Of a stretch of DNA of 64,000 nucleotides, positions 1 through 64,000 are shown in pieces. A model generated the notes under the pieces. That model saw nothing but the letters and a program-made list of their open reading frames with translations. It made no database searches and had not been told where the DNA came from. The DNA lies in assembly GCA_032159915.1 (NCBI GenBank), contig JAVHWH010000062.1, positions 145 to 64,144 on the forward strand, in the 5' to 3' direction. Each line of letters starts with the position of its first letter. The first letter of the stretch is position 1. This DNA is from Mycobacterium sp. Its GTDB lineage: Bacteria > Actinomycetota > Actinomycetes > Mycobacteriales > Mycobacteriaceae. A program made the translations under genes and the position numbers.

Positions 1-80
1 GATAAGGCAGGATGGACCCGGCTGTTTTGGGGACAGCCGTCGGGGATTGCTGGAGAGCGTCCTCCCGTGCGAGGAGTCAG

Positions 81-836
81 ATGGCGGAGCAGGAGCCGGC
101 CGGCACCAACGGCGCCGAGTCGTCGAGCCGGGAGAAGTACGCCCGTGTGGTGCTCAAACTCGGTGGCGAGATGTTCGGTGGTGGCCAGGTGGGCCTGGAC
201 CCCGACGTGGTGGCGCTGGTCGCCCGTCAGATCGCCGAAGTGGTACGCACCGGCGCCCAAGTTGCCGTGGTGATCGGCGGTGGCAACTTCTTCCGCGGCG
301 CGCAACTTCAGCAACGTGGCATGGAGCGCACCCGGTCGGACTACATGGGGATGCTCGGTACCGTCATGAATAGCCTTGCGCTGCAAGACTTTCTGGAAAA
401 AGAGGGGATAGCCACCCGAGTGCAGACGGCGATCACCATGGGCCAGGTGGCCGAGCCTTACCTGCCGCTGCGAGCCGTGCGTCACCTGGAAAAGGGCCGG
501 GTGGTCATCTTCGGCGCCGGCATGGGCCTGCCGTACTTCTCGACCGACACCACCGCCGCGCAGCGGGCTTTGGAGATCGGCGCCGACGTGGTGTTGATGG
601 CCAAAGCGGTCGACGGTGTGTTCGCCGAGGATCCGCGGATCAATCCTGCCGCCGAGCTGTTCACCGCGATTACGCACCGAGAAGTCATCGACCGCGGGCT
701 GCAGGTGGCCGACGCCACCGCATTCAGCCTGTGTATGGACAATCGCATGCCGATTCTGGTTTTCAACCTGCTGACCGATGGCAATATCGCTCGGGCCGTC
801 GCGGGTGAGAAGATCGGAACGCTGGTCACCACCTAG
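81..836 (+). CDS. pyrH: UMP kinase
   Basis: [17 protein letters not shown] and PYFSTDT motifs; ATG at 81 follows AGGAG; upstream of frr. Confidence 0.97.
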
Positions 837-854
837 AAGGGAGGAGCGGCAGAA

Positions 855-1412
855 ATGATTGACGAGACTCTCTTTGACGCCGAAGAGAAGATGGAAAAGG
901 CCGTGTCGGTCAGTCGTGACGATTTGTCGACGATCCGGACCGGCCGGGCCAACCCGAGCATGTTCAACCGCATCGTCATCGACTACTACGGTTCTGCCAC
1001 TCCGATCACGCAGCTGGCCAGCATCAACGTTGCCGAGGCGCGGATGGTTGTCATCAAGCCCTACGAGGCCGGCACGCTCGGCAGCATCGAGGCGGCGATC
1101 CGCAACTCAGACCTCGGGGTCAACCCCACCAACGACGGCACCCTGATCCGGGTGGCCGTGCCGCAGCTGACCGAGGAACGCCGTCGCGAGCTGGTCAAGC
1201 AGGCCAAAGCCAAAGGCGAGGACGCCAAGGTGTCGGTGCGCAACATTCGCCGTAAGGCGATGGAGGAGTTGCACCGGATCCGTAAAGACGGCGAGGCCGG
1301 TGACGACGAGGTCTCCCGCGCCGAGAAGGACCTGGACAAGTCCACCCAGCAGTATGTGGCCCAGATCGAGGATTTGGTCAAACACAAGGAAGGCGAGCTG
1401 CTGGAGGTCTAG
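855..1412 (+). CDS. frr: ribosome recycling factor
   Basis: IRTGRANP and [13 protein letters not shown] motifs, 185 aa. Confidence 0.98.
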
Positions 1413-1435
1413 CGGCCGCTCAGCAGACGACGTCC

Positions 1436-2350
1436 GTGGCAGAAACTGGTACCGGCGCAGACCTCCCCGCCGATGATGCGGTGCAGGAGCCGCCGGCCGG
1501 CAAGCGAAAGAAATCGCGGGCCGGCCGCAACCTACCGGCGGCGATCGCCGTGGGTGCTTTCCTCGCGTTCACCATCGTCGCGATCTTGATCTGGGACCGC
1601 TATCTCTGGGTTCTGCTGGTGGCCCTCGCGATGCCCGTGGCGACCCATGAGGTGGTGCGCAGGCTCCGCGAGGCCGGCTACATGATCCCGTTCATCCCGC
1701 TGCTGGTCGGCGGTCAGCTGATGATCTGGCTGACCTGGCCCTATCACGCGGCCGGGGCGCTGGCCGGCTTCGGGGTCACCGCGGTGGTGTGCATGTTCTG
1801 GCGTCTGGCGCTGGGCGCTTCATCCGCCCCGGAGGGATCTGCCGATTCGCCGTCGGGAAACTACCTGCGCGACGTCGCAGCCTCGGTCTTTCTGGCGGCC
1901 TGGGTACCGCTGTTCGCGTCGTTCAGTGTGCTGCTGGTGTATCCGCATAATGGCTCCGGCCGGGTGTTCTGTCTGATGATCGGAGTGGTCTTTTCCGACG
2001 TCGGCGGCTACGCGGTCGGCGTGCTGTTCGGCAAGCACCCGATGGTTCCCTCGATCAGCCCCAACAAGTCGTGGGAGGGATTGGTGGGTTCGCTGTTTTT
2101 CGGGATCACCGCGGTCACGGTGGCTGCAACGATGCTGGCTCACAAGCCGGCGTGGATCGGGTTGCTGCTGGGCCTCACAATCGTGGTCACCGCGACCCTC
2201 GGCGACCTGGTCGAGTCGCAAATCAAGCGAGATCTGGGCATCAAGGACATGGGCCGGATACTGCCCGGTCACGGCGGCCTGATGGACCGGCTGGACGGGA
2301 CGCTGCCGTCGGCGGTCGCGACCTGGACCGTCCTGACCCTGCTGCCCTGA
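1436..2350 (+). CDS. cdsA: phosphatidate cytidylyltransferase
   Basis: SPNKSWEG and KRDLGIKDMGRILPGHGGLMDRLD signature; multi-TM. Confidence 0.97.
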   Translation: MAETGTGADLPADDAVQEPPAGKRKKSRAGRNLPAAIAVGAFLAFTIVAILIWDRYLWVLLVALAMPVATHEVVRRLREAGYMIPFIPLLVGGQLMIWLTWPYHAAGALAGFGVTAVVCMFWRLALGASSAPEGSADSPSGNYLRDVAASVFLAAWVPLFASFSVLLVYPHNGSGRVFCLMIGVVFSDVGGYAVGVLFGKHPMVPSISPNKSWEGLVGSLFFGITAVTVAATMLAHKPAWIGLLLGLTIVVTATLGDLVESQIKRDLGIKDMGRILPGHGGLMDRLDGTLPSAVATWTVLTLLP

Positions 2351-2362
2351 GGCCTGGCGATC

Positions 2363-3463
2363 ATGAAACAGGAGTTGGTATTCGAAGCACCTCGGCGGTC
2401 GCTGCCGCCGCGACACCTGGCCGACCTTGACGAGGCGGCCAGCGCGGAGGCCGTCGCGGAGCTGGGTCTGCCGCCGTTTCGGGCCAAGCAGTTGGCCCAT
2501 CAGTACTACGGCCGGTTGATTGCCGACCCGCAGCAGATGACCGACCTTCCGGTTGCGGTCCGCGGCCAGGTGGCGGAGGCGCTGTTTCCGAGGCTGCTGA
2601 CCGCGGCCCGGGAGATCACCTGCGATGCCGGCGAAACCCGCAAGACGTTGTGGCGGGCGGTCGACGGCACCACCTTCGAGTCGGTGCTGATGCGGTACCC
2701 GAAGCGCAACACGGTGTGCATCTCCTCGCAGGCGGGCTGCGGTATGGCGTGCCCGTTCTGCGCGACCGGTCAGGGTGGACTGACCAGGAATCTTTCGGCT
2801 GCCGAAATCGTCGAACAGGTCCGGGCCGCGGCCGCGACGCTGCGTGACGAGTGGGGCGACCGTCTGTCCAACGTGGTGTTCATGGGCATGGGGGAGCCGC
2901 TGGCCAACTATGCCCGAGTGCTGAGCGCGGTGCGTCGTATCACCGGGTCGGCCGAGAAGGGTGCCGGCTTCGGTATCTCGGCACGGTCGGTGACGGTGTC
3001 GACGGTCGGCCTGGCCCCGGCGATCCGCAAACTCGCCGACGAGCGACTCGGGGTGACATTGGCGCTGTCGCTGCATGCCCCTGACGACGAGCTACGCGAC
3101 ACCCTGGTGCCGGTCAACAACCGGTGGAAGGTCAGCGAAGCGCTCGATGCAGCTCACTACTACGCCGAGGAGACCGGTCGGCGGGTTTCGGTGGAGTACG
3201 CGTTGATCCGCGACGTCAACGACCAGCCGTGGCGCGCGGACCTGCTGGGCAGCCAGCTGCACCGGGCGCTGGGCCCGCTGGTGCATGTGAACCTGATTCC
3301 GTTGAACCCGACACCGGGCAGCGAATGGGACGCCAGCCCCAAAGCTGCGGAGCGGGAATTCGTTCGACGGGTCCGCGCGGCCGGTGTGGCGTGCACGGTG
3401 CGCGATACGCGGGGCCGGGAGATTGCCGCCGCATGCGGCCAGTTGGCCGCCGAAGGCGGGTAG
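2363..3463 (+). CDS. rlmN: 23S rRNA (A2503-C2) radical SAM methyltransferase
   Basis: [16 protein letters not shown]-terminal AACGQL. Confidence 0.97.
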
Positions 3464-3511
3464 CTGGAGCGGATGCACATTGGGTCCCGCATGCGGCCAG
3501 TTGGCCGCCGA
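3429..3511. repeat. 25-bp perfect direct repeat duplicating the rlmN 3' end
   Basis: CCGCATGCGGCCAGTTGGCCGCCGA at 3429-3453 and 3487-3511. Confidence 0.9.
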
Positions 3512-3516
3512 GCTGC

Positions 3517-3771
3517 CTATCTGAGCCAGCCGCGCCGTCGGCCCCACATGTCGCGCACCAGGAAGAAGACGCCCAGCAGGGCGAAACCGATCACCCACAG
3601 GTCTTCAATATGGCCGACGTGGTTGCCGCGCAGGAAGGCCACCAGCAGGCCGATGATGAACAGGCCGGTGATGTGCCAAGTGCGATAGTTGATCCTGCTC
3701 CAACCCCAGTTCGCCGACGGCACATCGGCGAGGTCGACCCCGTTGGAGCGCTCCACCTCGGTACTGGCCAC
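3517..3771 (-). CDS. DUF2631-like small membrane protein (Rv2876-like)
   Basis: [14 protein letters not shown] and [11 protein letters not shown] motifs; two TM segments. Confidence 0.85.
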
Positions 3772-3860
3772 GGCAAACTCCTCGGGTAGGGATCGGGATG
3801 CCTAATATTCTGGCACATCGAGATTCGTCGGACGCGCCAGAGGCGCGGCACAATGAGTGG

Positions 3861-5123
3861 GTGTCCAACCGCCGCGACGGCCGCTCGCGCAGCATCGAGA
3901 GTGAAGCAGGCTTCACGCTCGGCGCCCAGCGTGAAGCTGATCGCCTGCTCGGCGCCACCCGTCGCCTCAAGACCCTGGTGCTGGGCAGTACCGGCTCGAT
4001 CGGCACCCAGGCGCTCGAGGTCATCGCTGCCAACCCCGATCGCTTCGAGTTGGTGGGGATGGCGGCCGGCGGCGGTCACCCGGACCTGCTGGACCGGCAG
4101 CGCGCCCAGACCGGAGTGAGCAATATCGCCGTCGCGGATGAGCGCGCGGCCCAGGTGGTCGGCGATGTCACCTACAGCGGGCCTGACGCCGCGACCCGGC
4201 TGATCGAGAACACCGAAGCCGACGTCGTGTTGAACGCGTTGGTCGGCGCGCTGGGTCTGCAGCCGACGCTGACCGCGCTGGCCTCCGGCGCACGCTTGGC
4301 GCTGGCCAACAAGGAGTCGCTGATCGCCGGTGGACCGCTGGTGCTGGCCGCCGCGCAGCCGGGTCAGATCGTGCCGGTGGACTCTGAACACTCCGCGCTG
4401 GCGCAGTGCCTGCGCGGTGGCAGCGCCGACGAGGTCGCCAAGCTGGTGCTCACCGCATCCGGCGGCCCGTTCCGCGGCTGGTCGGCCGCCGATCTCGAGC
4501 ACGTCACACCCAAACAGGCCGGTGCGCATCCGACCTGGTCGATGGGGCCGATGAATACGTTGAACTCGGCGTCGCTGGTCAACAAGGGTCTCGAACTGAT
4601 CGAAGCCCACCTGCTGTTCGGCATCCCTTACGGCCGCATCGACGTGGTGGTGCATCCGCAGTCGATCGTGCACTCGATGGTCACGTTCACCGACGGCTCG
4701 ACGATCGCCCAGGCGAGTCCCCCGGACATGAAGCTGCCGATCGCACTGGCGCTGGGCTGGCCGTGCCGCGTGCCCGCGGCGGCTGCCGCCTGCGACTTCG
4801 CCACCGCGTCGAGGTGGGAGTTCGAGCCGCTGAACGACGAGGTTTTCCCGGCCGTCGCGCTGGCCCGCCGGGCCGGCGAGGTGGGTGGCTGCATGACCGC
4901 CGTCTACAACGCCGCGAACGAAGAGGCGGCGGAGGCGTTCCTGGCCGGGCGGATCGGTTTCCCGGCGATCGTGCAAACAATTGCCGAGGTCCTGAGCGCC
5001 GCCGACCAGTGGGCCGCAGAACCCGCTACCGTGGAAGACGTTCTCGATGCGCAGCACTGGGCACGTGCTGAGGCACTTGCTTTGATCGGGCGCACCGCAC
5101 AGGAGGTTTCACCGACTCGATGA
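3861..5123 (+). CDS. dxr: 1-deoxy-D-xylulose 5-phosphate reductoisomerase
   Basis: [29 protein letters not shown]; GTG start at 3861 inferred. Confidence 0.96.
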
Positions 5124-6325
5124 TGTTCGTTATCGGCATCGTGCTGTTCGCGCTCGCCATCCTCATCTCGGTGGCGCTGCACGAATGCGGCCACATGTGG
5201 GTCGCGCTGGGCACCGGCATGAAGGTGCGCCGCTACTTCGTCGGCTTCGGCCCGACCTTGTGGTCGACCCGCCGCGGCGAAACCGAGTACGGACTCAAGG
5301 CGATCCCGGCCGGCGGCTTCTGCGACATCGCCGGCATGACGTCGGTCGAAGAATTGCAACCCGACGAACACGACCGCGCGATGTACAAGCAGAAGACCTG
5401 GAAGCGGGTGGCGGTGCTGTTCGCCGGCCCCGGCACGAACTTCGTGATCGGCTTGGTGCTGATCTACGCCATCGCAGTTATCTGGGGGCTCCCCAATCTG
5501 CATCCCACCGCCGTCGTCGGCCAAACAGCTTGCGCTGCAGGCGAAATAAAGCAGGGTGACTTCGAGAAGTGCGCGGGCGACGGCCCAGCGGCGGCCGCCG
5601 GGATCCGGGCCGGTGACGTGGTGCTCAAGGTCGGCAACACCCCGGTGACCGATTTCTCCGACATGGCCGGCGTCGTGCAGAAGCTGCACGGCACCGTCCC
5701 GGTTGTAATCAAACGCGACGGTCAGACGATGACCAAATACGTCGACATCGCCCAGCGGCAGCGCTGGGTGACCAACGGCAAGGCCGGCGCCAAGCCGGCG
5801 ACCATCGGCGTCATGGGAGTCGTCGGCACCCAACCCGGCCCTACTCACTACAACCCGATCAGCGCGATACCGGGAACGTTCACCTTCACCGGCAACCTGA
5901 CCGTGTTGCTGGGCAAGTCGCTTATTGCCATCCCCACGAAGGTCGGCGCGCTGGTCCACGCGATCGGTGGTGGGGAGCGTTCGCTGGACACCCCGATCAG
6001 CGTCGTCGGCGCGAGCATCATCGGTGGGGACACCGTGGACCACGGTGTATGGATGGCGTTCTGGTTGTTCCTGGCCCAGCTGAACTTCATCCTCGGCGTC
6101 ATCAATTTGGTGCCGCTGCTGCCGTTCGACGGCGGCCACATCGCGATCGCGCTGTTCGAGAAGCTTCGTAACCTGATTCGCACGGCCCGCGGCAAGGTCG
6201 CCGCGGCGCCGGTCAACTACCTCAAGCTGATGCCCGCAACCTACGTAGTGTTGGTTCTGGTCGTCGGTTACATGCTGCTGACGGTGACTGCCGATGTGGT
6301 CAACCCCATCCGGCTGTTCCAGTAG
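5120..6325 (+). CDS. rip1: site-2 (M50) zinc metalloprotease with PDZ domain
   Basis: HECGH and [11 protein letters not shown] motifs; between dxr and ispG. Confidence 0.95.
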
Positions 6326-6385
6326 CGCGGGCTGGTTCGCCTCAAGGCCCCGGCTTCACCGAACGATAGCGAGAGAAGGCAAACA

Positions 6386-7543
6386 GTGACCACAGGTCTG
6401 GGTATGCCGGCGGCGCCGGCGCCCACGCTGGCACCGCGGCGCAAGACGCGACAGCTGATGGTCCGGGACGTCGGTGTGGGAAGTGACCACCCGATTTCGG
6501 TGCAGTCGATGTGCACCACCAAAACTCACGACATCAACGCGACCCTGCAGCAGATCGCCGAGTTGACCGCCGCCGGCTGCAACATCGTCCGAGTGGCGTG
6601 CCCGCGTCAGGAAGACGCCGACGCGCTCGGCGCCATTGCCACGAAGAGCCAGATCCCGGTCATTGCCGACATCCATTTCCAGCCGAAGTACATCTTCGCG
6701 GCGATCGACGCCGGCTGCGCAGCCGTCCGGGTCAACCCCGGCAACATCAAGGAGTTCGACGGCCGGGTCGGGGAGGTGGCGAAAGCTGCTGGCGCCGCGG
6801 GCATTCCGATTCGCATCGGTGTCAACGCCGGATCGCTGGACAAGCGGTTCATGGAGAAGTACGGCAAGGCAACCCCCGAGGCGCTGGTCGAGTCGGCGCT
6901 GTGGGAGGCCTCGCTGTTCGAGGAGCACGGCTTCGGCGACATCAAGATCAGCGTCAAGCACAACGACCCGGTGGTGATGGTCGCGGCGTACGAGCAACTC
7001 GCCGCCCAATGCGACTATCCCCTGCACCTGGGCGTCACCGAGGCTGGTCCGGCCTTCCAGGGCACGATCAAGTCGGCCGTCGCGTTCGGTGCGCTGTTGT
7101 CGCGGGGTATCGGTGACACCATTCGGGTCTCGTTGTCGGCGCCGCCGGTCGAGGAGGTCAAGGTCGGCACTCAGATTCTCGAGTCACTGAACCTTCGGCC
7201 GCGTGGGCTGGAGATCGTGTCCTGCCCGTCCTGCGGGCGCGCACAGGTCGACGTATACAGCTTGGCCAATGAAGTCACGGCCGGTCTGGAGGGCCTCGAC
7301 GTACCGCTGCGGGTGGCCGTGATGGGCTGCGTCGTCAACGGTCCAGGGGAGGCGCGCGAGGCCGACCTCGGCGTCGCGTCCGGTAACGGCAAGGGGCAGA
7401 TCTTCGTGCGGGGCGAGGTGATCAAGACGGTCCCGGAAGCGCAAATCGTCGAGACGCTGATCGAAGAGGCGTTGCGGTTGGCCAACGAGACCGGCGCTGA
7501 CGGGTCAACGACGAGCGGTTCGCCAGTTGTGACCGTAAGCTGA
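6386..7543 (+). CDS. ispG: HMBPP synthase
   Basis: [28 protein letters not shown]. Confidence 0.98.
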
Positions 7544-7587
7544 CGTTGTCCTGATCGGACCTAGTATCCGCCGCAGAAAGAGTCAGT

Positions 7588-8442
7588 ATGTCGGCTCCGC
7601 CCATCCGCCGCATGGTCAGCGAGCGACGGGTGTCAGTTGTGCGCGACGGCGCCTCGGTGCGCCGGGTTTTCGACGACGACCCGGTCGGCTCCTGCATGGT
7701 CGCCGCCCGGGTGGCCGATCACGGCTTGGACACCAACTCGATTGGCGGAGAGCTGTGGACACGCCGGGGGCCCGACGAGTCGTTGTGCTACGCCGGCGCC
7801 AACCTGATTCCGCTGCGCGGTCGGCCCGATGATCTGTACGCATTCGCTGATGCGGCTCTGACCGGGTCGCGACGGTGCTCGTCGCTGGTCGGGCGGGCTG
7901 AGCTGGTGATGCCGATGTGGCATCGCCTCGAGCCCGCCTGGGGCCCGGCACGCGACGTGCGTGACCGTCAGCCGTTGATGGCGCTGACGACGATGCCGAC
8001 CTGCGCGATCGATCCTGGCGTGCGGCAGGTCAAGCCGGACGAACTCGACACCTATCTGGTGGCGGCGATCGACATGTTCATCGGCGAGGTGGGCGTCGAC
8101 CCGCGGCTCGGCGACGGCGGGCGCGGCTACCGGCGCCGGGTCGCCAGCCTGATCGCGGCCGGACGGGCGTGGGCCCGGTTCGAAAACGGCGAGGTGGTCT
8201 TCAAGGCCGAGGTCGGATCGCAGTCACCGACGGTCAGCCAGATCCAGGGAGTCTGGGTGCATCCCGAATGGCGTGGCCGTGGCCTCGGCACGGCGGGCAC
8301 TGCGACGTTGGCCGCGGTCATCGTCGGCACCGGCCGCACGGCCAGCCTGTACGTCAACGACTTCAACGCCGTGGCGCGGGCGACGTACGACCGGATCGGG
8401 TTCAACGAGGTCGGCACGTTCGCCACGGTTCTGCTGGACTGA
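7588..8442 (+). CDS. GNAT family acetyltransferase (Rv2867c-like)
   Basis: VWVHPEWRGRGLG acetyl-CoA motif; position after ispG. Confidence 0.88.
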   Translation: MSAPPIRRMVSERRVSVVRDGASVRRVFDDDPVGSCMVAARVADHGLDTNSIGGELWTRRGPDESLCYAGANLIPLRGRPDDLYAFADAALTGSRRCSSLVGRAELVMPMWHRLEPAWGPARDVRDRQPLMALTTMPTCAIDPGVRQVKPDELDTYLVAAIDMFIGEVGVDPRLGDGGRGYRRRVASLIAAGRAWARFENGEVVFKAEVGSQSPTVSQIQGVWVHPEWRGRGLGTAGTATLAAVIVGTGRTASLYVNDFNAVARATYDRIGFNEVGTFATVLLD

Positions 8443-8453
8443 CCGGGCTGCTC

Positions 8454-8513
8454 CGCCGAGATCGACGTGGGCGAAACCGCCCCCACGTTCACGCGCTGAC
8501 GTCGATCTCGGCG
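8454..8513. repeat. REP-like palindrome / stem-loop after the GNAT gene
   Basis: 15-bp perfect arms CGCCGAGATCGACGT (8454-8468) and ACGTCGATCTCGGCG (8499-8513). Confidence 0.8.
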
Positions 8514-8577
8514 CCGTCACCGGCATCACGGTGCGCCTCCGTCGTTTCGAGGTCACAGTTTCCTAACATCAGCCACA

Positions 8578-10395
8578 ATGGTAACAAAATTCACATTGGC
8601 ATCAGCTGCCACATTCGGGGTCGCAGTACTGGTCACGACGACCTCCGTCTCGGCTTGCACCCCGAAACAGGAGGGGCCCACCCCGGCGGCCCAGAAGTTT
8701 TTCGCCGCGCTGGCCACCGGCGACACCGCGGCGGCCGCCGACCTCAGCGACAACCCCAGCGATGCACGCGAAGCGCTCAATGCGGCCTGGGCGGGTCTGC
8801 AGGCCAGCCACCTCGACACCCAGATTCTCGGATCGAAGTACGCCGAGGACACCGGCTCGGTCAGCTACCGCTACACCTGGCACCTGCCCAAGAATCGGAA
8901 TTGGACCTATGACGGGCAGCTGAAAATGGCTCGCTATGAAGGTCATTGGCAGATCCGCTGGAACAGCACCGACCTGCATCCGCGTCTCGGCGAGCATCAA
9001 ACGCTCGCGCTGCGGGCCGATTCGCCCAAACGTGCCTCAGTGAACGAAGTGGGCGGCAGCGATGTGCTGGCGCCGGGCTACCTGTACCACTACACGCTGG
9101 ACGCATCGAAGGCCGGCGCATTTCTGATCAGCACCGCCCGGTCGGTGGTCGACGCGTTGCATCCTTTCGATGACGCGATCAACGACCCACAGCGGCTGGC
9201 GGAGCAGGCCAGCGGCACCGGCAAGCCGGTCGACCTGATCACGCTGCGCACCGACGACAACAACAACATCGCCCCGGCCCTGGGCAGCCTGCCCGGCGTG
9301 GTGATCACCCCGCAGGCCGAACTGCTGCCCACCGACTATCACTTCGCGCCGGCGCTGATCAACCAGGTGAAGAAGGCGGTGATCGACGAGCTCGACGGCG
9401 AGGCGGGCTGGCGGGTGGTCAGCATCAACCAGAACAACGTCGATCTGGCGGTGCTGCACGAGGTGCAGCCGTCGCCGGCCCCGTCGGTGTCGATCACCCT
9501 GGACCGGGCCGTGCAGAACGCCGCTCAGCGCGCGGTCGACAACCAGGGCCGCCAGGCGATGATCGTCGTGATCAAGCCGTCGACCGGGGAGATCCTTGCG
9601 GTCGCACAGAATTCCGCGGCCGACGCGCTGGGGCCGTTGGCTACCACCGGCCTTTACCCGCCGGGGTCGACCTTCAAGATGGTCACCGCGGGTGCGGCGC
9701 TCGAACGCGACATGGCAAGCCCCAACACGCTTCTGGGCTGCCCCGGCCACCTCGATGTCGGTCAGCGTGTTATTCCCAACTACGGCGGCTTCGACCTGGG
9801 CGTGGTGCCGATGTCCCGCGCGTTCGCCAGTTCGTGCAACACCACGTTCGCCCGGTTGGCCAGCCAGATGCCGCCGCGAGGTCTGACGCAGGCCGCCAAC
9901 AAATACGGTATGGGATTGGACTATCAGATCGACGGCCTCAGCACGGTCACCGGATCGGTACCGCCCACGGTCGACCTGGCCGAGCGCACCGAGGACGGGT
10001 TCGGCCAGGGCAAGGTGCTGGCGTCCCCGTTCGGTATGGCGATGGTCGCTGCGACGGTGGCGGCCGGAAAGGCGCCGACACCCAAGCTCATCGAAGGACG
10101 GCCCACGACGATCACCGGTGACACCACACCGATCAGCGAGAAGATGATCGAAGGTCTGCGCCCGATGATGCGCCTGGTGGTGACCAACGGCACCGGCAAG
10201 GAGATCGCCGGCTGCGGCGAGGTGTACGGCAAGACCGGTGAGGCCGAGTTCCCCGGTGGATCACATTCCTGGTTCGCGGGCTACCGCGGCGACTTGGCCT
10301 TCGCATCGCTGATCGTCGGGGGAGGCAGCTCGGAGTACGCGGTGCGGATGACCAAGTTCATGTTCGAGTCGATGCCTGCCGGCTACCTCGCCTGA
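8578..10395 (+). CDS. penicillin-binding lipoprotein, transpeptidase (Rv2864c-like)
   Basis: lipobox-like VSAC; STFK, SCN and KTG motifs. Confidence 0.93.
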   Translation: MVTKFTLASAATFGVAVLVTTTSVSACTPKQEGPTPAAQKFFAALATGDTAAAADLSDNPSDAREALNAAWAGLQASHLDTQILGSKYAEDTGSVSYRYTWHLPKNRNWTYDGQLKMARYEGHWQIRWNSTDLHPRLGEHQTLALRADSPKRASVNEVGGSDVLAPGYLYHYTLDASKAGAFLISTARSVVDALHPFDDAINDPQRLAEQASGTGKPVDLITLRTDDNNNIAPALGSLPGVVITPQAELLPTDYHFAPALINQVKKAVIDELDGEAGWRVVSINQNNVDLAVLHEVQPSPAPSVSITLDRAVQNAAQRAVDNQGRQAMIVVIKPSTGEILAVAQNSAADALGPLATTGLYPPGSTFKMVTAGAALERDMASPNTLLGCPGHLDVGQRVIPNYGGFDLGVVPMSRAFASSCNTTFARLASQMPPRGLTQAANKYGMGLDYQIDGLSTVTGSVPPTVDLAERTEDGFGQGKVLASPFGMAMVAATVAAGKAPTPKLIEGRPTTITGDTTPISEKMIEGLRPMMRLVVTNGTGKEIAGCGEVYGKTGEAEFPGGSHSWFAGYRGDLAFASLIVGGGSSEYAVRMTKFMFESMPAGYLA

Positions 10396-10419
10396 AAGCC
10401 GTTCTCCCGCAGAAAGAAA

Positions 10420-10461
10420 GCTGTCGCCCGGCCGCGAGGGGCGACCGGGCGACAGGCTTTT
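10420..10461 (+). terminator. intrinsic terminator after the PBP gene
   Basis: CTGTCGCCCGG...CCGGGCGACAG stem followed by TTTT. Confidence 0.65.
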
Positions 10462-10531
10462 CACTTCGCCGAGCATGTAGACGCGCCGGGGCTCCGGCGT
10501 TGTCCCGCTGCCGGCTCGACGTTGTGGCGTC

Positions 10532-10567
10532 CGGACCGGTGGGAAGACCCCCCTCCCCACCGGTCCG
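10532..10567 (-). terminator. hairpin downstream of the repeat-protein gene
   Basis: 12-bp arms CGGACCGGTGGG / CCCACCGGTCCG, 35 nt past the stop codon. Confidence 0.55.
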
Positions 10568-10601
10568 AACAACACCTCTAATCGAGGTGGATCTAACCGG
10601 A

Positions 10602-11576
10602 TCAGAACAGCGACGACGCCGCCGACGCCGGAGCTTCACCCACGAGTATGTCGATCAGCGGCGTGAGGACGAAGTTCAGTCCCGTCGGGGTGAGCAGCCC
10701 GTAGTCCAGACCCGTAGCCAGGTAACCCAGGAAGTCGTCCGGAACCAGGTAGGCGCCGCCGCTGTCCGCGATGGTGCCCGCGATGCCGGTCGACACCTGC
10801 TCGTAGAACGCGCTGGGGTCCAGTGCGTTGATGAGGTTGGACAGCCCGTGCTCGAACGGCGCCGCTTCGAACGCGTCGACGTCATTGACAAACACCGCGT
10901 AGCCGGTCGGATCTGAAATCGCGGCATTGACGTCGAGCAGATGGTTGGCCGCGCCCTGGGCGCCGTCTGCGCCGAACAACACCGTGTACGCATCACCCGG
11001 TGCGTACGTGTCAATGACCGGCGTGTCGACTGACGCTACTGAAGCCGCGCCCTCCGAAGCCGCGCTCGCCGGCGGCTCACCCACCAGGATGTCGATCAGC
11101 GGCGTGAGGACGAAGTTCAGTCCCGTCGGGGTGAGCAGGCCGTAGTCCAGACCCGTGGCCAGGTAGCCCAGGAAGTCGTCCGGTGCCAAGTAGGCGCCAC
11201 CACTGTCCGCGATGGTGCCGACCACGCCGGCCGTGGTCTGCTCGTAGAACGCGCTGGGGTCCAGTGCGTTGATGAGATTGGACAGCCCGTGTTCGAACGG
11301 CGCCGCTTCGAACGCGTGGACGTCGTTGACAAAGACCGCATAGCTGGTCGGGTCTGAGGTGAACGCGTTGACGTCGAGCAGGTGGTTCGCGGCGCCCTGA
11401 GCGCCCGCGGAACCGAACAACTCGGTGTAGGCGTCATTGGGACCGTAGATGTCCACGACCGGTGCGGCGTTTGCGTTGCCCATGCCGAGCATCGCCGCCG
11501 CCGCTGCTGCACCGCCCAGGGCGGTGAAAGTGAACGCGGTGCGACGACCGCGTCCGATAGAATTCTTGTGACTCAT
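10602..11576 (-). CDS. putative secreted protein with two tandem ~135-aa repeats
   Basis: basic N-region, Ala-rich core, ANA-A cleavage site; repeats with a 441-bp period; GGGAGG RBS. Confidence 0.85.
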   Translation of the reverse strand: MSHKNSIGRGRRTAFTFTALGGAAAAAAMLGMGNANAAPVVDIYGPNDAYTELFGSAGAQGAANHLLDVNAFTSDPTSYAVFVNDVHAFEAAPFEHGLSNLINALDPSAFYEQTTAGVVGTIADSGGAYLAPDDFLGYLATGLDYGLLTPTGLNFVLTPLIDILVGEPPASAASEGAASVASVDTPVIDTYAPGDAYTVLFGADGAQGAANHLLDVNAAISDPTGYAVFVNDVDAFEAAPFEHGLSNLINALDPSAFYEQVSTGIAGTIADSGGAYLVPDDFLGYLATGLDYGLLTPTGLNFVLTPLIDILVGEAPASAASSLF

Positions 11577-12253
11577 GTGCGAGCCTCCCGTCTAGGTGTG
11601 TCTCTCCTTGTGGTTTGTGGGGTTGCCGCCCCACAGCCGTTGGCTCGCACATGAGTCCTAATCTCCCCCATGGCGGACGAGCCTCGACGGGTCGAAGCTT
11701 ATAACAGCTTGGCGGCCGTGTTAAGCAAATCTCTAATAAAAAACTCAGGTTAATTACGTGCAGTGTTAAGTCTCTTCTTAGCCGCAGTTCTACGGTGTTC
11801 GATCCGCTGAGATACGCAGTCAGTCGGGCGTGTCGCGGGCCGGACTCACGTCGCCGGCCGGGGTGTGCGAGACGAATTGCCTTGTCAGGGCGTTGCGCCT
11901 CAGCGAAATTCGGTTGGCGAGCTCCCGACGCGGGCGGTTTGCCTGCCATAGGTGCTCGTGCCGTCTTGTCACGATGGGACCGCTTGTCCAGTTTATCGGA
12001 CACCATCTCCGGTTTTTTATATGCTTTGTCTGAGAAGTCCCAACAATAGATTGACGGTCCGCTCGATAATGTCAATATTAAAACCAGGATCAGAGTAATT
12101 CGCCATTAATTTGGAATGGCTCACTGCAAATGGTCCGCAGTGCTGGTTCCGGCCGGACGCACGTTTCGTACCTTCGGGATCAACTCGCGGTGGCCAGCGG
12201 GGCGGCTGTAGAGCACCCGTCGTGGCGGATCGCGGCGGTAGATTGGTGCGGCG

Positions 12254-12838
12254 ATGACCCGTCCGAACGAACTGTCCCAATTGCGAGTCTCTGATGCCGA
12301 CCGCAACGGAACGCTGCGACGCCTGCACAACGCGGTCGCGCTGGGGCTGATCGACATCGGCGAGTTCGAGGAGCGTTCGACGCAGGTGTCCTACGCTCGG
12401 ATGCGTAGTGAGCTGGACAGTCTGGTGGGCGATCTACCGGGCCCAGGGGCGATCGTCACCTCTGCTGCCGACCGGGTCGAGTTGCGGGGCTGGGCCGGGT
12501 CGCTCAAGCGCCACGGCGAGTGGACCGTCCCCACCCGGCTGGCGCTGGTGCGCCGAATGGGATCGGTCGAGCTCGATCTGGTCAAAGCCAAATTCGCGGG
12601 GCCGGTGGTGGTCATCGAGCTGGACATGCGGTTCGGTTCGGTCGAGATCCGACTGCCCGACGGCGCCAGCGCTTCCATCGACGACGTCGAGGTCTACGGT
12701 GGCAGCGCCAGCGATCGGCGCAAGGTCGCGCCGGCGGAGGGAACACCGCACGTGGTGCTGACCGGCCGGGTGGTCTGCGGCTCGGTGAAGGTCAGAGGTC
12801 CACACCGGTCGCTGCTGCGCCGCCGCGGCCGTGCCTGA
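12254..12838 (+). CDS. DUF1707 (SHOCT-like) domain protein (Rv2862c-like)
   Basis: LRVSDADR...EFEERS...ELDSLVGDLP motif. Confidence 0.88.
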   Translation: MTRPNELSQLRVSDADRNGTLRRLHNAVALGLIDIGEFEERSTQVSYARMRSELDSLVGDLPGPGAIVTSAADRVELRGWAGSLKRHGEWTVPTRLALVRRMGSVELDLVKAKFAGPVVVIELDMRFGSVEIRLPDGASASIDDVEVYGGSASDRRKVAPAEGTPHVVLTGRVVCGSVKVRGPHRSLLRRRGRA

Positions 12839-12922
12839 CCTGGCAGCCTGGTTCGATTGCGCGGCTCCATCAGGCCGTTGCACGGCCTCCATCGTCGCCA
12901 CGCGAAAAGATACTCTGACACC

Positions 12923-13780
12923 ATGCCTGTTCGTTCCGCCCTGTCCGCCGGCGCAGTTTCCTCGACCCTTCCGGTGCCCAAGTCGATAGCACGCCCGGAA
13001 TACGTCGGGAAGCCGACGGCGCGTGAGGGCACCGAGCCGTGGGTGCAGACCCCCGAGGTGATCGAGAAGATGCGGGTTGCCGGGCGGATCGCCGCCAACG
13101 CGCTCGCCGAGGCGGGTAAGGCGGTCGCGCCCGGCGTGACGACCGACGAGCTGGATCGCATCGCCCACGAATACATGGTCGACCACGGCGCGTACCCATC
13201 GACGCTGGGCTACAAGGGATACCCGAAGTCGTGTTGCACGTCGCTGAATGAAGTTATCTGTCACGGCATCCCCGACTCGACCGTGATCGAAGACGGCGAC
13301 ATCGTCAACATCGACGTCACGGCCTACATCGACGGTGTTCACGGCGACACCAACGCCACGTTCCTAGCCGGTGATGTTTCCGAGGAGCACCGCCTGTTGG
13401 TCGAGCGGACGCACGAGGCCACCATGCGGGCAATCAAAGCCGTCAAACCGGGCCGTGCGCTCTCTGTTGTCGGCCGGGTCATCGAATCGTACGCAAACCG
13501 CTTCGGCTACAACGTGGTTCGCGACTTCACCGGCCACGGCATCGGCACCACCTTCCACAACGGGTTGGTGGTGCTGCACTACGACCAGCCGGCCGTCGCC
13601 ACCATCCTGGAGCCGGGGATGACTTTCACCATCGAGCCGATGATCAACCTCGGCTCGTTGGACTACGAGATATGGGACGACGATTGGACCGTCGTCACCA
13701 AAGATCGCAAGTGGACCGCGCAATTCGAGCACACCCTGCTGGTCACCGATTCCGGCGCGGAAATTCTCACCCTTCCGTGA
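12923..13780 (+). CDS. map: type I methionine aminopeptidase
   Basis: [32 protein letters not shown]. Confidence 0.97.
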
Positions 13781-13790
13781 CAACCCGGCC

Positions 13791-15290
13791 GTGAGCGGCG
13801 CCCTGCTGGTCGCCGGCACCACATCCGACGCGGGCAAATCGATGGTGGTCGCCGGGCTGTGCCGGCTGCTGGCGCGCAGAGGTGTTCGGGTCGCGCCGTT
13901 CAAGGCGCAGAACATGTCGAACAACTCCGCCGTCACCGTCGAAGGCGGGGAGATCGGCCGGGCCCAGGCGATGCAGGCCCGCGCGGCCGGGCTGGCTCCC
14001 AGCGTGCGATTCAACCCGATTCTGCTCAAACCCGGCAGCGACATGACCTCCCAACTCGTGATCAAGGGTCACGTGGCGGGCACGGCCACCGCTGCGCAGT
14101 ACTGGTCGGATCGCAACAAGCTGGCGACCGTCGTCCAAGACGAACTGGCGAAACTGCGAACTGAATTCGATGCCGTCATCTGCGAGGGCGCCGGATCGCC
14201 AGCTGAAATCAACCTGCGCGCAACTGACCTCGTCAACATGGGCTTGGCGCGCGCTGCCAACCTTCCGGTCGTGATCGTCGGCGACATCGACCGCGGCGGG
14301 CTGCTCGCGCACCTGTTCGGGACCGTGGCGGTGCTCGACGCGCAAGACCAAGCACTGATCGCCGGATTCATCGTGAACAAATTCCGCGGTGACGTCTCAC
14401 TGCTGGAGCCCGGTCTGCGTCAACTCGCCGAACTCAGCGGCCGTCCGACCTACGGCGTCCTGCCGTACACCGATGATTTGTGGCTGGACACCGAGGACGC
14501 CCTCCCGGTGTTGGCGCACCGCGTCCTGGGCACGCCGCGGGCGCCTCGCGGCTCGCAGTGGCTCCGGGTGGCCGTGCTGCGGTTGCCGCGGATCTCCAAC
14601 TCGACCGACGTCGAAGCGCTGGCCTGTGAACCCGGCGTGCTGGTCCGCTGGGTCCGGGAACCGGCCGACCTGGCCGACACCGACGTGATTGTGTTGCCGG
14701 GCAGCAAATCCACCGTCGCTGACTTGGAATGGTTGCGGCAACGAGGGCTGGAGCAGCCCATCCGATCGCATGCCGCCTCGGGCCGCGCCGTGCTGGGCAT
14801 CTGCGGCGGCTTTCAGATGCTGTGCCGATCGATCGACGACCCGGTGGAAAGTCGATCGGGCCGGGCCGAGGCGATCGGAATGTTGGACGCCGACATCGCG
14901 TTCGCGGCTGAGAAGGTGCTGCGTCGCCGGCAGGGCGCACTGCATGGCTACGAGATTCACCATGGGCGAGTGGTCCGCTGCGCGGAGGCTTCGTGGTTCG
15001 AGGTCAACGGAGTTTCGGAGGGATACCGCCGCGCCCAGGTGTACGGAACTCACTGGCACGGTCTGTTCGACAACGACGACTTCCGCCGGCAGTGGCTGAC
15101 CACCGCTGCGGCGGCAGCGGGCCGCGACGGGTTCGTCGTTGCGGACGACACCGATGTGGCTGCGCGGCGCGACGGGCAGCTCGATCTGATGGCCGATCTG
15201 TTGAATGCCCACCTCGACGTCGGTGCGGTCTCCGGACTGCTGGACGACGGTCCGCCGCGGCGTTCGACGATCGTCGCCGCGCTTCGCTGA
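13791..15290 (+). CDS. cobQ: cobyric acid synthase
   Basis: [31 protein letters not shown]. Confidence 0.95.
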
Positions 15291-15457
15291 CCGCGGCCAA
15301 TGGCTGCTCCAATCAAGGGTTTTCATCGACACCGTTAATGGTTGTCCCAACCATCGTCGTGACCGGCGCGCATGTTGCGCAGACGTTTCCAACTGCCACA
15401 GCCATAACGATCCGACCGGAAACGACCCGCGCGCGGGGTAATTCGCTGTAATTTGCT

Positions 15458-16027
15458 GTGGTGCCTTCGGCGATGATGACTACCGTCGACGGGTTTCCCA
15501 TCCAGGTCTGCGACACCGGTCCGGAGAAGGGCTCCGTCGTGGTGCTGTTGTGCGCGGCCCAGCGGGCACTGCCGACGTACGACCCGTTATGCGATCGTCT
15601 GCAAACCGCATCGCTGCGTACCATCGCCGTCGCACCGGACCCGCGCCTGACTCCGAAGTCGGTGATGGGCATCCTCGACGTGCTCGACGTCAGATGGGCG
15701 GTGCTGGTCGGCGACCGCGACGGCGCCGAACTGGCCTGGGAACTCGCGGCGACCCGGCTCGACCGTTTCACGGCCCTGGTGGCGATCGACCGCGGCCATC
15801 CGCGAGTCGCCGACCACGCGGGCGTCGTGCGCGACACCGAGTGTCCACCGGTCGAAATCAACACCACCGCGCTCGTCAGCAGCCCGGCTGCCCGCTCGGT
15901 GGCGCAGGCCAGCCAGCGGTTCGTCTACGGCGACTACCGGGTTGTCGAGTTGCTTAGTCGACGCAACGCGCACGAGTCGACGGCGCAATTGGCCGCCGAG
16001 ATCGTCCTGCGCACCAGCACCTGGTGA
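15458..16027 (+). CDS. short alpha/beta-hydrolase-fold protein with atypical nucleophile elbow
   Basis: LVGDRDGAELAW where GHDWG/GxSxG is expected; GTGA overlap with glnA4. Confidence 0.7.
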   Translation: MVPSAMMTTVDGFPIQVCDTGPEKGSVVVLLCAAQRALPTYDPLCDRLQTASLRTIAVAPDPRLTPKSVMGILDVLDVRWAVLVGDRDGAELAWELAATRLDRFTALVAIDRGHPRVADHAGVVRDTECPPVEINTTALVSSPAARSVAQASQRFVYGDYRVVELLSRRNAHESTAQLAAEIVLRTSTW

Positions 16028-17397
16028 CTGCTGCCGCTCTGTCACGTGACGAGTTGCGCCGTCTCGTCGACGGCGGTGAAATCGACACGGTGATCGTCGC
16101 GTTCGGCGACATGCAGGGCCGGCTGATGGGCAAGCGGATCTCGGCGCCGTTTTTCCTCGACGAGGCCGTCGACTCGGGTGCCGAGTGCTGCAACTACCTG
16201 TTCGCCGTCGACGTCGACATGAATACCGTCGAGGGTTACGCGATGTCGGGCTGGGCCACCGGTTACGGCGACATGGTCATGAAGCCCGACCTGACGACGC
16301 TGCGACGGATTCCGTGGCTGCCGGGCACGGCTCTGGTGTTGGCCGATGTGGTCTGGCATGACGGCGGCGCCATCGAGCCCGCGCCGCGGCGCATCTTGCG
16401 ACGCCAGCTGGACCGGCTGCGTGAACGAGGACTGCAGGCCTATGCGGCCACCGAGCTGGAGTTCATCGTCTTCGACGAGACGTATCGTCAGGCCTGGGCA
16501 AACGGCTTTCGCGACCTGACCCCGGCCAGTGACTACAACATGGACTACGCCGTGATGGCCTCCAGTCGTATCGAGCCGCTGCTGCGCGACATCCGACAGC
16601 ACATGCAGGGTGCAGGCCTGCGCTGGGAGGCCGTCAAGGGGGAGTGCAACCGAGGACAGCAGGAGCTCGGGTTCACCTACGACGAGGCGATGATCACCTG
16701 CGACAACCACGCCGTCTACAAGAACGGTGCGAAGGAAATCGCCGACCAGCATGGCAAGTCACTGACTTTCATGTCGAAATACGATAAGCGCGAAGGCAAT
16801 AGCTGCCACATTCACCTCTCGCTGCGGTCGCTGGAAGGTGCTCCGGTGTTCCCCGCCGACGATCAACCACTCGGCATGTCGCCGGTGTTTCGCAGCTTCC
16901 TCGCCGGCCTGTTGGCCACACTTTCGGAATTGACGCTGTTCTACGCGCCAAACATCAATTCCTACAAGCGGTTTGCCGATCGCAGCTTCGCTCCCACCGT
17001 GGTGGCGTGGGGCGTGGACAACCGGACGTGCGCGCTGCGGGTGGTGGGGCACGGCGACAGCATGCGGGTGGAATGCCGGGTCCCCGGCGGAGACGTCAAT
17101 CAGTATCTGGCCGTCGCGGCACTGATCGCCGGCGGGCTGCACGGTGTCGAGAACGAATTGCCGTTACCCGAGCCATGCACCGGTAATGCGTACCGGCGCG
17201 CCGAGGACGACGCCACCGAGCGGTTGCCCGGTACGCTGGCCGAAGCTGCGACGCTGTTCGCTGCGTCAGCGGTCGCCCGGCAGGCATTCGGTGACGACGT
17301 GGTCGATCACTACGTGAACAACGCCCGCGTCGAGGTGGCCGCTTTCAACGGAGCAGTCACCGATTGGGAGCGGGTGCGTGGGTTCGAGCGGTTTTGA
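16024..17397 (+). CDS. glnA4: glutamine synthetase-like gamma-glutamylamine ligase
   Basis: DMQGRLMGK, ELEF, GNSCHIH, WGVDNRTCALR, ECRVPGGD. Confidence 0.92.
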   Translation: MTAAALSRDELRRLVDGGEIDTVIVAFGDMQGRLMGKRISAPFFLDEAVDSGAECCNYLFAVDVDMNTVEGYAMSGWATGYGDMVMKPDLTTLRRIPWLPGTALVLADVVWHDGGAIEPAPRRILRRQLDRLRERGLQAYAATELEFIVFDETYRQAWANGFRDLTPASDYNMDYAVMASSRIEPLLRDIRQHMQGAGLRWEAVKGECNRGQQELGFTYDEAMITCDNHAVYKNGAKEIADQHGKSLTFMSKYDKREGNSCHIHLSLRSLEGAPVFPADDQPLGMSPVFRSFLAGLLATLSELTLFYAPNINSYKRFADRSFAPTVVAWGVDNRTCALRVVGHGDSMRVECRVPGGDVNQYLAVAALIAGGLHGVENELPLPEPCTGNAYRRAEDDATERLPGTLAEAATLFAASAVARQAFGDDVVDHYVNNARVEVAAFNGAVTDWERVRGFERF

Positions 17398-17430
17398 TCG
17401 GGTGACCCGCTTGCGGGCAAAGAGCCGGGC

Positions 17431-18183
17431 ATGTTGAGCGCCAAGGCGCCGGTGATCGGCCTGACCACGTATCTCGATCAGGCACAGACCGGAGTATGGA
17501 ACGTGCCCGCCAGTTTCCTTCCGGCCGTCTACTTTCAAGGCGTAACCGCGGCCGGAGGAGTGGCCGTGCTGTTGCCCCCGCAGCCGGTCGATCCCGACAC
17601 CGCCGGCCGGGTTCTCGACGGCTTGGACGGACTGCTGCTCACCGGCGGCAAGGACGTCGATCCGTTCCTCTATGGCCAGCAGCCGCATCCGCATACGGAT
17701 CAGCCGGCGCGCCAGCGTGATACGTGGGAAATCGCGCTACTGCGGGCGGCGCTCGAGCGGCAACTTCCGGTGCTCGGTATCTGCCGGGGCGCGCAGGTGC
17801 TCAACGTCGCGCTCGGCGGCACCCTGCATCAACACCTGCCTGACGTCATCGGCCACGGCGGACATCGCGCCGGCAACGCGGTATTCACCACGCTGTCGGT
17901 ACGGACAGTGCCGGGCACTCGGCTGGCCGGCCTGGTCGGTGAATCCGTCGACGCGCGTTGCTACCACCATCAGGCCATCGCCGAGCTCGGCGACGGTCTG
18001 GTTGTCAGCGGCTGGGATCCCGACGGCGTGATCGAGGCGTTGGAGCTGCCGGGCAACGGCTTCGTGCTCGCCGTGCAGTGGCATCCGGAGGAGAGTTTGG
18101 ACGACCTGCGCCTGTTCTCCGCGATCGTCGAGGCAGCGCGGGCGTACGCAGGCGAAAAAAGGAGTGGCACCTATGGCACTTGA
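17431..18183 (+). CDS. gamma-glutamyl-GABA hydrolase family (peptidase C26, PuuD-like)
   Basis: GICRGAQ, HHQA, VQWHPE. Confidence 0.92.
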   Translation: MLSAKAPVIGLTTYLDQAQTGVWNVPASFLPAVYFQGVTAAGGVAVLLPPQPVDPDTAGRVLDGLDGLLLTGGKDVDPFLYGQQPHPHTDQPARQRDTWEIALLRAALERQLPVLGICRGAQVLNVALGGTLHQHLPDVIGHGGHRAGNAVFTTLSVRTVPGTRLAGLVGESVDARCYHHQAIAELGDGLVVSGWDPDGVIEALELPGNGFVLAVQWHPEESLDDLRLFSAIVEAARAYAGEKRSGTYGT

Positions 18184-18952
18184 TCTGACGCAGCGACTGG
18201 CCGGAAGAATCGCCGTAGTCACCGGTGGCGGCGGCGGTATCGGCCTGGCCTCGGCTCGGCGGCTGCATGCCGAGGGAGCCACCGTGGTCATCGGCGACAT
18301 CGATGAGCGGACCGGTGCCGCGGCGGCGCAAGAGGTGCTTGGTTTGTATGTGCCAGTGGATGTTTCGGATGAGGCCTCGGTGAACTCGTTGTTCGACACC
18401 GTTGCGGGCAGCTACGGGTCAGTGGACATCGCGGTCAACAACGCCGGAATCTCACCACCGGATGACGACCTGATCGAAAACACCGAGCTGCCGGCGTGGC
18501 AGCGGGTTCAAGACGTCAACCTGAAGTCGGTGTATCTGTGCTGCCGGGCGGCGCTGCGGCACATGGCGCCGGCGGGCCGCGGGTCGATCGTCAACATCGC
18601 CTCGTTCGTGGCGGTGATGGGTTCGGCGACGTCGCAGATTTCCTATACTGCGTCCAAGGGCGGGGTGTTGGCCATGTCGCGGGAGCTCGGCGTGCAGTTC
18701 GCCCGCCAGGGCATCCGGGTCAACGCACTGTGCCCCGGCCCGGTGAATACCCCTTTGCTGCAAGAGCTTTTCGCCAGCGACCCTGAACGCGCGGCCCGCC
18801 GGATGGTGCATGTGCCGATGGGTCGATTCGGTGAAGCCGACGAAATCGCCGCCGTCGTCGCATTTCTGGCCAGCGATGACGCGTCGTTCATCACCGCGGC
18901 CAGCTACCTCGTCGACGGCGGCATCAGCGCCGCCTACACCACCCCGCTGTAG
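18173..18952 (+). CDS. short-chain dehydrogenase/reductase (Rv2857c-like)
   Basis: TGGGGGIG, NNAG, YTASK. Confidence 0.93.
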   Translation: MALDLTQRLAGRIAVVTGGGGGIGLASARRLHAEGATVVIGDIDERTGAAAAQEVLGLYVPVDVSDEASVNSLFDTVAGSYGSVDIAVNNAGISPPDDDLIENTELPAWQRVQDVNLKSVYLCCRAALRHMAPAGRGSIVNIASFVAVMGSATSQISYTASKGGVLAMSRELGVQFARQGIRVNALCPGPVNTPLLQELFASDPERAARRMVHVPMGRFGEADEIAAVVAFLASDDASFITAASYLVDGGISAAYTTPL

Positions 18953-18961
18953 AGCTCACGG

Positions 18962-20179
18962 TCATCCGGCCGCCGGTGGGTGTGCCATCACCGTCGGGCG
19001 AAACCCGTAGTGTGGCGTGGAGCCGTCGGCATGGTTTCCGGCCGCGGTGGCGAACGGCATGGCGGGCACGCCGGTCGCGACTGCAGGCGGAGCAGCGAGC
19101 GGCGTCGCTCCCAACGCTGCGGACAGCGGGCTCACCGCAGGGGTGATCGCAGTCCAGCTGGGCGGCACCGCCAACGCGCCGATAGCCGCACCACGACCTA
19201 CGGCGGCCGCAGCCTCGCCGCCCACCCCGCCGATGGCCGCGGCCGGTGCCGTCACCGCACTACCGATCCCGCCCGCCGCCGCCGCTGCTGCTCCCGCGGC
19301 CGCATCTCCGGCGACCTCCGAAGCGGCACCGGCACTTCCGAGCCCGACGAAATCCGACATGGTGCCGAGAAAATTCCCTGGCATGTAGAAGCCGGAGGAG
19401 AAGAGGGTGTTCAAGGCGTTGTCGTTCAACAGGGCGCCTAGTGGTGACCCATCGGTCCCGGACAAGAAGCTCAAGATTCCCGCCGGGGTGCTCAGATTGG
19501 TTCCGCCCAGGCCCAGCCAGTCCATGATGCCGTTGAGACCCGAAGTCGACGATGTCGATGAGACCGGGGAGGCCAGCTCCTGTAGTGCAGCGGGGACCGA
19601 AGTCATCAGCTGCGACAGCGTCGTCTGCGTCCCCGTGCCCAAGGCTCCTGTCGTCGTGGTGGTGGCGGGTGGTTCGACGAACGGCGCCAATGTCGATGCG
19701 GCCAACGAGGATCCGGCGTAGCCGTACATCGCCGCAGCGTCTTGTGCCCACATCTCGGCGTAGTGGGCTTCGGTGGCCGCGATCGCGGGGGTGTTCTGGC
19801 CGAGGATATTGGTGTAGACCAGCGACGCCAACAACGTCCGGTTGGCAACGATGACCGGTGGGGGCACCGTCGCTGTGAACGCAGTTTCGTAGGCACTGGC
19901 CGCGGCTTTGGCTTGGTTGGCGGCCTGTTCGGCCTGCGCGGCAGTAGCATTCATCCACGACAGGTATGGCGCGGCAGCGGCGACCATGGACGCCGACGCC
20001 GGGCCTCGCCACGGACCGCTGGTGAGACCGGAGATCACCGACCCGTAATCATTTGCCGCCGAGTACACCTCGGTGGCCAGGCTGTCCCAGGATGCGGCCG
20101 CTGCGATTATCGGACCGGAGCCCGGACCGGCGTACATCAACCCGGAGTTGACTTCTGGCGGTAGTGTTGCGAAATCCAT
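18962..20179 (-). CDS. PPE family protein, SVP-type
   Basis: [13 protein letters not shown] start, WxG (WRG), [30 protein letters not shown] end. Confidence 0.95.
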
Positions 20180-20190
20180 TGCAGTTCCTC

Positions 20191-20490
20191 TTATCCGGTC
20201 ACAGCTGCGTTGGCGGCCTCGGTGGTGGTGTACGCCTCGGCGCCGGCGGTCAACATCGCCACGAACATTTCTTGAACCGCCGCAGACTGCGCGCTGACCG
20301 CCTGGTAAGCGTGCGCATGTGCGGCGAATTGCATTGCGGTCAAAGTGGATACTGCGTCGGAGGCGGGCGGAATCAGACCTGTGGTCGGCACCACCGCTGC
20401 GGTGTTCTGCGTTTGAAGTCGCAAACCGACAGATTGCAGGTTGTCCGCTGCAGCGGACATCATCTCCGGTATGATGGATACGAACGACAT
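20191..20490 (-). CDS. PE family protein (99 aa)
   Basis: MSFVSIIPE start, PPASDAVS, YxxxE secretion motif (YTTTE); AAGGAG RBS. Confidence 0.95.
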
Positions 20491-20527
20491 TCGGGGTTCT
20501 CCTTTTGATTTGGGCGCACGACGACAA

Positions 20528-20552
20528 CGCAAGTCCGATACGCGGACTTGCG
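20528..20552. promoter_or_regulatory. perfect 10-bp inverted repeat upstream of PE
   Basis: CGCAAGTCCG-ATACG-CGGACTTGCG, ending 38 bp before the PE start. Confidence 0.5.
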
Positions 20553-20753
20553 CGAAAAATGTTGTGGTGCAGGCTGCTTAAGACAGCAAGCACCGCAACG
20601 CCGACCGGATGAAAATCTGCGGTCATCGTTTTATGTCGGCGGCGAAAGCCACCGGCTCAGCTCAAAGCTGTAATGATCCTGGGTTTCGCACCCGGGTCGG
20701 GCGCGGTGGTGATCGCGACCTGGGGTGAACCCAGGCCGACTCGTCGACGCGTC

Positions 20754-21872
20754 TCAGCCGACGCGTTCGGCCTGCACCGTCCACTTCTCCTCGATGCGCC
20801 CGTAGCGCCAAACCAACAAGGCGCCGGCCCACGTGACAACGAACAGGCCGACGATGACAAAACCGACTGTGTTGAGATCGATGCCGCCCAGCCAGCTCCA
20901 GATTCCGCTTGTCCAGCCCAACTGCTCGGCCAGCAGACCGAGTATTTCGACGGTGCCGATGAGCAGTGCGACAACCACCGAAAGGCCGGTGATGGTGATG
21001 TTGTAGTAGACCTTGCGAACCGGATTCGAAAAGGCCCAGCCGTAAGCGAAATTCATGAAGGAACCGTCGATCGTGTCCAGCAGACACATTCCCGCGGTGA
21101 ACAACACCGGCAGGCACAAGATGGCATACCACGGCAGGCCGGCCGCGGCGCTGGTGCCGGCCAGTACCAGGAGCGCGACTTCGGTAGCGGTGTCAAAGCC
21201 CAGGCCGAACAGCACGCCGATCGGATACATATGCCAGGACGCACTGACCGATTTGGTGAAGCGGCCGAGTAGCCGATTGAGCAGTCCGCGATTGTTCAGC
21301 TGCGCTTCGAGCTCGTCCTCGTCGTAGTGTCCGCGGCGCATCTGCATGAACACGCGCAGGATGCCGACCAGGATGACCACATTGATGACGGCGATCAAGT
21401 ACAGGAACACGCCCGAGACGCTGGTGCCGATCAGGCTGGTGTAGTGATGCAGGGCGGACGAGTCCTGCTCCACCGGCCCGATTACTGCCTTGAGCCCGAA
21501 TGCGATGAGCAGTGCCAGCCCGAACACCACCGACGAGTGGCCGAGGGAGAAGAAGAAGCCGACGCCAAGCGGCCGCTGCCCGTCATTCATCAGCTTGCGG
21601 GTGGTGTTGTCGATGGCGGCGATGTGGTCGGCGTCGAATGCGTGCCGTAGCCCCAGTGTGTAGGCGGTCAGGCCGATGCCGATACCGAACGCTTTGTCTC
21701 CAATGCTCAGATGCGCCGGCTCGACGACGAGCACCAGTGTGCCCCAACCAATTAGATGTAGCGCGATAATGATCGCGAACATCGACGACAGGCGCAGCCA
21801 CTCGTCGGGCGTCAAAGCCCCGCGTAGTCGGGAGCGCGACGAAGGTTGCCTGCTGAGTGTGTCAGCGGCCAT
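20754..21872 (-). CDS. nicT: HoxN/HupN/NixA (NiCoT) nickel/cobalt transporter
   Basis: RHAFDADH signature, FSLGHSSVV, GLGFDTATE; start could be 21884. Confidence 0.96.
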   Translation of the reverse strand: MAADTLSRQPSSRSRLRGALTPDEWLRLSSMFAIIIALHLIGWGTLVLVVEPAHLSIGDKAFGIGIGLTAYTLGLRHAFDADHIAAIDNTTRKLMNDGQRPLGVGFFFSLGHSSVVFGLALLIAFGLKAVIGPVEQDSSALHHYTSLIGTSVSGVFLYLIAVINVVILVGILRVFMQMRRGHYDEDELEAQLNNRGLLNRLLGRFTKSVSASWHMYPIGVLFGLGFDTATEVALLVLAGTSAAAGLPWYAILCLPVLFTAGMCLLDTIDGSFMNFAYGWAFSNPVRKVYYNITITGLSVVVALLIGTVEILGLLAEQLGWTSGIWSWLGGIDLNTVGFVIVGLFVVTWAGALLVWRYGRIEEKWTVQAERVG

Positions 21873-21934
21873 GTCGCGTCCCATCTTGATTAAGGTCCGG
21901 GCCGCCATCGACGCTAATCCACCGGCAGACGTGT

Positions 21935-21971
21935 TGCAGACGATTCGCAGGAATATTGCGAGTATTTCGCA
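21935..21971. promoter_or_regulatory. tandem Nur-like operator boxes upstream of nicT
   Basis: TGCAG-ACGAT-TCGCA (21935-21949) and TGCGA-GTATT-TCGCA (21957-21971). Confidence 0.7.
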
Positions 21972-22001
21972 GGTGAGTATCGAGTCCCCGAATTGCTCGG
22001 G

Positions 22002-23129
22002 TCAGCCCCGAAACGTGATGAGCGGAATTGCCATCTCAGCGGGCGTTGCCGCCCCGTGGAAGCCGACGAGCTGAGCGACTTCCGGTGGCTCGTGGGCGCT
22101 GGCCAGCACGGCCGTGTCAGCCAGACAGCTGACGACGACGTCGCCGATCCGCGGCAGGTGATGGGGTGGCACGTATCCGAAAAGCCCCGCCGCTACGGCG
22201 TCGTCGCGGGTTCGCACGTCGGCTCGCCCATCCAACAGCTCGCTCCAAACGGCAATCACATCGGAGGCCGCGCCCGGCGCGGTGTGCAGGTAGCGCACCC
22301 GCGGATCGCCGGCAACGACTCGCACACCGGCACTCAACCTCGAATCGGCGTCAAGATCGATCCGACGATGATCCGGCACGTTCAACCCGCCGTGGTCGGC
22401 GGTGATCAGCAGCGCGCCATCCGGCGGCAACGCCTCGACCAGTCGGGTCAGTAGTGCATCCACGTACGCCGCGGCGGCGTGCCACTCGGCGGACCCGATC
22501 CCGAATAGGTGTGCCGCGGTGTCGAGCGCGGCAGTGTAGGCATAGACCAGTCCAGGCCGTAATCGCATGTGATCAATGACGATCTGGGCGTAGTCGTCGT
22601 CGGGTCTGGCGGCCACGAATTGGGCGCCCCGGTACACCGCCTCGGTCAGGCCGCTGCCTTCGAAGGCCGCCGGCAGCACGGCGCGGGCACCGACGCCGGC
22701 TCGACGCAGTCGCTCGAACCACGTTGGGACGGGCTGCCATTGCTCAGCCGGCGGATCATCGCGCCACGCGATGTGGTTGAGCACCCATTCGGTTTCGGGC
22801 ACCTTGACGGTAAACCCCAAGACGCCATGCTCACCAGGTGCGACGCCGGTGCTCAACGATGCCAGGCTCGTCGGGGTGGTCGAGGGGTACGTGCAGGTGA
22901 GCTCGTCGAGCCGGCCGACACGACCGGCCAGCACCGAGGCCAGCAGCGGTGCATCGGCAGCCAATTCAGGTAGCAAGTGCCAACCCATACCGTCGACGAG
23001 CACGACGGCAACCCGGTGCACATTGCCGACCCACTCGGTCACTCGCAGCGCGTCGATTGCCCCGGACACTGACAACAACGCGGCCGCGGCGGGCAATACG
23101 TCGCAGATCGAACGCGACAAATCGGGCAC
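22002..23129 (-). CDS. alkaline phosphatase superfamily, nucleotide pyrophosphatase/phosphodiesterase
   Basis: VLVDGMG, TYPSTT (catalytic Thr), DTAAH, TADHG, GFHG. Confidence 0.88.
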   Translation of the reverse strand: MPDLSRSICDVLPAAAALLSVSGAIDALRVTEWVGNVHRVAVVLVDGMGWHLLPELAADAPLLASVLAGRVGRLDELTCTYPSTTPTSLASLSTGVAPGEHGVLGFTVKVPETEWVLNHIAWRDDPPAEQWQPVPTWFERLRRAGVGARAVLPAAFEGSGLTEAVYRGAQFVAARPDDDYAQIVIDHMRLRPGLVYAYTAALDTAAHLFGIGSAEWHAAAAYVDALLTRLVEALPPDGALLITADHGGLNVPDHRRIDLDADSRLSAGVRVVAGDPRVRYLHTAPGAASDVIAVWSELLDGRADVRTRDDAVAAGLFGYVPPHHLPRIGDVVVSCLADTAVLASAHEPPEVAQLVGFHGAATPAEMAIPLITFRG

Positions 23130-23223
23130 GATGCCAGTCTGACAGTCGCGCCGAATCGCGCGCTAGCGCACCCAATCCAGCCGTTGTCTGCCTTTCGACG
23201 ATCGACTGCGTGATACTGGCGGA

Positions 23224-23724
23224 GTGGCCAAGCCCTCGGCTTTGGATCCGGCCGTCAGCGAGCGGATCGGCGAGCTGCTACGCGCCCACGGGCTGCGCCG
23301 GATGGCCTCCCGGATCGCGGTCTTGGCGGTGCTCGAACCGGCCAACACGCACCTGTCCGTCGCCGACATCGATCAGCGGCTTCGCCAGTGTTTGCCCGCC
23401 GAAGGCCAGCCGCCGGATCTGGCGACGATCTACCGCACGGTGACCACCCTGCTCGACCAGGGTGTGCTGCACGCCTTATCCGTGGAGGGCGGGGTTACCA
23501 CGTATGGCCTGGCCGACGTCCCGCACCATCACGCGGTGTGCACGCGGTGCGGTTCCATCATCGAAGTGCCGGCCGGACATCTGGCCTCTGCACTCCAGCA
23601 TGCGATGGTCGGCAGTTCGTTCACGTTGTCCGAGAGCGCCGGCCTGACCCTGCATGGACTGTGCCCACAGTGCCAGGGAGACGTACCGAACGGTGCCGCC
23701 GAGGCGCCACCGCCACGACGCTAA
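23224..23724 (+). CDS. Fur-family metalloregulator (possibly Nur-like)
   Basis: LATIYRTV helix, HHHAVCTRC, GLCPQC. Confidence 0.92.
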   Translation: MAKPSALDPAVSERIGELLRAHGLRRMASRIAVLAVLEPANTHLSVADIDQRLRQCLPAEGQPPDLATIYRTVTTLLDQGVLHALSVEGGVTTYGLADVPHHHAVCTRCGSIIEVPAGHLASALQHAMVGSSFTLSESAGLTLHGLCPQCQGDVPNGAAEAPPPRR

Positions 23725-24458
23725 ACGTAGGCTAGCCGCTGATTTGTCAGGCGAAGTTGGCGGTCGGTGCTTTCGGCCAGCGCCTGGATCTGATCGGATT
23801 GCAACCGGCCGCACAGCCGACCCCAGTGCAGCGCAACCTCGTCGCCCGCCGCCACGTCCGGCATCGCACTGTACCCATCGGCCCACACGTCGAGTCGGCG
23901 CGCAGACGGCTGGGACAGCGTGAGGGCTCGACCATCCCAGGCCAGGCCTTGACACATCACATCGACCTGACCGCCGATGCGGGAAAGCACGCTGCCGCAA
24001 GTGATCCGGCAATTGTCCAATACACTCAGCGGCTGCTCGTCCATCCCGCGCCCTAAAAACCGAGTCCAGGGATAGACACCGAAGACATGGAAGCAGTGAT
24101 TGCCGGCCGCCTCGCGGGCCAAATCAGGGGTGAGGTGCGACCAGTAGTGGCCTGCCTGCGGGCCGATGATGGCCAGCAACGCATCGAAGAACTCGCGCGG
24201 GTCAAGGTTGGCGCCGACGCCCCCGCCCAGCCAATACGACTCGACAAGCCGGTGGTCGAGCGGATCGCTGATGCCGGTCATCTTGGCGAGCACCTGCAAG
24301 TAGGGCCAGGCCCCGGAAAACTTGGTCGCGGCCTTTCGAACCTCGTTGACCGAGCCGTCCCGCAACGTCGCGCCCAGTGGGGGACCGCAATAGCCCAGGG
24401 CGTTGGGCGCGTGGGCGTACCGAGCGAACATCTCGGCGCCGAGGCTCGCAGGGTCCAA
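23721..24458 (-). CDS. hydrogenase-associated DUF6390-like protein
   Basis: FARYAHAPNALGYCGP, HCFHVFGVYPW, C-terminal VALHWG; last gene of the hyp operon. Confidence 0.75.
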   Translation of the reverse strand: MDPASLGAEMFARYAHAPNALGYCGPPLGATLRDGSVNEVRKAATKFSGAWPYLQVLAKMTGISDPLDHRLVESYWLGGGVGANLDPREFFDALLAIIGPQAGHYWSHLTPDLAREAAGNHCFHVFGVYPWTRFLGRGMDEQPLSVLDNCRITCGSVLSRIGGQVDVMCQGLAWDGRALTLSQPSARRLDVWADGYSAMPDVAAGDEVALHWGRLCGRLQSDQIQALAESTDRQLRLTNQRLAYV

Positions 24459-24461
24459 CTG

Positions 24462-25601
24462 TCAGCCCCGCCTTGTTTGACTCACTAGCTTCGCTGCATC
24501 ACGATGCATGCGGCCGAAGTTGTAGTAGGCCGCGCATGCTCCCTCGGGTGACACCATGCAGGTGCCGATAGGCGTCTCCGGAGTGCAGGCGGTACCGAAA
24601 ACTTTGCATTCCCATGGCTTGAGCACACCTTTGAGCACCTCGCCGCACTGACACGCCTTGGGGTCGGCGACCCGCACGCCGGGCATCGAGAACCGGAGTT
24701 CGGCGTCAAACTCCGCGAAGTCGTCGTGCAGCCGCAGCGCACTCTGGGAGATGAACCCCAGCCCACGCCATTCGAAGTGCGGACGCAGGGCGAACACCCT
24801 TCCCATCAGCGCCAGCGCCGCAGGGTTGCCGTGCTCGGGCACTACTCGTTTGTATTGATTTTCCACCTCGCAACGGCCTTCTCGGATCTGGCGCAGCAGC
24901 ATGGTGACCGCCGCCAAAATATCCAGTGGCTCGAACCCGGCCACCACCAACGGCTTTCGGTATATCTCGGTCACGAACCGGTACGGCCGGTTGCCCACCA
25001 CGGTTGAAACATGCCCGGGACCGATGAAGCCGGACAGCCGCAGGTCCGGTGATTCCAGGATGGCTTTGATCGGCGGCACGATCGTGACGTGGTTGCAGAA
25101 CACACTGAAATTTCGCAGGCCAAGTTCGCGGGCACGGACCAGCGTCACAGCGGTCGACGGGGCAGTGGTCTCGAAGCCGATGGCGAAGAACACCACGTGC
25201 TTGTCGGGGTTGTCGACAGCAATCTTGAGCGCGTCGAGCGGGGAGTAGACGAACCGGACATCGGCACCGCGTGCCTTGGCGTCGAGCAGACTGCCTGCCG
25301 ACCCGGGCACCCGCATCATGTCGCCGAAACAGGTGAAGATCACGTCGGATTGGCCGGCCAGCCACATCGCGTCGTCGATACGTCCCATCGGGATCACGCA
25401 GACCGGACACCCGGGCCCGTGGACCAGTTCGACATTGTCAGGCAGTAGGTGTTCGATGCCGTGCCGGTAAATGGTGTGAGTGTGCCCGCCGCACACCTCC
25501 ATGAACTTGAAGTGGTCGGAGCCGCGTTTCGCCAGATTCTCGATGGCAGCCAACAGCTTGCGGGCCGCAGCCGGATCGCGGAATTCGTCAACAAATTTCA
25601 T
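24462..25601 (-). CDS. hypD: hydrogenase maturation protein HypD
   Basis: MEVCGGHT, GPGCPVC, GFETT, PGHVS, C-terminal Cys cluster. Confidence 0.98.
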   Translation of the reverse strand: MKFVDEFRDPAAARKLLAAIENLAKRGSDHFKFMEVCGGHTHTIYRHGIEHLLPDNVELVHGPGCPVCVIPMGRIDDAMWLAGQSDVIFTCFGDMMRVPGSAGSLLDAKARGADVRFVYSPLDALKIAVDNPDKHVVFFAIGFETTAPSTAVTLVRARELGLRNFSVFCNHVTIVPPIKAILESPDLRLSGFIGPGHVSTVVGNRPYRFVTEIYRKPLVVAGFEPLDILAAVTMLLRQIREGRCEVENQYKRVVPEHGNPAALALMGRVFALRPHFEWRGLGFISQSALRLHDDFAEFDAELRFSMPGVRVADPKACQCGEVLKGVLKPWECKVFGTACTPETPIGTCMVSPEGACAAYYNFGRMHRDAAKLVSQTRRG

Positions 25602-25612
25602 CGTCGCCTCCC

Positions 25613-25885
25613 TTAGACAATCGCCGACGAGTCGAAGGCCTCGACTTCGGTGGTGTAGGCCTCGCCGAGCTTTTTGACGGCGGCCAGGGTGAGCAACGCC
25701 TCAGTCTCGTCGATCTTCGCCATCGCGAAACCGACATGGACCAGCACCCAGTCGTCGGGCTCGGGCATGTCGCTTTCCAGCAACCGCACGCTGATCATGC
25801 GCTGTACACCGCTGACGTCTACCTTTGCCAAATAATTGGCGGGATCAATGACCTCAACGATCCGACCCGGAATTCCAAGGCACAT
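25613..25885 (-). CDS. hypC: HypC/HybG/HupF chaperone
   Basis: MCLGIPG start, DWVLVHVGFA. Confidence 0.95.
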   Translation of the reverse strand: MCLGIPGRIVEVIDPANYLAKVDVSGVQRMISVRLLESDMPEPDDWVLVHVGFAMAKIDETEALLTLAAVKKLGEAYTTEVEAFDSSAIV

Positions 25886-25905
25886 CGACGATCTCCTCCT
25901 CTTGT

Positions 25906-25950
25906 GTGACGACCCGCTGCACCCGGCTCCGCCGCGCTTGCGATCGCCAC
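25906..25950 (-). repeat. mycobacterial palindromic interspersed element between hypE and hypC
   Basis: GTGGCGATCGC-AAGCGCGGCGGAGCCGGGTGCA-GCGGGTCGTCAC imperfect stem-loop. Confidence 0.55.
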
Positions 25951-25956
25951 GTCAGC

Positions 25957-27069
25957 TCAGCAGATTCGCGGCAGTGGGTCGCCGACGAGCATGTCGACGA
26001 TCCGGGTGCCGCCGAATCCGGTACGTAGGACGACGGTTTCAGACGGTTCGGTGACGATTTCTCCGACCTCGGCCGCATCGGCGCCCAGCGGATGCGAGCG
26101 CAAGGCGGCCAGCCCGACGTCAGCCTCCTCGGGTGCGACGACGGCGACGAACTTGCCCTCGTTGGCGACGTAGAGGGGATCAATGCCGAGCAGCTCGCAC
26201 GCGCCATTGACCATGGGCCGCACGGGCAGTCGCTCCTCTTCCAGCAGCACCCCCAGGCCGCAGGCCTGAGCCAATTCGTTGCAGACGGTCCCGACCCCGC
26301 CTCGGGTGGCGTCCCGCAGCCACCGCGTCGATGGCGCGGCTGCCATCAGCAGTTCCACCAGCGGGCTCAAGCAGGCCGTGTCGGAATGGATGTCGGCCTC
26401 GATGGCCAAGTCGCCCCGGGCCAGCATCACCGCCATGCCGTGATCACCCATGGAACCTGACAACAGCACCTTGTCACCCGGGCGTATCGACGCGGTCGAA
26501 AGTTTGCGTCCCGCCGGAACGACGCCGACTCCGGTGGTGGTGACGAACATGCCGTCGGCGGCCCCCTTGGGCACCACCTTGGTGTCGCCGGTGACGATCT
26601 GCACACCCGCGTTGGCCGCCGCAGCGGCCATGTCGGCGACGATGTCCTTCAATTCGGCGATCGGAAAACCCTCTTCCAACACAAATGCCGCCGAGACCCA
26701 AGACGGCACCGCACCGGACATGGCGACGTCGTTGCACGTGCCGTGCACTGCGAGCTGCCCGATGGAACCGCCGGGAAAACGTCGGGGCTGCACCACAAAT
26801 GAATCAGTGGACATCGCCAGCCGCTCGCCGCCGGGCAGGGTGAGGACCGCCCCGTCGCCGAGTGACTCGAGCAGCGGGTTGCGGAATGCCTCCATGAACA
26901 CCGCGTCGATCAGCGCGGCCGAGGCCTTGCCGCCCGCTCCGTGCGCCAAGTTCACATGGTCGTCGAGCAACCGGGGGCGACGCCTTCGGAACGACTCGAT
27001 CCGTTCGATCACCTCGCCCTCGGCAAACCGCGGACCCGACGACAAGTATTCACCGGCTGGCTTGGTCAT
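25957..27069 (-). CDS. hypE: carbamoyl dehydratase HypE
   Basis: AHGAGGK, TDSFVV, GDTKVV, RDATRGG, C-terminal PRIC. Confidence 0.97.
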   Translation of the reverse strand: MTKPAGEYLSSGPRFAEGEVIERIESFRRRRPRLLDDHVNLAHGAGGKASAALIDAVFMEAFRNPLLESLGDGAVLTLPGGERLAMSTDSFVVQPRRFPGGSIGQLAVHGTCNDVAMSGAVPSWVSAAFVLEEGFPIAELKDIVADMAAAAANAGVQIVTGDTKVVPKGAADGMFVTTTGVGVVPAGRKLSTASIRPGDKVLLSGSMGDHGMAVMLARGDLAIEADIHSDTACLSPLVELLMAAAPSTRWLRDATRGGVGTVCNELAQACGLGVLLEEERLPVRPMVNGACELLGIDPLYVANEGKFVAVVAPEEADVGLAALRSHPLGADAAEVGEIVTEPSETVVLRTGFGGTRIVDMLVGDPLPRIC

Positions 27070-27740
27070 GCGGCCCCCAATCCTCGATCGTCGGACCGTT
27101 GCTGGGTGGCTGACCACAGCTGGTAGCCCAGCAACGCTTGCGATTCCTGAATCCGGTGCACGCTTTGCGAGCGAACGGTGAAGCAGGCGTCCACGTTTGG
27201 ATTGTTGGTGAAGGCGCCGCCGTCATAGCCGGCGAAGCCGACGGTGTACATACCGCGTTGTCGCGCCTCGGCCAGCGCGGCCAGCAAGTTGGCTGAATTG
27301 CCGCTGGTCGACATGGCGATCGCGATGTCACCGGCCTTGGCGCGGGCGATCAACTGCCTGGCGAACACCAGCTCGAACCCGACGTCGTTGCCCAGCGCGG
27401 TCATAATCGCCTGATCGGCGGTCAACGACCATGCGGGTAGCGGCTTGCCGGCCGGCGGGCGGGAGAACAAAGCGGCCAAGGTGGTGGAATCGGTGCAGCT
27501 GCCGCCGTTTCCGAAGGTGAACAGCCGGCCGCCGGCCGCGAAGCGGCGCGCCATCTCGGTACCAGCCTGCTCCAACAACTCGGCGCTGGCGGCCAACGTG
27601 GTGCGCCGCAGTGCCATGCTCTCGGCGGCCTTCGCCTGCGCTGACGCGGCGAGATCGGCAAGCAGCGATCGCGGGTCTTCCTCCTGTGCATCGATGAACG
27701 GATACAGGAAGTTGGTGGGCTCTTCGCCGGCGCGTTCCAT
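27066..27740 (-). CDS. SIS-domain GmhA-like protein
   Basis: FGNGGS, TALGNDVGF, STSGNS, RIQE. Confidence 0.85.
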   Translation of the reverse strand: MERAGEEPTNFLYPFIDAQEEDPRSLLADLAASAQAKAAESMALRRTTLAASAELLEQAGTEMARRFAAGGRLFTFGNGGSCTDSTTLAALFSRPPAGKPLPAWSLTADQAIMTALGNDVGFELVFARQLIARAKAGDIAIAMSTSGNSANLLAALAEARQRGMYTVGFAGYDGGAFTNNPNVDACFTVRSQSVHRIQESQALLGYQLWSATQQRSDDRGLGAA

Positions 27741-28456
27741 CAGAGGTCCTCCTCGAGGCGAATGATCGCCGTCCCGGCGTGCACCAGGACCAGCTCGCCG
27801 GCGGCGACCGGGTCGATCAGCGCCGTCACCACCTTCTCGACGCCCCGCGCCGTGCGCACCGCGGCCATCCCGTCGGCCGACGGCGACACCACCTCACCGA
27901 TGCGTCCCTCGTCACTGCACGTGACGCAAACTTGTTCGGATGATTCGGGATTGAGCAGTCCGGAGTGCTCGAAGCACACATGGGTCAGTTCCCATAACAG
28001 GTGATAAAACAGCACGAAGCCGCCGGTCGCCGGTATACGCGGGTCGGGGTCGTCGAGCCACAGCACGTGATCGGCTCCACCCGCGGTGGGCCGTTCCCCG
28101 CTGCCGATCCAGATTGTGGTGGCGCCCCAGGCCGGGCTGCGGCGCATCACCGAACGCAGGTCGAGGTCAGCGGCGGCGCCCACCCCGATTACGATGTCGC
28201 CGGGCTGCACCGAAACCCGCACCAAATCAACGAGATTCGGTCCGGTCAGCGCGACGGCCGGCAATGCGCGCTTTCCCATGATCACCGGATGCACGAACTC
28301 GACCGCGATGTGCATCGCATGGGGCTCCGACGACGGCGCAATGGACCACATAGTGGCCCCCGCCGCGAACCGCTTGGCCAGGGTGAAGGCACTCGCGGCC
28401 AAATCAGCGGCAAGCTCGTCATCAAGCCCACGGTCGATCGCAGTCATGGTCGTCAC
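27740..28456 (-). CDS. degenerate SIS domain fused to a C-terminal HypC-like domain
   Basis: HIAVEFVHP...ALPAVAL, then CVTCSDEG...GELVLVHAGTAI. Confidence 0.75.
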   Translation of the reverse strand: MTTMTAIDRGLDDELAADLAASAFTLAKRFAAGATMWSIAPSSEPHAMHIAVEFVHPVIMGKRALPAVALTGPNLVDLVRVSVQPGDIVIGVGAAADLDLRSVMRRSPAWGATTIWIGSGERPTAGGADHVLWLDDPDPRIPATGGFVLFYHLLWELTHVCFEHSGLLNPESSEQVCVTCSDEGRIGEVVSPSADGMAAVRTARGVEKVVTALIDPVAAGELVLVHAGTAIIRLEEDL

Positions 28457-30789
28457 GACTCAGCCTCTTCCAGCGCCGTCAACACGGAGATCGCGGCCTG
28501 CCCCAGCGCCAGCCCGCCGTCGTTTGGTGGCACTATGTGATGGGTCAGCACCGTGAATCCGGCTCGCTGGAGGCGTTCTCGGCACAGCCGCAGCAGCAGT
28601 ACGTTCTGGAAAGCCCCGCCGGTGAGGCCTGCCAACCGCACCGGCCCGGCGACCATGTGCACCGCTTCGACGACGGCGACCGCGACCGCCCGGTGGAATT
28701 CGGCGGCGAGCACCGCCGGTGGCACACCTGCGCGCAGGGCTGACACCATTTCCCGCAGCATGCCGGCGGGGTCGATCACTCCGTCGGGGTGTACGGCCAG
28801 TCTCAGGTGCGGGCCCGGCGTGTCGCCGATCGAGTCGGCGAGCGCCTCGAGTTCGATGGCGGCCTGGCCTTCGTAGTCGATCCGGTGCCGCACGTCCAGC
28901 AGCGATGCGACTGCGTCGAACAGGCGCCCCATGCTCGAGCACGGCACGCAGCCCGTGTTGCTCTCCAATTGTGAACGGGTCAGGCGCAATTCGGCCGGCG
29001 TCGCGGCAGTCACCGGATGTAAATCCGGTGTCCAGTCGATTCCGGCCATCCACAAATGAGACAGCGCCATCCGCCACGGATTGCGCACGGCCGCATTACC
29101 TCCCGGCAGCGGCACCGCCAACAGGTGGCCGGCCCGGACAAACCGGTGACTGTCAGGGCCGAGCTTGAGAATCTCGCCGCCCCAGATCGTCTGATCGCAG
29201 CCATAACCGGTTCCGTCGAACGCAACTCCGATAATGGGTTCGCCGATGCGCTCGTGCTCGGCCAGCAGCGAGACCACATGGGCGTGGTGATGCTGAATCA
29301 GATCGAGTGGCCGATCGCCGGCACGGCGCTCCGCCCAACTGCGGGTGTGATACCCGGGATGCAGGTCGGCGGCCAATCGCACCGGCTGGTGGCGGATTTC
29401 ACTGAGTTGGCCCACCGCTCGTTCGAATGCCCGCAGGGTTTCGAGCGTCTCCATGTCACCGATGTGCCCGGACAGGTATGCGCGTGCACCGTCGGTCAGG
29501 CAGAAGGTGTTCTTCAGTTCGCCGCCGACCGCCAGCACCGCTGGGCCGTCGCGACCGAGGTCGACGGGCAGCGGCGCATAGCCGCGGGACCGCCGGATCG
29601 GCAGTTCACGATCGTCGACAACCCGTACCACTGAGTCGTCGCAGGGCACATGAATAGGCCGGTCGTAGTCGAGCACCGCGTCGCTTAATAATGGAAGACG
29701 TTGCAGAGCATCGGCTTCGGTGAAGCAGATGGGCTCATCGCAGCGGTTGGCGCTGGTCAGCACCAAGCCATCGGGTGCCGGTAGATCGACACCTGGAACC
29801 GGCGCGAGCAGCAGGTGGTGGATCGGCGAGTACGGCAGCATCAACCCGATCAGCGGGCTGCCTGGTGCGACGGCGTCGGCGAGCGGCGCATTGCGGAGGC
29901 GCCGCAGCAGCACGATGGGCCGCGCGGCACTGGAGAGCACCGCGGCTTCGGCGTCGTCGACGTGTGCGTAGCTGCGCGCGATGTCTAGATCCCGCACCAG
30001 GACGGCGAAGGGCTTGGCGCGCCGTGCTTTACGGGCCCGCAGCGCACCGACCGCTGCCTCGTCGTCGACCCGGCATGCCAGGTGATAGCCACCGATGCCT
30101 TTGATTGCGACAACGGCGCCCGCGGCCAGCACCTGCTGGGTGGCCCGCAGCGCGGCATCGGTTCCTTCGACCCGCCCGTCCTGCGCGGCGAACCACAGCC
30201 TCGGCCCACAGCCCGGGCAGGCGATCGGCTGCGCGTGGAAGCGGCGGTTGGTGGGATCGTGGTATTCGGCGGCGCAGCGTTCGCACATGCTGAACGCCGA
30301 CATCGTGGTGGCCGGTCGGTCGTAGGGCAGGGCACGGATGATGGTGAACCGGGGACCGCAATTAGTGCATGTCACAAAGGGGTGGCGGTAGCGGCGATCC
30401 TTCGGATCGAATAATTCGGTGATGCAGTCGGCGCAGATGGCGATGTCGGGCGGAATCGGGGTGGTGGCACCGGCGGCGGGTTGGCTTTCCACGATGCGAA
30501 ACCCATTGTCACAGCGCGTGTCAGCGTCGACGTCGACGACCCGGACAGCACGGATGGCCGCCAATGGTGGCGCATCTGTGCGCAGCCGGCGACGGAATTC
30601 GTCAATGCGTGCGCCAGGCCCCTGCACTTCGAGGAAGACCGCGCCCGAATCGTTGCCGACAAATCCGTTCAGTCCCAGCTCGGTGGCGATCCGGTGGACG
30701 AACGGACGGAACCCCACGCCCTGAACGACACCGGTGACGGTGAACCGTTGCCGGACGGTGTTGGACAGCACCAGCGTGTCAGTCATCAT
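28453..30789 (-). CDS. hypF: carbamoyltransferase HypF
   Basis: GVVQGVGFRPFV acylphosphatase motif, CxxC zinc fingers, QHHHAH, PPNDGG. Confidence 0.98.
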   Translation of the reverse strand: MMTDTLVLSNTVRQRFTVTGVVQGVGFRPFVHRIATELGLNGFVGNDSGAVFLEVQGPGARIDEFRRRLRTDAPPLAAIRAVRVVDVDADTRCDNGFRIVESQPAAGATTPIPPDIAICADCITELFDPKDRRYRHPFVTCTNCGPRFTIIRALPYDRPATTMSAFSMCERCAAEYHDPTNRRFHAQPIACPGCGPRLWFAAQDGRVEGTDAALRATQQVLAAGAVVAIKGIGGYHLACRVDDEAAVGALRARKARRAKPFAVLVRDLDIARSYAHVDDAEAAVLSSAARPIVLLRRLRNAPLADAVAPGSPLIGLMLPYSPIHHLLLAPVPGVDLPAPDGLVLTSANRCDEPICFTEADALQRLPLLSDAVLDYDRPIHVPCDDSVVRVVDDRELPIRRSRGYAPLPVDLGRDGPAVLAVGGELKNTFCLTDGARAYLSGHIGDMETLETLRAFERAVGQLSEIRHQPVRLAADLHPGYHTRSWAERRAGDRPLDLIQHHHAHVVSLLAEHERIGEPIIGVAFDGTGYGCDQTIWGGEILKLGPDSHRFVRAGHLLAVPLPGGNAAVRNPWRMALSHLWMAGIDWTPDLHPVTAATPAELRLTRSQLESNTGCVPCSSMGRLFDAVASLLDVRHRIDYEGQAAIELEALADSIGDTPGPHLRLAVHPDGVIDPAGMLREMVSALRAGVPPAVLAAEFHRAVAVAVVEAVHMVAGPVRLAGLTGGAFQNVLLLRLCRERLQRAGFTVLTHHIVPPNDGGLALGQAAISVLTALEEAES

Positions 30790-31024
30790 CGCTGCTCCGG
30801 CCGATCAGCTCCAGACCCGTCATCGCCTGTTCGGCGCCGGTTTGGTCGGTCTTCTCGACGGCGAAGCCCATGTGGATGATCACCCAGTCACCGGGTGCCA
30901 ACGTTTCCTCCACCAACATGCCGACATTTACCTTGCGTTGCTTTCCGGCAACGTCGACCAGTGCGAGCTGGCCCTCGTAACCGTTCAGCATGCTGACCAC
31001 TTGGCCCGGTATGCCCAGACACAT
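30779..31024 (-). CDS. hypC: second HypC/HybG/HupF chaperone
   Basis: MCLGIPG start, GDWVIIHMGFA. Confidence 0.93.
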   Translation of the reverse strand: MCLGIPGQVVSMLNGYEGQLALVDVAGKQRKVNVGMLVEETLAPGDWVIIHMGFAVEKTDQTGAEQAMTGLELIGRSSDDD

Positions 31025-31027
31025 CGT

Positions 31028-31522
31028 TCAGCCCTGCCCTTCGACCGATGCCGCCGGCGATCGAGTCCGCAGTCCCGCGACGAGCTTCTCGACAGCGTCG
31101 ATGGCTCGTGGCACCGCGGCCGCGACGGCCTCGGTAAGGCCGATACCTTCGTCAACGCTTCCGACCTCGCAGCCGACGACGACCGTGTAGGGCGGTGCGC
31201 CGCCGAGTGCCTTCAGGCTGTCGAACACCGCCGCGGGATCCATGCTGTGGGCATCCAGACCGGTTGTGGCGGAATCTGATCCATGGTCAGCCTCGAAGAC
31301 GTGTAGGGCGCCCGGGCACCCGCGGCTCGGTATCGCGTCGACGAGGACCAGCGCATCCCAGTCGTCGAGCAAGTCGTAGGCCAAGTGCATGCCCCCGATG
31401 CCGTAGTCGACCACTCGCGCACCCGCGTTGCCCTGCTGGACTGCGACGCGCCGGACTACCTCGGAGCCGAACCCGTCGTCACCGAGGAATATGTTGCCGA
31501 TGCCGGCTACCAGGATGGGCAC
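31028..31522 (-). CDS. hydrogenase maturation endopeptidase (HyaD/HupD family)
   Basis: GIGNIFLGDDGFG, VDA, DAH. Confidence 0.94.
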   Translation of the reverse strand: MPILVAGIGNIFLGDDGFGSEVVRRVAVQQGNAGARVVDYGIGGMHLAYDLLDDWDALVLVDAIPSRGCPGALHVFEADHGSDSATTGLDAHSMDPAAVFDSLKALGGAPPYTVVVGCEVGSVDEGIGLTEAVAAAVPRAIDAVEKLVAGLRTRSPAASVEGQG

Positions 31523-31544
31523 TGAAACCGTGGGTCCGTCGAAA

Positions 31545-31664
31545 CTACATGTGCCGGATCTTCAGGTACCGCCGCGCGTCCGGCAGCGATATCAGCCCTA
31601 CCACAACTCCGGCCAGCGCGAGTAGTCCCAGAAGGCCGATAAACACCCATCCTACGATTGCCAT
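31545..31664 (-). CDS. 39-aa single-TM protein (DUF6893-like)
   Basis: MAIVGW...hydrophobic stretch...SLPDARRYLKIRHM; AAGGGA RBS. Confidence 0.75.
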   Translation of the reverse strand: MAIVGWVFIGLLGLLALAGVVVGLISLPDARRYLKIRHM

Positions 31665-31666
31665 CT

Positions 31667-32995
31667 TCAATTCCCTTCTATAGCAATGATTTCGAGTGGT
31701 TCCACTTCGTCGGGCGAGAAGTACAGGTAGCGGCCGTACCACTCGTGTAAGTCGGCAGCCGGATCGTCCTCGACGACAACACCGACGTGCTGGTTGCCGT
31801 CGACGTCTTCGTGCACCGAGGTGACGCGAGCCGTCTTCTCCGCAAAGAAAAGGTCTTGTGCGTCTGCCCGACGTGACGGATGCAGAAGCACTCGACTACC
31901 CCTTGCCACCCGGACACCATTTATCAGGACCGCATCCAGGTCGGGTTGTACCGCGTTGTCGGCTAACGGATCCCACCAATCAACGCCGTCGGGAATTTCG
32001 GGAATCAGATTCTCGGGCGCCCGTGGATCCCGCAGGGCACCGTGCAGGCGCGACATAGCCTCGGGCGACATGGCATCACAGCGGTCAATGATCTCCGCGG
32101 CCCGCGGGTCGGTGGCCCTGGCCTCAGCCTTCTCCCGGTCCGTCATGGTCATCACCCGCAGGGTCAGGATTTCGTCGATCTCGGTGCAGTCGTATAACGC
32201 GGTTTCGCTCTGTTCGGCGACCTCGGGGTGGTCGTAGAGGATGATCGGGGAGATCAGCAGCAAATCTTTGGCGCCCGCCGCGCCAGCCAGCACCGGGAAA
32301 CAACGGTGCCGGCTGCATCGAGACACCGCGTCGACGGCATTGCGCGGCGGCTCGAGGAGCGAGACGAACTGGCCATCAATGGCTTCTGCGATGACATGGG
32401 TGCCGATCAAGGATCGCGCGATCGCTTCATCCTTGTCTGCAGCAGGTTTACCTACGTTGGTAATGCATACCGATACCCGTTGCAGCGGGCCCTCTGGCTC
32501 GATGCGTATGGTCAAGCGAGCGTTCACCTCTCGCCGGTCCCGTATGAGCCGACCGCCTTCGACTGGTTCGACGCTGGTTGACCCGGCGGCGGTCAACGAC
32601 AAGGTCCATGGCTGACCCGAATCGTCGAGTGCGAAAGGGCCAAAGGATTCCTCGTGTTCGACCGCTTCGTCCCACGTCAGCCATGAACCGGACGATGTGA
32701 CCAGTTCGTCGACGGGTTCGAAGCTCCCGACGCCGGTGTCGCGCTCGGGACGGCGGTGTTGCAGTTGCAGGAACCGCACCACCAGGGTGATCGCCTGCGC
32801 CCCGTCGACGAGAAATTGCGCTGCGATGGTGTCGTCTTCGCCGATTCCGGCATCGGCCGCACCGGCCGGGCCCAGAACACCCCATTGCCAACGGGATTGG
32901 TTTCTGCTCGACGTCGCCCGGTATGGGTAGAGCAGGTAGCCCTCGTACAGGACGGCGTCGGCGACGGCGCGGGCCCGGTCCCAATCGGCGGTCAT
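31667..32995 (-). CDS. conserved hypothetical hydrogenase-associated protein
   Basis: ADAVLYEGYLLYPY, SPIILYDHP, EIDEILTLR; ATGA-coupled to the upstream gene. Confidence 0.8.
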   Translation of the reverse strand: MTADWDRARAVADAVLYEGYLLYPYRATSSRNQSRWQWGVLGPAGAADAGIGEDDTIAAQFLVDGAQAITLVVRFLQLQHRRPERDTGVGSFEPVDELVTSSGSWLTWDEAVEHEESFGPFALDDSGQPWTLSLTAAGSTSVEPVEGGRLIRDRREVNARLTIRIEPEGPLQRVSVCITNVGKPAADKDEAIARSLIGTHVIAEAIDGQFVSLLEPPRNAVDAVSRCSRHRCFPVLAGAAGAKDLLLISPIILYDHPEVAEQSETALYDCTEIDEILTLRVMTMTDREKAEARATDPRAAEIIDRCDAMSPEAMSRLHGALRDPRAPENLIPEIPDGVDWWDPLADNAVQPDLDAVLINGVRVARGSRVLLHPSRRADAQDLFFAEKTARVTSVHEDVDGNQHVGVVVEDDPAADLHEWYGRYLYFSPDEVEPLEIIAIEGN

Positions 32996-33654
32996 CGCGC
33001 CTCCTGGCGTGCGGCGTCCAGCAGCGCGGTGACCGCGTCCTCGATGCTCAACAGACCGCGCGTCGATTTGTAGGCGGCCAACGCGGTGATCGTGTCGTGG
33101 GACAGGCGCACCCATCCGGTCTCGGGATAATGCTGTCGGATCAGCTCCCGCCACACCGCTACCGGCATGTCGTAGCGGTCCTCGCAGTCCCACGACACCT
33201 GCTGAACGGAGAAGCCGCGTTCGCCCGACGTGAAAACCGTTCCGCTGAACAAGAATTGCAGTGGCATGGCACCGTCACGCAGCGCATGCAGGTACTTGGC
33301 GGCGGCAACCTCGAAATCGTAGGTGCACTCCAGAGGCAGCGTCATTTCGGTAGCGTGGACGAACGCTGGCACCATCGCTGTGCAGTGCTGCCACAAAAAC
33401 GTACGTTGGGTGGTGGCCCAGCGCTCCCGCGGCCCGAACAAATCACTCAGCCCCGCCGCTTCGGAGTCGGAATAGCCGCGTCGCAAAGGTTCGATGCGGA
33501 CCTGGCAGCGCAGCGCGATTGCCTGCACCGGTTCGTGGTCGGGCGCCGAAACACGGATGCGCGCGGTCAATACCGGTGCAGCCGCGTAGGGCTCGGGGAC
33601 CACGTCGAGGACGGTGAACACCAAGCCGGTCGCCTGGGCGGTGGGCTCAGCCAT
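32992..33654 (-). CDS. DUF6084-like hydrogenase-associated protein
   Basis: LRCQVRIEP, CTYDFEVAAAKY, FLFSGTVF. Confidence 0.78.
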   Translation of the reverse strand: MAEPTAQATGLVFTVLDVVPEPYAAAPVLTARIRVSAPDHEPVQAIALRCQVRIEPLRRGYSDSEAAGLSDLFGPRERWATTQRTFLWQHCTAMVPAFVHATEMTLPLECTYDFEVAAAKYLHALRDGAMPLQFLFSGTVFTSGERGFSVQQVSWDCEDRYDMPVAVWRELIRQHYPETGWVRLSHDTITALAAYKSTRGLLSIEDAVTALLDAARQEAR

Positions 33655-33718
33655 GAGCTCCGCTCCTCCTGCCCTGCTCGGATCGCACTGCCCTGTTGAT
33701 CGTCGCCGGCGCGGTCAT
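33647..33718 (-). repeat. MIRU element containing a 23-aa coupling mini-ORF
   Basis: ATGACCGCGCCGGCGACGATCAACAGGGCAGTGCGATCCG...GAGGAGCGG; overlaps both neighbours. Confidence 0.85.
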
Positions 33719-34341
33719 CGACACTGCTCCACACTGCGGTCAGCGAGCTGATCGAAGAAGGCGGCGATGAACTCGCGCGCCTCCTGGCCGCCGTCGAAGC
33801 CACGCCACAGCATCCGCAATCCACCGATGAACTCGTAGCACGCGTCGATGGGTACCAGATAGCAATCGGGCTGCTCGTCCCCGCGCACTCGCACCAGCAG
33901 CGCCTCGACGTCATCGGCGAGCAGGCCCACTCGGTGGTCGGCCGAATTGATCGCGGTCCACGCGTCGAGGTCGAGATCGGATTCGGTTGCGCCCGCAGGC
34001 CCCGGGTAGAACGCGACGGTGCGATCCAGCGCGGAGTTGCGGAAGAAGAACGCCAGACCGACCGGGATCTGCAGTGCCTCCCACGTGCGGCGATCAAGCG
34101 CGAAGTTGGGAAATGACAGATACCGGTCCGGAACCGAGCGGTAACGCAGTTGCGCGTGGCTGTCGGTGAACAGCAGATAGCAACCGCGGCACACGCACAG
34201 TAGTTGCCGGCCCGCCACATTCACCACATGCTGGTGCTCATCGGCGATCGCCTCCGAGCACATTTCGCACCGCTCTCCGGCCGGTTGCGGTGCCCGCCGA
34301 TTGCTGGTGATTCGGCTCAGGACGTCGTAGGGAGTGGTCAT
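33715..34341 (-). CDS. DUF5947-like protein with N-terminal CxxC motifs
   Basis: CEMC...HQH...CVCRGC, YPGPAGATES. Confidence 0.8.
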   Translation of the reverse strand: MTTPYDVLSRITSNRRAPQPAGERCEMCSEAIADEHQHVVNVAGRQLLCVCRGCYLLFTDSHAQLRYRSVPDRYLSFPNFALDRRTWEALQIPVGLAFFFRNSALDRTVAFYPGPAGATESDLDLDAWTAINSADHRVGLLADDVEALLVRVRGDEQPDCYLVPIDACYEFIGGLRMLWRGFDGGQEAREFIAAFFDQLADRSVEQCR

Positions 34342-34406
34342 TTGCGCCGCTCCTCCTGCCCTGTTCGGATCGCATCGCCCTGTTGATCGTCGCCGGCGCG
34401 CGTCAT
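34338..34406 (-). repeat. MIRU element containing a 22-aa coupling mini-ORF
   Basis: ATGACGCGCGCCGGCGACGATCAACAGGGCGATGCGATCCG...GAGGAGCGGCGCAAATGA. Confidence 0.85.
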
Positions 34407-35347
34407 GCCGGCGCGCCCATCGGCTCGGCCGGTACCGCGATGGACAGCACGCCATCGCGCAGTAGCAGGGGGATGGGATCGAGGTGTCGCGGGAGGCCGT
34501 CGTCGAGACTCGCCCCGGCGTGTACGACGTCGAAATGCGCCCGACAGCGGGGACATCGCAACACTGGCTCAGCGGTGCCCACCCGTCGGTGCAGGGCGGC
34601 GCCGGCCATGGATCCGTCGCAGGCCGGGCAGTGGTCGCGATAGGCGTACAACTGGTCGCCGACCCGGCAAGCCAGCACCATGACGCCGGCAACCGAGAAG
34701 CCGCCGACTTCGCCGGGAGCCAGGTCGGCCAAATCGGGCAGCGGATGCCAGGTCGCCGCTTTGCCGCCGTTGGCGTGACCTCTGGCATGGACTTGAGCCA
34801 GCAGCGATTCCGCCGGGATGACCGTCGTCGGCTCAGCTGGCGCGGCTTCGGGGGCGACCACCTCGATCGACGAAACCTCCGGTGCGGCAGCGCGAATCGC
34901 ATCCTCCACCGCCAGCTCCAGCGTCACAGCCGACGACGGGCAACTCTTGCAGCTTCCGGCGAACTGAAGCTTCACGGTATCGCCGTCGATGTCGAGCAGA
35001 TGCACGTCGCCACCGTGCGAGCCCAGATACGGCCGGACCCGGTCGAGTGCGTCGGAGACCCGGCGACGCACGTCGTGGGGGTGCAGTCCATGCACGAGCA
35101 GAAGGCTGGCTACCAAGTCGTCGGCGATCAGGGAGTTCAGCATGGCGGTGTCCGCCCGAGCGCCGAGTGCCGCCATTACCCGCGACAAGGCCGCGCCGTA
35201 GAGTTCGACGACCTCGCCAACCAACTGCTCGGCGCGCTCACGCGCGACCGTCCCACCGGCCGACGTCGCATCCAACAGCGTCTGGATCCGATCGCCCGCC
35301 GAGCGCCACAGCGCATCCCCCGCCAGCTCCTCGAGGCGATCAGCCAT
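34403..35347 (-). CDS. hhyE: NifU-like plus Rieske-like Fe-S protein (HhyE-like)
   Basis: VRPYLGSHGGD...GSCKSC NifU motif; C-terminal CPAC...CPRC; directly after the large subunit. Confidence 0.8.
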   Translation of the reverse strand: MADRLEELAGDALWRSAGDRIQTLLDATSAGGTVARERAEQLVGEVVELYGAALSRVMAALGARADTAMLNSLIADDLVASLLLVHGLHPHDVRRRVSDALDRVRPYLGSHGGDVHLLDIDGDTVKLQFAGSCKSCPSSAVTLELAVEDAIRAAAPEVSSIEVVAPEAAPAEPTTVIPAESLLAQVHARGHANGGKAATWHPLPDLADLAPGEVGGFSVAGVMVLACRVGDQLYAYRDHCPACDGSMAGAALHRRVGTAEPVLRCPRCRAHFDVVHAGASLDDGLPRHLDPIPLLLRDGVLSIAVPAEPMGAPA

Positions 35348-35350
35348 ACA

Positions 35351-37150
35351 TCACTCCCCGGTCGCCGCTTGTGTCGGTGAGTGCAGCCGCTCCAGTGTCT
35401 TGCCCCCACCGAGGTACATGTGCACACCACAGGGCAGGCACGGGTCGAAGCTGCGCACCGTGCGCATGATGTCGATGCCCTTGAAGTGCTCCCGATCGTT
35501 CTCCTCGAAAATCGGCTGTCCCTGCACGGCGTCTTCGTAGGGACCCGGCGTGCCGAAGCTGTCGCGCGGGTTGGCATTCCACGGGGTGGGCGGATAGGGA
35601 TGGTAGTTGGCGATCTTGCCGTCCCGAATCACCATGTGGTGGCTGAGCACTCCGCGAACGGCCTCGGTGAAGCCGCAGCCGATGCCATCCTTGGGCACGT
35701 CGAACTTCTCCCACGTCTTGGTGCGCCCAGCCCGTATCTCGACCAGTGCTTTTTCGGCGAAGTGCAACGCGCACGCCGCTGCATAGGCCTGAAAGTAGGT
35801 CCTCGCTCTGTCGCGCTCGATCGTGTTGGACCCGCGCTCAGGAATTTTCCATTCGAACTCGACCGGCCCTTTCAGAGCGGTCTTCGGCAGGTTGATCTGG
35901 ACCGAATGCCCGGTGGACTTGACGTAGCCGACGTCGACCAGACCGGCCAGCGCGGTCGACCAGAGCCGGGCCAGCGGGCCGCCGCCGGTGTCGAGAGCCA
36001 GGTGGTCCTTGCCGTCGAACCAGCGCGGAGACATCACCCAGCTGTAATTGCCGCCGTCCATGTCGCGTTTCTGCGGATGCGGGTTGGTGTGTTGGTTCCA
36101 CGGGTGCCGCCGGTCCACCGGATTACCCAACGGATCGGTTTTGACGAACATCTCCTGTTCGTTCCAGTCGTCGTAATACGAACTGCCCAACAGGATCCGG
36201 ATACCCAGGTTGATGTCGACCAGCGATGTGGTGACCAGCTTGCCGTCGACGACCACGCCGGGCGTGACGAACATTTTGCGGCCCCACTGCTCCATGTCCT
36301 TATATTCGAAGTTGCAGTACTCCGGGTCCTGGAAGGAGCCCCAGCAGCCCAGCAGCGTGCGCCGCAGACCGACGTTCTCGTAACCCGGTAGCGCCTCGTA
36401 GAAGAAGTCGAACAGGTCGTCGTGCATAGGGACGACCTTCTTCATGAATTCGACATAGCGCATCAGCCGACTCATGTAGTCGGTCATCAGCTGGATGGTC
36501 GCCACCGTGCCGACGCCACCCGGGTACAACGTGGACGGGTGCACGTGCCTGCCCTCCATGAGGCAGAACATCTCCCGTGTGTAGCGGCTGACTTGTAACG
36601 CCTCGCGGTAGAACTCGCCGCTGAACGGATTGAGCGAGCGCATGATGTCGGCGATCGTCTTGTACCCGTGCGCGTCGGCATGCGGCGCCCGGGTGTTCTC
36701 GGCTTTCGCGAGCACACTGGGGTTGGTCTCGGAGACCATCTTCTCGCAGAAGTCCACACCGACCAGATTCTCTTGAAAGATGTTGTGGTCGAACATGTAT
36801 TCCGCAGCCTCGCCCAGGTTGACGATCCACTCACCCAGATGCGGAGGCTTGACGCCGTACGCCATGTTCTGCGCATAGCATGAGCAGGTGGCGTGGTTGT
36901 CACCGCAGATGCCGCAGATGCGGCTGGTGATGAAGTGCGCGTCGCGCGGATCCTTCCCCTTCATGAAGATCGAGTAACCGCGGAAGATCGACGAAGTGCT
37001 ATGACACTCAACGACTTCACGGTTCTCGAAGTCGATCTTGGTGTAAATGCCGAGGCTGCCGACGATCCGGGTGATCGGATCCCAGGCCATCTCGACGAGT
37101 TGGCCGGGCTCGCGCTTCGCGTGGGACGGCTCGGGGATGATCGTTGTCAT
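35351..37150 (-). CDS. hhyL: group 1h [NiFe]-hydrogenase large subunit
   Basis: L1 TSRICGICGDNH, L2 SFDPCLPCGVH, cleavable C-terminal extension. Confidence 0.95.
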   Translation of the reverse strand: MTTIIPEPSHAKREPGQLVEMAWDPITRIVGSLGIYTKIDFENREVVECHSTSSIFRGYSIFMKGKDPRDAHFITSRICGICGDNHATCSCYAQNMAYGVKPPHLGEWIVNLGEAAEYMFDHNIFQENLVGVDFCEKMVSETNPSVLAKAENTRAPHADAHGYKTIADIMRSLNPFSGEFYREALQVSRYTREMFCLMEGRHVHPSTLYPGGVGTVATIQLMTDYMSRLMRYVEFMKKVVPMHDDLFDFFYEALPGYENVGLRRTLLGCWGSFQDPEYCNFEYKDMEQWGRKMFVTPGVVVDGKLVTTSLVDINLGIRILLGSSYYDDWNEQEMFVKTDPLGNPVDRRHPWNQHTNPHPQKRDMDGGNYSWVMSPRWFDGKDHLALDTGGGPLARLWSTALAGLVDVGYVKSTGHSVQINLPKTALKGPVEFEWKIPERGSNTIERDRARTYFQAYAAACALHFAEKALVEIRAGRTKTWEKFDVPKDGIGCGFTEAVRGVLSHHMVIRDGKIANYHPYPPTPWNANPRDSFGTPGPYEDAVQGQPIFEENDREHFKGIDIMRTVRSFDPCLPCGVHMYLGGGKTLERLHSPTQAATGE

Positions 37151-37189
37151 CGAACTGTGCTCCCTAGTTTCAAGCTGAATTCGTGCGCA

Positions 37190-38245
37190 CTACCAAGTGC
37201 GGCGAGCGCCCGTGGTGAGTGTGTCGCCCTTGTGTCGCCAGCGCGGTTCCTTATCGACGGTGCGCCCGGTGATGTGACGCAGGTTGCGAATGACCCCGCC
37301 GTACAACCCCGACGCGGCGGTCGAGACCTTGCCGCCCGGCGGCTCGTCCATGAACGGCATGAACTTGTCCGGGAAGCCCGGCATCGTGCAGCCGATGCAG
37401 ATCCCGCCGACGTTCGGGCACCCACCGATGCCGTTGATCCAACCTCGCTTGGGCACATTGCATTTGACCACCGGCCCCCAGCAACCCAGCTTCACAATGC
37501 ATTTCGGTGATCCGTACTCGGTGGCGAAGTCACCCTGCTCGTAGTAACCGGCCCGATCACACCCCTCGTGCACGGTTTGGCCGAACAACCACTGTGGGCG
37601 CAGCGCGTCATCAAGCGGGATCATCGGTGCCTGGCCGGTGGCCATGTAGAGCAGATAGGTCAGCGTCTCCGACAGGTTGTCCGGATGGATCGGGCAGCCC
37701 GGGACGCACACGATCGGGATTCCGGCCTTGCTCTTCCATTCCCAGCCCAGGTAGTCGGGGACGCCCATCGCGCCGGTCGGGTTGCCGGCCATTGCGTGGA
37801 TGCCGCCATAGGTGGCGCACGTTCCCACCGCGACCACCGCGGTTGCCTTGGGTGTCAATCGGTCAAGCCACTCACTGGTGGTCATCGGCTGCCCGGTCGC
37901 CGGGTTGTTGCCGAACCCACACCAGTACCCCTCGTCCTTGATCGCCTCGTTGGGAATCGAGCCCTCGACCACCAGGACGAACGGCTCCAGCTCGCCACGA
38001 TCGGCCTTGAAGAACCACTCGAGGAAATCGTCCGCGCCCCCATTGGGCCCGCATTCGAAATCGATCAGCGGCCAGTGCACGGCGACCTTCGGCAGCCCGG
38101 GAAGCGCGCCCAGCGCGATCTCCTCGACACTGGGTTGGGTGGCGGCAGTCAACGCCACCGAATCGCCGTCACAACTGAGACCCGCGTTGATCCACAGAAC
38201 GTGAATCAATGTTTCTTCCGCTTTGACTGCTGCTTCTGTTGGCAT
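37190..38245 (-). CDS. hhyS: group 1h [NiFe]-hydrogenase small subunit
   Basis: LSCDGD proximal motif, GTCATYGG, PGCP, HEGC, distal Cys cluster; no Tat leader. Confidence 0.94.
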   Translation of the reverse strand: MPTEAAVKAEETLIHVLWINAGLSCDGDSVALTAATQPSVEEIALGALPGLPKVAVHWPLIDFECGPNGGADDFLEWFFKADRGELEPFVLVVEGSIPNEAIKDEGYWCGFGNNPATGQPMTTSEWLDRLTPKATAVVAVGTCATYGGIHAMAGNPTGAMGVPDYLGWEWKSKAGIPIVCVPGCPIHPDNLSETLTYLLYMATGQAPMIPLDDALRPQWLFGQTVHEGCDRAGYYEQGDFATEYGSPKCIVKLGCWGPVVKCNVPKRGWINGIGGCPNVGGICIGCTMPGFPDKFMPFMDEPPGGKVSTAASGLYGGVIRNLRHITGRTVDKEPRWRHKGDTLTTGARRTW

Positions 38246-38448
38246 GCCGCAGCTTCCCGGGGCCGCGCGTTGACCCCTACGCTGCCGGAGTCGACTTTCG
38301 GCCCGCTTACGCGGCGCTATTCCTGGGTCTACTCCCGCTGAACAGCCTTGTCAACGATTCATCGACAACCCGGAGATCTGGTACGGGCTCTCGGATTTCG
38401 GTGTTCTCCGCTGCGTATGGGGAGTAGTCTGCACGGCGCCGAGAGTCC

Positions 38449-38488
38449 TGCGAATCATTTGCATCTATTGTCCTGCAATCGGTTTGCA
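38449..38488. promoter_or_regulatory. tandem Nur-like operator boxes upstream of hhyS
   Basis: TGCGA-ATCAT-TTGCA (38449-38463) and TGCAA-TCGGT-TTGCA (38474-38488). Confidence 0.65.
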
Positions 38489-38650
38489 TCTCGATTGGGT
38501 AAGTATATTGGGCGGCAGTGGCGTGCCCGGTTCTCGGTCGCCTGCTCGAAGGTTCCAGTTTATCGCCATGTGCTGCAACGCATCACAAAGCGAAATCCGG
38601 CTATGTGATCGAACAACACTGCCGCAATGGCGTCTTGTGGCGGTCCACGA

Positions 38651-38676
38651 GGTTTGGCCCTCATCCCCCCGGGTAC
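38651..38676 (+). promoter_or_regulatory. SigF-type promoter
   Basis: GGTTT-N15-GGGTAC, 52 bp before the ATG at 38729. Confidence 0.7.
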
Positions 38677-38728
38677 GCCAAAAGGTGGCCTGTCGCGCAG
38701 CGGGCGCGATCGGCCACGAGGAGGGATC

Positions 38729-39196
38729 ATGGCCGACACCACACCTGGCGATCAGCTGCCGGAGGAACCGCAGTCCGAGCGGGGCGAGATGGGATCGCGC
38801 GACACCGGATCCGACCGGCCGAGTGGCGGGCCCACCGACCGGCCGGAAGGCGCAATCCAAGGCGACGAATCAGTCCCGTCGCACGGTGGCGCCGACGAAG
38901 GCCAAGTCGGCGGCGCCGGGAACCTTACGCCGCAAGCGACCGCGCCAGCAGTACCGCCTTACGAAGGACGCCAGACCGAAGCCAAGCCTCCCGGTGAAAC
39001 CGGGGCCGGAGGAGGCGTGAAACCGGCTGAGTCGCCGGGGTACAAATCTCCTGCGCCTGAAGCCACGCCTGGAGGGGCGACGGCGTCACCCGGTGACGAG
39101 CAACCTGCCGGGGAGCAACCGGAGACGGACCTCGGCGACGACCGGGTGGGACCGGCCCACAGCGCCGGCACCAGTCGAGGCGAAAAGAAACTGTAA
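38729..39196 (+). CDS. Gly/Pro/acidic, probably intrinsically disordered protein (155 aa)
   Basis: GAGGAGG RBS before the ATG; almost no hydrophobic residues. Confidence 0.75.
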   Translation: MADTTPGDQLPEEPQSERGEMGSRDTGSDRPSGGPTDRPEGAIQGDESVPSHGGADEGQVGGAGNLTPQATAPAVPPYEGRQTEAKPPGETGAGGGVKPAESPGYKSPAPEATPGGATASPGDEQPAGEQPETDLGDDRVGPAHSAGTSRGEKKL

Positions 39197-39314
39197 GCCG
39201 CGTCGCGCAATTCCTGCCTCGATCCGCCCACAATCGAATGGCCGTCGCACTACCGCGGAACCACCGGTGCGGCAACGGCCGCGTCGCGCAATTGAGCCGT
39301 CGGCCGCCGATGCC

Positions 39315-40094
39315 CTAGGCGCTGCCCGCCGCGAACCGCCGCAGCCAGCCGAACCAGTCGGCCATGCCGACACCGGTGCGAGCACTAATTGGCAAAATGG
39401 CCGCCGTCGGATTGACCGCCCGAACTTGGGCAACATAGGAGTCGATGTCGACGTCCAAATACGGCACCAAATCCGTCTTGTTGAGAAGGACCACGTCGAC
39501 CGCGCGGAACATCACCGGGTACTTCAGTGGTTTGTCATCACCTTCGGTGACCGAATACACCATCGCCTTCGCGTGTTCGCCGACGTCGAATTCGGCCGGA
39601 CACACCAGGTTTCCGACGTTTTCGATGATCACAAGGTCAAGGCTGGGTAGCTCTAGCCCGTTCAGTGCGCGATTGACCATAGGTGCGTCCAAATGACATT
39701 CACCGCCGAATCCGTTCGCGGTATTCAGTAATGAGACCTGGGCGCCTCGGCCACGGAGTTTGGCGGCGTCGAGGTCGGTGGCGATGTCACCCTCGATCAC
39801 CCCGACGGCGATCTCGCCGGCGAGTTCGTCAAGGGTGGCTTGCAGCACCGTCGTCTTCCCCGAACCGGGAGAGCTCATCAGGTTGATCGCGCGAATGCCG
39901 TTGTCGTCAAATGCTTTACGGTTATAACTAGCCCGGACGTCGTTCTCGGCGAAGATCGCTTCCAAGACGTCGATCCGCTGAGAGCCGGTGTGATAGCCGT
40001 CGTGATCGCCGTGGTCGCCGGCATGGGTGTGCGCGTGGTCGCCGTGGTCGTGGGCATGCATGGTTCCGTCGTCGTGCCGGTGAAATCTACCCAT
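39315..40094 (-). CDS. hypB: hydrogenase nickel incorporation GTPase
   Basis: His-rich N-terminus, SSPGSGKT, ECHLDA, ENVGNLVCP, NKTD. Confidence 0.97.
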   Translation of the reverse strand: MGRFHRHDDGTMHAHDHGDHAHTHAGDHGDHDGYHTGSQRIDVLEAIFAENDVRASYNRKAFDDNGIRAINLMSSPGSGKTTVLQATLDELAGEIAVGVIEGDIATDLDAAKLRGRGAQVSLLNTANGFGGECHLDAPMVNRALNGLELPSLDLVIIENVGNLVCPAEFDVGEHAKAMVYSVTEGDDKPLKYPVMFRAVDVVLLNKTDLVPYLDVDIDSYVAQVRAVNPTAAILPISARTGVGMADWFGWLRRFAAGSA

Positions 40095-40106
40095 TCCCAG
40101 TACCTT

Positions 40107-40442
40107 TCACGAAACGTCGAATGATGTCACCAAAAACTCGTTGCCGCACAGCACCTCGACGTCAGCGCTCTCGCAACGCGGACATAGCAACGACCACTGG
40201 GAGGCGATCGTCGACTGGTCGCCGCAGCAGCGGCACCTCACCTCGGCGGTGACCAACTCGAGTTCCAACTCGGCGTCGGGCATGTCCTCGAAGTCGCGTA
40301 GGAGCGTCCAGCAAAACGAAAGCGACTCGGGAACCACCTGGCGAAGCGCGCCGATCCGCACGCGGACCACATCGACATGGCGACCGCCGGCGTGCGGCTT
40401 GACTACGCCGGCGATCGCCTCGCACAGCGACAGCTCATGCAC
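40107..40442 (-). CDS. hypA: hydrogenase nickel metallochaperone
   Basis: MHELSL start, two CxxC pairs. Confidence 0.95.
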   Translation of the reverse strand: MHELSLCEAIAGVVKPHAGGRHVDVVRVRIGALRQVVPESLSFCWTLLRDFEDMPDAELELELVTAEVRCRCCGDQSTIASQWSLLCPRCESADVEVLCGNEFLVTSFDVS

Positions 40443-40805
40443 GCCGGATCACCGCCGAGTCCCGGAGCCATGGCACCTGAGGCCCATGGCCACTGTTGTA
40501 CACCTCAGACGCCGTGAGAATCGCGGACCAGACGAAATGTCGTCAATCCACAGGAAATGGCCTGTTCCCTGGCCTCATTGCGGAGAGCACAATGGAGGCG
40601 TTCGGGAGCTCGCACAACAGGAGACGGGCCACCGGTCGTCACGTGGTTGCCCAATTGTCAGCATCTGGCATGACCGTGCGCGCCGCCCAATGGCGGAGAA
40701 CTGTGACCAACATCAACTGCCTACTGTGACGGAAATCATTGCCGGCTGTGGTTCGTAATAAAGATCCTGGTTACCCGTAGCGGTATTCCGGCACGGGGAG
40801 AACTG

Positions 40806-41048
40806 GTGATGACTCTTGGCCCTCATGTGGCGTTCGCATATGACCTGACCTCGGATGAGGCGCGCCGGCGGGCTGCCATTCTCGAGGCGGTCGGCGATGA
40901 CTGGGATCCGCTGGAAGTACTTGCCGAAGAGGATCGCGCCTACACGATGCTGTATTCCGATCTCGACGACGACCAGCAGCAAATCTACGACGATCTGGTA
41001 GCCGCCGGGGTGCTTCCGGATCGGGTGTCCGGTTGTGTTCCCGATTGA
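40806..41048 (+). CDS. small acidic protein (DUF6400-like)
   Basis: DLTSDEARRR...WDP...LYSDLD...LVAAGVLP; GGGGAG RBS. Confidence 0.72.
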   Translation: MMTLGPHVAFAYDLTSDEARRRAAILEAVGDDWDPLEVLAEEDRAYTMLYSDLDDDQQQIYDDLVAAGVLPDRVSGCVPD

Positions 41049-41268
41049 TCCCACGGCCGATTCGGCTCGCCGCGCCTGGTTCCGCTGCCCGAAGTGCAAC
41101 CACGGCGGCGGTTGCACGGAGTGTAAGAGTAATCAGAATTGCCGTGCGCACTGGCAGTTCCTGCTAAGCAACCAGGCATGGCTACTGCATTTGCAATGTC
41201 CCCAGTGCGGTCATCTGTGGTCAGTCGACAGCCGGCGTCGTAACCGGCCGTGGGGCAGCGTCGCCTGA
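41035..41268 (+). CDS. small Cys-rich putative metal-binding protein
   Basis: CPKC-x5-CTEC-x5-CRAH ... CPQC; overlaps the upstream gene. Confidence 0.65.
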   Translation: MFPIDPTADSARRAWFRCPKCNHGGGCTECKSNQNCRAHWQFLLSNQAWLLHLQCPQCGHLWSVDSRRRNRPWGSVA

Positions 41269-41285
41269 CCTCAGCGCCGACGGTG

Positions 41286-42671
41286 TCAGTCCGACAGTCC
41301 CAGTAGTGCGTTCTCGACGACTTCGGGCAGCGCCGGGTGAATCCAGTATTGACCTCGCGCCATATCGTGCACACTCAGGCCGAAGGCCATCGCCTGAATC
41401 AGCGGCTGGATGATCGACGAGGCCTGGTGTCCCATGATGTGTGCACCGAGCAGTCGGCCGGTTTCAGAGTCCGAGACGAGCTTCACGATGCCGACGGTGT
41501 CTTCGGCGGCCCAGCCGTAGGCGACATCGGCGTAGTCCTGGATCTTGCAGGAAACATCGAAACCTGCTGCGACGGCTTCATTCTCAGTCAGCCCGACGTA
41601 GGCGATCTGCGGATCGGTGAACACCGCGGCGGGAACGTTGCGGTGATCGGTGGCGACCATTGACGCGGTGTCATCCCAGTCATGAGCCAGATTGCGCTGA
41701 ACCACGCGCGCTTCGTGGTTGGCGACGTGCTTGAGTTCATACGGCGATGACACATCGCCGAGAGCGAAAACGTTACGGGCAGTGGTCCGTTGGTATTCGT
41801 CGACGACGACACGTCCATCGTTGAGCTCTATGCCGGCCTTCTCGGCGTCCAATTGATCGCCGTTGGAACGCCGCCCGGTAGCCACCAGCACGACGTCCGC
41901 CTTCAAATCCGAGCCGTCGTCGAGCTCCAGCACGATGCCCCCGGAGCGGCTTTCGTGCGAGCCGAGAATGTTGCGATGGCTGCGCACTTCCCACTTGCTC
42001 GACGCGATCCGGGTGAAGCGGCTGGACAACGTGTCATCGAGGTGCCGCAGCAGTGAGCCGCCGCGGATCACCATCGTGATTTTGACCCCGAGCGCGGAGA
42101 AGATGTGCGCGAATTCGCAAGCCACGAAACCGCCACCGACGATCACCATGTGTTTCGGCAGCTCAGATATCCGCATGATGTCGTCGCTGGTGTAGAAATG
42201 CACCCCGCAGTCCAGGATGGCCGGCGGAACCACCGGCCGCGCGCCCGCGGCGATGACCACCTTCTCGGTGGTGAACTCTTCGCCGTCGTCAGTGCGCAGC
42301 AGATACCGACCGTCATCCTGGACCGCGGCGAAGCGGGTGTGGGCGTCGTATACGTCGACGTTGGGTTGCGCCCGCCGATAGTCCTCACCGCCGATCGCAA
42401 TCGGGTCGATACGGCCGAACACCCGCGAGACGATGTCGTCCCATCGCACCCGGTCGACGTGCGCGTCGATGCCGTAACGCGATGCCGAGCGGATGGTCGC
42501 GGCCACCTCTGCGGCGTAGACGAACATCTTGGTGGGAATGCAGCCGACGTTGAGGCAAGTGCCGCCGAAGACTCCCTGCTCGCAGAGCGCCACCCGCTTC
42601 TTGGCATAGCGGTCGTCGAGAATGCTGTTGCCGGAACCGGTTCCGATGATCGCCAGGTCGTAACTTTCCAT
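41286..42671 (-). CDS. mtr: mycothione reductase
   Basis: GTGSGN, GGTCLNVGCIP, C-terminal YWIHPALPEVVE. Confidence 0.95.
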   Translation of the reverse strand: MESYDLAIIGTGSGNSILDDRYAKKRVALCEQGVFGGTCLNVGCIPTKMFVYAAEVAATIRSASRYGIDAHVDRVRWDDIVSRVFGRIDPIAIGGEDYRRAQPNVDVYDAHTRFAAVQDDGRYLLRTDDGEEFTTEKVVIAAGARPVVPPAILDCGVHFYTSDDIMRISELPKHMVIVGGGFVACEFAHIFSALGVKITMVIRGGSLLRHLDDTLSSRFTRIASSKWEVRSHRNILGSHESRSGGIVLELDDGSDLKADVVLVATGRRSNGDQLDAEKAGIELNDGRVVVDEYQRTTARNVFALGDVSSPYELKHVANHEARVVQRNLAHDWDDTASMVATDHRNVPAAVFTDPQIAYVGLTENEAVAAGFDVSCKIQDYADVAYGWAAEDTVGIVKLVSDSETGRLLGAHIMGHQASSIIQPLIQAMAFGLSVHDMARGQYWIHPALPEVVENALLGLSD

Positions 42672-42682
42672 GCACTAGCCCT

Positions 42683-43693
42683 TCAGCCGTTGTGGGAAGC
42701 GACGCCCGAGGTCGCACCCAGGTAGTCATTCAGCCACGTGTCCAGCGCTTGGTAGGCAACCTGACGCGGCTGCGGCATGGACAGGAACACGTCATGTTTG
42801 GCGTCGATCACCGGAATGATCGTGCTGCGGTTACCGATGCATCCGGCCCAGCGCGCGATGTGTTTGACGTCGAGAACCGCATCGCCGCATTGCAGGACGG
42901 CGGCATCCGATGCTTCGGTCACGCTGTGATCGGAACGCAGGATCAAGTTGGGCACGCCGACATCGAGCCCGCGGTGCAGCTTTGCCTGGCCGGCGCGCAC
43001 GGCGGACAGCCAGCCGAAGGTAATAGGGAAGCCGCCCACCGGTTTCCATTGCAGGTTGTAGTCGAACTCGCCGTGATAGTCGCGGTGCAGGCTGGCGCCG
43101 TAGCCGCCACCGGTCTCGCTCGGGGCCCGGGCAACCCTTTTGTCGCCGATGCGTGCGATCGCGGCGATCAGCGCCCTTGTCGGCGGCCAGCGCAGCGGTA
43201 TCGGACCGGGCACGTCCAGGAAAGGACTGTTGAGCACCAGCCCGGTCACCCCTGCGGGGATGAGCGCGCCGCATCGCCGGATCCGGTCCAGCCACAGCGA
43301 GACAATCAGTCCACCGGCCGAATGCCCGTATACCAGCACGCGCCCGGACTCGGTCTCCTCGCCGATGATCTCGAGGGCCCGGTTGAGTTCACTGTCGTAG
43401 CGCGCCAGGTCGGTGGTGAAGTGCGGCGTCAGACCGCTGCGCGACGATCGGCCGCACTTGCGCAAGTCGAGCGCATAGAACGCGAAGCCACGACCGGCGA
43501 AGTGGTCAGCCAGCGATGTATGGAAGAAGTAGTCCGTGTACCCGTGTACCGCAAGTACGGCATCGGTGGCCGGCGCCGCACCACCACGACGCAGCAGCGT
43601 CGCGTCGATACGGCCCTCGCCGTCGGGATCGTCGCCCAGCGGAATGGTGAGTTGCCAGTAGCCGGGCAGGACGTCGGGCTGCCAGCCAGTCAC
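42683..43693 (-). CDS. alpha/beta hydrolase (Rv2854-like)
   Basis: HGYTDYFF, GHSAGG, HDVFLS. Confidence 0.9.
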   Translation of the reverse strand: MTGWQPDVLPGYWQLTIPLGDDPDGEGRIDATLLRRGGAAPATDAVLAVHGYTDYFFHTSLADHFAGRGFAFYALDLRKCGRSSRSGLTPHFTTDLARYDSELNRALEIIGEETESGRVLVYGHSAGGLIVSLWLDRIRRCGALIPAGVTGLVLNSPFLDVPGPIPLRWPPTRALIAAIARIGDKRVARAPSETGGGYGASLHRDYHGEFDYNLQWKPVGGFPITFGWLSAVRAGQAKLHRGLDVGVPNLILRSDHSVTEASDAAVLQCGDAVLDVKHIARWAGCIGNRSTIIPVIDAKHDVFLSMPQPRQVAYQALDTWLNDYLGATSGVASHNG

Positions 43694-43805
43694 ACACGCC
43701 AGCTTAAGGCGTCGCAGTTGGGCGCGGGATCACTGACGCCAACCTCGCAGCCCAGCGGGTCGGAGCGGCGCGGGATAACCTGACCATCGAAAACAGCTCA
43801 CTCCG

Positions 43806-45338
43806 ATGAAAAGGACGACTAGCTCGGTGCCAGGTCCGCCGCCAAGCGCAACCACCAAGGTCGACGCCGTGCTGGTCGGGACCGGGATCATGAGCGCCAC
43901 CCTGTCAGCGCTGCTGCGCCGACTGGAGCCGAACTGGTCGATCACAGTGGTCGAACGGCTCGACGGCGCGGCGGCCGAAAGCAGCGACCCGTGGAACAAC
44001 GCCGGCACGGGCCACGCGGGGCTGTGCGAGCTGTTTTACACCCCGCTGCTGCCCGACGGGTCGATCGACATCACCAAAGCCGTACGAGTGAACGAACAGT
44101 TTCAGGTCACCCGCCAGTTCTGGGCCTACGCGGCCGACAACGGAATGGTGTCCGATGTGCGGGGCTTCCTGAATCCAGTTCCGCACGTCAGCTTCGTGCA
44201 GGGCGCCGAGCGTGTGGACTATCTGCGCCGGCGTCAGGAGGCGCTTGCCGATAATCCGCTGTTCGCCCGCAACGAATGGGTCGAGGGCGCCGACGAATTC
44301 GCCCGTCGGCTGCCATACATGGCCGCCAAGCGCGACCTCTCAGAATCGTCTGCGCCCATCGCGCTCACGTGGGCTGCCGAGGGGACCGACGTCGACTTCG
44401 GTGCGTTGTCCCGCCAACTCATCGGATACGGCTTGCGCAATGGCACCACCGCATTGTTCGGCCACGAGGTCCGCAACCTGAACCGACAGCGCGACGGCAG
44501 TTGGGCCGTGACCATCCGCAACCGCCGCAGCGGCGAACACCACACCCTGCGCGCCGCGTTCGTCTTCGTCGGCGCCGGGGGCCAGGCACTGCCCCTGCTG
44601 CAGAAGTCAGGCATCAAAGAAGTCAAGGGCTTTGGTGGTTTCCCGATCGGCGGACGGTTCCTGCGCAGCGGCAACCCGGCGATCACCGGCCAACACCGAG
44701 CCAAGGTCTACGGCCTGCCGGCGCCGGGCGCGCCGGGGATGACCGCAGCCCATCTGGACACCCGAATCGTCAACGGCAAGCCCTGGCTGATGTTCGGTCC
44801 GTTCGCCGGCTGGTCACCAAAGTTCCTCAAGCACGGGCATTTCAGCGACCTGCCCCGATCGGTCACGCTCGGCAACCTTGCGACCGTCGTCGGCGCAGGA
44901 CTCGGGCAGTGGGAACTGGTCAGCTATCTGATCGGCCAGCTGCGGATATCGAAGCCGACGCGCATGGCGGCCCTGCGCGAATTCGCACCGAGCGCAGTCG
45001 ATTCCGACTGGAGCCTGACGACGTCAGGTCAACGGGTCCAGGTGATGCGGCGCAACGGAAGGCGGGGGGGCCGGCTGGAATTCGACACCACAGTGCTCGC
45101 GGCGGCGGACGGCAGCATCGCCGGACTGCTCGGTGCGTCACCGGGAGCCTCGACCGCGGTCACGGCAATGCTCGATGTGTTGCACCGCTGCTTCCCCGAC
45201 CGGTACCGAGCGTGGCAGCCCACGTGCAAGGAGATGGTGCCGTCGTTGGGCTTCGCCTTGTCCGAGGAGCCGGCGCTGTACGAGGAGTTGCGTTCGTGGA
45301 CCACCAAAGCGCTGGGGCTGGCGGGCGCACAGCCATGA
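43806..45338 (+). CDS. mqo: malate:quinone oxidoreductase
   Basis: [32 protein letters not shown]; exact start uncertain. Confidence 0.95.
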
Positions 45339-45487
45339 CCCGCCACTTCTGGCTCGAGGCCGCCGACCCGGGCGGCCGCACGGTGTTCGGGCTCCCGTGC
45401 CGGATCAACGCTCAGGTATATCTAGCGGACATGTATGCCCTCATGCCAGGTGGTCCGCCGACCATGCACGCGGCCGCGCAGACATGA
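45335..45487 (+). pseudogene. remnant of an ElaA-like GNAT (Rv2851c-like), deletion scar
   Basis: 50-aa ORF with TRHFWLE, GGxxVF and PCRINAQVYLADMYA fragments; ATGA overlaps on both sides. Confidence 0.7.
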
Positions 45488-46695
45488 CGACACCGGAGAG
45501 TCCCTACCTGGTGGGGCTGCGGTTGGCCGGCAAAAAGGTCGTCGTGGTCGGCGGTGGCAGCGTCGCACAACGTCGGCTGCCGCTTCTGGTGGCCAGCGGG
45601 GCAGACGTGCACGTGATCAGCCGCAGCGCAACCCGCTCGGTCGAGGCGATGAGCGGAATCACGTTGTCGCTGCGCGACTACCGGGACGGCGACCTGACCG
45701 GCGCCTGGTATGCGATCGCCGCCACCGACGACGCGGACGTGAACGAGGCGATCGTCGCCGAAGCCGACCGCAACCGGATCTTCTGCGTCCGGGCCGACAT
45801 CGCCATTGACGGCAGCGCGGTGACACCCGCGTCGTTCGAATATGCCGGGCTGTCCGTCGGAGTCCTGGCCGGCGGCGAACACCGCCGCTCAGCGGGCATC
45901 CGGTCGGCGATCCGCGAGGCCCTGCAACAGGGCGTGATCGCCCCGGAGAGCTTCGAGAGCAACGACGTGGTTCGCGGCGGTGTGGCGTTGGTGGGCGGCG
46001 GACCTGGAGATCCCGAGCTGATCACCGTGCGGGGCCGACGGCTACTCGCGCAGGCCGACGTTGTGGTGGCCGACCGGCTGGCGCCGCCGGAACTGCTTGC
46101 CGAGCTGGCGCCGAACGTCGAGGTGATCGACGCCGCCAAGATCCCGTACGGGCGGGCGATGGCCCAGGACGCCATCAACGCGGTGATGATCGAGCGGGCC
46201 CGGGCCGGTCACTTCGTGGTGCGTCTCAAGGGCGGCGACCCGTTTGTCTTCGCGCGAGGTTATGAGGAAGTACTGGCGTGTGTGGAGGCAGGCGTCCCGG
46301 TGACGGTCGTGCCGGGTGTGACCAGTGCCATAGCGGTGCCCGCCTCGGCGGGGGTGCCGGTCACTCATCGCGCGATCAATCACGAGTTCGTGGTGGTCAG
46401 CGGACACCTCGCGCCCGATCATCCCGAATCGTTAGTGAATTGGGATGCATTGGCAGCCATGACCGGGACCATCGTCTTACTGATGGCGGTCGAACGCATC
46501 GAACTTTTCGCCGAGGTATTGCTCAAGGGCGGACGACCTGCGGATACGCCAGTGGTGGTGGTTCAGCAGGGCACGACGGCCGCTGAGCACACGTTGCGGG
46601 CCACGCTGGCGGACGCGCCGGAGAAGATCCGTTCGGAGGGCATCCGACCACCCGCGATCGTTGTTATCGGGTCGGTGGCGGCCTTCGGCATTTAA
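45484..46695 (+). CDS. cysG: uroporphyrinogen-III C-methyltransferase / siroheme synthase
   Basis: VVVGGGSVA, VGGGPGDPELIT, RLKGGDPFVF. Confidence 0.94.
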   Translation: MTTPESPYLVGLRLAGKKVVVVGGGSVAQRRLPLLVASGADVHVISRSATRSVEAMSGITLSLRDYRDGDLTGAWYAIAATDDADVNEAIVAEADRNRIFCVRADIAIDGSAVTPASFEYAGLSVGVLAGGEHRRSAGIRSAIREALQQGVIAPESFESNDVVRGGVALVGGGPGDPELITVRGRRLLAQADVVVADRLAPPELLAELAPNVEVIDAAKIPYGRAMAQDAINAVMIERARAGHFVVRLKGGDPFVFARGYEEVLACVEAGVPVTVVPGVTSAIAVPASAGVPVTHRAINHEFVVVSGHLAPDHPESLVNWDALAAMTGTIVLLMAVERIELFAEVLLKGGRPADTPVVVVQQGTTAAEHTLRATLADAPEKIRSEGIRPPAIVVIGSVAAFGI

Positions 46696-46728
46696 AAGAT
46701 CCCTAAGATTACTGTAGGGTAAGTTCTT

Positions 46729-48315
46729 ATGACGGCTCTCAACGATGCAGAGCGGGCTGTCCAAAGATGGACAACTGAACCCTCGAAGCGAGCAGTTCAC
46801 ATGCCCGAAACGCAACCAGAAAAGACCGCCGCGTCCACTCCGACCAAGTCGACGACGTGGATGCCGACTCGGCGATTCTTCACCGCCGTGATTGCTATCG
46901 CCGGTATGCAGTTGATGGCGACCATGGACGGCACTATTGCCATCGTCGCCCTTCCCAAGATCCAGAACGAACTGAGCCTGTCCGACGCCGGCCGTAGCTG
47001 GGTGATCACCGCTTACGTGCTGACCTTCGGCGGTCTGATGCTGCTGGGTGGCCGCCTCGGCGACACCATCGGCCGGAAACGGACCTTCATCGTCGGCGTC
47101 ACGCTGTTCACCATCGCCTCCGCGCTGTGCGGCGTCGCCTGGGACGACGTCACCTTGGTGATCGCTCGGCTGCTGCAGGGTGTCGGTGCCGCTATCGCCT
47201 CGCCGACCGGTTTCGCGTTGGTCGCCACCACATTCGCCAAGGGGCCGGCGCGTAACGCCGCCACTGCGGTGTTCGGTGCCATGACCGGCGTCGGGTCCGT
47301 GATGGGCCTGGTTGTCGGTGGGGCGCTGACCGAGGTGTCGTGGCGGTTGGCGTTTCTGGTGAACGTCCCGATCGGGCTGGCCATGATCTTCCTGGCCCGC
47401 ACCGCGCTGCGGGAGACCAACCGTGAGCGGATGAAGCTCGACGCAGCCGGCGCCGTGCTGGCCACCTTGGCCTGCACCGCCGCGGTGTTCGCCTTCTCGA
47501 CGGGACCCGAGGCGGGTTGGATCTCGTTCACCACACTTGGTTCGGCCGGACTGGCCCTTGTCGCGTTCATCGGTTTCGCGTGGGTCGAGCGCACCGCCGA
47601 GAACCCCGTGGTGCCGTTCAGCCTGTTCTTCGACCGCAACCGGCTGGCCACCTTCGTCGCGATCTTCATGGCCGGTGGGCTGTTGTTCACCGTGACGGTG
47701 CTGGTCGCGTTGTACGTGCAGGACATCATGGGGTATTCCGCGCTGCGTGCCGGAATCGGCTTCATCCCGTTCGCGATCGCGATGGGCATCGGGCTGGGCG
47801 GCTCATCGCAGCTGGTGTCGCGCTTCCAACCCCGGGTTGTGGTCATCGCCGGCGGCGCGCTGGTGGTCGGCGCAATGGTTTACGGGTCGACGTTCAACGG
47901 CGCGATGCCCTACTTCCCGAATCTGATCGTGCCGGTCGTCATCGCCGGTATCGGCATCGGCATGGTGGTCGTCCCGGTGGCGCTGTGTGCGATCGCGGGC
48001 GTCGGTTTCGACCAGATCGGGCCCACCTCGGCGATCGCGTTGATGCTGCAAAACCTCGGTGGCCCAGTGGTTCTGGCAGTCATCCAGGCCGTCATCACGT
48101 CGCGCACGCTGTACCTCGGCGGCATCAACGGCCCGGTGAAGAACATGAACGCCGCGCAGTTGCATGCGCTCGACCACGGCTACACCTACGGGTTGCTGTG
48201 GGTGGCCGGCGTGACCGTCATCGTCGGTGGAGTGTCGCTGCTGATCGGCTACACCGCGGAACAGGTGGCGCACGCGCAGGAAGTCAAGGACGCTATCGAC
48301 GCCGGCGAGATGTAG
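46729..48315 (+). CDS. efpA: DHA2-type MFS efflux protein
   Basis: [11 protein letters not shown] start, [12 protein letters not shown] motif A, many TM segments; between cysG and proS. Confidence 0.92.
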
Positions 48316-48361
48316 CTTCCCCCGATTTGTCGGCCGCTCATCATCGTTAGGCTTGCGCGCT

Positions 48362-50110
48362 GTGATCACCCGGATGTCCGAGCTGTTCTTGCGCACACTG
48401 CGCGACGACCCCGCCGAAGCCGAAGTAGCCAGCCACAAATTGCTGATCCGCGCCGGTTACGTGCGACCGATCGCGCCGGGGCTCTACAGCTGGCTGCCGC
48501 TGGGCTTGCGGGTATTGCGCAACATCGAACGGGTCGTGCGTGAAGAGATGAACGCAATAGGCGGCCAGGAGATCCTGTTTCCGGCTCTGCTGCCGCGCGC
48601 GCCGTACGAGACGACGAACCGCTGGACCGAATACGGCGACGGAGTGTTTCGGCTCAAGGACCGTCGCGGCAACGACTACATGCTCGGACCCACCCACGAA
48701 GAACTCTTCGCGTTGACGGTCAAGGGTGAATACAGCTCCTACAAGGACTTTCCGCTCACGCTCTATCAAATCCAGACCAAGTACCGCGATGAGGCCCGCC
48801 CGCGTGCCGGCATCCTGCGGGGCCGCGAGTTCGTCATGAAGGACTCCTACTCTTTCGACATCGACGACAGCGGACTCAAGGACGCCTACCACGCACACCG
48901 CGAGGCCTACCAGCGGATCTTCGGTCGGCTGAACATCGACTATGTGATCGTGTCTGCGGTGTCGGGCGCCATGGGCGGCTCGGCCTCCGAGGAATTCCTG
49001 GCCGAGAGCCCGATCGGCGAAGACACCTTTGTGCGGTGCCCGGAGTCCGGTTACGCCGCAAACGTCGAGGCCGTCGTCACCGCGCGACCGGAAGCGCTGC
49101 CTGTCGACGGACAGCCCGACGCGGTGGTCCACGAGACCGGTAACACCCCGACCATCGCGACTCTTGTCGAGTGGGCCAACAGCGCCAACCTGGGCCGCAG
49201 CATCGCCGCCGCCGACACCCTGAAAAACGTGTTGCTGAAAGTGCGTCAGCCGGGCGGCGACTGGGAGCTGCTGGGCATCGGGATACCGGGTGACCGCGAG
49301 GTCGACGACAAACGGCTGGGTGCCGCGCTCGACCCGGCTGAGTACGCCCTGCTCGACGACGCCGACTTCGCCAGGCACCCTTTCCTGGTCAAGGGATATA
49401 TTGGCCCGAAAGCATTGTTGGACAACGGTGTTCGCTACCTCGTAGATCCGCGGATTGTCGACGGCACCAGTTGGATCACCGGGGCAGATCAGCAAGGCAA
49501 GCACGTGGTGGGTCTGGTGGCCGGTCGTGACTTCGTCGCCGACGGAACCATCGAGGCCGCCGAGGTGCGCGACGGCGACCCGTCTCCTGACGGCCGGGGC
49601 GCACTGGTCGCCGCGCGGGGGATCGAGATCGGCCACATTTTCCAGCTCGGCCGTAAATACACCGACGCCTTCACCGTCGATGTGCTCGGCGAGGACGGCA
49701 AGCCGGTCCGGCTGACCATGGGTTCCTACGGCGTCGGGGTGTCGCGGCTGGTGGCCGTCATCGCCGAGCAGCACCACGACGAGCTCGGGCTGCGCTGGCC
49801 GTCGGAGGTGTCGCCGTTCGACGTCCATCTGGTGATAGCCAACAAGGATGCCGAAGCCCGCACGGGTGCCACCACATTGGCCTCAGATCTGAATCGGCTG
49901 GGCATCGAGGTGCTGCTCGACGACCGGCAGGCGTCACCCGGAGTGAAGTTCAAAGACGCCGAGCTGCTCGGTGTGCCGTGGATCGTCGTGGTGGGACGCG
50001 GCTGGGCAGACGGCAAGGTCGAGCTGCGCAACCGATTCAGCGGAGACACCCGCGAAGTGCCGGTCGGGGCCGGGCTGGCCACCGACGTCGCCGCAGCCGT
50101 CTCCGCCTGA
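48362..50110 (+). CDS. proS: proline--tRNA ligase
   Basis: [24 protein letters not shown], insertion/editing domain. Confidence 0.98.
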
Positions 50111-50587
50111 CTAATCGTCGCCGGGGAAGGCGGTGGTGATCGGCCAGTCGCCGAGCTGCTGCTTCCAGCGGGCGGCCAGCACCGCGCTCTGCGTCAGCGC
50201 TGCCACCCCGAATGTGCGGTCCTCGCTGCTCTGCGCCTGCTCGAGGAACGCACGCCAGGTGGCCGCGGTGTCGTTTTCCATCCGAACGGACAGGCGCAAA
50301 GCGTCGGTGGGCGTGTCGACCGGGATCGGCAGCTGGTAACCGGCGGCGGCCACCGGCGCCGCAACCTTACGGCCGGCCAGCATCGAGACGACCTGATCGC
50401 GACGTCCGCGGTGCTGAGCCAGAGCGGCCGACACCAGCGTGTTCATTTCCGGCGCGCAGTGCGCCGACACGAATCCGTAGCCGTAGACGACGGCATGTTC
50501 ATTGGCCAGCGCAGCGCACAACGCCGTGTCGGCGGGCCCGGAGGGGCCGGAGGGGGAGGTGGCCGGCGAGGGCTCAGCGGAGGTCAC
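50111..50587 (-). CDS. ferritin-like DUF4439 protein (Rv2844-like)
   Basis: EHAVVYGYG...H...MEND...AFPG. Confidence 0.85.
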   Translation of the reverse strand: MTSAEPSPATSPSGPSGPADTALCAALANEHAVVYGYGFVSAHCAPEMNTLVSAALAQHRGRRDQVVSMLAGRKVAAPVAAAGYQLPIPVDTPTDALRLSVRMENDTAATWRAFLEQAQSSEDRTFGVAALTQSAVLAARWKQQLGDWPITTAFPGDD

Positions 50588-51111
50588 GACGCGGCTGCTC
50601 CGAACACCAGCGCGACGCTGTAGGACGCCGTGCACGACGCGGCGATCGAGCCGAGCAACCCGGCGCGATACCCCGACGAGGTGCTCGCCAAGCTGGCGGC
50701 GCTGTCCGCCGAGGCACGTAGCGATGTCACCACGTCGGCCAGCGGCGGCGGCGGGCTCGCGGCCGCCGGCGCAGTGGTGGTCGGACTTGTGGTCCCGGCC
50801 GACGTTGACGTCGGGTGGACGGCAAGGCGCGCAATCTCGGTAGACAGGGCCTGCGCGTGCCGCGTGCGCTCGGCGGCAACCTGCGTCAGCGCCGTGCTGA
50901 CTGCCTGCGATGCGCCCGCGGACGCGGCGGTGGCCAGCTCAGTGTCGTGGCGCGCCAGAGTCAACTGCGCTTCGAGTTCGTCGACGGCCGGCGGCGCGGG
51001 CGGTGAACTGCACGCGGGCGCCGAGACCGCCAGCACGGCGAGCGCCACGCCGCCCGTCAACACCCGTCGTCGGTTGACGACCGGCTCGTAATCGGGGTCG
51101 GCACGCGGCAT
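50584..51111 (-). CDS. Ala-rich putative Tat lipoprotein (Rv2843-like)
   Basis: NRRRVL twin-Arg, Cys after the hydrophobic stretch, GYRAGLLGSIAASC. Confidence 0.8.
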   Translation of the reverse strand: MPRADPDYEPVVNRRRVLTGGVALAVLAVSAPACSSPPAPPAVDELEAQLTLARHDTELATAASAGASQAVSTALTQVAAERTRHAQALSTEIARLAVHPTSTSAGTTSPTTTAPAAASPPPPLADVVTSLRASADSAASLASTSSGYRAGLLGSIAASCTASYSVALVFGAAAS

Positions 51112-51280
51112 TGCCACATCCTGCCATTGCCCGCGGCGGCGGACTGTAATGCCAGGTGGCCTGGCCGCGATCACGTCTTACACCGTTTTCCTGGCGTATC
51201 CTTGAAAGCTGCTCGCCGGGAGCTCCATTCCTGGCACCGCAGGGCTGACTGACCGGACAACTCAAGATGAGGAGCTCGCC

Positions 51281-51823
51281 GTGGCCACCGGGCTACCGTC
51301 GCAGACGCAGGTGATCGAGCTGCTCGATGCTGAGTTCGCGCGCGCCGGCTACGAGATCGAAGACGTCGTCATCGACGAACGGTCGCAGCCGCCACGGATC
51401 ACCGTGATCGCCGACGGCGACACCGCACTCGACCTGGACACCGTCGCCGAGCTTTCTCGTTCGGCCTCGAACCTGCTGGATGCCGAGCGCGATATCGCTG
51501 GTACTTACGTTCTGGAAGTCAGCTCGCCGGGTGTAGACCGTCCGCTGACCAGTGAGAAGCACTTTCACCGCGCGCGGGGCCGCAAGATCGACCTGACGCT
51601 GACCGACGGGACCGACGTCAACGGGCGGGTCGGTGAGACCCGCGACGGCGTGGTGAACGTCGTTGTTCGCGACGGCCGCGACTGGAAGGTGCGGCCGATT
51701 CCATTCGAAGACATCATCAAAGCTGTTGTCCAGGTCGAGTTTTCACAGCCTCCGCAACGCGAGCTGGACCTCGCACAGGCCGACAGGGGCGATCGGAGTG
51801 CGGAAGCGGAGGGCAGAACATGA
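51281..51823 (+). CDS. rimP: ribosome maturation factor
   Basis: [14 protein letters not shown]. Confidence 0.95.
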
Positions 51824-51888
51824 ACCCGCCGGCGACGATAGACAGGGCAGTGCGATCCGGGACGGGCGAGAGGAGCGGCGGCGCATGA
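51820..51888 (+). repeat. MIRU element containing a 22-aa coupling mini-ORF
   Basis: ATGAACCCGCCGGCGACGATAGACAGGGCAGTGCGATCCG...GAGGAGCGGCGGCGCATGA; ATGA overlaps the rimP stop and the nusA start. Confidence 0.88.
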
Positions 51889-52928
51889 ATATCGACATGG
51901 CCGCTCTGCACGCGATAGTCGTCGAGCGTGGTATCTCGTTCGACGATCTGCTCGAGGATGTCAAAGCCGCGGTGTTGAGCGCGTACCGGCACACCGAGGG
52001 GCATCAGCCGGATGCGCATATCGACATCGATCGCAAATCGGGCGGCGTTCGGGTGTTGGCCCGCGAGCTCGACGAAGACGGCAACGTGGTCAATGAGTGG
52101 GAGGACACGCCGGAGGGCTTCGGCAGGATCGCCGCAACCACCGCTCGGCAAGTGATGCTGCAGCGGCTCCGCGATGCCGAGAACGAACGCACCTACGGCG
52201 AGTTCTCCACCCATGAGGGGGAGATCGTCGCCGGCGTCATCCAGCGCGACAGTCGGGCCAACTCGCGGGGGCTGGTAGTCGTGCGGATGGGCAGCGAAAC
52301 GAAGGGCTCCGAGGGCGTTATTCCCGCGGCGGAGCAGGTTCCCGGCGAAGCCTACGAGCACGGCGACCGGTTGCGCTGCTACGTGGTTGGTGTGAGCCGC
52401 GGTGCCCGTGAGCCGGTGATCACGTTGTCGCGTACCCACCCCAACCTGGTCCGCAAGCTCTTCTCGCTGGAGGTTCCCGAGATCGCCGAGGGCTCGGTGG
52501 AGATTGTGGCGGTGGCCCGCGAAGCCGGCCACCGCTCCAAGATCGCGGTCGCATCGCGCGTACCGGGGCTGAACGCCAAGGGCGCCTGCATCGGCCCGAT
52601 GGGCCAGCGGGTGCGCAACGTGATGAGCGAGTTGTCCGGGGAGAAGATCGACATCATCGACTTCGACGAGGACCCGGCGCAGTTCGTCGCCAACGCGTTG
52701 TCGCCGGCGAAGGTGGTTTCGGTCACCGTGATCGACCAGAACGCCCGGGCCGCCCGGGTGGTGGTGCCCGACTTCCAGCTCTCGTTGGCCATCGGCAAGG
52801 AGGGTCAGAACGCGCGGCTTGCCGCCCGTCTGACCGGCTGGCGGATCGACATCCGCGGGGATTCACCGGACCAGGAGGACGGCCATCCCGAGCACGGCGC
52901 GACGCACGGGACGGCGCGCGACCTGTAG
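51885..52928 (+). CDS. nusA: transcription termination/antitermination factor
   Basis: [33 protein letters not shown]. Confidence 0.97.
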
Positions 52929-52975
52929 CCATGCGGGTGGTGCTGACCACCCCTCGGGTGCAGGTAAACTAAGCC

Positions 52976-53344
52976 GTGATCCAGCGCGAGTCTTCAGCCT
53001 CGGCGCATCGACGTACCGAAGGACCGGTGCGGACCTGCGTCGGTTGCCGAAAGCGAGAGTTGGCCGTCGAACTGATCCGAGTGGTTGCTGTGTCGACTGG
53101 GAACGGTAAATACGCCGTGCGCGTTGACTCAGCAGGTACTCTGCCGGGGCGGGGTGCTTGGTTGCATCCCGTGCCACAGTGCGCCAGAGAAGCAATCCGG
53201 CGGCGAGCTTTTGCTCGTGCGCTGCGCATCGCCGGCGCACCGGAAACGTCAGCGGTGGTCGAGCACCTAGAGTCTCGGAAAGGCTCTGGATGCGCCGGCC
53301 ATCGCGCCAACAGACAGGCAGCAAAGAACATGAGCACACCGTGA
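52976..53344 (+). CDS. ylxR: YlxR (DUF448) RNA-binding protein
   Basis: PVRTCVGCR, GRGAW. Confidence 0.9.
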   Translation: MIQRESSASAHRRTEGPVRTCVGCRKRELAVELIRVVAVSTGNGKYAVRVDSAGTLPGRGAWLHPVPQCAREAIRRRAFARALRIAGAPETSAVVEHLESRKGSGCAGHRANRQAAKNMSTP

Positions 53345-53422
53345 AGTCCCGATGACCATGTGTCATAGCTAAACCCGAGGCGCGGCCTACCCACCGCTGT
53401 CGCCTCATAGACAGGAGATGTA

Positions 53423-56125
53423 GTGGCAGGCAAGGCCCGCGTACACGAGTTAGCGAAGGAACTCGGTGTTACGAGCAAGGAAGTACTAGCCCGGTTAGGC
53501 GAACAGGGCGAATTCGTTAAATCCGCATCGTCGACGGTGGAAGCACCCGTCGCGCGGCGACTGCGTGAGTCATTCGGCGGCAGCAAGCCCGCACCGGAGA
53601 AGACGTCCGGCAATGGTGCGGGGGCCGCAACGCCCGCCGCCAAAGCCGCGGCTCCGGCGGCCAAGCCCGCCGCGCCCAAACCCGCTGCACCGCCCGCGCC
53701 TGAGCCGCCGGCGCCGCAGCCGGCACCGGTTGTCGAACAGCCGCCCGCTGCTGCAGCAACTCCGGCGCCGAGTCCCACTCGCCCCGGCCCGACACCGGGT
53801 CCGCGACCGGTGGCTCCGAAGCCGGCGGCCCGGACGCCGCGCGTCGGAAACAACCCGTTCTCCTCGGCGCAGCCCGTGGAGCGGGCAATTCCCCGTCCGC
53901 AAGCACCACGCCCGGGTGCGCCGCGTCCCGGCGCCCCGCGTCCCGGTGGCGCCTCACCAGGCAACATGCCCCCGCGCCCGGCTGGCGCTGCTAGTCGCCC
54001 GCCGCGTCCCGGTGGTCCACGACCCGGCCCCGGCGGCCGTCCTGGTGCTCCGGCCGGTGGCGGACGCCCCGGCGGCGGTGGTGGCGGTAACTACCGCGGC
54101 GGCGGTGGTGGTGGTGGCGGAGTCGGTGCCCCACCCGCAGGCGGCGGCGGCGGTTACCGTGGCCGTCCCGGCGGCGGAGGCGGTGGACGCCCCGGCCAGC
54201 GCGGTGGTGCTGCCGGCGCATTCGGGCGTCCGGGCGGTGCACCGCGCCGTGGCCGCAAGTCGAAGCGGGCCAAACGCGCCGAATACGAGAACATGCAGGC
54301 CCCGGTCGTCGGTGGTGTGCGGTTGCCGCACGGCAACGGCGAGACGATCCGTCTTGCTCGTGGCGCATCGCTGTCCGACTTCGCCGAGAAGATCGACGCC
54401 AACCCGGCTTCGCTGGTGCAGGCGCTGTTCAACCTCGGCGAGATGGTGACGGCCACGCAATCGGTCGGCGACGAGACGCTCGAGCTGCTGGGCAGCGAGA
54501 TGAACTACGTCGTCCAGGTCGTCAGCCCTGAGGACGAGGACCGCGAGCTGCTGGAGTCCTTCGACCTGACCTACGGCGAAGACGAAGGCACCGAGGAAGA
54601 CCTGCAGACCCGGCCGCCGGTGGTGACGGTCATGGGTCATGTCGACCACGGTAAGACACGACTGCTGGACACCATCCGAAATGCCAGCGTCCGCGAGGGC
54701 GAGGCCGGTGGCATCACCCAGCACATCGGTGCTTACCAGGTGGCCGTCAATTTCGAGGGCACCGAGCGGCCGATCACCTTCATCGACACACCGGGTCACG
54801 AGGCGTTCACCGCCATGCGTGCCCGCGGTGCCAAGGCCACCGACATTGCGATCCTGGTGGTCGCCGCCGACGACGGCGTGATGCCACAGACGGTGGAGGC
54901 GATCAACCACGCGCAGGCGGCCGACGTGCCGATCGTGGTGGCGGTCAACAAGATCGACAAGGAAGGCGCCGACCCGCAGAAAATCCGGGCTCAGCTGACC
55001 GAATACAACTTGGTGGCTGAGGACTTCGGTGGTGACACCATGTTCGTCGACATCTCCGCGAAGGCCGGCACCAACATCGAGGCGCTGGAAGAGGCGGTGC
55101 TGTTGACCGCCGACGCCGCGTTGGACCTGCGGGCCAACCCGGACATGGAGGCTCAGGGTGTGGCGATCGAAGCGCACCTCGACCGTGGTCGCGGCCCCGT
55201 GGCCACCGTGCTGATCCAGCGCGGAACGCTGCGGGTGGGTGACTCGATCGTGGCCGGCGACGCGTACGGCCGTGTTCGACGGATGGTCGACGAGCACGGC
55301 GAGGACGTCCACGAGGCATTGCCGTCGCGGCCCGTCCAGGTCATCGGCTTCACGTCGGTGCCCGGCGCCGGTGACAACCTGCTCGTCGTCGACGAGGACC
55401 GGATCGCCCGGCAGATCGCCGACCGGCGCAGCGCCCGCAAGCGCAACGCGCTGGCGGCACGGTCCCGCAAGCGCATCAGCCTGGACGATCTGGATGCCGC
55501 GCTGAAGGAAACCAGTCAGCTGAACCTGATCCTGAAGGGCGACAACTCCGGAACCGTCGAGGCTCTGGAGGAAGCCCTGCTCGGCATCGAGATCGACGAC
55601 GAGGTGGAACTGCGGGTCATCGACCGCGGTGTCGGTGGAGTCACCGAGACCAACGTCAACCTGGCCTCGGCTTCCGACGCGATCATCATCGGGTTCAACG
55701 TCCGCGCGGAGGGCAAAGCCACCGAGTTGGCCAACCGCGAGGGTGTGGACATCCGCTACTACTCGGTGATCTACCAGGCCATCGACGAGATCCAGAGCGC
55801 GCTGAAGGGCATGCTCAAGCCGATCTACGAAGAGAGGCAGCTGGGTCGCGCCGAAATCCGCGCGCTGTTCCGATCGTCGAAGGTCGGGATCATCGCGGGT
55901 TGCCTGGTTCAATCCGGCATCGTGCGCCGCAACGCCAAGGCTCGGTTGCTGCGGGACAACATCGTGGTGGCCGAAAACCTCACGGTGTCCTCGTTGCGGC
56001 GGGAGAAGGACGATGTCACCGAGGTCCGCGAAGGTTACGAATGCGGTTTGACGCTGACCTACTCCGACCTCAAAGAGGGCGACGTCATCGAGACCTACGA
56101 GTTGGTGGAGAAGGAGCGCGTCTGA
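53423..56125 (+). CDS. infB: translation initiation factor IF-2
   Basis: [27 protein letters not shown]. Confidence 0.99.
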
Positions 56126-56155
56126 GTATGAACTCCGACAAGCTGAACCTGCGGC

Positions 56156-58966
<2,811 letters not shown>

Positions 58967-58975
58967 GCACCAAGC

Positions 58976-59569
58976 ATGCCCAGTCAGCGCGAGCGAATGC
59001 TCAACGGCGAACCATACCGTGCCGATGATCCCGAACTGGTAGCCAGCCGCCGGGCGTGTCAGCACCTGGTCGGGCTGTTCAACTCCGGGCAGTCCGGCGG
59101 GGAAGGAAGCCGACAGGTACTGCGCCAGTTGCTCGGATCCCTGGGCGAGGGGTCGGAGATACTGTCGCGATTCCAATGCGACTACGGCACCCACATCACC
59201 ATCGGCACCGGCTGCTTCATCAACTACGACGCGATCTTTCTCGACTGCGCGTCGATCACCATCGGCGACAACGTGTCGATCGGCCCACGCGCGCAACTTG
59301 TTACGGCTCTTCATCCCGTCGATGACCGTGAGGCCCGACGAGCGGGCTGGGAGTCCGCGGCCCCGATCACCATCGGCGACAACGTATGGCTGGCCGCCGG
59401 AATCATCGTTTGTTTCGGCGTGACCATCGGCAACGACACGGTAATCGGGGTCGGCAGTGTTGTCACCAAGGATGTACCGGCCGGTGTGCTGGCGGCCGGT
59501 AACCCCTGCCGAGTCATCAGAGCGCTTGCCGATCACTCGGGCTGGCCGCCGGGGGTTCAGCGCACCTGA
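58976..59569 (+). CDS. sugar O-acetyltransferase (Maa/LacA hexapeptide family)
   Basis: CDYGTHI, PITIGDNVW, VVTKDVP, GNPCRVIR. Confidence 0.9.
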   Translation: MPSQRERMLNGEPYRADDPELVASRRACQHLVGLFNSGQSGGEGSRQVLRQLLGSLGEGSEILSRFQCDYGTHITIGTGCFINYDAIFLDCASITIGDNVSIGPRAQLVTALHPVDDREARRAGWESAAPITIGDNVWLAAGIIVCFGVTIGNDTVIGVGSVVTKDVPAGVLAAGNPCRVIRALADHSGWPPGVQRT

Positions 59570-60306
59570 GCGCGACCGCGCTGCAGCACCGCCTCGCGGT
59601 TGGCGGCAATGTCGTCACCGGAGGTCCGAAACGCCCGCGCCGCAGTGGCTTCCAGCCACAAGCCCTCACTGGTGTTCGACTCGTCGATGCGGTGATACGA
59701 CGACAACAGTGCCCGCACCGCGCCCTGGTTGTTGCCGACGATGCTGTCGGCCACCTTGCGTGCGGCGGGCAGCAACTCGTCGTGTGGCACCACCTCAGTG
59801 ACCAGGCCGGCGCGCAGTGCGTCGGGCGCGGACAGGTAATCACCGGTCAAACTCATTCGACGGGCCAGCCCGATGCCGACTTTCTGGGGGAGACGCACAC
59901 TGAGCCCCCACGTGGGCAGCAGCCCGACGCGGGCATGGGTGTCGGCGAATCGCGCCTGCTCGGACGCGATCAGGATGTCGCAGTACAGCGTCAGCTCGAG
60001 CCCGCCGGTGACGGCGGCGCCGTTGATCGCGCCGATGACGGGTTTGCTCATCGCCGGCCAGCGCGGCGAGATGTCGGGTAGCGCCGTTTGTCCGCCCAGT
60101 TCTTTGAGGTCCAGACCGGCACAGAAGACCGGGTCAGTACCGGTGACGATGAGGACGTCGACGTCGTCGTCGGTTTCGGCGTCGGCAAGGGCGCCGAAGA
60201 ACTGGTCCCGCAGGGCGGCCGACAATGCGTTACGCGATTGCGGCCGGTTCAGGGTTAGGGTTCGTACCCGCTCGTCAGTGTGGATCAACAGACTGTCGTC
60301 GGTCAT
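59557..60306 (-). CDS. enoyl-CoA hydratase family (EchA16-like)
   Basis: LNRPQSRNAL, FCAGLDL, GGLEL. Confidence 0.92.
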   Translation of the reverse strand: MTDDSLLIHTDERVRTLTLNRPQSRNALSAALRDQFFGALADAETDDDVDVLIVTGTDPVFCAGLDLKELGGQTALPDISPRWPAMSKPVIGAINGAAVTGGLELTLYCDILIASEQARFADTHARVGLLPTWGLSVRLPQKVGIGLARRMSLTGDYLSAPDALRAGLVTEVVPHDELLPAARKVADSIVGNNQGAVRALLSSYHRIDESNTSEGLWLEATAARAFRTSGDDIAANREAVLQRGRAQVR

Positions 60307-60415
60307 TTACGCCGCTCCTCCTCTTTGCTCCGCGCTGCATCGTCGTCGGCGCGCGTCATATGGCCACCGTAGTCAGTCCGCCTCCTCACGAGCCGACCCC
60401 ACCTATCGTTGAGGG

Positions 60416-60664
60416 ATGTGCCGGAACATCACTGAATTACGCGGGCTCGAGCCACCGGCGTCCACTGCGGAGATCGAGGCGGCGGCCAGGCAGTACGTGC
60501 GCAAGGTCAGCGGCTTCACTCGGCCGTCGTCGGCCAACGCCGAGGCCTTCGAGGTGGCGGTGGCCGAGGTCGCCGCGACGACGACGCGGCTGCTGCACGC
60601 ACTACCGGAGCGTCGCCAACCCCCCAAGACCGATCCGCCGTTGCGCCGCCTCGCGAGCACGTGA
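60416..60664 (+). CDS. DUF2277 protein
   Basis: MCRNITELR...AAARQYVRKVSG. Confidence 0.85.
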   Translation: MCRNITELRGLEPPASTAEIEAAARQYVRKVSGFTRPSSANAEAFEVAVAEVAATTTRLLHALPERRQPPKTDPPLRRLAST

Positions 60665-61215
60665 CAGTCACCGCACTCAAGGAGTGGAGCGCCGTCGTCC
60701 ACGCGTTGCTCGGTGGTCGGCAACAGGTGCTGCTGCGTAAGGGCGGGATCGGGGAGAAGCGTTTCGACATCACAGTGGCCCGCGAATTCCTGCTGTTCCC
60801 GACCGTCGCGCACAGCCACGCCGAGCGGGTGCGGCCGGAGTTCCATCAGTTGGTGACCGAAGCGGAGCCCGACAGTCGCGAGGACCGCCTCATCGTGCGG
60901 GCAGCCGCGAAAGTTGTTGCATCGCTGACAGTCAACCGGCCAGACAACCTCGAGGCGATCGAGGACCTGCACATCTGGACCGCCGACTCGGTGCGCAGGG
61001 ATCGACTGGACTTCCGTCCGAAGCATCGGCTCGCCGTGTTGGTCGTGCAGGTCAGCCCGCTGCTCGAGCCGGTGGAGCTGCCACGAAGTCCGGACTATGC
61101 CGGCTGCACCAGCTGGGTGCCGCTGCCGCTGGTCAATACGCCGCTCGGCGCGCCGGTGCATGACGAGGCGGCACTGCGTGACATTGCTGGGCGCGTCCGG
61201 GCCGCGGTCGAATAA
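60661..61215 (+). CDS. DUF1802 protein (Rv2828c-like)
   Basis: ALKEW, LLRKGGI, YAGCTSW. Confidence 0.87.
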   Translation: MTVTALKEWSAVVHALLGGRQQVLLRKGGIGEKRFDITVAREFLLFPTVAHSHAERVRPEFHQLVTEAEPDSREDRLIVRAAAKVVASLTVNRPDNLEAIEDLHIWTADSVRRDRLDFRPKHRLAVLVVQVSPLLEPVELPRSPDYAGCTSWVPLPLVNTPLGAPVHDEAALRDIAGRVRAAVE

Positions 61216-61234
61216 GTCTGACCTGCAGCCGCTT

Positions 61235-62227
61235 TCACGGAGTGTGATCGACAAGCACCGCGCCGGCGGGCCAATCGCCGAACGTGCACAGCGACGTCGG
61301 CTCGCCAGAGGCAGTCAGCCGCACGACATCCGCCAGCTGCTCTGGAGCGTCGCACTGCAGATAGTGGTCGGCGCTCGGCAGGATCCAGTAACGGTTCAGG
61401 CCAGGCTTGCTCCTGAGGAACTCCTGCCACACGTAGTTGGCGACCCGGACTGGGGCGACATTGTCGTGCAGGCCCCACACCAGAGTGGTGTTGACGTCGC
61501 TGGCGAAAAGAGCTTGGAGCCAGTTGGTTTCGTCAGCAGCGCGCTCGTTGAGGTATTGAATCGTGTCCGGTAGTACGGCCATCTGATCGTTGTGCGCAAA
61601 GCACTGCGCCACCGCGGCGATCTCGGGATCGGCCAGCCCTCGCCGCGGCATGAACGTCGTCGCGCCCATGCCCGCGGCCAACATCTCCGGCGTGGTAGCG
61701 CGCGCGGTGCTGCGCGCGACGGTCGGGTCCAGCAGTGCCTTCTGAAAACCGGTCAGATTGGCAAGTGGGAGGTAGATGTTCGCATTGGTGAAGATGACCT
61801 CGGACGGCGGGCTGGCATCCGCGAGGGCAGCGAACATCGACAGCGCGATCATGCCGACGCTGGTACCGCGGTCATGAGTCAACATCGTGTAATCGGTCAG
61901 CTGCCAGAGATGCGTGATCGCATGAACCAGCAGCCGCGCATCGTCGTACAGCGAATACACGTACGGCGCAGACGGTTTGTCGGACAGTCCGTAACCGGGA
62001 AAGTCGAGCAGATAGATGTCGAAATCGGCATCCAGTTCTCGGGTGAGCGCGTGAAAGTCGATACTTGCCGTCGGAAAGCCGTGCACGCAGACCAATGCCG
62101 GTGCTCCGGGGGTGCCGCAGCGGCGGCTGAACACGGTGACGTCCGCGCCGGAGTTCGGGGCAGTCGTCGACTGCCAGTGGAATTCGGTCCCACCGCTTCG
62201 CCACTCATCGAAGACGGTCATCAGCAC
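61235..62227 (-). CDS. alpha/beta hydrolase, epoxide hydrolase/MEST-like
   Basis: HGFPT, DFPGYGLSDKP, HDRG (Asp nucleophile). Confidence 0.85.
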   Translation of the reverse strand: MLMTVFDEWRSGGTEFHWQSTTAPNSGADVTVFSRRCGTPGAPALVCVHGFPTASIDFHALTRELDADFDIYLLDFPGYGLSDKPSAPYVYSLYDDARLLVHAITHLWQLTDYTMLTHDRGTSVGMIALSMFAALADASPPSEVIFTNANIYLPLANLTGFQKALLDPTVARSTARATTPEMLAAGMGATTFMPRRGLADPEIAAVAQCFAHNDQMAVLPDTIQYLNERAADETNWLQALFASDVNTTLVWGLHDNVAPVRVANYVWQEFLRSKPGLNRYWILPSADHYLQCDAPEQLADVVRLTASGEPTSLCTFGDWPAGAVLVDHTP

Positions 62228-63870
62228 CCGACCGGAAGCACGATCCGGGAGGTGCCGAGGTGCACCTCATGGGTGGACGGTGTGAGCCGGCTGCCGGTCG
62301 ATGCCGCTTCACCGTTGCCGAGGTTGCGGTCATAGCGCGGATGGCTTCCGCCGGCGATCAGCACGCGGATGCGGGTCCCGGCGCAAAATCGGTGCGAGAT
62401 CGCGTCGAGTTCGAGGCTGACTTCCCCGGTCTGATGAGCCAACCGCCGAAAGCCGTCGCTGACGTTTCGGGAGCGGCCCTTGGCGTCGACCTCGCTGATC
62501 CGGACGAACACGTCCACGTAGGGGTTGTCGGAGGTGTGCGCCAACTCCGCGACGGGGCTGCCGTGCACGATTAGATCGGCGGTGAGCGCGTCGCTGGTGA
62601 AGCTGAGCACATCGCGGCGCGCCGCCAGCGCGGTGTCGTCGCGGTAGCCGCTGTCGGGGGAGAGCAGCCGGCCCCCGATGGTGGGTGTCGGTTCGGCCGG
62701 GTCATAGCGGAAGCTCGCCGAGGATCCGGCCGCGGGCGCCGTCTCGGCCAGCCTGCCGCCCGGCTGCAGATAGAGCGGGTGCCCGGTCGTGGTCGGCGGC
62801 CAGTCGGAGGCTGCGCGCCACCCCTCGTGGCGCACGTAGTAGCGGACCCGCGTGGAGCGCGGCGGGACCGGACGCTTGGCGAGATGGCTGTCGAGCCACT
62901 GCTGGGTTTCGCGGGCGATGGTGGCCAGCCCGGCGAACAGCAGTTGGGTGTGCGTCCACGGGCCCATGGTCAGCGCGACGTCGACACCCCGTTGTCGGAG
63001 GTGCCGAAACTGATACAGCGTCTGCGGCAAAAACAGGTCCTGCCAGCCGCTGATCAGCAGCAGCGGCACCTGAAGCCGATCGAGCGCGGAGTCGACTTTC
63101 AGCGGCTCCCAAAACGGGTTGTCCTGAGCCGGGGGTGTCAGCCATGACTCCCACCACGGCGCCCCGTCGCCGAGCAGCGCGCGGCCCGACGCGCCCAGCG
63201 GTGCCTGCCCGGCCGCACGCACCACGGTCTTCTGGGCGCGCAACTGACGGATGCCGGCCAGGATCCGGCCGGAACCCTCCTGATGGACGACCAGGTTGCT
63301 CCAGCCGAGGAAGTCGTTGACGGTGAACGACCCCGTACCCCAGGCCGACAGGCCCATGTCGTGTGGGCCCGCGATGATCACGCCGGTGACCAGCTCCGGC
63401 GGCGGATCCTGCAGCAGCGCGAACTGGGTGAACCCGAGATAGGAGATCCCGATCATGGCGAAGCTACCGGTGAACCAGGGCTGTCGCCGCATCCAGCCCA
63501 CGGTGTCGGCGCCGTCGGCGGCTTCGTGAACCATCGGCGCGAAGTCTCCGCCCGATCCGAACGTCCCTCGGACGCTTTGCAGCACCACCCGGTAGCCCCG
63601 CGCGACGTGCAGATCGGCGAATACCAGCGAGAACGGAAACGCGCGGCCGTAGGGCCCGCGGACCAACAGGGTGCCGACTGTTTCGCCGGTGGGCTCGTAG
63701 ACGTCGGCGACCAGTTCGACGCCATCGCGCATCGGTATCTTCACGCTGCTGACCGTGTAGCTCGTGGTCGGCGCGGGCAGCCGCAAGGTCCGGGCCAAAG
63801 CACGCCCGAGGAGTCGTCGGGGCAGTGTGCGCAACGTCGACCCGGTGGGCCGGTTGGAGGTGGTCGTCAC
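62221..63870 (-). CDS. CocE/NonD family serine hydrolase
   Basis: PMRDGVEL, GISYLG, GWQD, GPWTH. Confidence 0.92.
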   Translation of the reverse strand: MTTTSNRPTGSTLRTLPRRLLGRALARTLRLPAPTTSYTVSSVKIPMRDGVELVADVYEPTGETVGTLLVRGPYGRAFPFSLVFADLHVARGYRVVLQSVRGTFGSGGDFAPMVHEAADGADTVGWMRRQPWFTGSFAMIGISYLGFTQFALLQDPPPELVTGVIIAGPHDMGLSAWGTGSFTVNDFLGWSNLVVHQEGSGRILAGIRQLRAQKTVVRAAGQAPLGASGRALLGDGAPWWESWLTPPAQDNPFWEPLKVDSALDRLQVPLLLISGWQDLFLPQTLYQFRHLRQRGVDVALTMGPWTHTQLLFAGLATIARETQQWLDSHLAKRPVPPRSTRVRYYVRHEGWRAASDWPPTTTGHPLYLQPGGRLAETAPAAGSSASFRYDPAEPTPTIGGRLLSPDSGYRDDTALAARRDVLSFTSDALTADLIVHGSPVAELAHTSDNPYVDVFVRISEVDAKGRSRNVSDGFRRLAHQTGEVSLELDAISHRFCAGTRIRVLIAGGSHPRYDRNLGNGEAASTGSRLTPSTHEVHLGTSRIVLPVGC

Positions 63871-63905
63871 CGCATCAGGTTATGGGCGCAACGGCGCCGG
63901 CGGGC

Positions 63906-64000
63906 CTAGAACTTGTAGTACGCCGAAAGCTCGTTGGCCCGCTGCAGATTGGTGGACGGGCAGTCCACTTCAGGGCTGGAGTAAATCGTCGAGTAGAACA
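63906..64000 (-). CDS. 3' end of a gene truncated by the window edge
   Basis: open frame ...FYSTIYSSPEVDCPSTNLQRANELSAYYKF then stop. Confidence 0.45.
   Translation of the reverse strand, partial: FYSTIYSSPEVDCPSTNLQRANELSAYYKF

Follow-up and report, generated by a model that had tools for sequence, protein, structure and literature searches.

The window, that is the whole stretch of DNA analysed here, is 64,000 nt long and comes from Mycobacterium sp. (GCA_032159915.1, contig JAVHWH010000062.1, positions 145-64,144; genome 83% complete). It contains a nickel permease gene, a Fur-family gene and genes of a [NiFe]-hydrogenase with its maturation system, and the features considered are:

20754..21872, reverse strand: nicT, NiCoT-family nickel permease (NF052500 612.7 bits, TIGR00802, PF03824)
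21911..21916, reverse strand: predicted nicT -10, TAGCGT
21934..21939, reverse strand: predicted nicT -35, CTGCAA, made of the half of box 1 on the promoter side and lying 17 nt from the -10 (conserved geometry)
21935..21949, no strand: box 1, predicted promoter-proximal nicT operator (matrix 24.2 bits, the matrix being partly trained on box 1)
21957..21971, no strand: box 2, predicted distal nicT operator (matrix 23.1 bits)
22002..23129, reverse strand: PF01663 phosphodiesterase-family gene between the nicT boxes and fur (profile match)
23224..23724, forward strand: fur, Fur-family regulator, predicted cognate factor of the boxes (PF01475)
23721..35347, reverse strand: hydrogenase maturation/accessory genes DUF6390, hypD, hypC, hypE, SIS protein, hypF, protease, DUF6084, DUF5947, NifU-like (profile matches)
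35351..37150, reverse strand: hhyL, [NiFe]-hydrogenase large subunit (PF00374)
37190..38245, reverse strand: hhyS, hydrogenase small subunit (sequence matches)
38247..38318, reverse strand: hya RNA motif, hhyS leader (Rfam RF02992, 76.7 bits, gathering score 56.8)
38326..38354, reverse strand: predicted hhyS promoter, -35 TTGACA (38354-38349; conserved), 17 nt, -10 TAGACC (38331-38326)
38449..38463, no strand: box 3, predicted upstream hhyS operator (27.5 bits, the genome's best matrix match; centre 102 bp from the -35)
38474..38488, no strand: box 4, predicted second upstream hhyS operator (matrix 18.6 bits)
39315..40442, reverse strand: hypB and hypA, nickel chaperones (sequence matches)

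Profile searches upheld the identities of NicT, the Fur-family protein and the hydrogenase subunits. The start of nicT is likely the ATG at 21872, the longest ORF beginning at 21908, ahead of where transcription is predicted to start. The sole PDB match of HhyL at E<=1e-60 is 5AA5 HofG (1087 bits), the group 1h enzyme. The common layout among relatives is fur <- box -> nicT hypA hypB, and in many of them hypA and hypB lie directly downstream of nicT, unlike in the window. The PF01663 gene is placed outside the predicted circuit because in relatives it is missing or lies downstream of nicT. The window genome has a second NiCoT gene (52%), which carries no box, and within the window cobQ lies about 5.5 kb away from nicT.

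The four 15-mers TGCRA-N5-TYGCA reported in the preliminary description were found again at their coordinates, box 1 with a single mismatch and the other three exact, and recomputation gave the same 22-bp (nicT) and 25-bp (hhyS) periods, the same 14/16 match between box-flank sequences, and distances of 63-99 bp to the nicT ATG and 204-243 bp to the hhyS start at 38245. Taken as single sites, matches to the motif are no more frequent in the window than in shuffles (9 found at <=1 mismatch against a mean of 9.4), so the case for the boxes rests on conservation in relatives. The matrix core is TGC(A/G)a-N5-t(C/T)GCA, and across more than 130 loci the half-sites are kept and variation falls in the flanks and central bases; all four boxes are genuine and shared across the genus Mycobacterium. 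The window boxes account for three of the 8 exact motif matches in the genome, whose only two site pairs within 60 bp are these two box pairs, the Poisson expectation genome-wide being 1.4 pairs within 60 bp at <=1 mismatch and, for pairs no more than 30 bp apart that include an exact match, 0.04. A genome-wide scan returned the four boxes as the top four matrix matches, so the predicted regulon is local; the next matches in this 83%-complete genome (<=17.6 bits) lie inside long open frames and give no wider regulon. The tandem pairing holds in the window but is not general, being lineage-specific: of the 77 box-bearing hhyS loci, 64 carry a single box and 13 a pair, spaced at 24-26 bp.

At nicT, TAnnnT is located 18-19 nt past the box end in 70/80 box-bearing upstream regions, a geometry in which the box itself forms the -35 element, and the first-to-last box spacing of multi-box loci is 22-23 bp in 48/53. 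Repression of nicT is likely, since the promoter-proximal box forms the predicted -35. In divergent fur/nicT loci, no -10 is conserved between the box and fur. Autoregulation of fur in the window genome was rejected, as no box precedes fur and the nicT boxes are 1.25 kb from it.

At hhyS, TTGACA is present 107-137 nt before the start in 126/126 loci, boxed or not, and across loci the box lies 45-214 bp upstream of this separate promoter. A generic sigma-70 scan missed the predicted hhyS promoter, and generic promoter scans overall returned nothing; RNA runs, also searched, cover only small shares of the window. A lineage-specific palindrome is also seen about 25 bp upstream of the hhyS -35. 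A second promoter overlapping the hhyS boxes was rejected, with no TAnnnT at a fixed offset on either side. The distance from box to -35 has a period of about 11.3 bp (11.35; R 0.42, 39 distinct values, p=0.012), while a 10.5-bp period does not fit (R<=0.18) and the distance from hypB stop to -35 gives R 0.20 at about 11.3 bp. The significance varies with the merging of kin, from p<0.001 to 0.10 (p=0.06 and 0.10 for clusters at 65% and 60% spacer identity), and 14 new hhyS loci, kin of the old ones, agree with the phase fixed beforehand (z=2.8, or z=1.9 for the 11 distinct ones). Helical repeats of 11.08-11.60 bp are given for loops in vivo in Table 1 of PMC1762422, and the spacing hints at DNA looping at hhyS, which is suggestive; a second matrix match at a fixed place near the hhyS promoter, as a second loop contact, was not found.

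In orthologous upstream regions the boxes are kept at both the nicT and the hhyS promoters, and their presence follows the Fur gene. The nicT box is found in 61/63 loci from Fur-positive genomes and in 0/17 from Fur-negative ones, and the nicT tree has 11 changes, with 6/6 independent pairs in agreement (p~0.03). In six of these 17 Fur-negative loci mtr abuts nicT, which makes a joint deletion of fur and the promoter probable there, and the six are uninformative on binding. The hhyS box is present in 74/82 loci with the Fur gene versus 3/44 without, only about 2 of 5 independent pairs on the hypB+hhyS tree being informative (p=0.5). The three Fur-negative exceptions come from genomes 73-91% complete and are nested among or resemble Fur-positive loci, and the eight Fur-positive genomes without an hhyS box comprise four of a divergent hypAB lineage, one with a frameshifted hhyS, one without hypB, one with fur but no nicT, and one unexplained. 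With a matrix trained on nicT boxes only, the 5 kb before hhyS yielded no box in any of 37 Fur-negative genomes. FurA and Zur homologues occur in nearly all genomes, box-less ones included. A NiCoT gene is present in 137/141 Fur-positive genomes, and 130/252 hhyS genomes are without the Fur gene. The proposed shared regulon of nickel uptake and hydrogenase is partly supported, in that the boxes at both promoters follow the local Fur gene, but the hydrogenase link exists only in some lineages; the predicted regulator is primarily a nickel-uptake regulator. It likely acts in trans, as boxes are retained at nicT unlinked to fur (G010, G186, second copy in G208) and at hhyS 62-240 kb from fur (G340, G117, G184, G155). 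Fur paralogues (53-54% identity) accompany a box before cbiMQO-type Ni/Co transporters (G379, tandem at 23 bp; second copy in G002), and a 42% Fur homologue from another family adjoins nicT with a 19.5-bit box.

The Fur-family protein matches PF01475 with 61.2 bits (cut-off 23.1), and all top fold matches of its AlphaFold model (pLDDT 68), whose metal geometry is unreadable, are Fur-family structures. H43, H83, H101, H102, H103, E114 and two CxxC are invariant. The HxH and CxxC ligands H101, H103, C106, C109, C147 and C150 are kept in 119/119 homologues, and so are the equivalents of H33/H88/H90, E101 and four Cys of Streptomyces coelicolor Nur (PDB 3EYY). Of the M-site columns H43, H101 and H103 are kept, while the preceding His column of Nur is P100 and the equivalent of H81 is G95. 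The Nur Ni-site H70/H72/H126 corresponds to A84, S86 (T/A in most) and G140, and the match to 3EYY is 30.9 bits, below several Fur/Zur/PerR PDB entries. On a 29-row tree the protein falls outside the Nur clade (support for that clade 97/95), but an AU test does not reject sisterhood (p=0.22). The identification as Nur was rejected on the absent Ni-site, the weak 3EYY match and the separate branch; judged by sequence, the protein probably belongs to a mycobacterial Fur clade distinct from Nur, FurA and Zur. FurA and Zur of the same genome are separate loci (L001, L002; 25-26% identity), whose neighbours, judged by their ORF sequences, are probably katG and smtB. Each of H70/H72/H126 is described as essential for Nur DNA binding in passages of PMC2691836; because this site is absent, nickel specificity is unreadable from the window protein and cobalt is possible.

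From the sequences, their conservation and co-occurrence, the promoter geometry and the conserved residues, we infer binding, metal, signs and looping. The boxes probably serve the neighbouring Fur-family protein, a predicted nickel sensor, as operators, and this protein would repress nicT and control hhySL from a distant upstream site. A metal-loaded dimer would bind TGCRA-N5-TYGCA; at nicT, where the box is the -35, the bound protein would block RNA polymerase and nickel import would stop, and in the layout with hypA and hypB behind nicT repression would extend to these chaperones. The hhyS box would act on the independent promoter via a DNA loop or bend. The regulator thus likely shuts off nickel import and likely tunes the enzyme that burns H2 from air. 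Activation of hhyS when nickel is available is the preferred sign, at somewhat better than even chances; repression is a serious but less probable option, and no direct effect on hhyS would be surprising. The full form of the proposal is tentative and rather doubtful as a whole: an undescribed mycobacterial Fur subfamily may sense nickel without Nur's Ni-site, read a Nur-type box, repress import at the -35 and turn on the hydrogenase for atmospheric H2 from an operator that works like an enhancer and lies 4-19 helical turns upstream, with spacers in ~11.3-bp phase across species. If the phasing holds, it would document in nature, and throughout the genus, that a Fur protein acts at a distance.

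The same regulator and boxes could respond to cobalt, or to Ni and Co alike, through the common Fur M-site with H83/H102. The missing Nur Ni-site, the CbiM/CbiQ-family transporters targeted by the paralogues, which Pfam assigns to cobalt uptake, and the nearby cobQ agree with this, but the second target is a NiFe hydrogenase, hypA/hypB follow nicT in many loci, NCBIfam names the permease 'Nickel transporter NicT', and Nur binding at the related nikMNOQ promoter is nickel-dependent (passages of PMC2691836), which leaves cobalt a small chance. About as unlikely is a regulator that controls nicT and leaves the hhyS promoter without direct control, the hhyS-proximal box being a roadblock or insulator against nicT-hypA-hypB read-through, or a leftover. 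The box often lies 15-75 bp past the hypB stop, neither side of the hhyS boxes has a TAnnnT at a constant distance, and independent contrasts are few; against this, the box is kept 230-360 bp before hhyS where hypB has moved away or is absent (window, G117, G078, G113, G155, G180, G108), its distance to the -35 is periodic (R 0.42, against R 0.20 for the distance from hypB stop to -35), and it is the strongest site in the genome.

More improbable still is that another transcription factor, gained and lost with the locus, binds the boxes beside a Fur gene that is merely a neighbour. Binding by the Fur protein is a prediction, and linkage of gene and nicT box makes joint loss easy, but a Fur-family protein, Nur, is known to use this motif, box and Fur homologue accompany each other next to targets of three kinds and in other families of actinomycetes, the window genes queried include no regulator besides fur, the fur-nicT gap of about 130-230 bp in many relatives has no space for another gene, and FurA/Zur homologues are also present in box-less genomes. 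Chance palindromes in a GC-rich genome would fit the window count, which equals the shuffle mean, and the 1.4 loose pairs expected genome-wide; this explanation is already refuted by conservation, with half-sites kept across more than 130 loci, in a fixed place at the nicT promoter, and missing in Fur-negative genomes.

The reading as operators of a nickel-sensing Fur-family protein has partial parallels in known systems. As the preliminary description had proposed, the motif matches the Nur box tTGCaa-N5-ttGCAA, and Nur of S. coelicolor binds nikA and nikM (passages of PMC2691836). The window protein shares with Nur the Fur family, the 6-5-6 box and, as predicted here, importer repression, but lacks H81/H86 in addition to the Ni-site, has its own invariant H83 and H102, and has predicted targets (NiCoT and hydrogenase) different from sodF/nikA/nikM. 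Section 16 of PMC2691836 holds that the 6-5-6 box needs Nur's Ni-site, a claim which this locus puts to the test, as its protein lacks that site but is predicted to read the box. Nur activates sodN indirectly through a small RNA (passages of PMC11672702), and in Frankia nur is located elsewhere (passages of PMC4531530). NikR of Helicobacter pylori directly controls both the NiCoT permease gene nixA, which it represses, and nickel enzymes, with activation sites upstream of promoters, as predicted here; however, it is a pleiotropic NikR-family protein that activates urease and represses hydABC (passages of PMC3177205), so activation at hhyS is not a given. At znuA/zitB, Zur of S. coelicolor, likewise a Fur-family protein of actinobacteria, represses uptake and, from boxes that precede the -35, activates a second gene (PMC5472717 and PMC9371925), the predicted arrangement here, but it senses zinc, its activated gene is an exporter and its box is different, and a separate Zur is encoded in the window genome. 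The genus has FurA, Zur, NmtR and KmtR as metal sensors, the last two of the ArsR family.

A description of this nickel-sensor/hydrogenase circuit in mycobacteria was not found in the literature searched, most subscription papers and regulon databases being outside its scope. Passages of a review list NmtR among de-repressors of export and, for mycobacteria, only ArsR-type nickel sensors, naming no nickel-uptake repressor (PMC7055735), and passages of PMC2464607 name neither hydrogenase nor Nur. Soil actinobacteria take up atmospheric H2 with high-affinity hydrogenases, whose expression is linked to carbon limitation (passages of PMC4109961); nickel does not appear in the main text of that paper. 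The locus supplies a candidate regulator, operators and promoter, which makes nickel gating of hydrogenase transcription directly testable. If true, the genus would gain a nickel-uptake repressor beside the ArsR-type sensors of that review, and in soil mycobacteria nickel supply would directly gate the scavenging of trace gas at the level of transcription. In other actinomycete families, Nur-like proteins (L219, L226, L228, L233, L244) adjoin nicT, several with TGCRA-N5-TYGCA-like boxes, and no hydrogenase structural genes were found within their fetched loci. They are about 33-37% identical to the window protein and, unlike it, keep the HxH and H126 of Nur; the best PDB match of the one tested is 3EYY, with 86.9 bits.

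The four palindromes of consensus TGCRA-N5-TYGCA, which the preliminary description took as tandem Nur-like boxes joining nickel uptake and the H2-scavenging hydrogenase in one local regulon, are all present in the window:

21935-21949 and 21957-21971: boxes 1 and 2, before the NiCoT-family nickel permease gene nicT
23224-23724 (+): fur, the gene of the Fur-family regulator
38247-38318 (-): known hya RNA motif RF02992, filling the hhyS leader directly after the predicted -10
38449-38463 and 38474-38488: boxes 3 and 4, before the [NiFe]-hydrogenase small-subunit gene hhyS
38729-39196 (+): acidic ORF of 155 aa, rich in Gly and Pro and with no Pfam match, a divergent insertion between hypB and the hhyS boxes
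Also in the window gene set: a phosphodiesterase-family gene, the hyp cluster, hhyL, hypB and hypA

The hya RNA in the hhyS leader would be a second layer of control. The usual layout in the genus is fur, a box, and then in the opposite direction nicT, hypA and hypB, followed by a box, the promoter, the hya RNA and hhyS; in the lineage of the window the hydrogenase block is on the opposite side of fur, and the phosphodiesterase gene lies between fur and the nicT boxes.

The motif is not enriched in the window alone (9 matches at up to one mismatch, 9.4 expected), and a genome-wide scan gives 8 exact and 295 one-mismatch matches in 4.06 Mb. The only two pairs at most 60 bp apart are those before nicT and hhyS, where 1.4 loose pairs, or 0.04 close pairs that include an exact match, are expected by chance. 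A matrix trained on 40 nicT-upstream boxes from the 30 nearest loci, circular for these training sites and not for hhyS, ranks the four boxes as the best hits of the genome, and weaker hits fall inside open frames. The predicted regulon consists of two promoters, as far as the 83%-complete assembly shows; a second NiCoT gene (contig C139, 1432-2457, minus strand, 52% to nicT) has no box. The boxes are very probably operators of the regulator.

Among 400 scored Mycobacterium genomes, an orthologue of the regulator (53-99% identity) is found in 141, hhyS in 252 and a NiCoT gene in 264. The 141 carriers include M. kansasii, M. gastri, M. intracellulare, M. celatum, M. kyorinense, M. fragae, M. 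cookii and M. botniense; 137 have NiCoT and 122 have hhyS, and the regulator is absent from 130 of the 252 hhyS genomes. Across 401 genomes sampled from the whole class, strong matches are restricted to Mycobacterium, with one 42% homologue elsewhere.

At a 12-bit cut-off, a box precedes hhyS in 39/40 Fur-linked loci and is absent within 5 kb before hhyS in 37 Fur-negative genomes, picked mostly for completeness among 150 hhyS matches listed. The 126 hhyS loci examined comprise 74 with both fur and box, 8 with fur only, 3 with box only (genomes 73-91% complete) and 41 with neither, which amounts to about 2 independent contrasts (p=0.5) because box-less loci group in few clades. For 80 full-length nicT loci the same classes hold 61, 2, 0 and 17, and the nicT tree has 11 label changes, with 6/6 independent pairs in agreement (p~0.03). 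Boxes are kept by nicT genes unlinked to fur and by hhyS operons 62-240 kb away from it. They occur in 66/68 further named-genome nicT loci, a set partly overlapping the first, and, among 75 metagenome hhyS loci, only in the 5 listed first (94-96% identical).

Among the 17 Fur-negative nicT loci, six seem to have lost fur and the promoter in one event, and two (G042, G122) retain a decayed box at the usual site (11.6 and 10.0 bits). In L200, L201, L202, L204, L206 and L209, fur and the nicT promoter are gone and mtr adjoins nicT, which may now use the mtr promoter. The hhyS box is lost, with fur and the nicT box still there, in L150 (G049), where hhyS is frameshifted, and in L179 (G255), where hypB is missing. 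Near-identical hhyS genes are preceded by two hypA/hypB lineages (hypB identity about 80-90% vs 47-51%), and all 28 loci of the divergent type (L066, L069, L070 and 25 similar ones) are box-less, which points to module exchange. Box-less L052, L040 and L044 have another conserved-looking motif upstream of hhyS, GAAATTGACGCGC, which suggests another regulator.

A TAnnnT hexamer lies 18-19 nt after the proximal nicT box in 70/80 loci, and this fixed spacing makes the box half-site the predicted nicT -35; the promoter predicted in the window is CTGCAA-17-TAGCGT. The regulator bound at this box would block the polymerase, so repression of nicT is likely.

The hhyS genes have a predicted TTGACA promoter about 110 nt upstream of the start in 126/126 loci, box or no box. 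The box centre is 45-214 bp farther upstream (102 bp in the window), no promoter belonging to the box itself was found, and the box remains at hhyS where hypB has moved away. Box-to-promoter distances have a period of 11.3-11.4 bp (39 distinct values, p=0.012); after merging kin p<0.001 (46-75 clusters), and with stricter merging p=0.06 (34) and p=0.10 (19). The control distance to the hypB stop gives R of 0.20 at this period, and 14 new loci, kin of the first set, match the preset phase (z=2.8; z=1.9 for 11 distinct values). Together with the 11.08-11.60 bp per turn listed for lac loops in vivo (PMC1762422, Table 1), this periodicity suggests that the regulator may act on hhyS at a distance, from one face of the helix. 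Its sign is predicted, by a slight preference, as activation. Zur of S. coelicolor is described as activating from boxes that precede the -35 (PMC9371925), and H. pylori NikR as repressing nixA and hydABC and activating ureAB (PMC3177205). Many relatives (e.g. L113, L114, L120, L123, L133) have a second palindrome-like element, RACAnnTGTY, about 25 bp upstream of the hhyS -35, roughly an activator position, and this element is a candidate partner site for looping; the lineage of the window has a different inverted repeat there.

The Nur-like reading holds for the box, which equals the Nur box as quoted in PMC2691836, but less well for the protein, for which the Nur structure 3EYY is only 18th of 23 PDB hits. 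Aligned through a Nur-like protein matched to 3EYY and through Streptomyces-type Nur orthologues, Nur H70, H72 and H126 correspond to A84, S86 and G140, while 119/119 homologues share H43, H83, H101, H102, H103, E114 and four Cys without exception. A review passage considers the Nur Ni-site a possible crystallisation artefact (PMC7055735), so a protein that has lost it may still sense nickel at the common site. In a 29-row tree with long-branch warnings the regulator clade is apart from Nur and Nur-like proteins (branch 91/97), and an AU test is compatible with a sister placement to Nur (p-AU 0.22). Membership in Nur was discarded on its defining test. The regulator is predicted to work like Nur, and the metal sensed is probably nickel.

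The genome of the window encodes three Fur proteins, Zur, FurA and the present regulator, and Table 1 of a survey of Actinobacteria gives just two Fur groups for mycobacteria (PMC2464607). A literature search, mostly of open-access articles, found no paper describing the regulator or circuit. Systems in which one nickel sensor governs a permease together with nickel enzymes are already known (NikR, Nur); new are the subfamily, its predicted metal ligands, the predicted hydrogenase target and the predicted distant phased operator. The complete model, a predicted nickel sensor that represses nicT and controls hhyS from a distant box, is moderately favoured.

Divergent paralogues of the regulator have a box before cbiMQO-type transporters:

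L162, 1661-4499: paralogue with cbiM-Q-O transporter, box at the cbiM promoter
L145, 5961-10282: paralogue with cbiM-Q-O transporter, box at the cbiM promoter

The L145 locus also holds copper genes and an ArsR.
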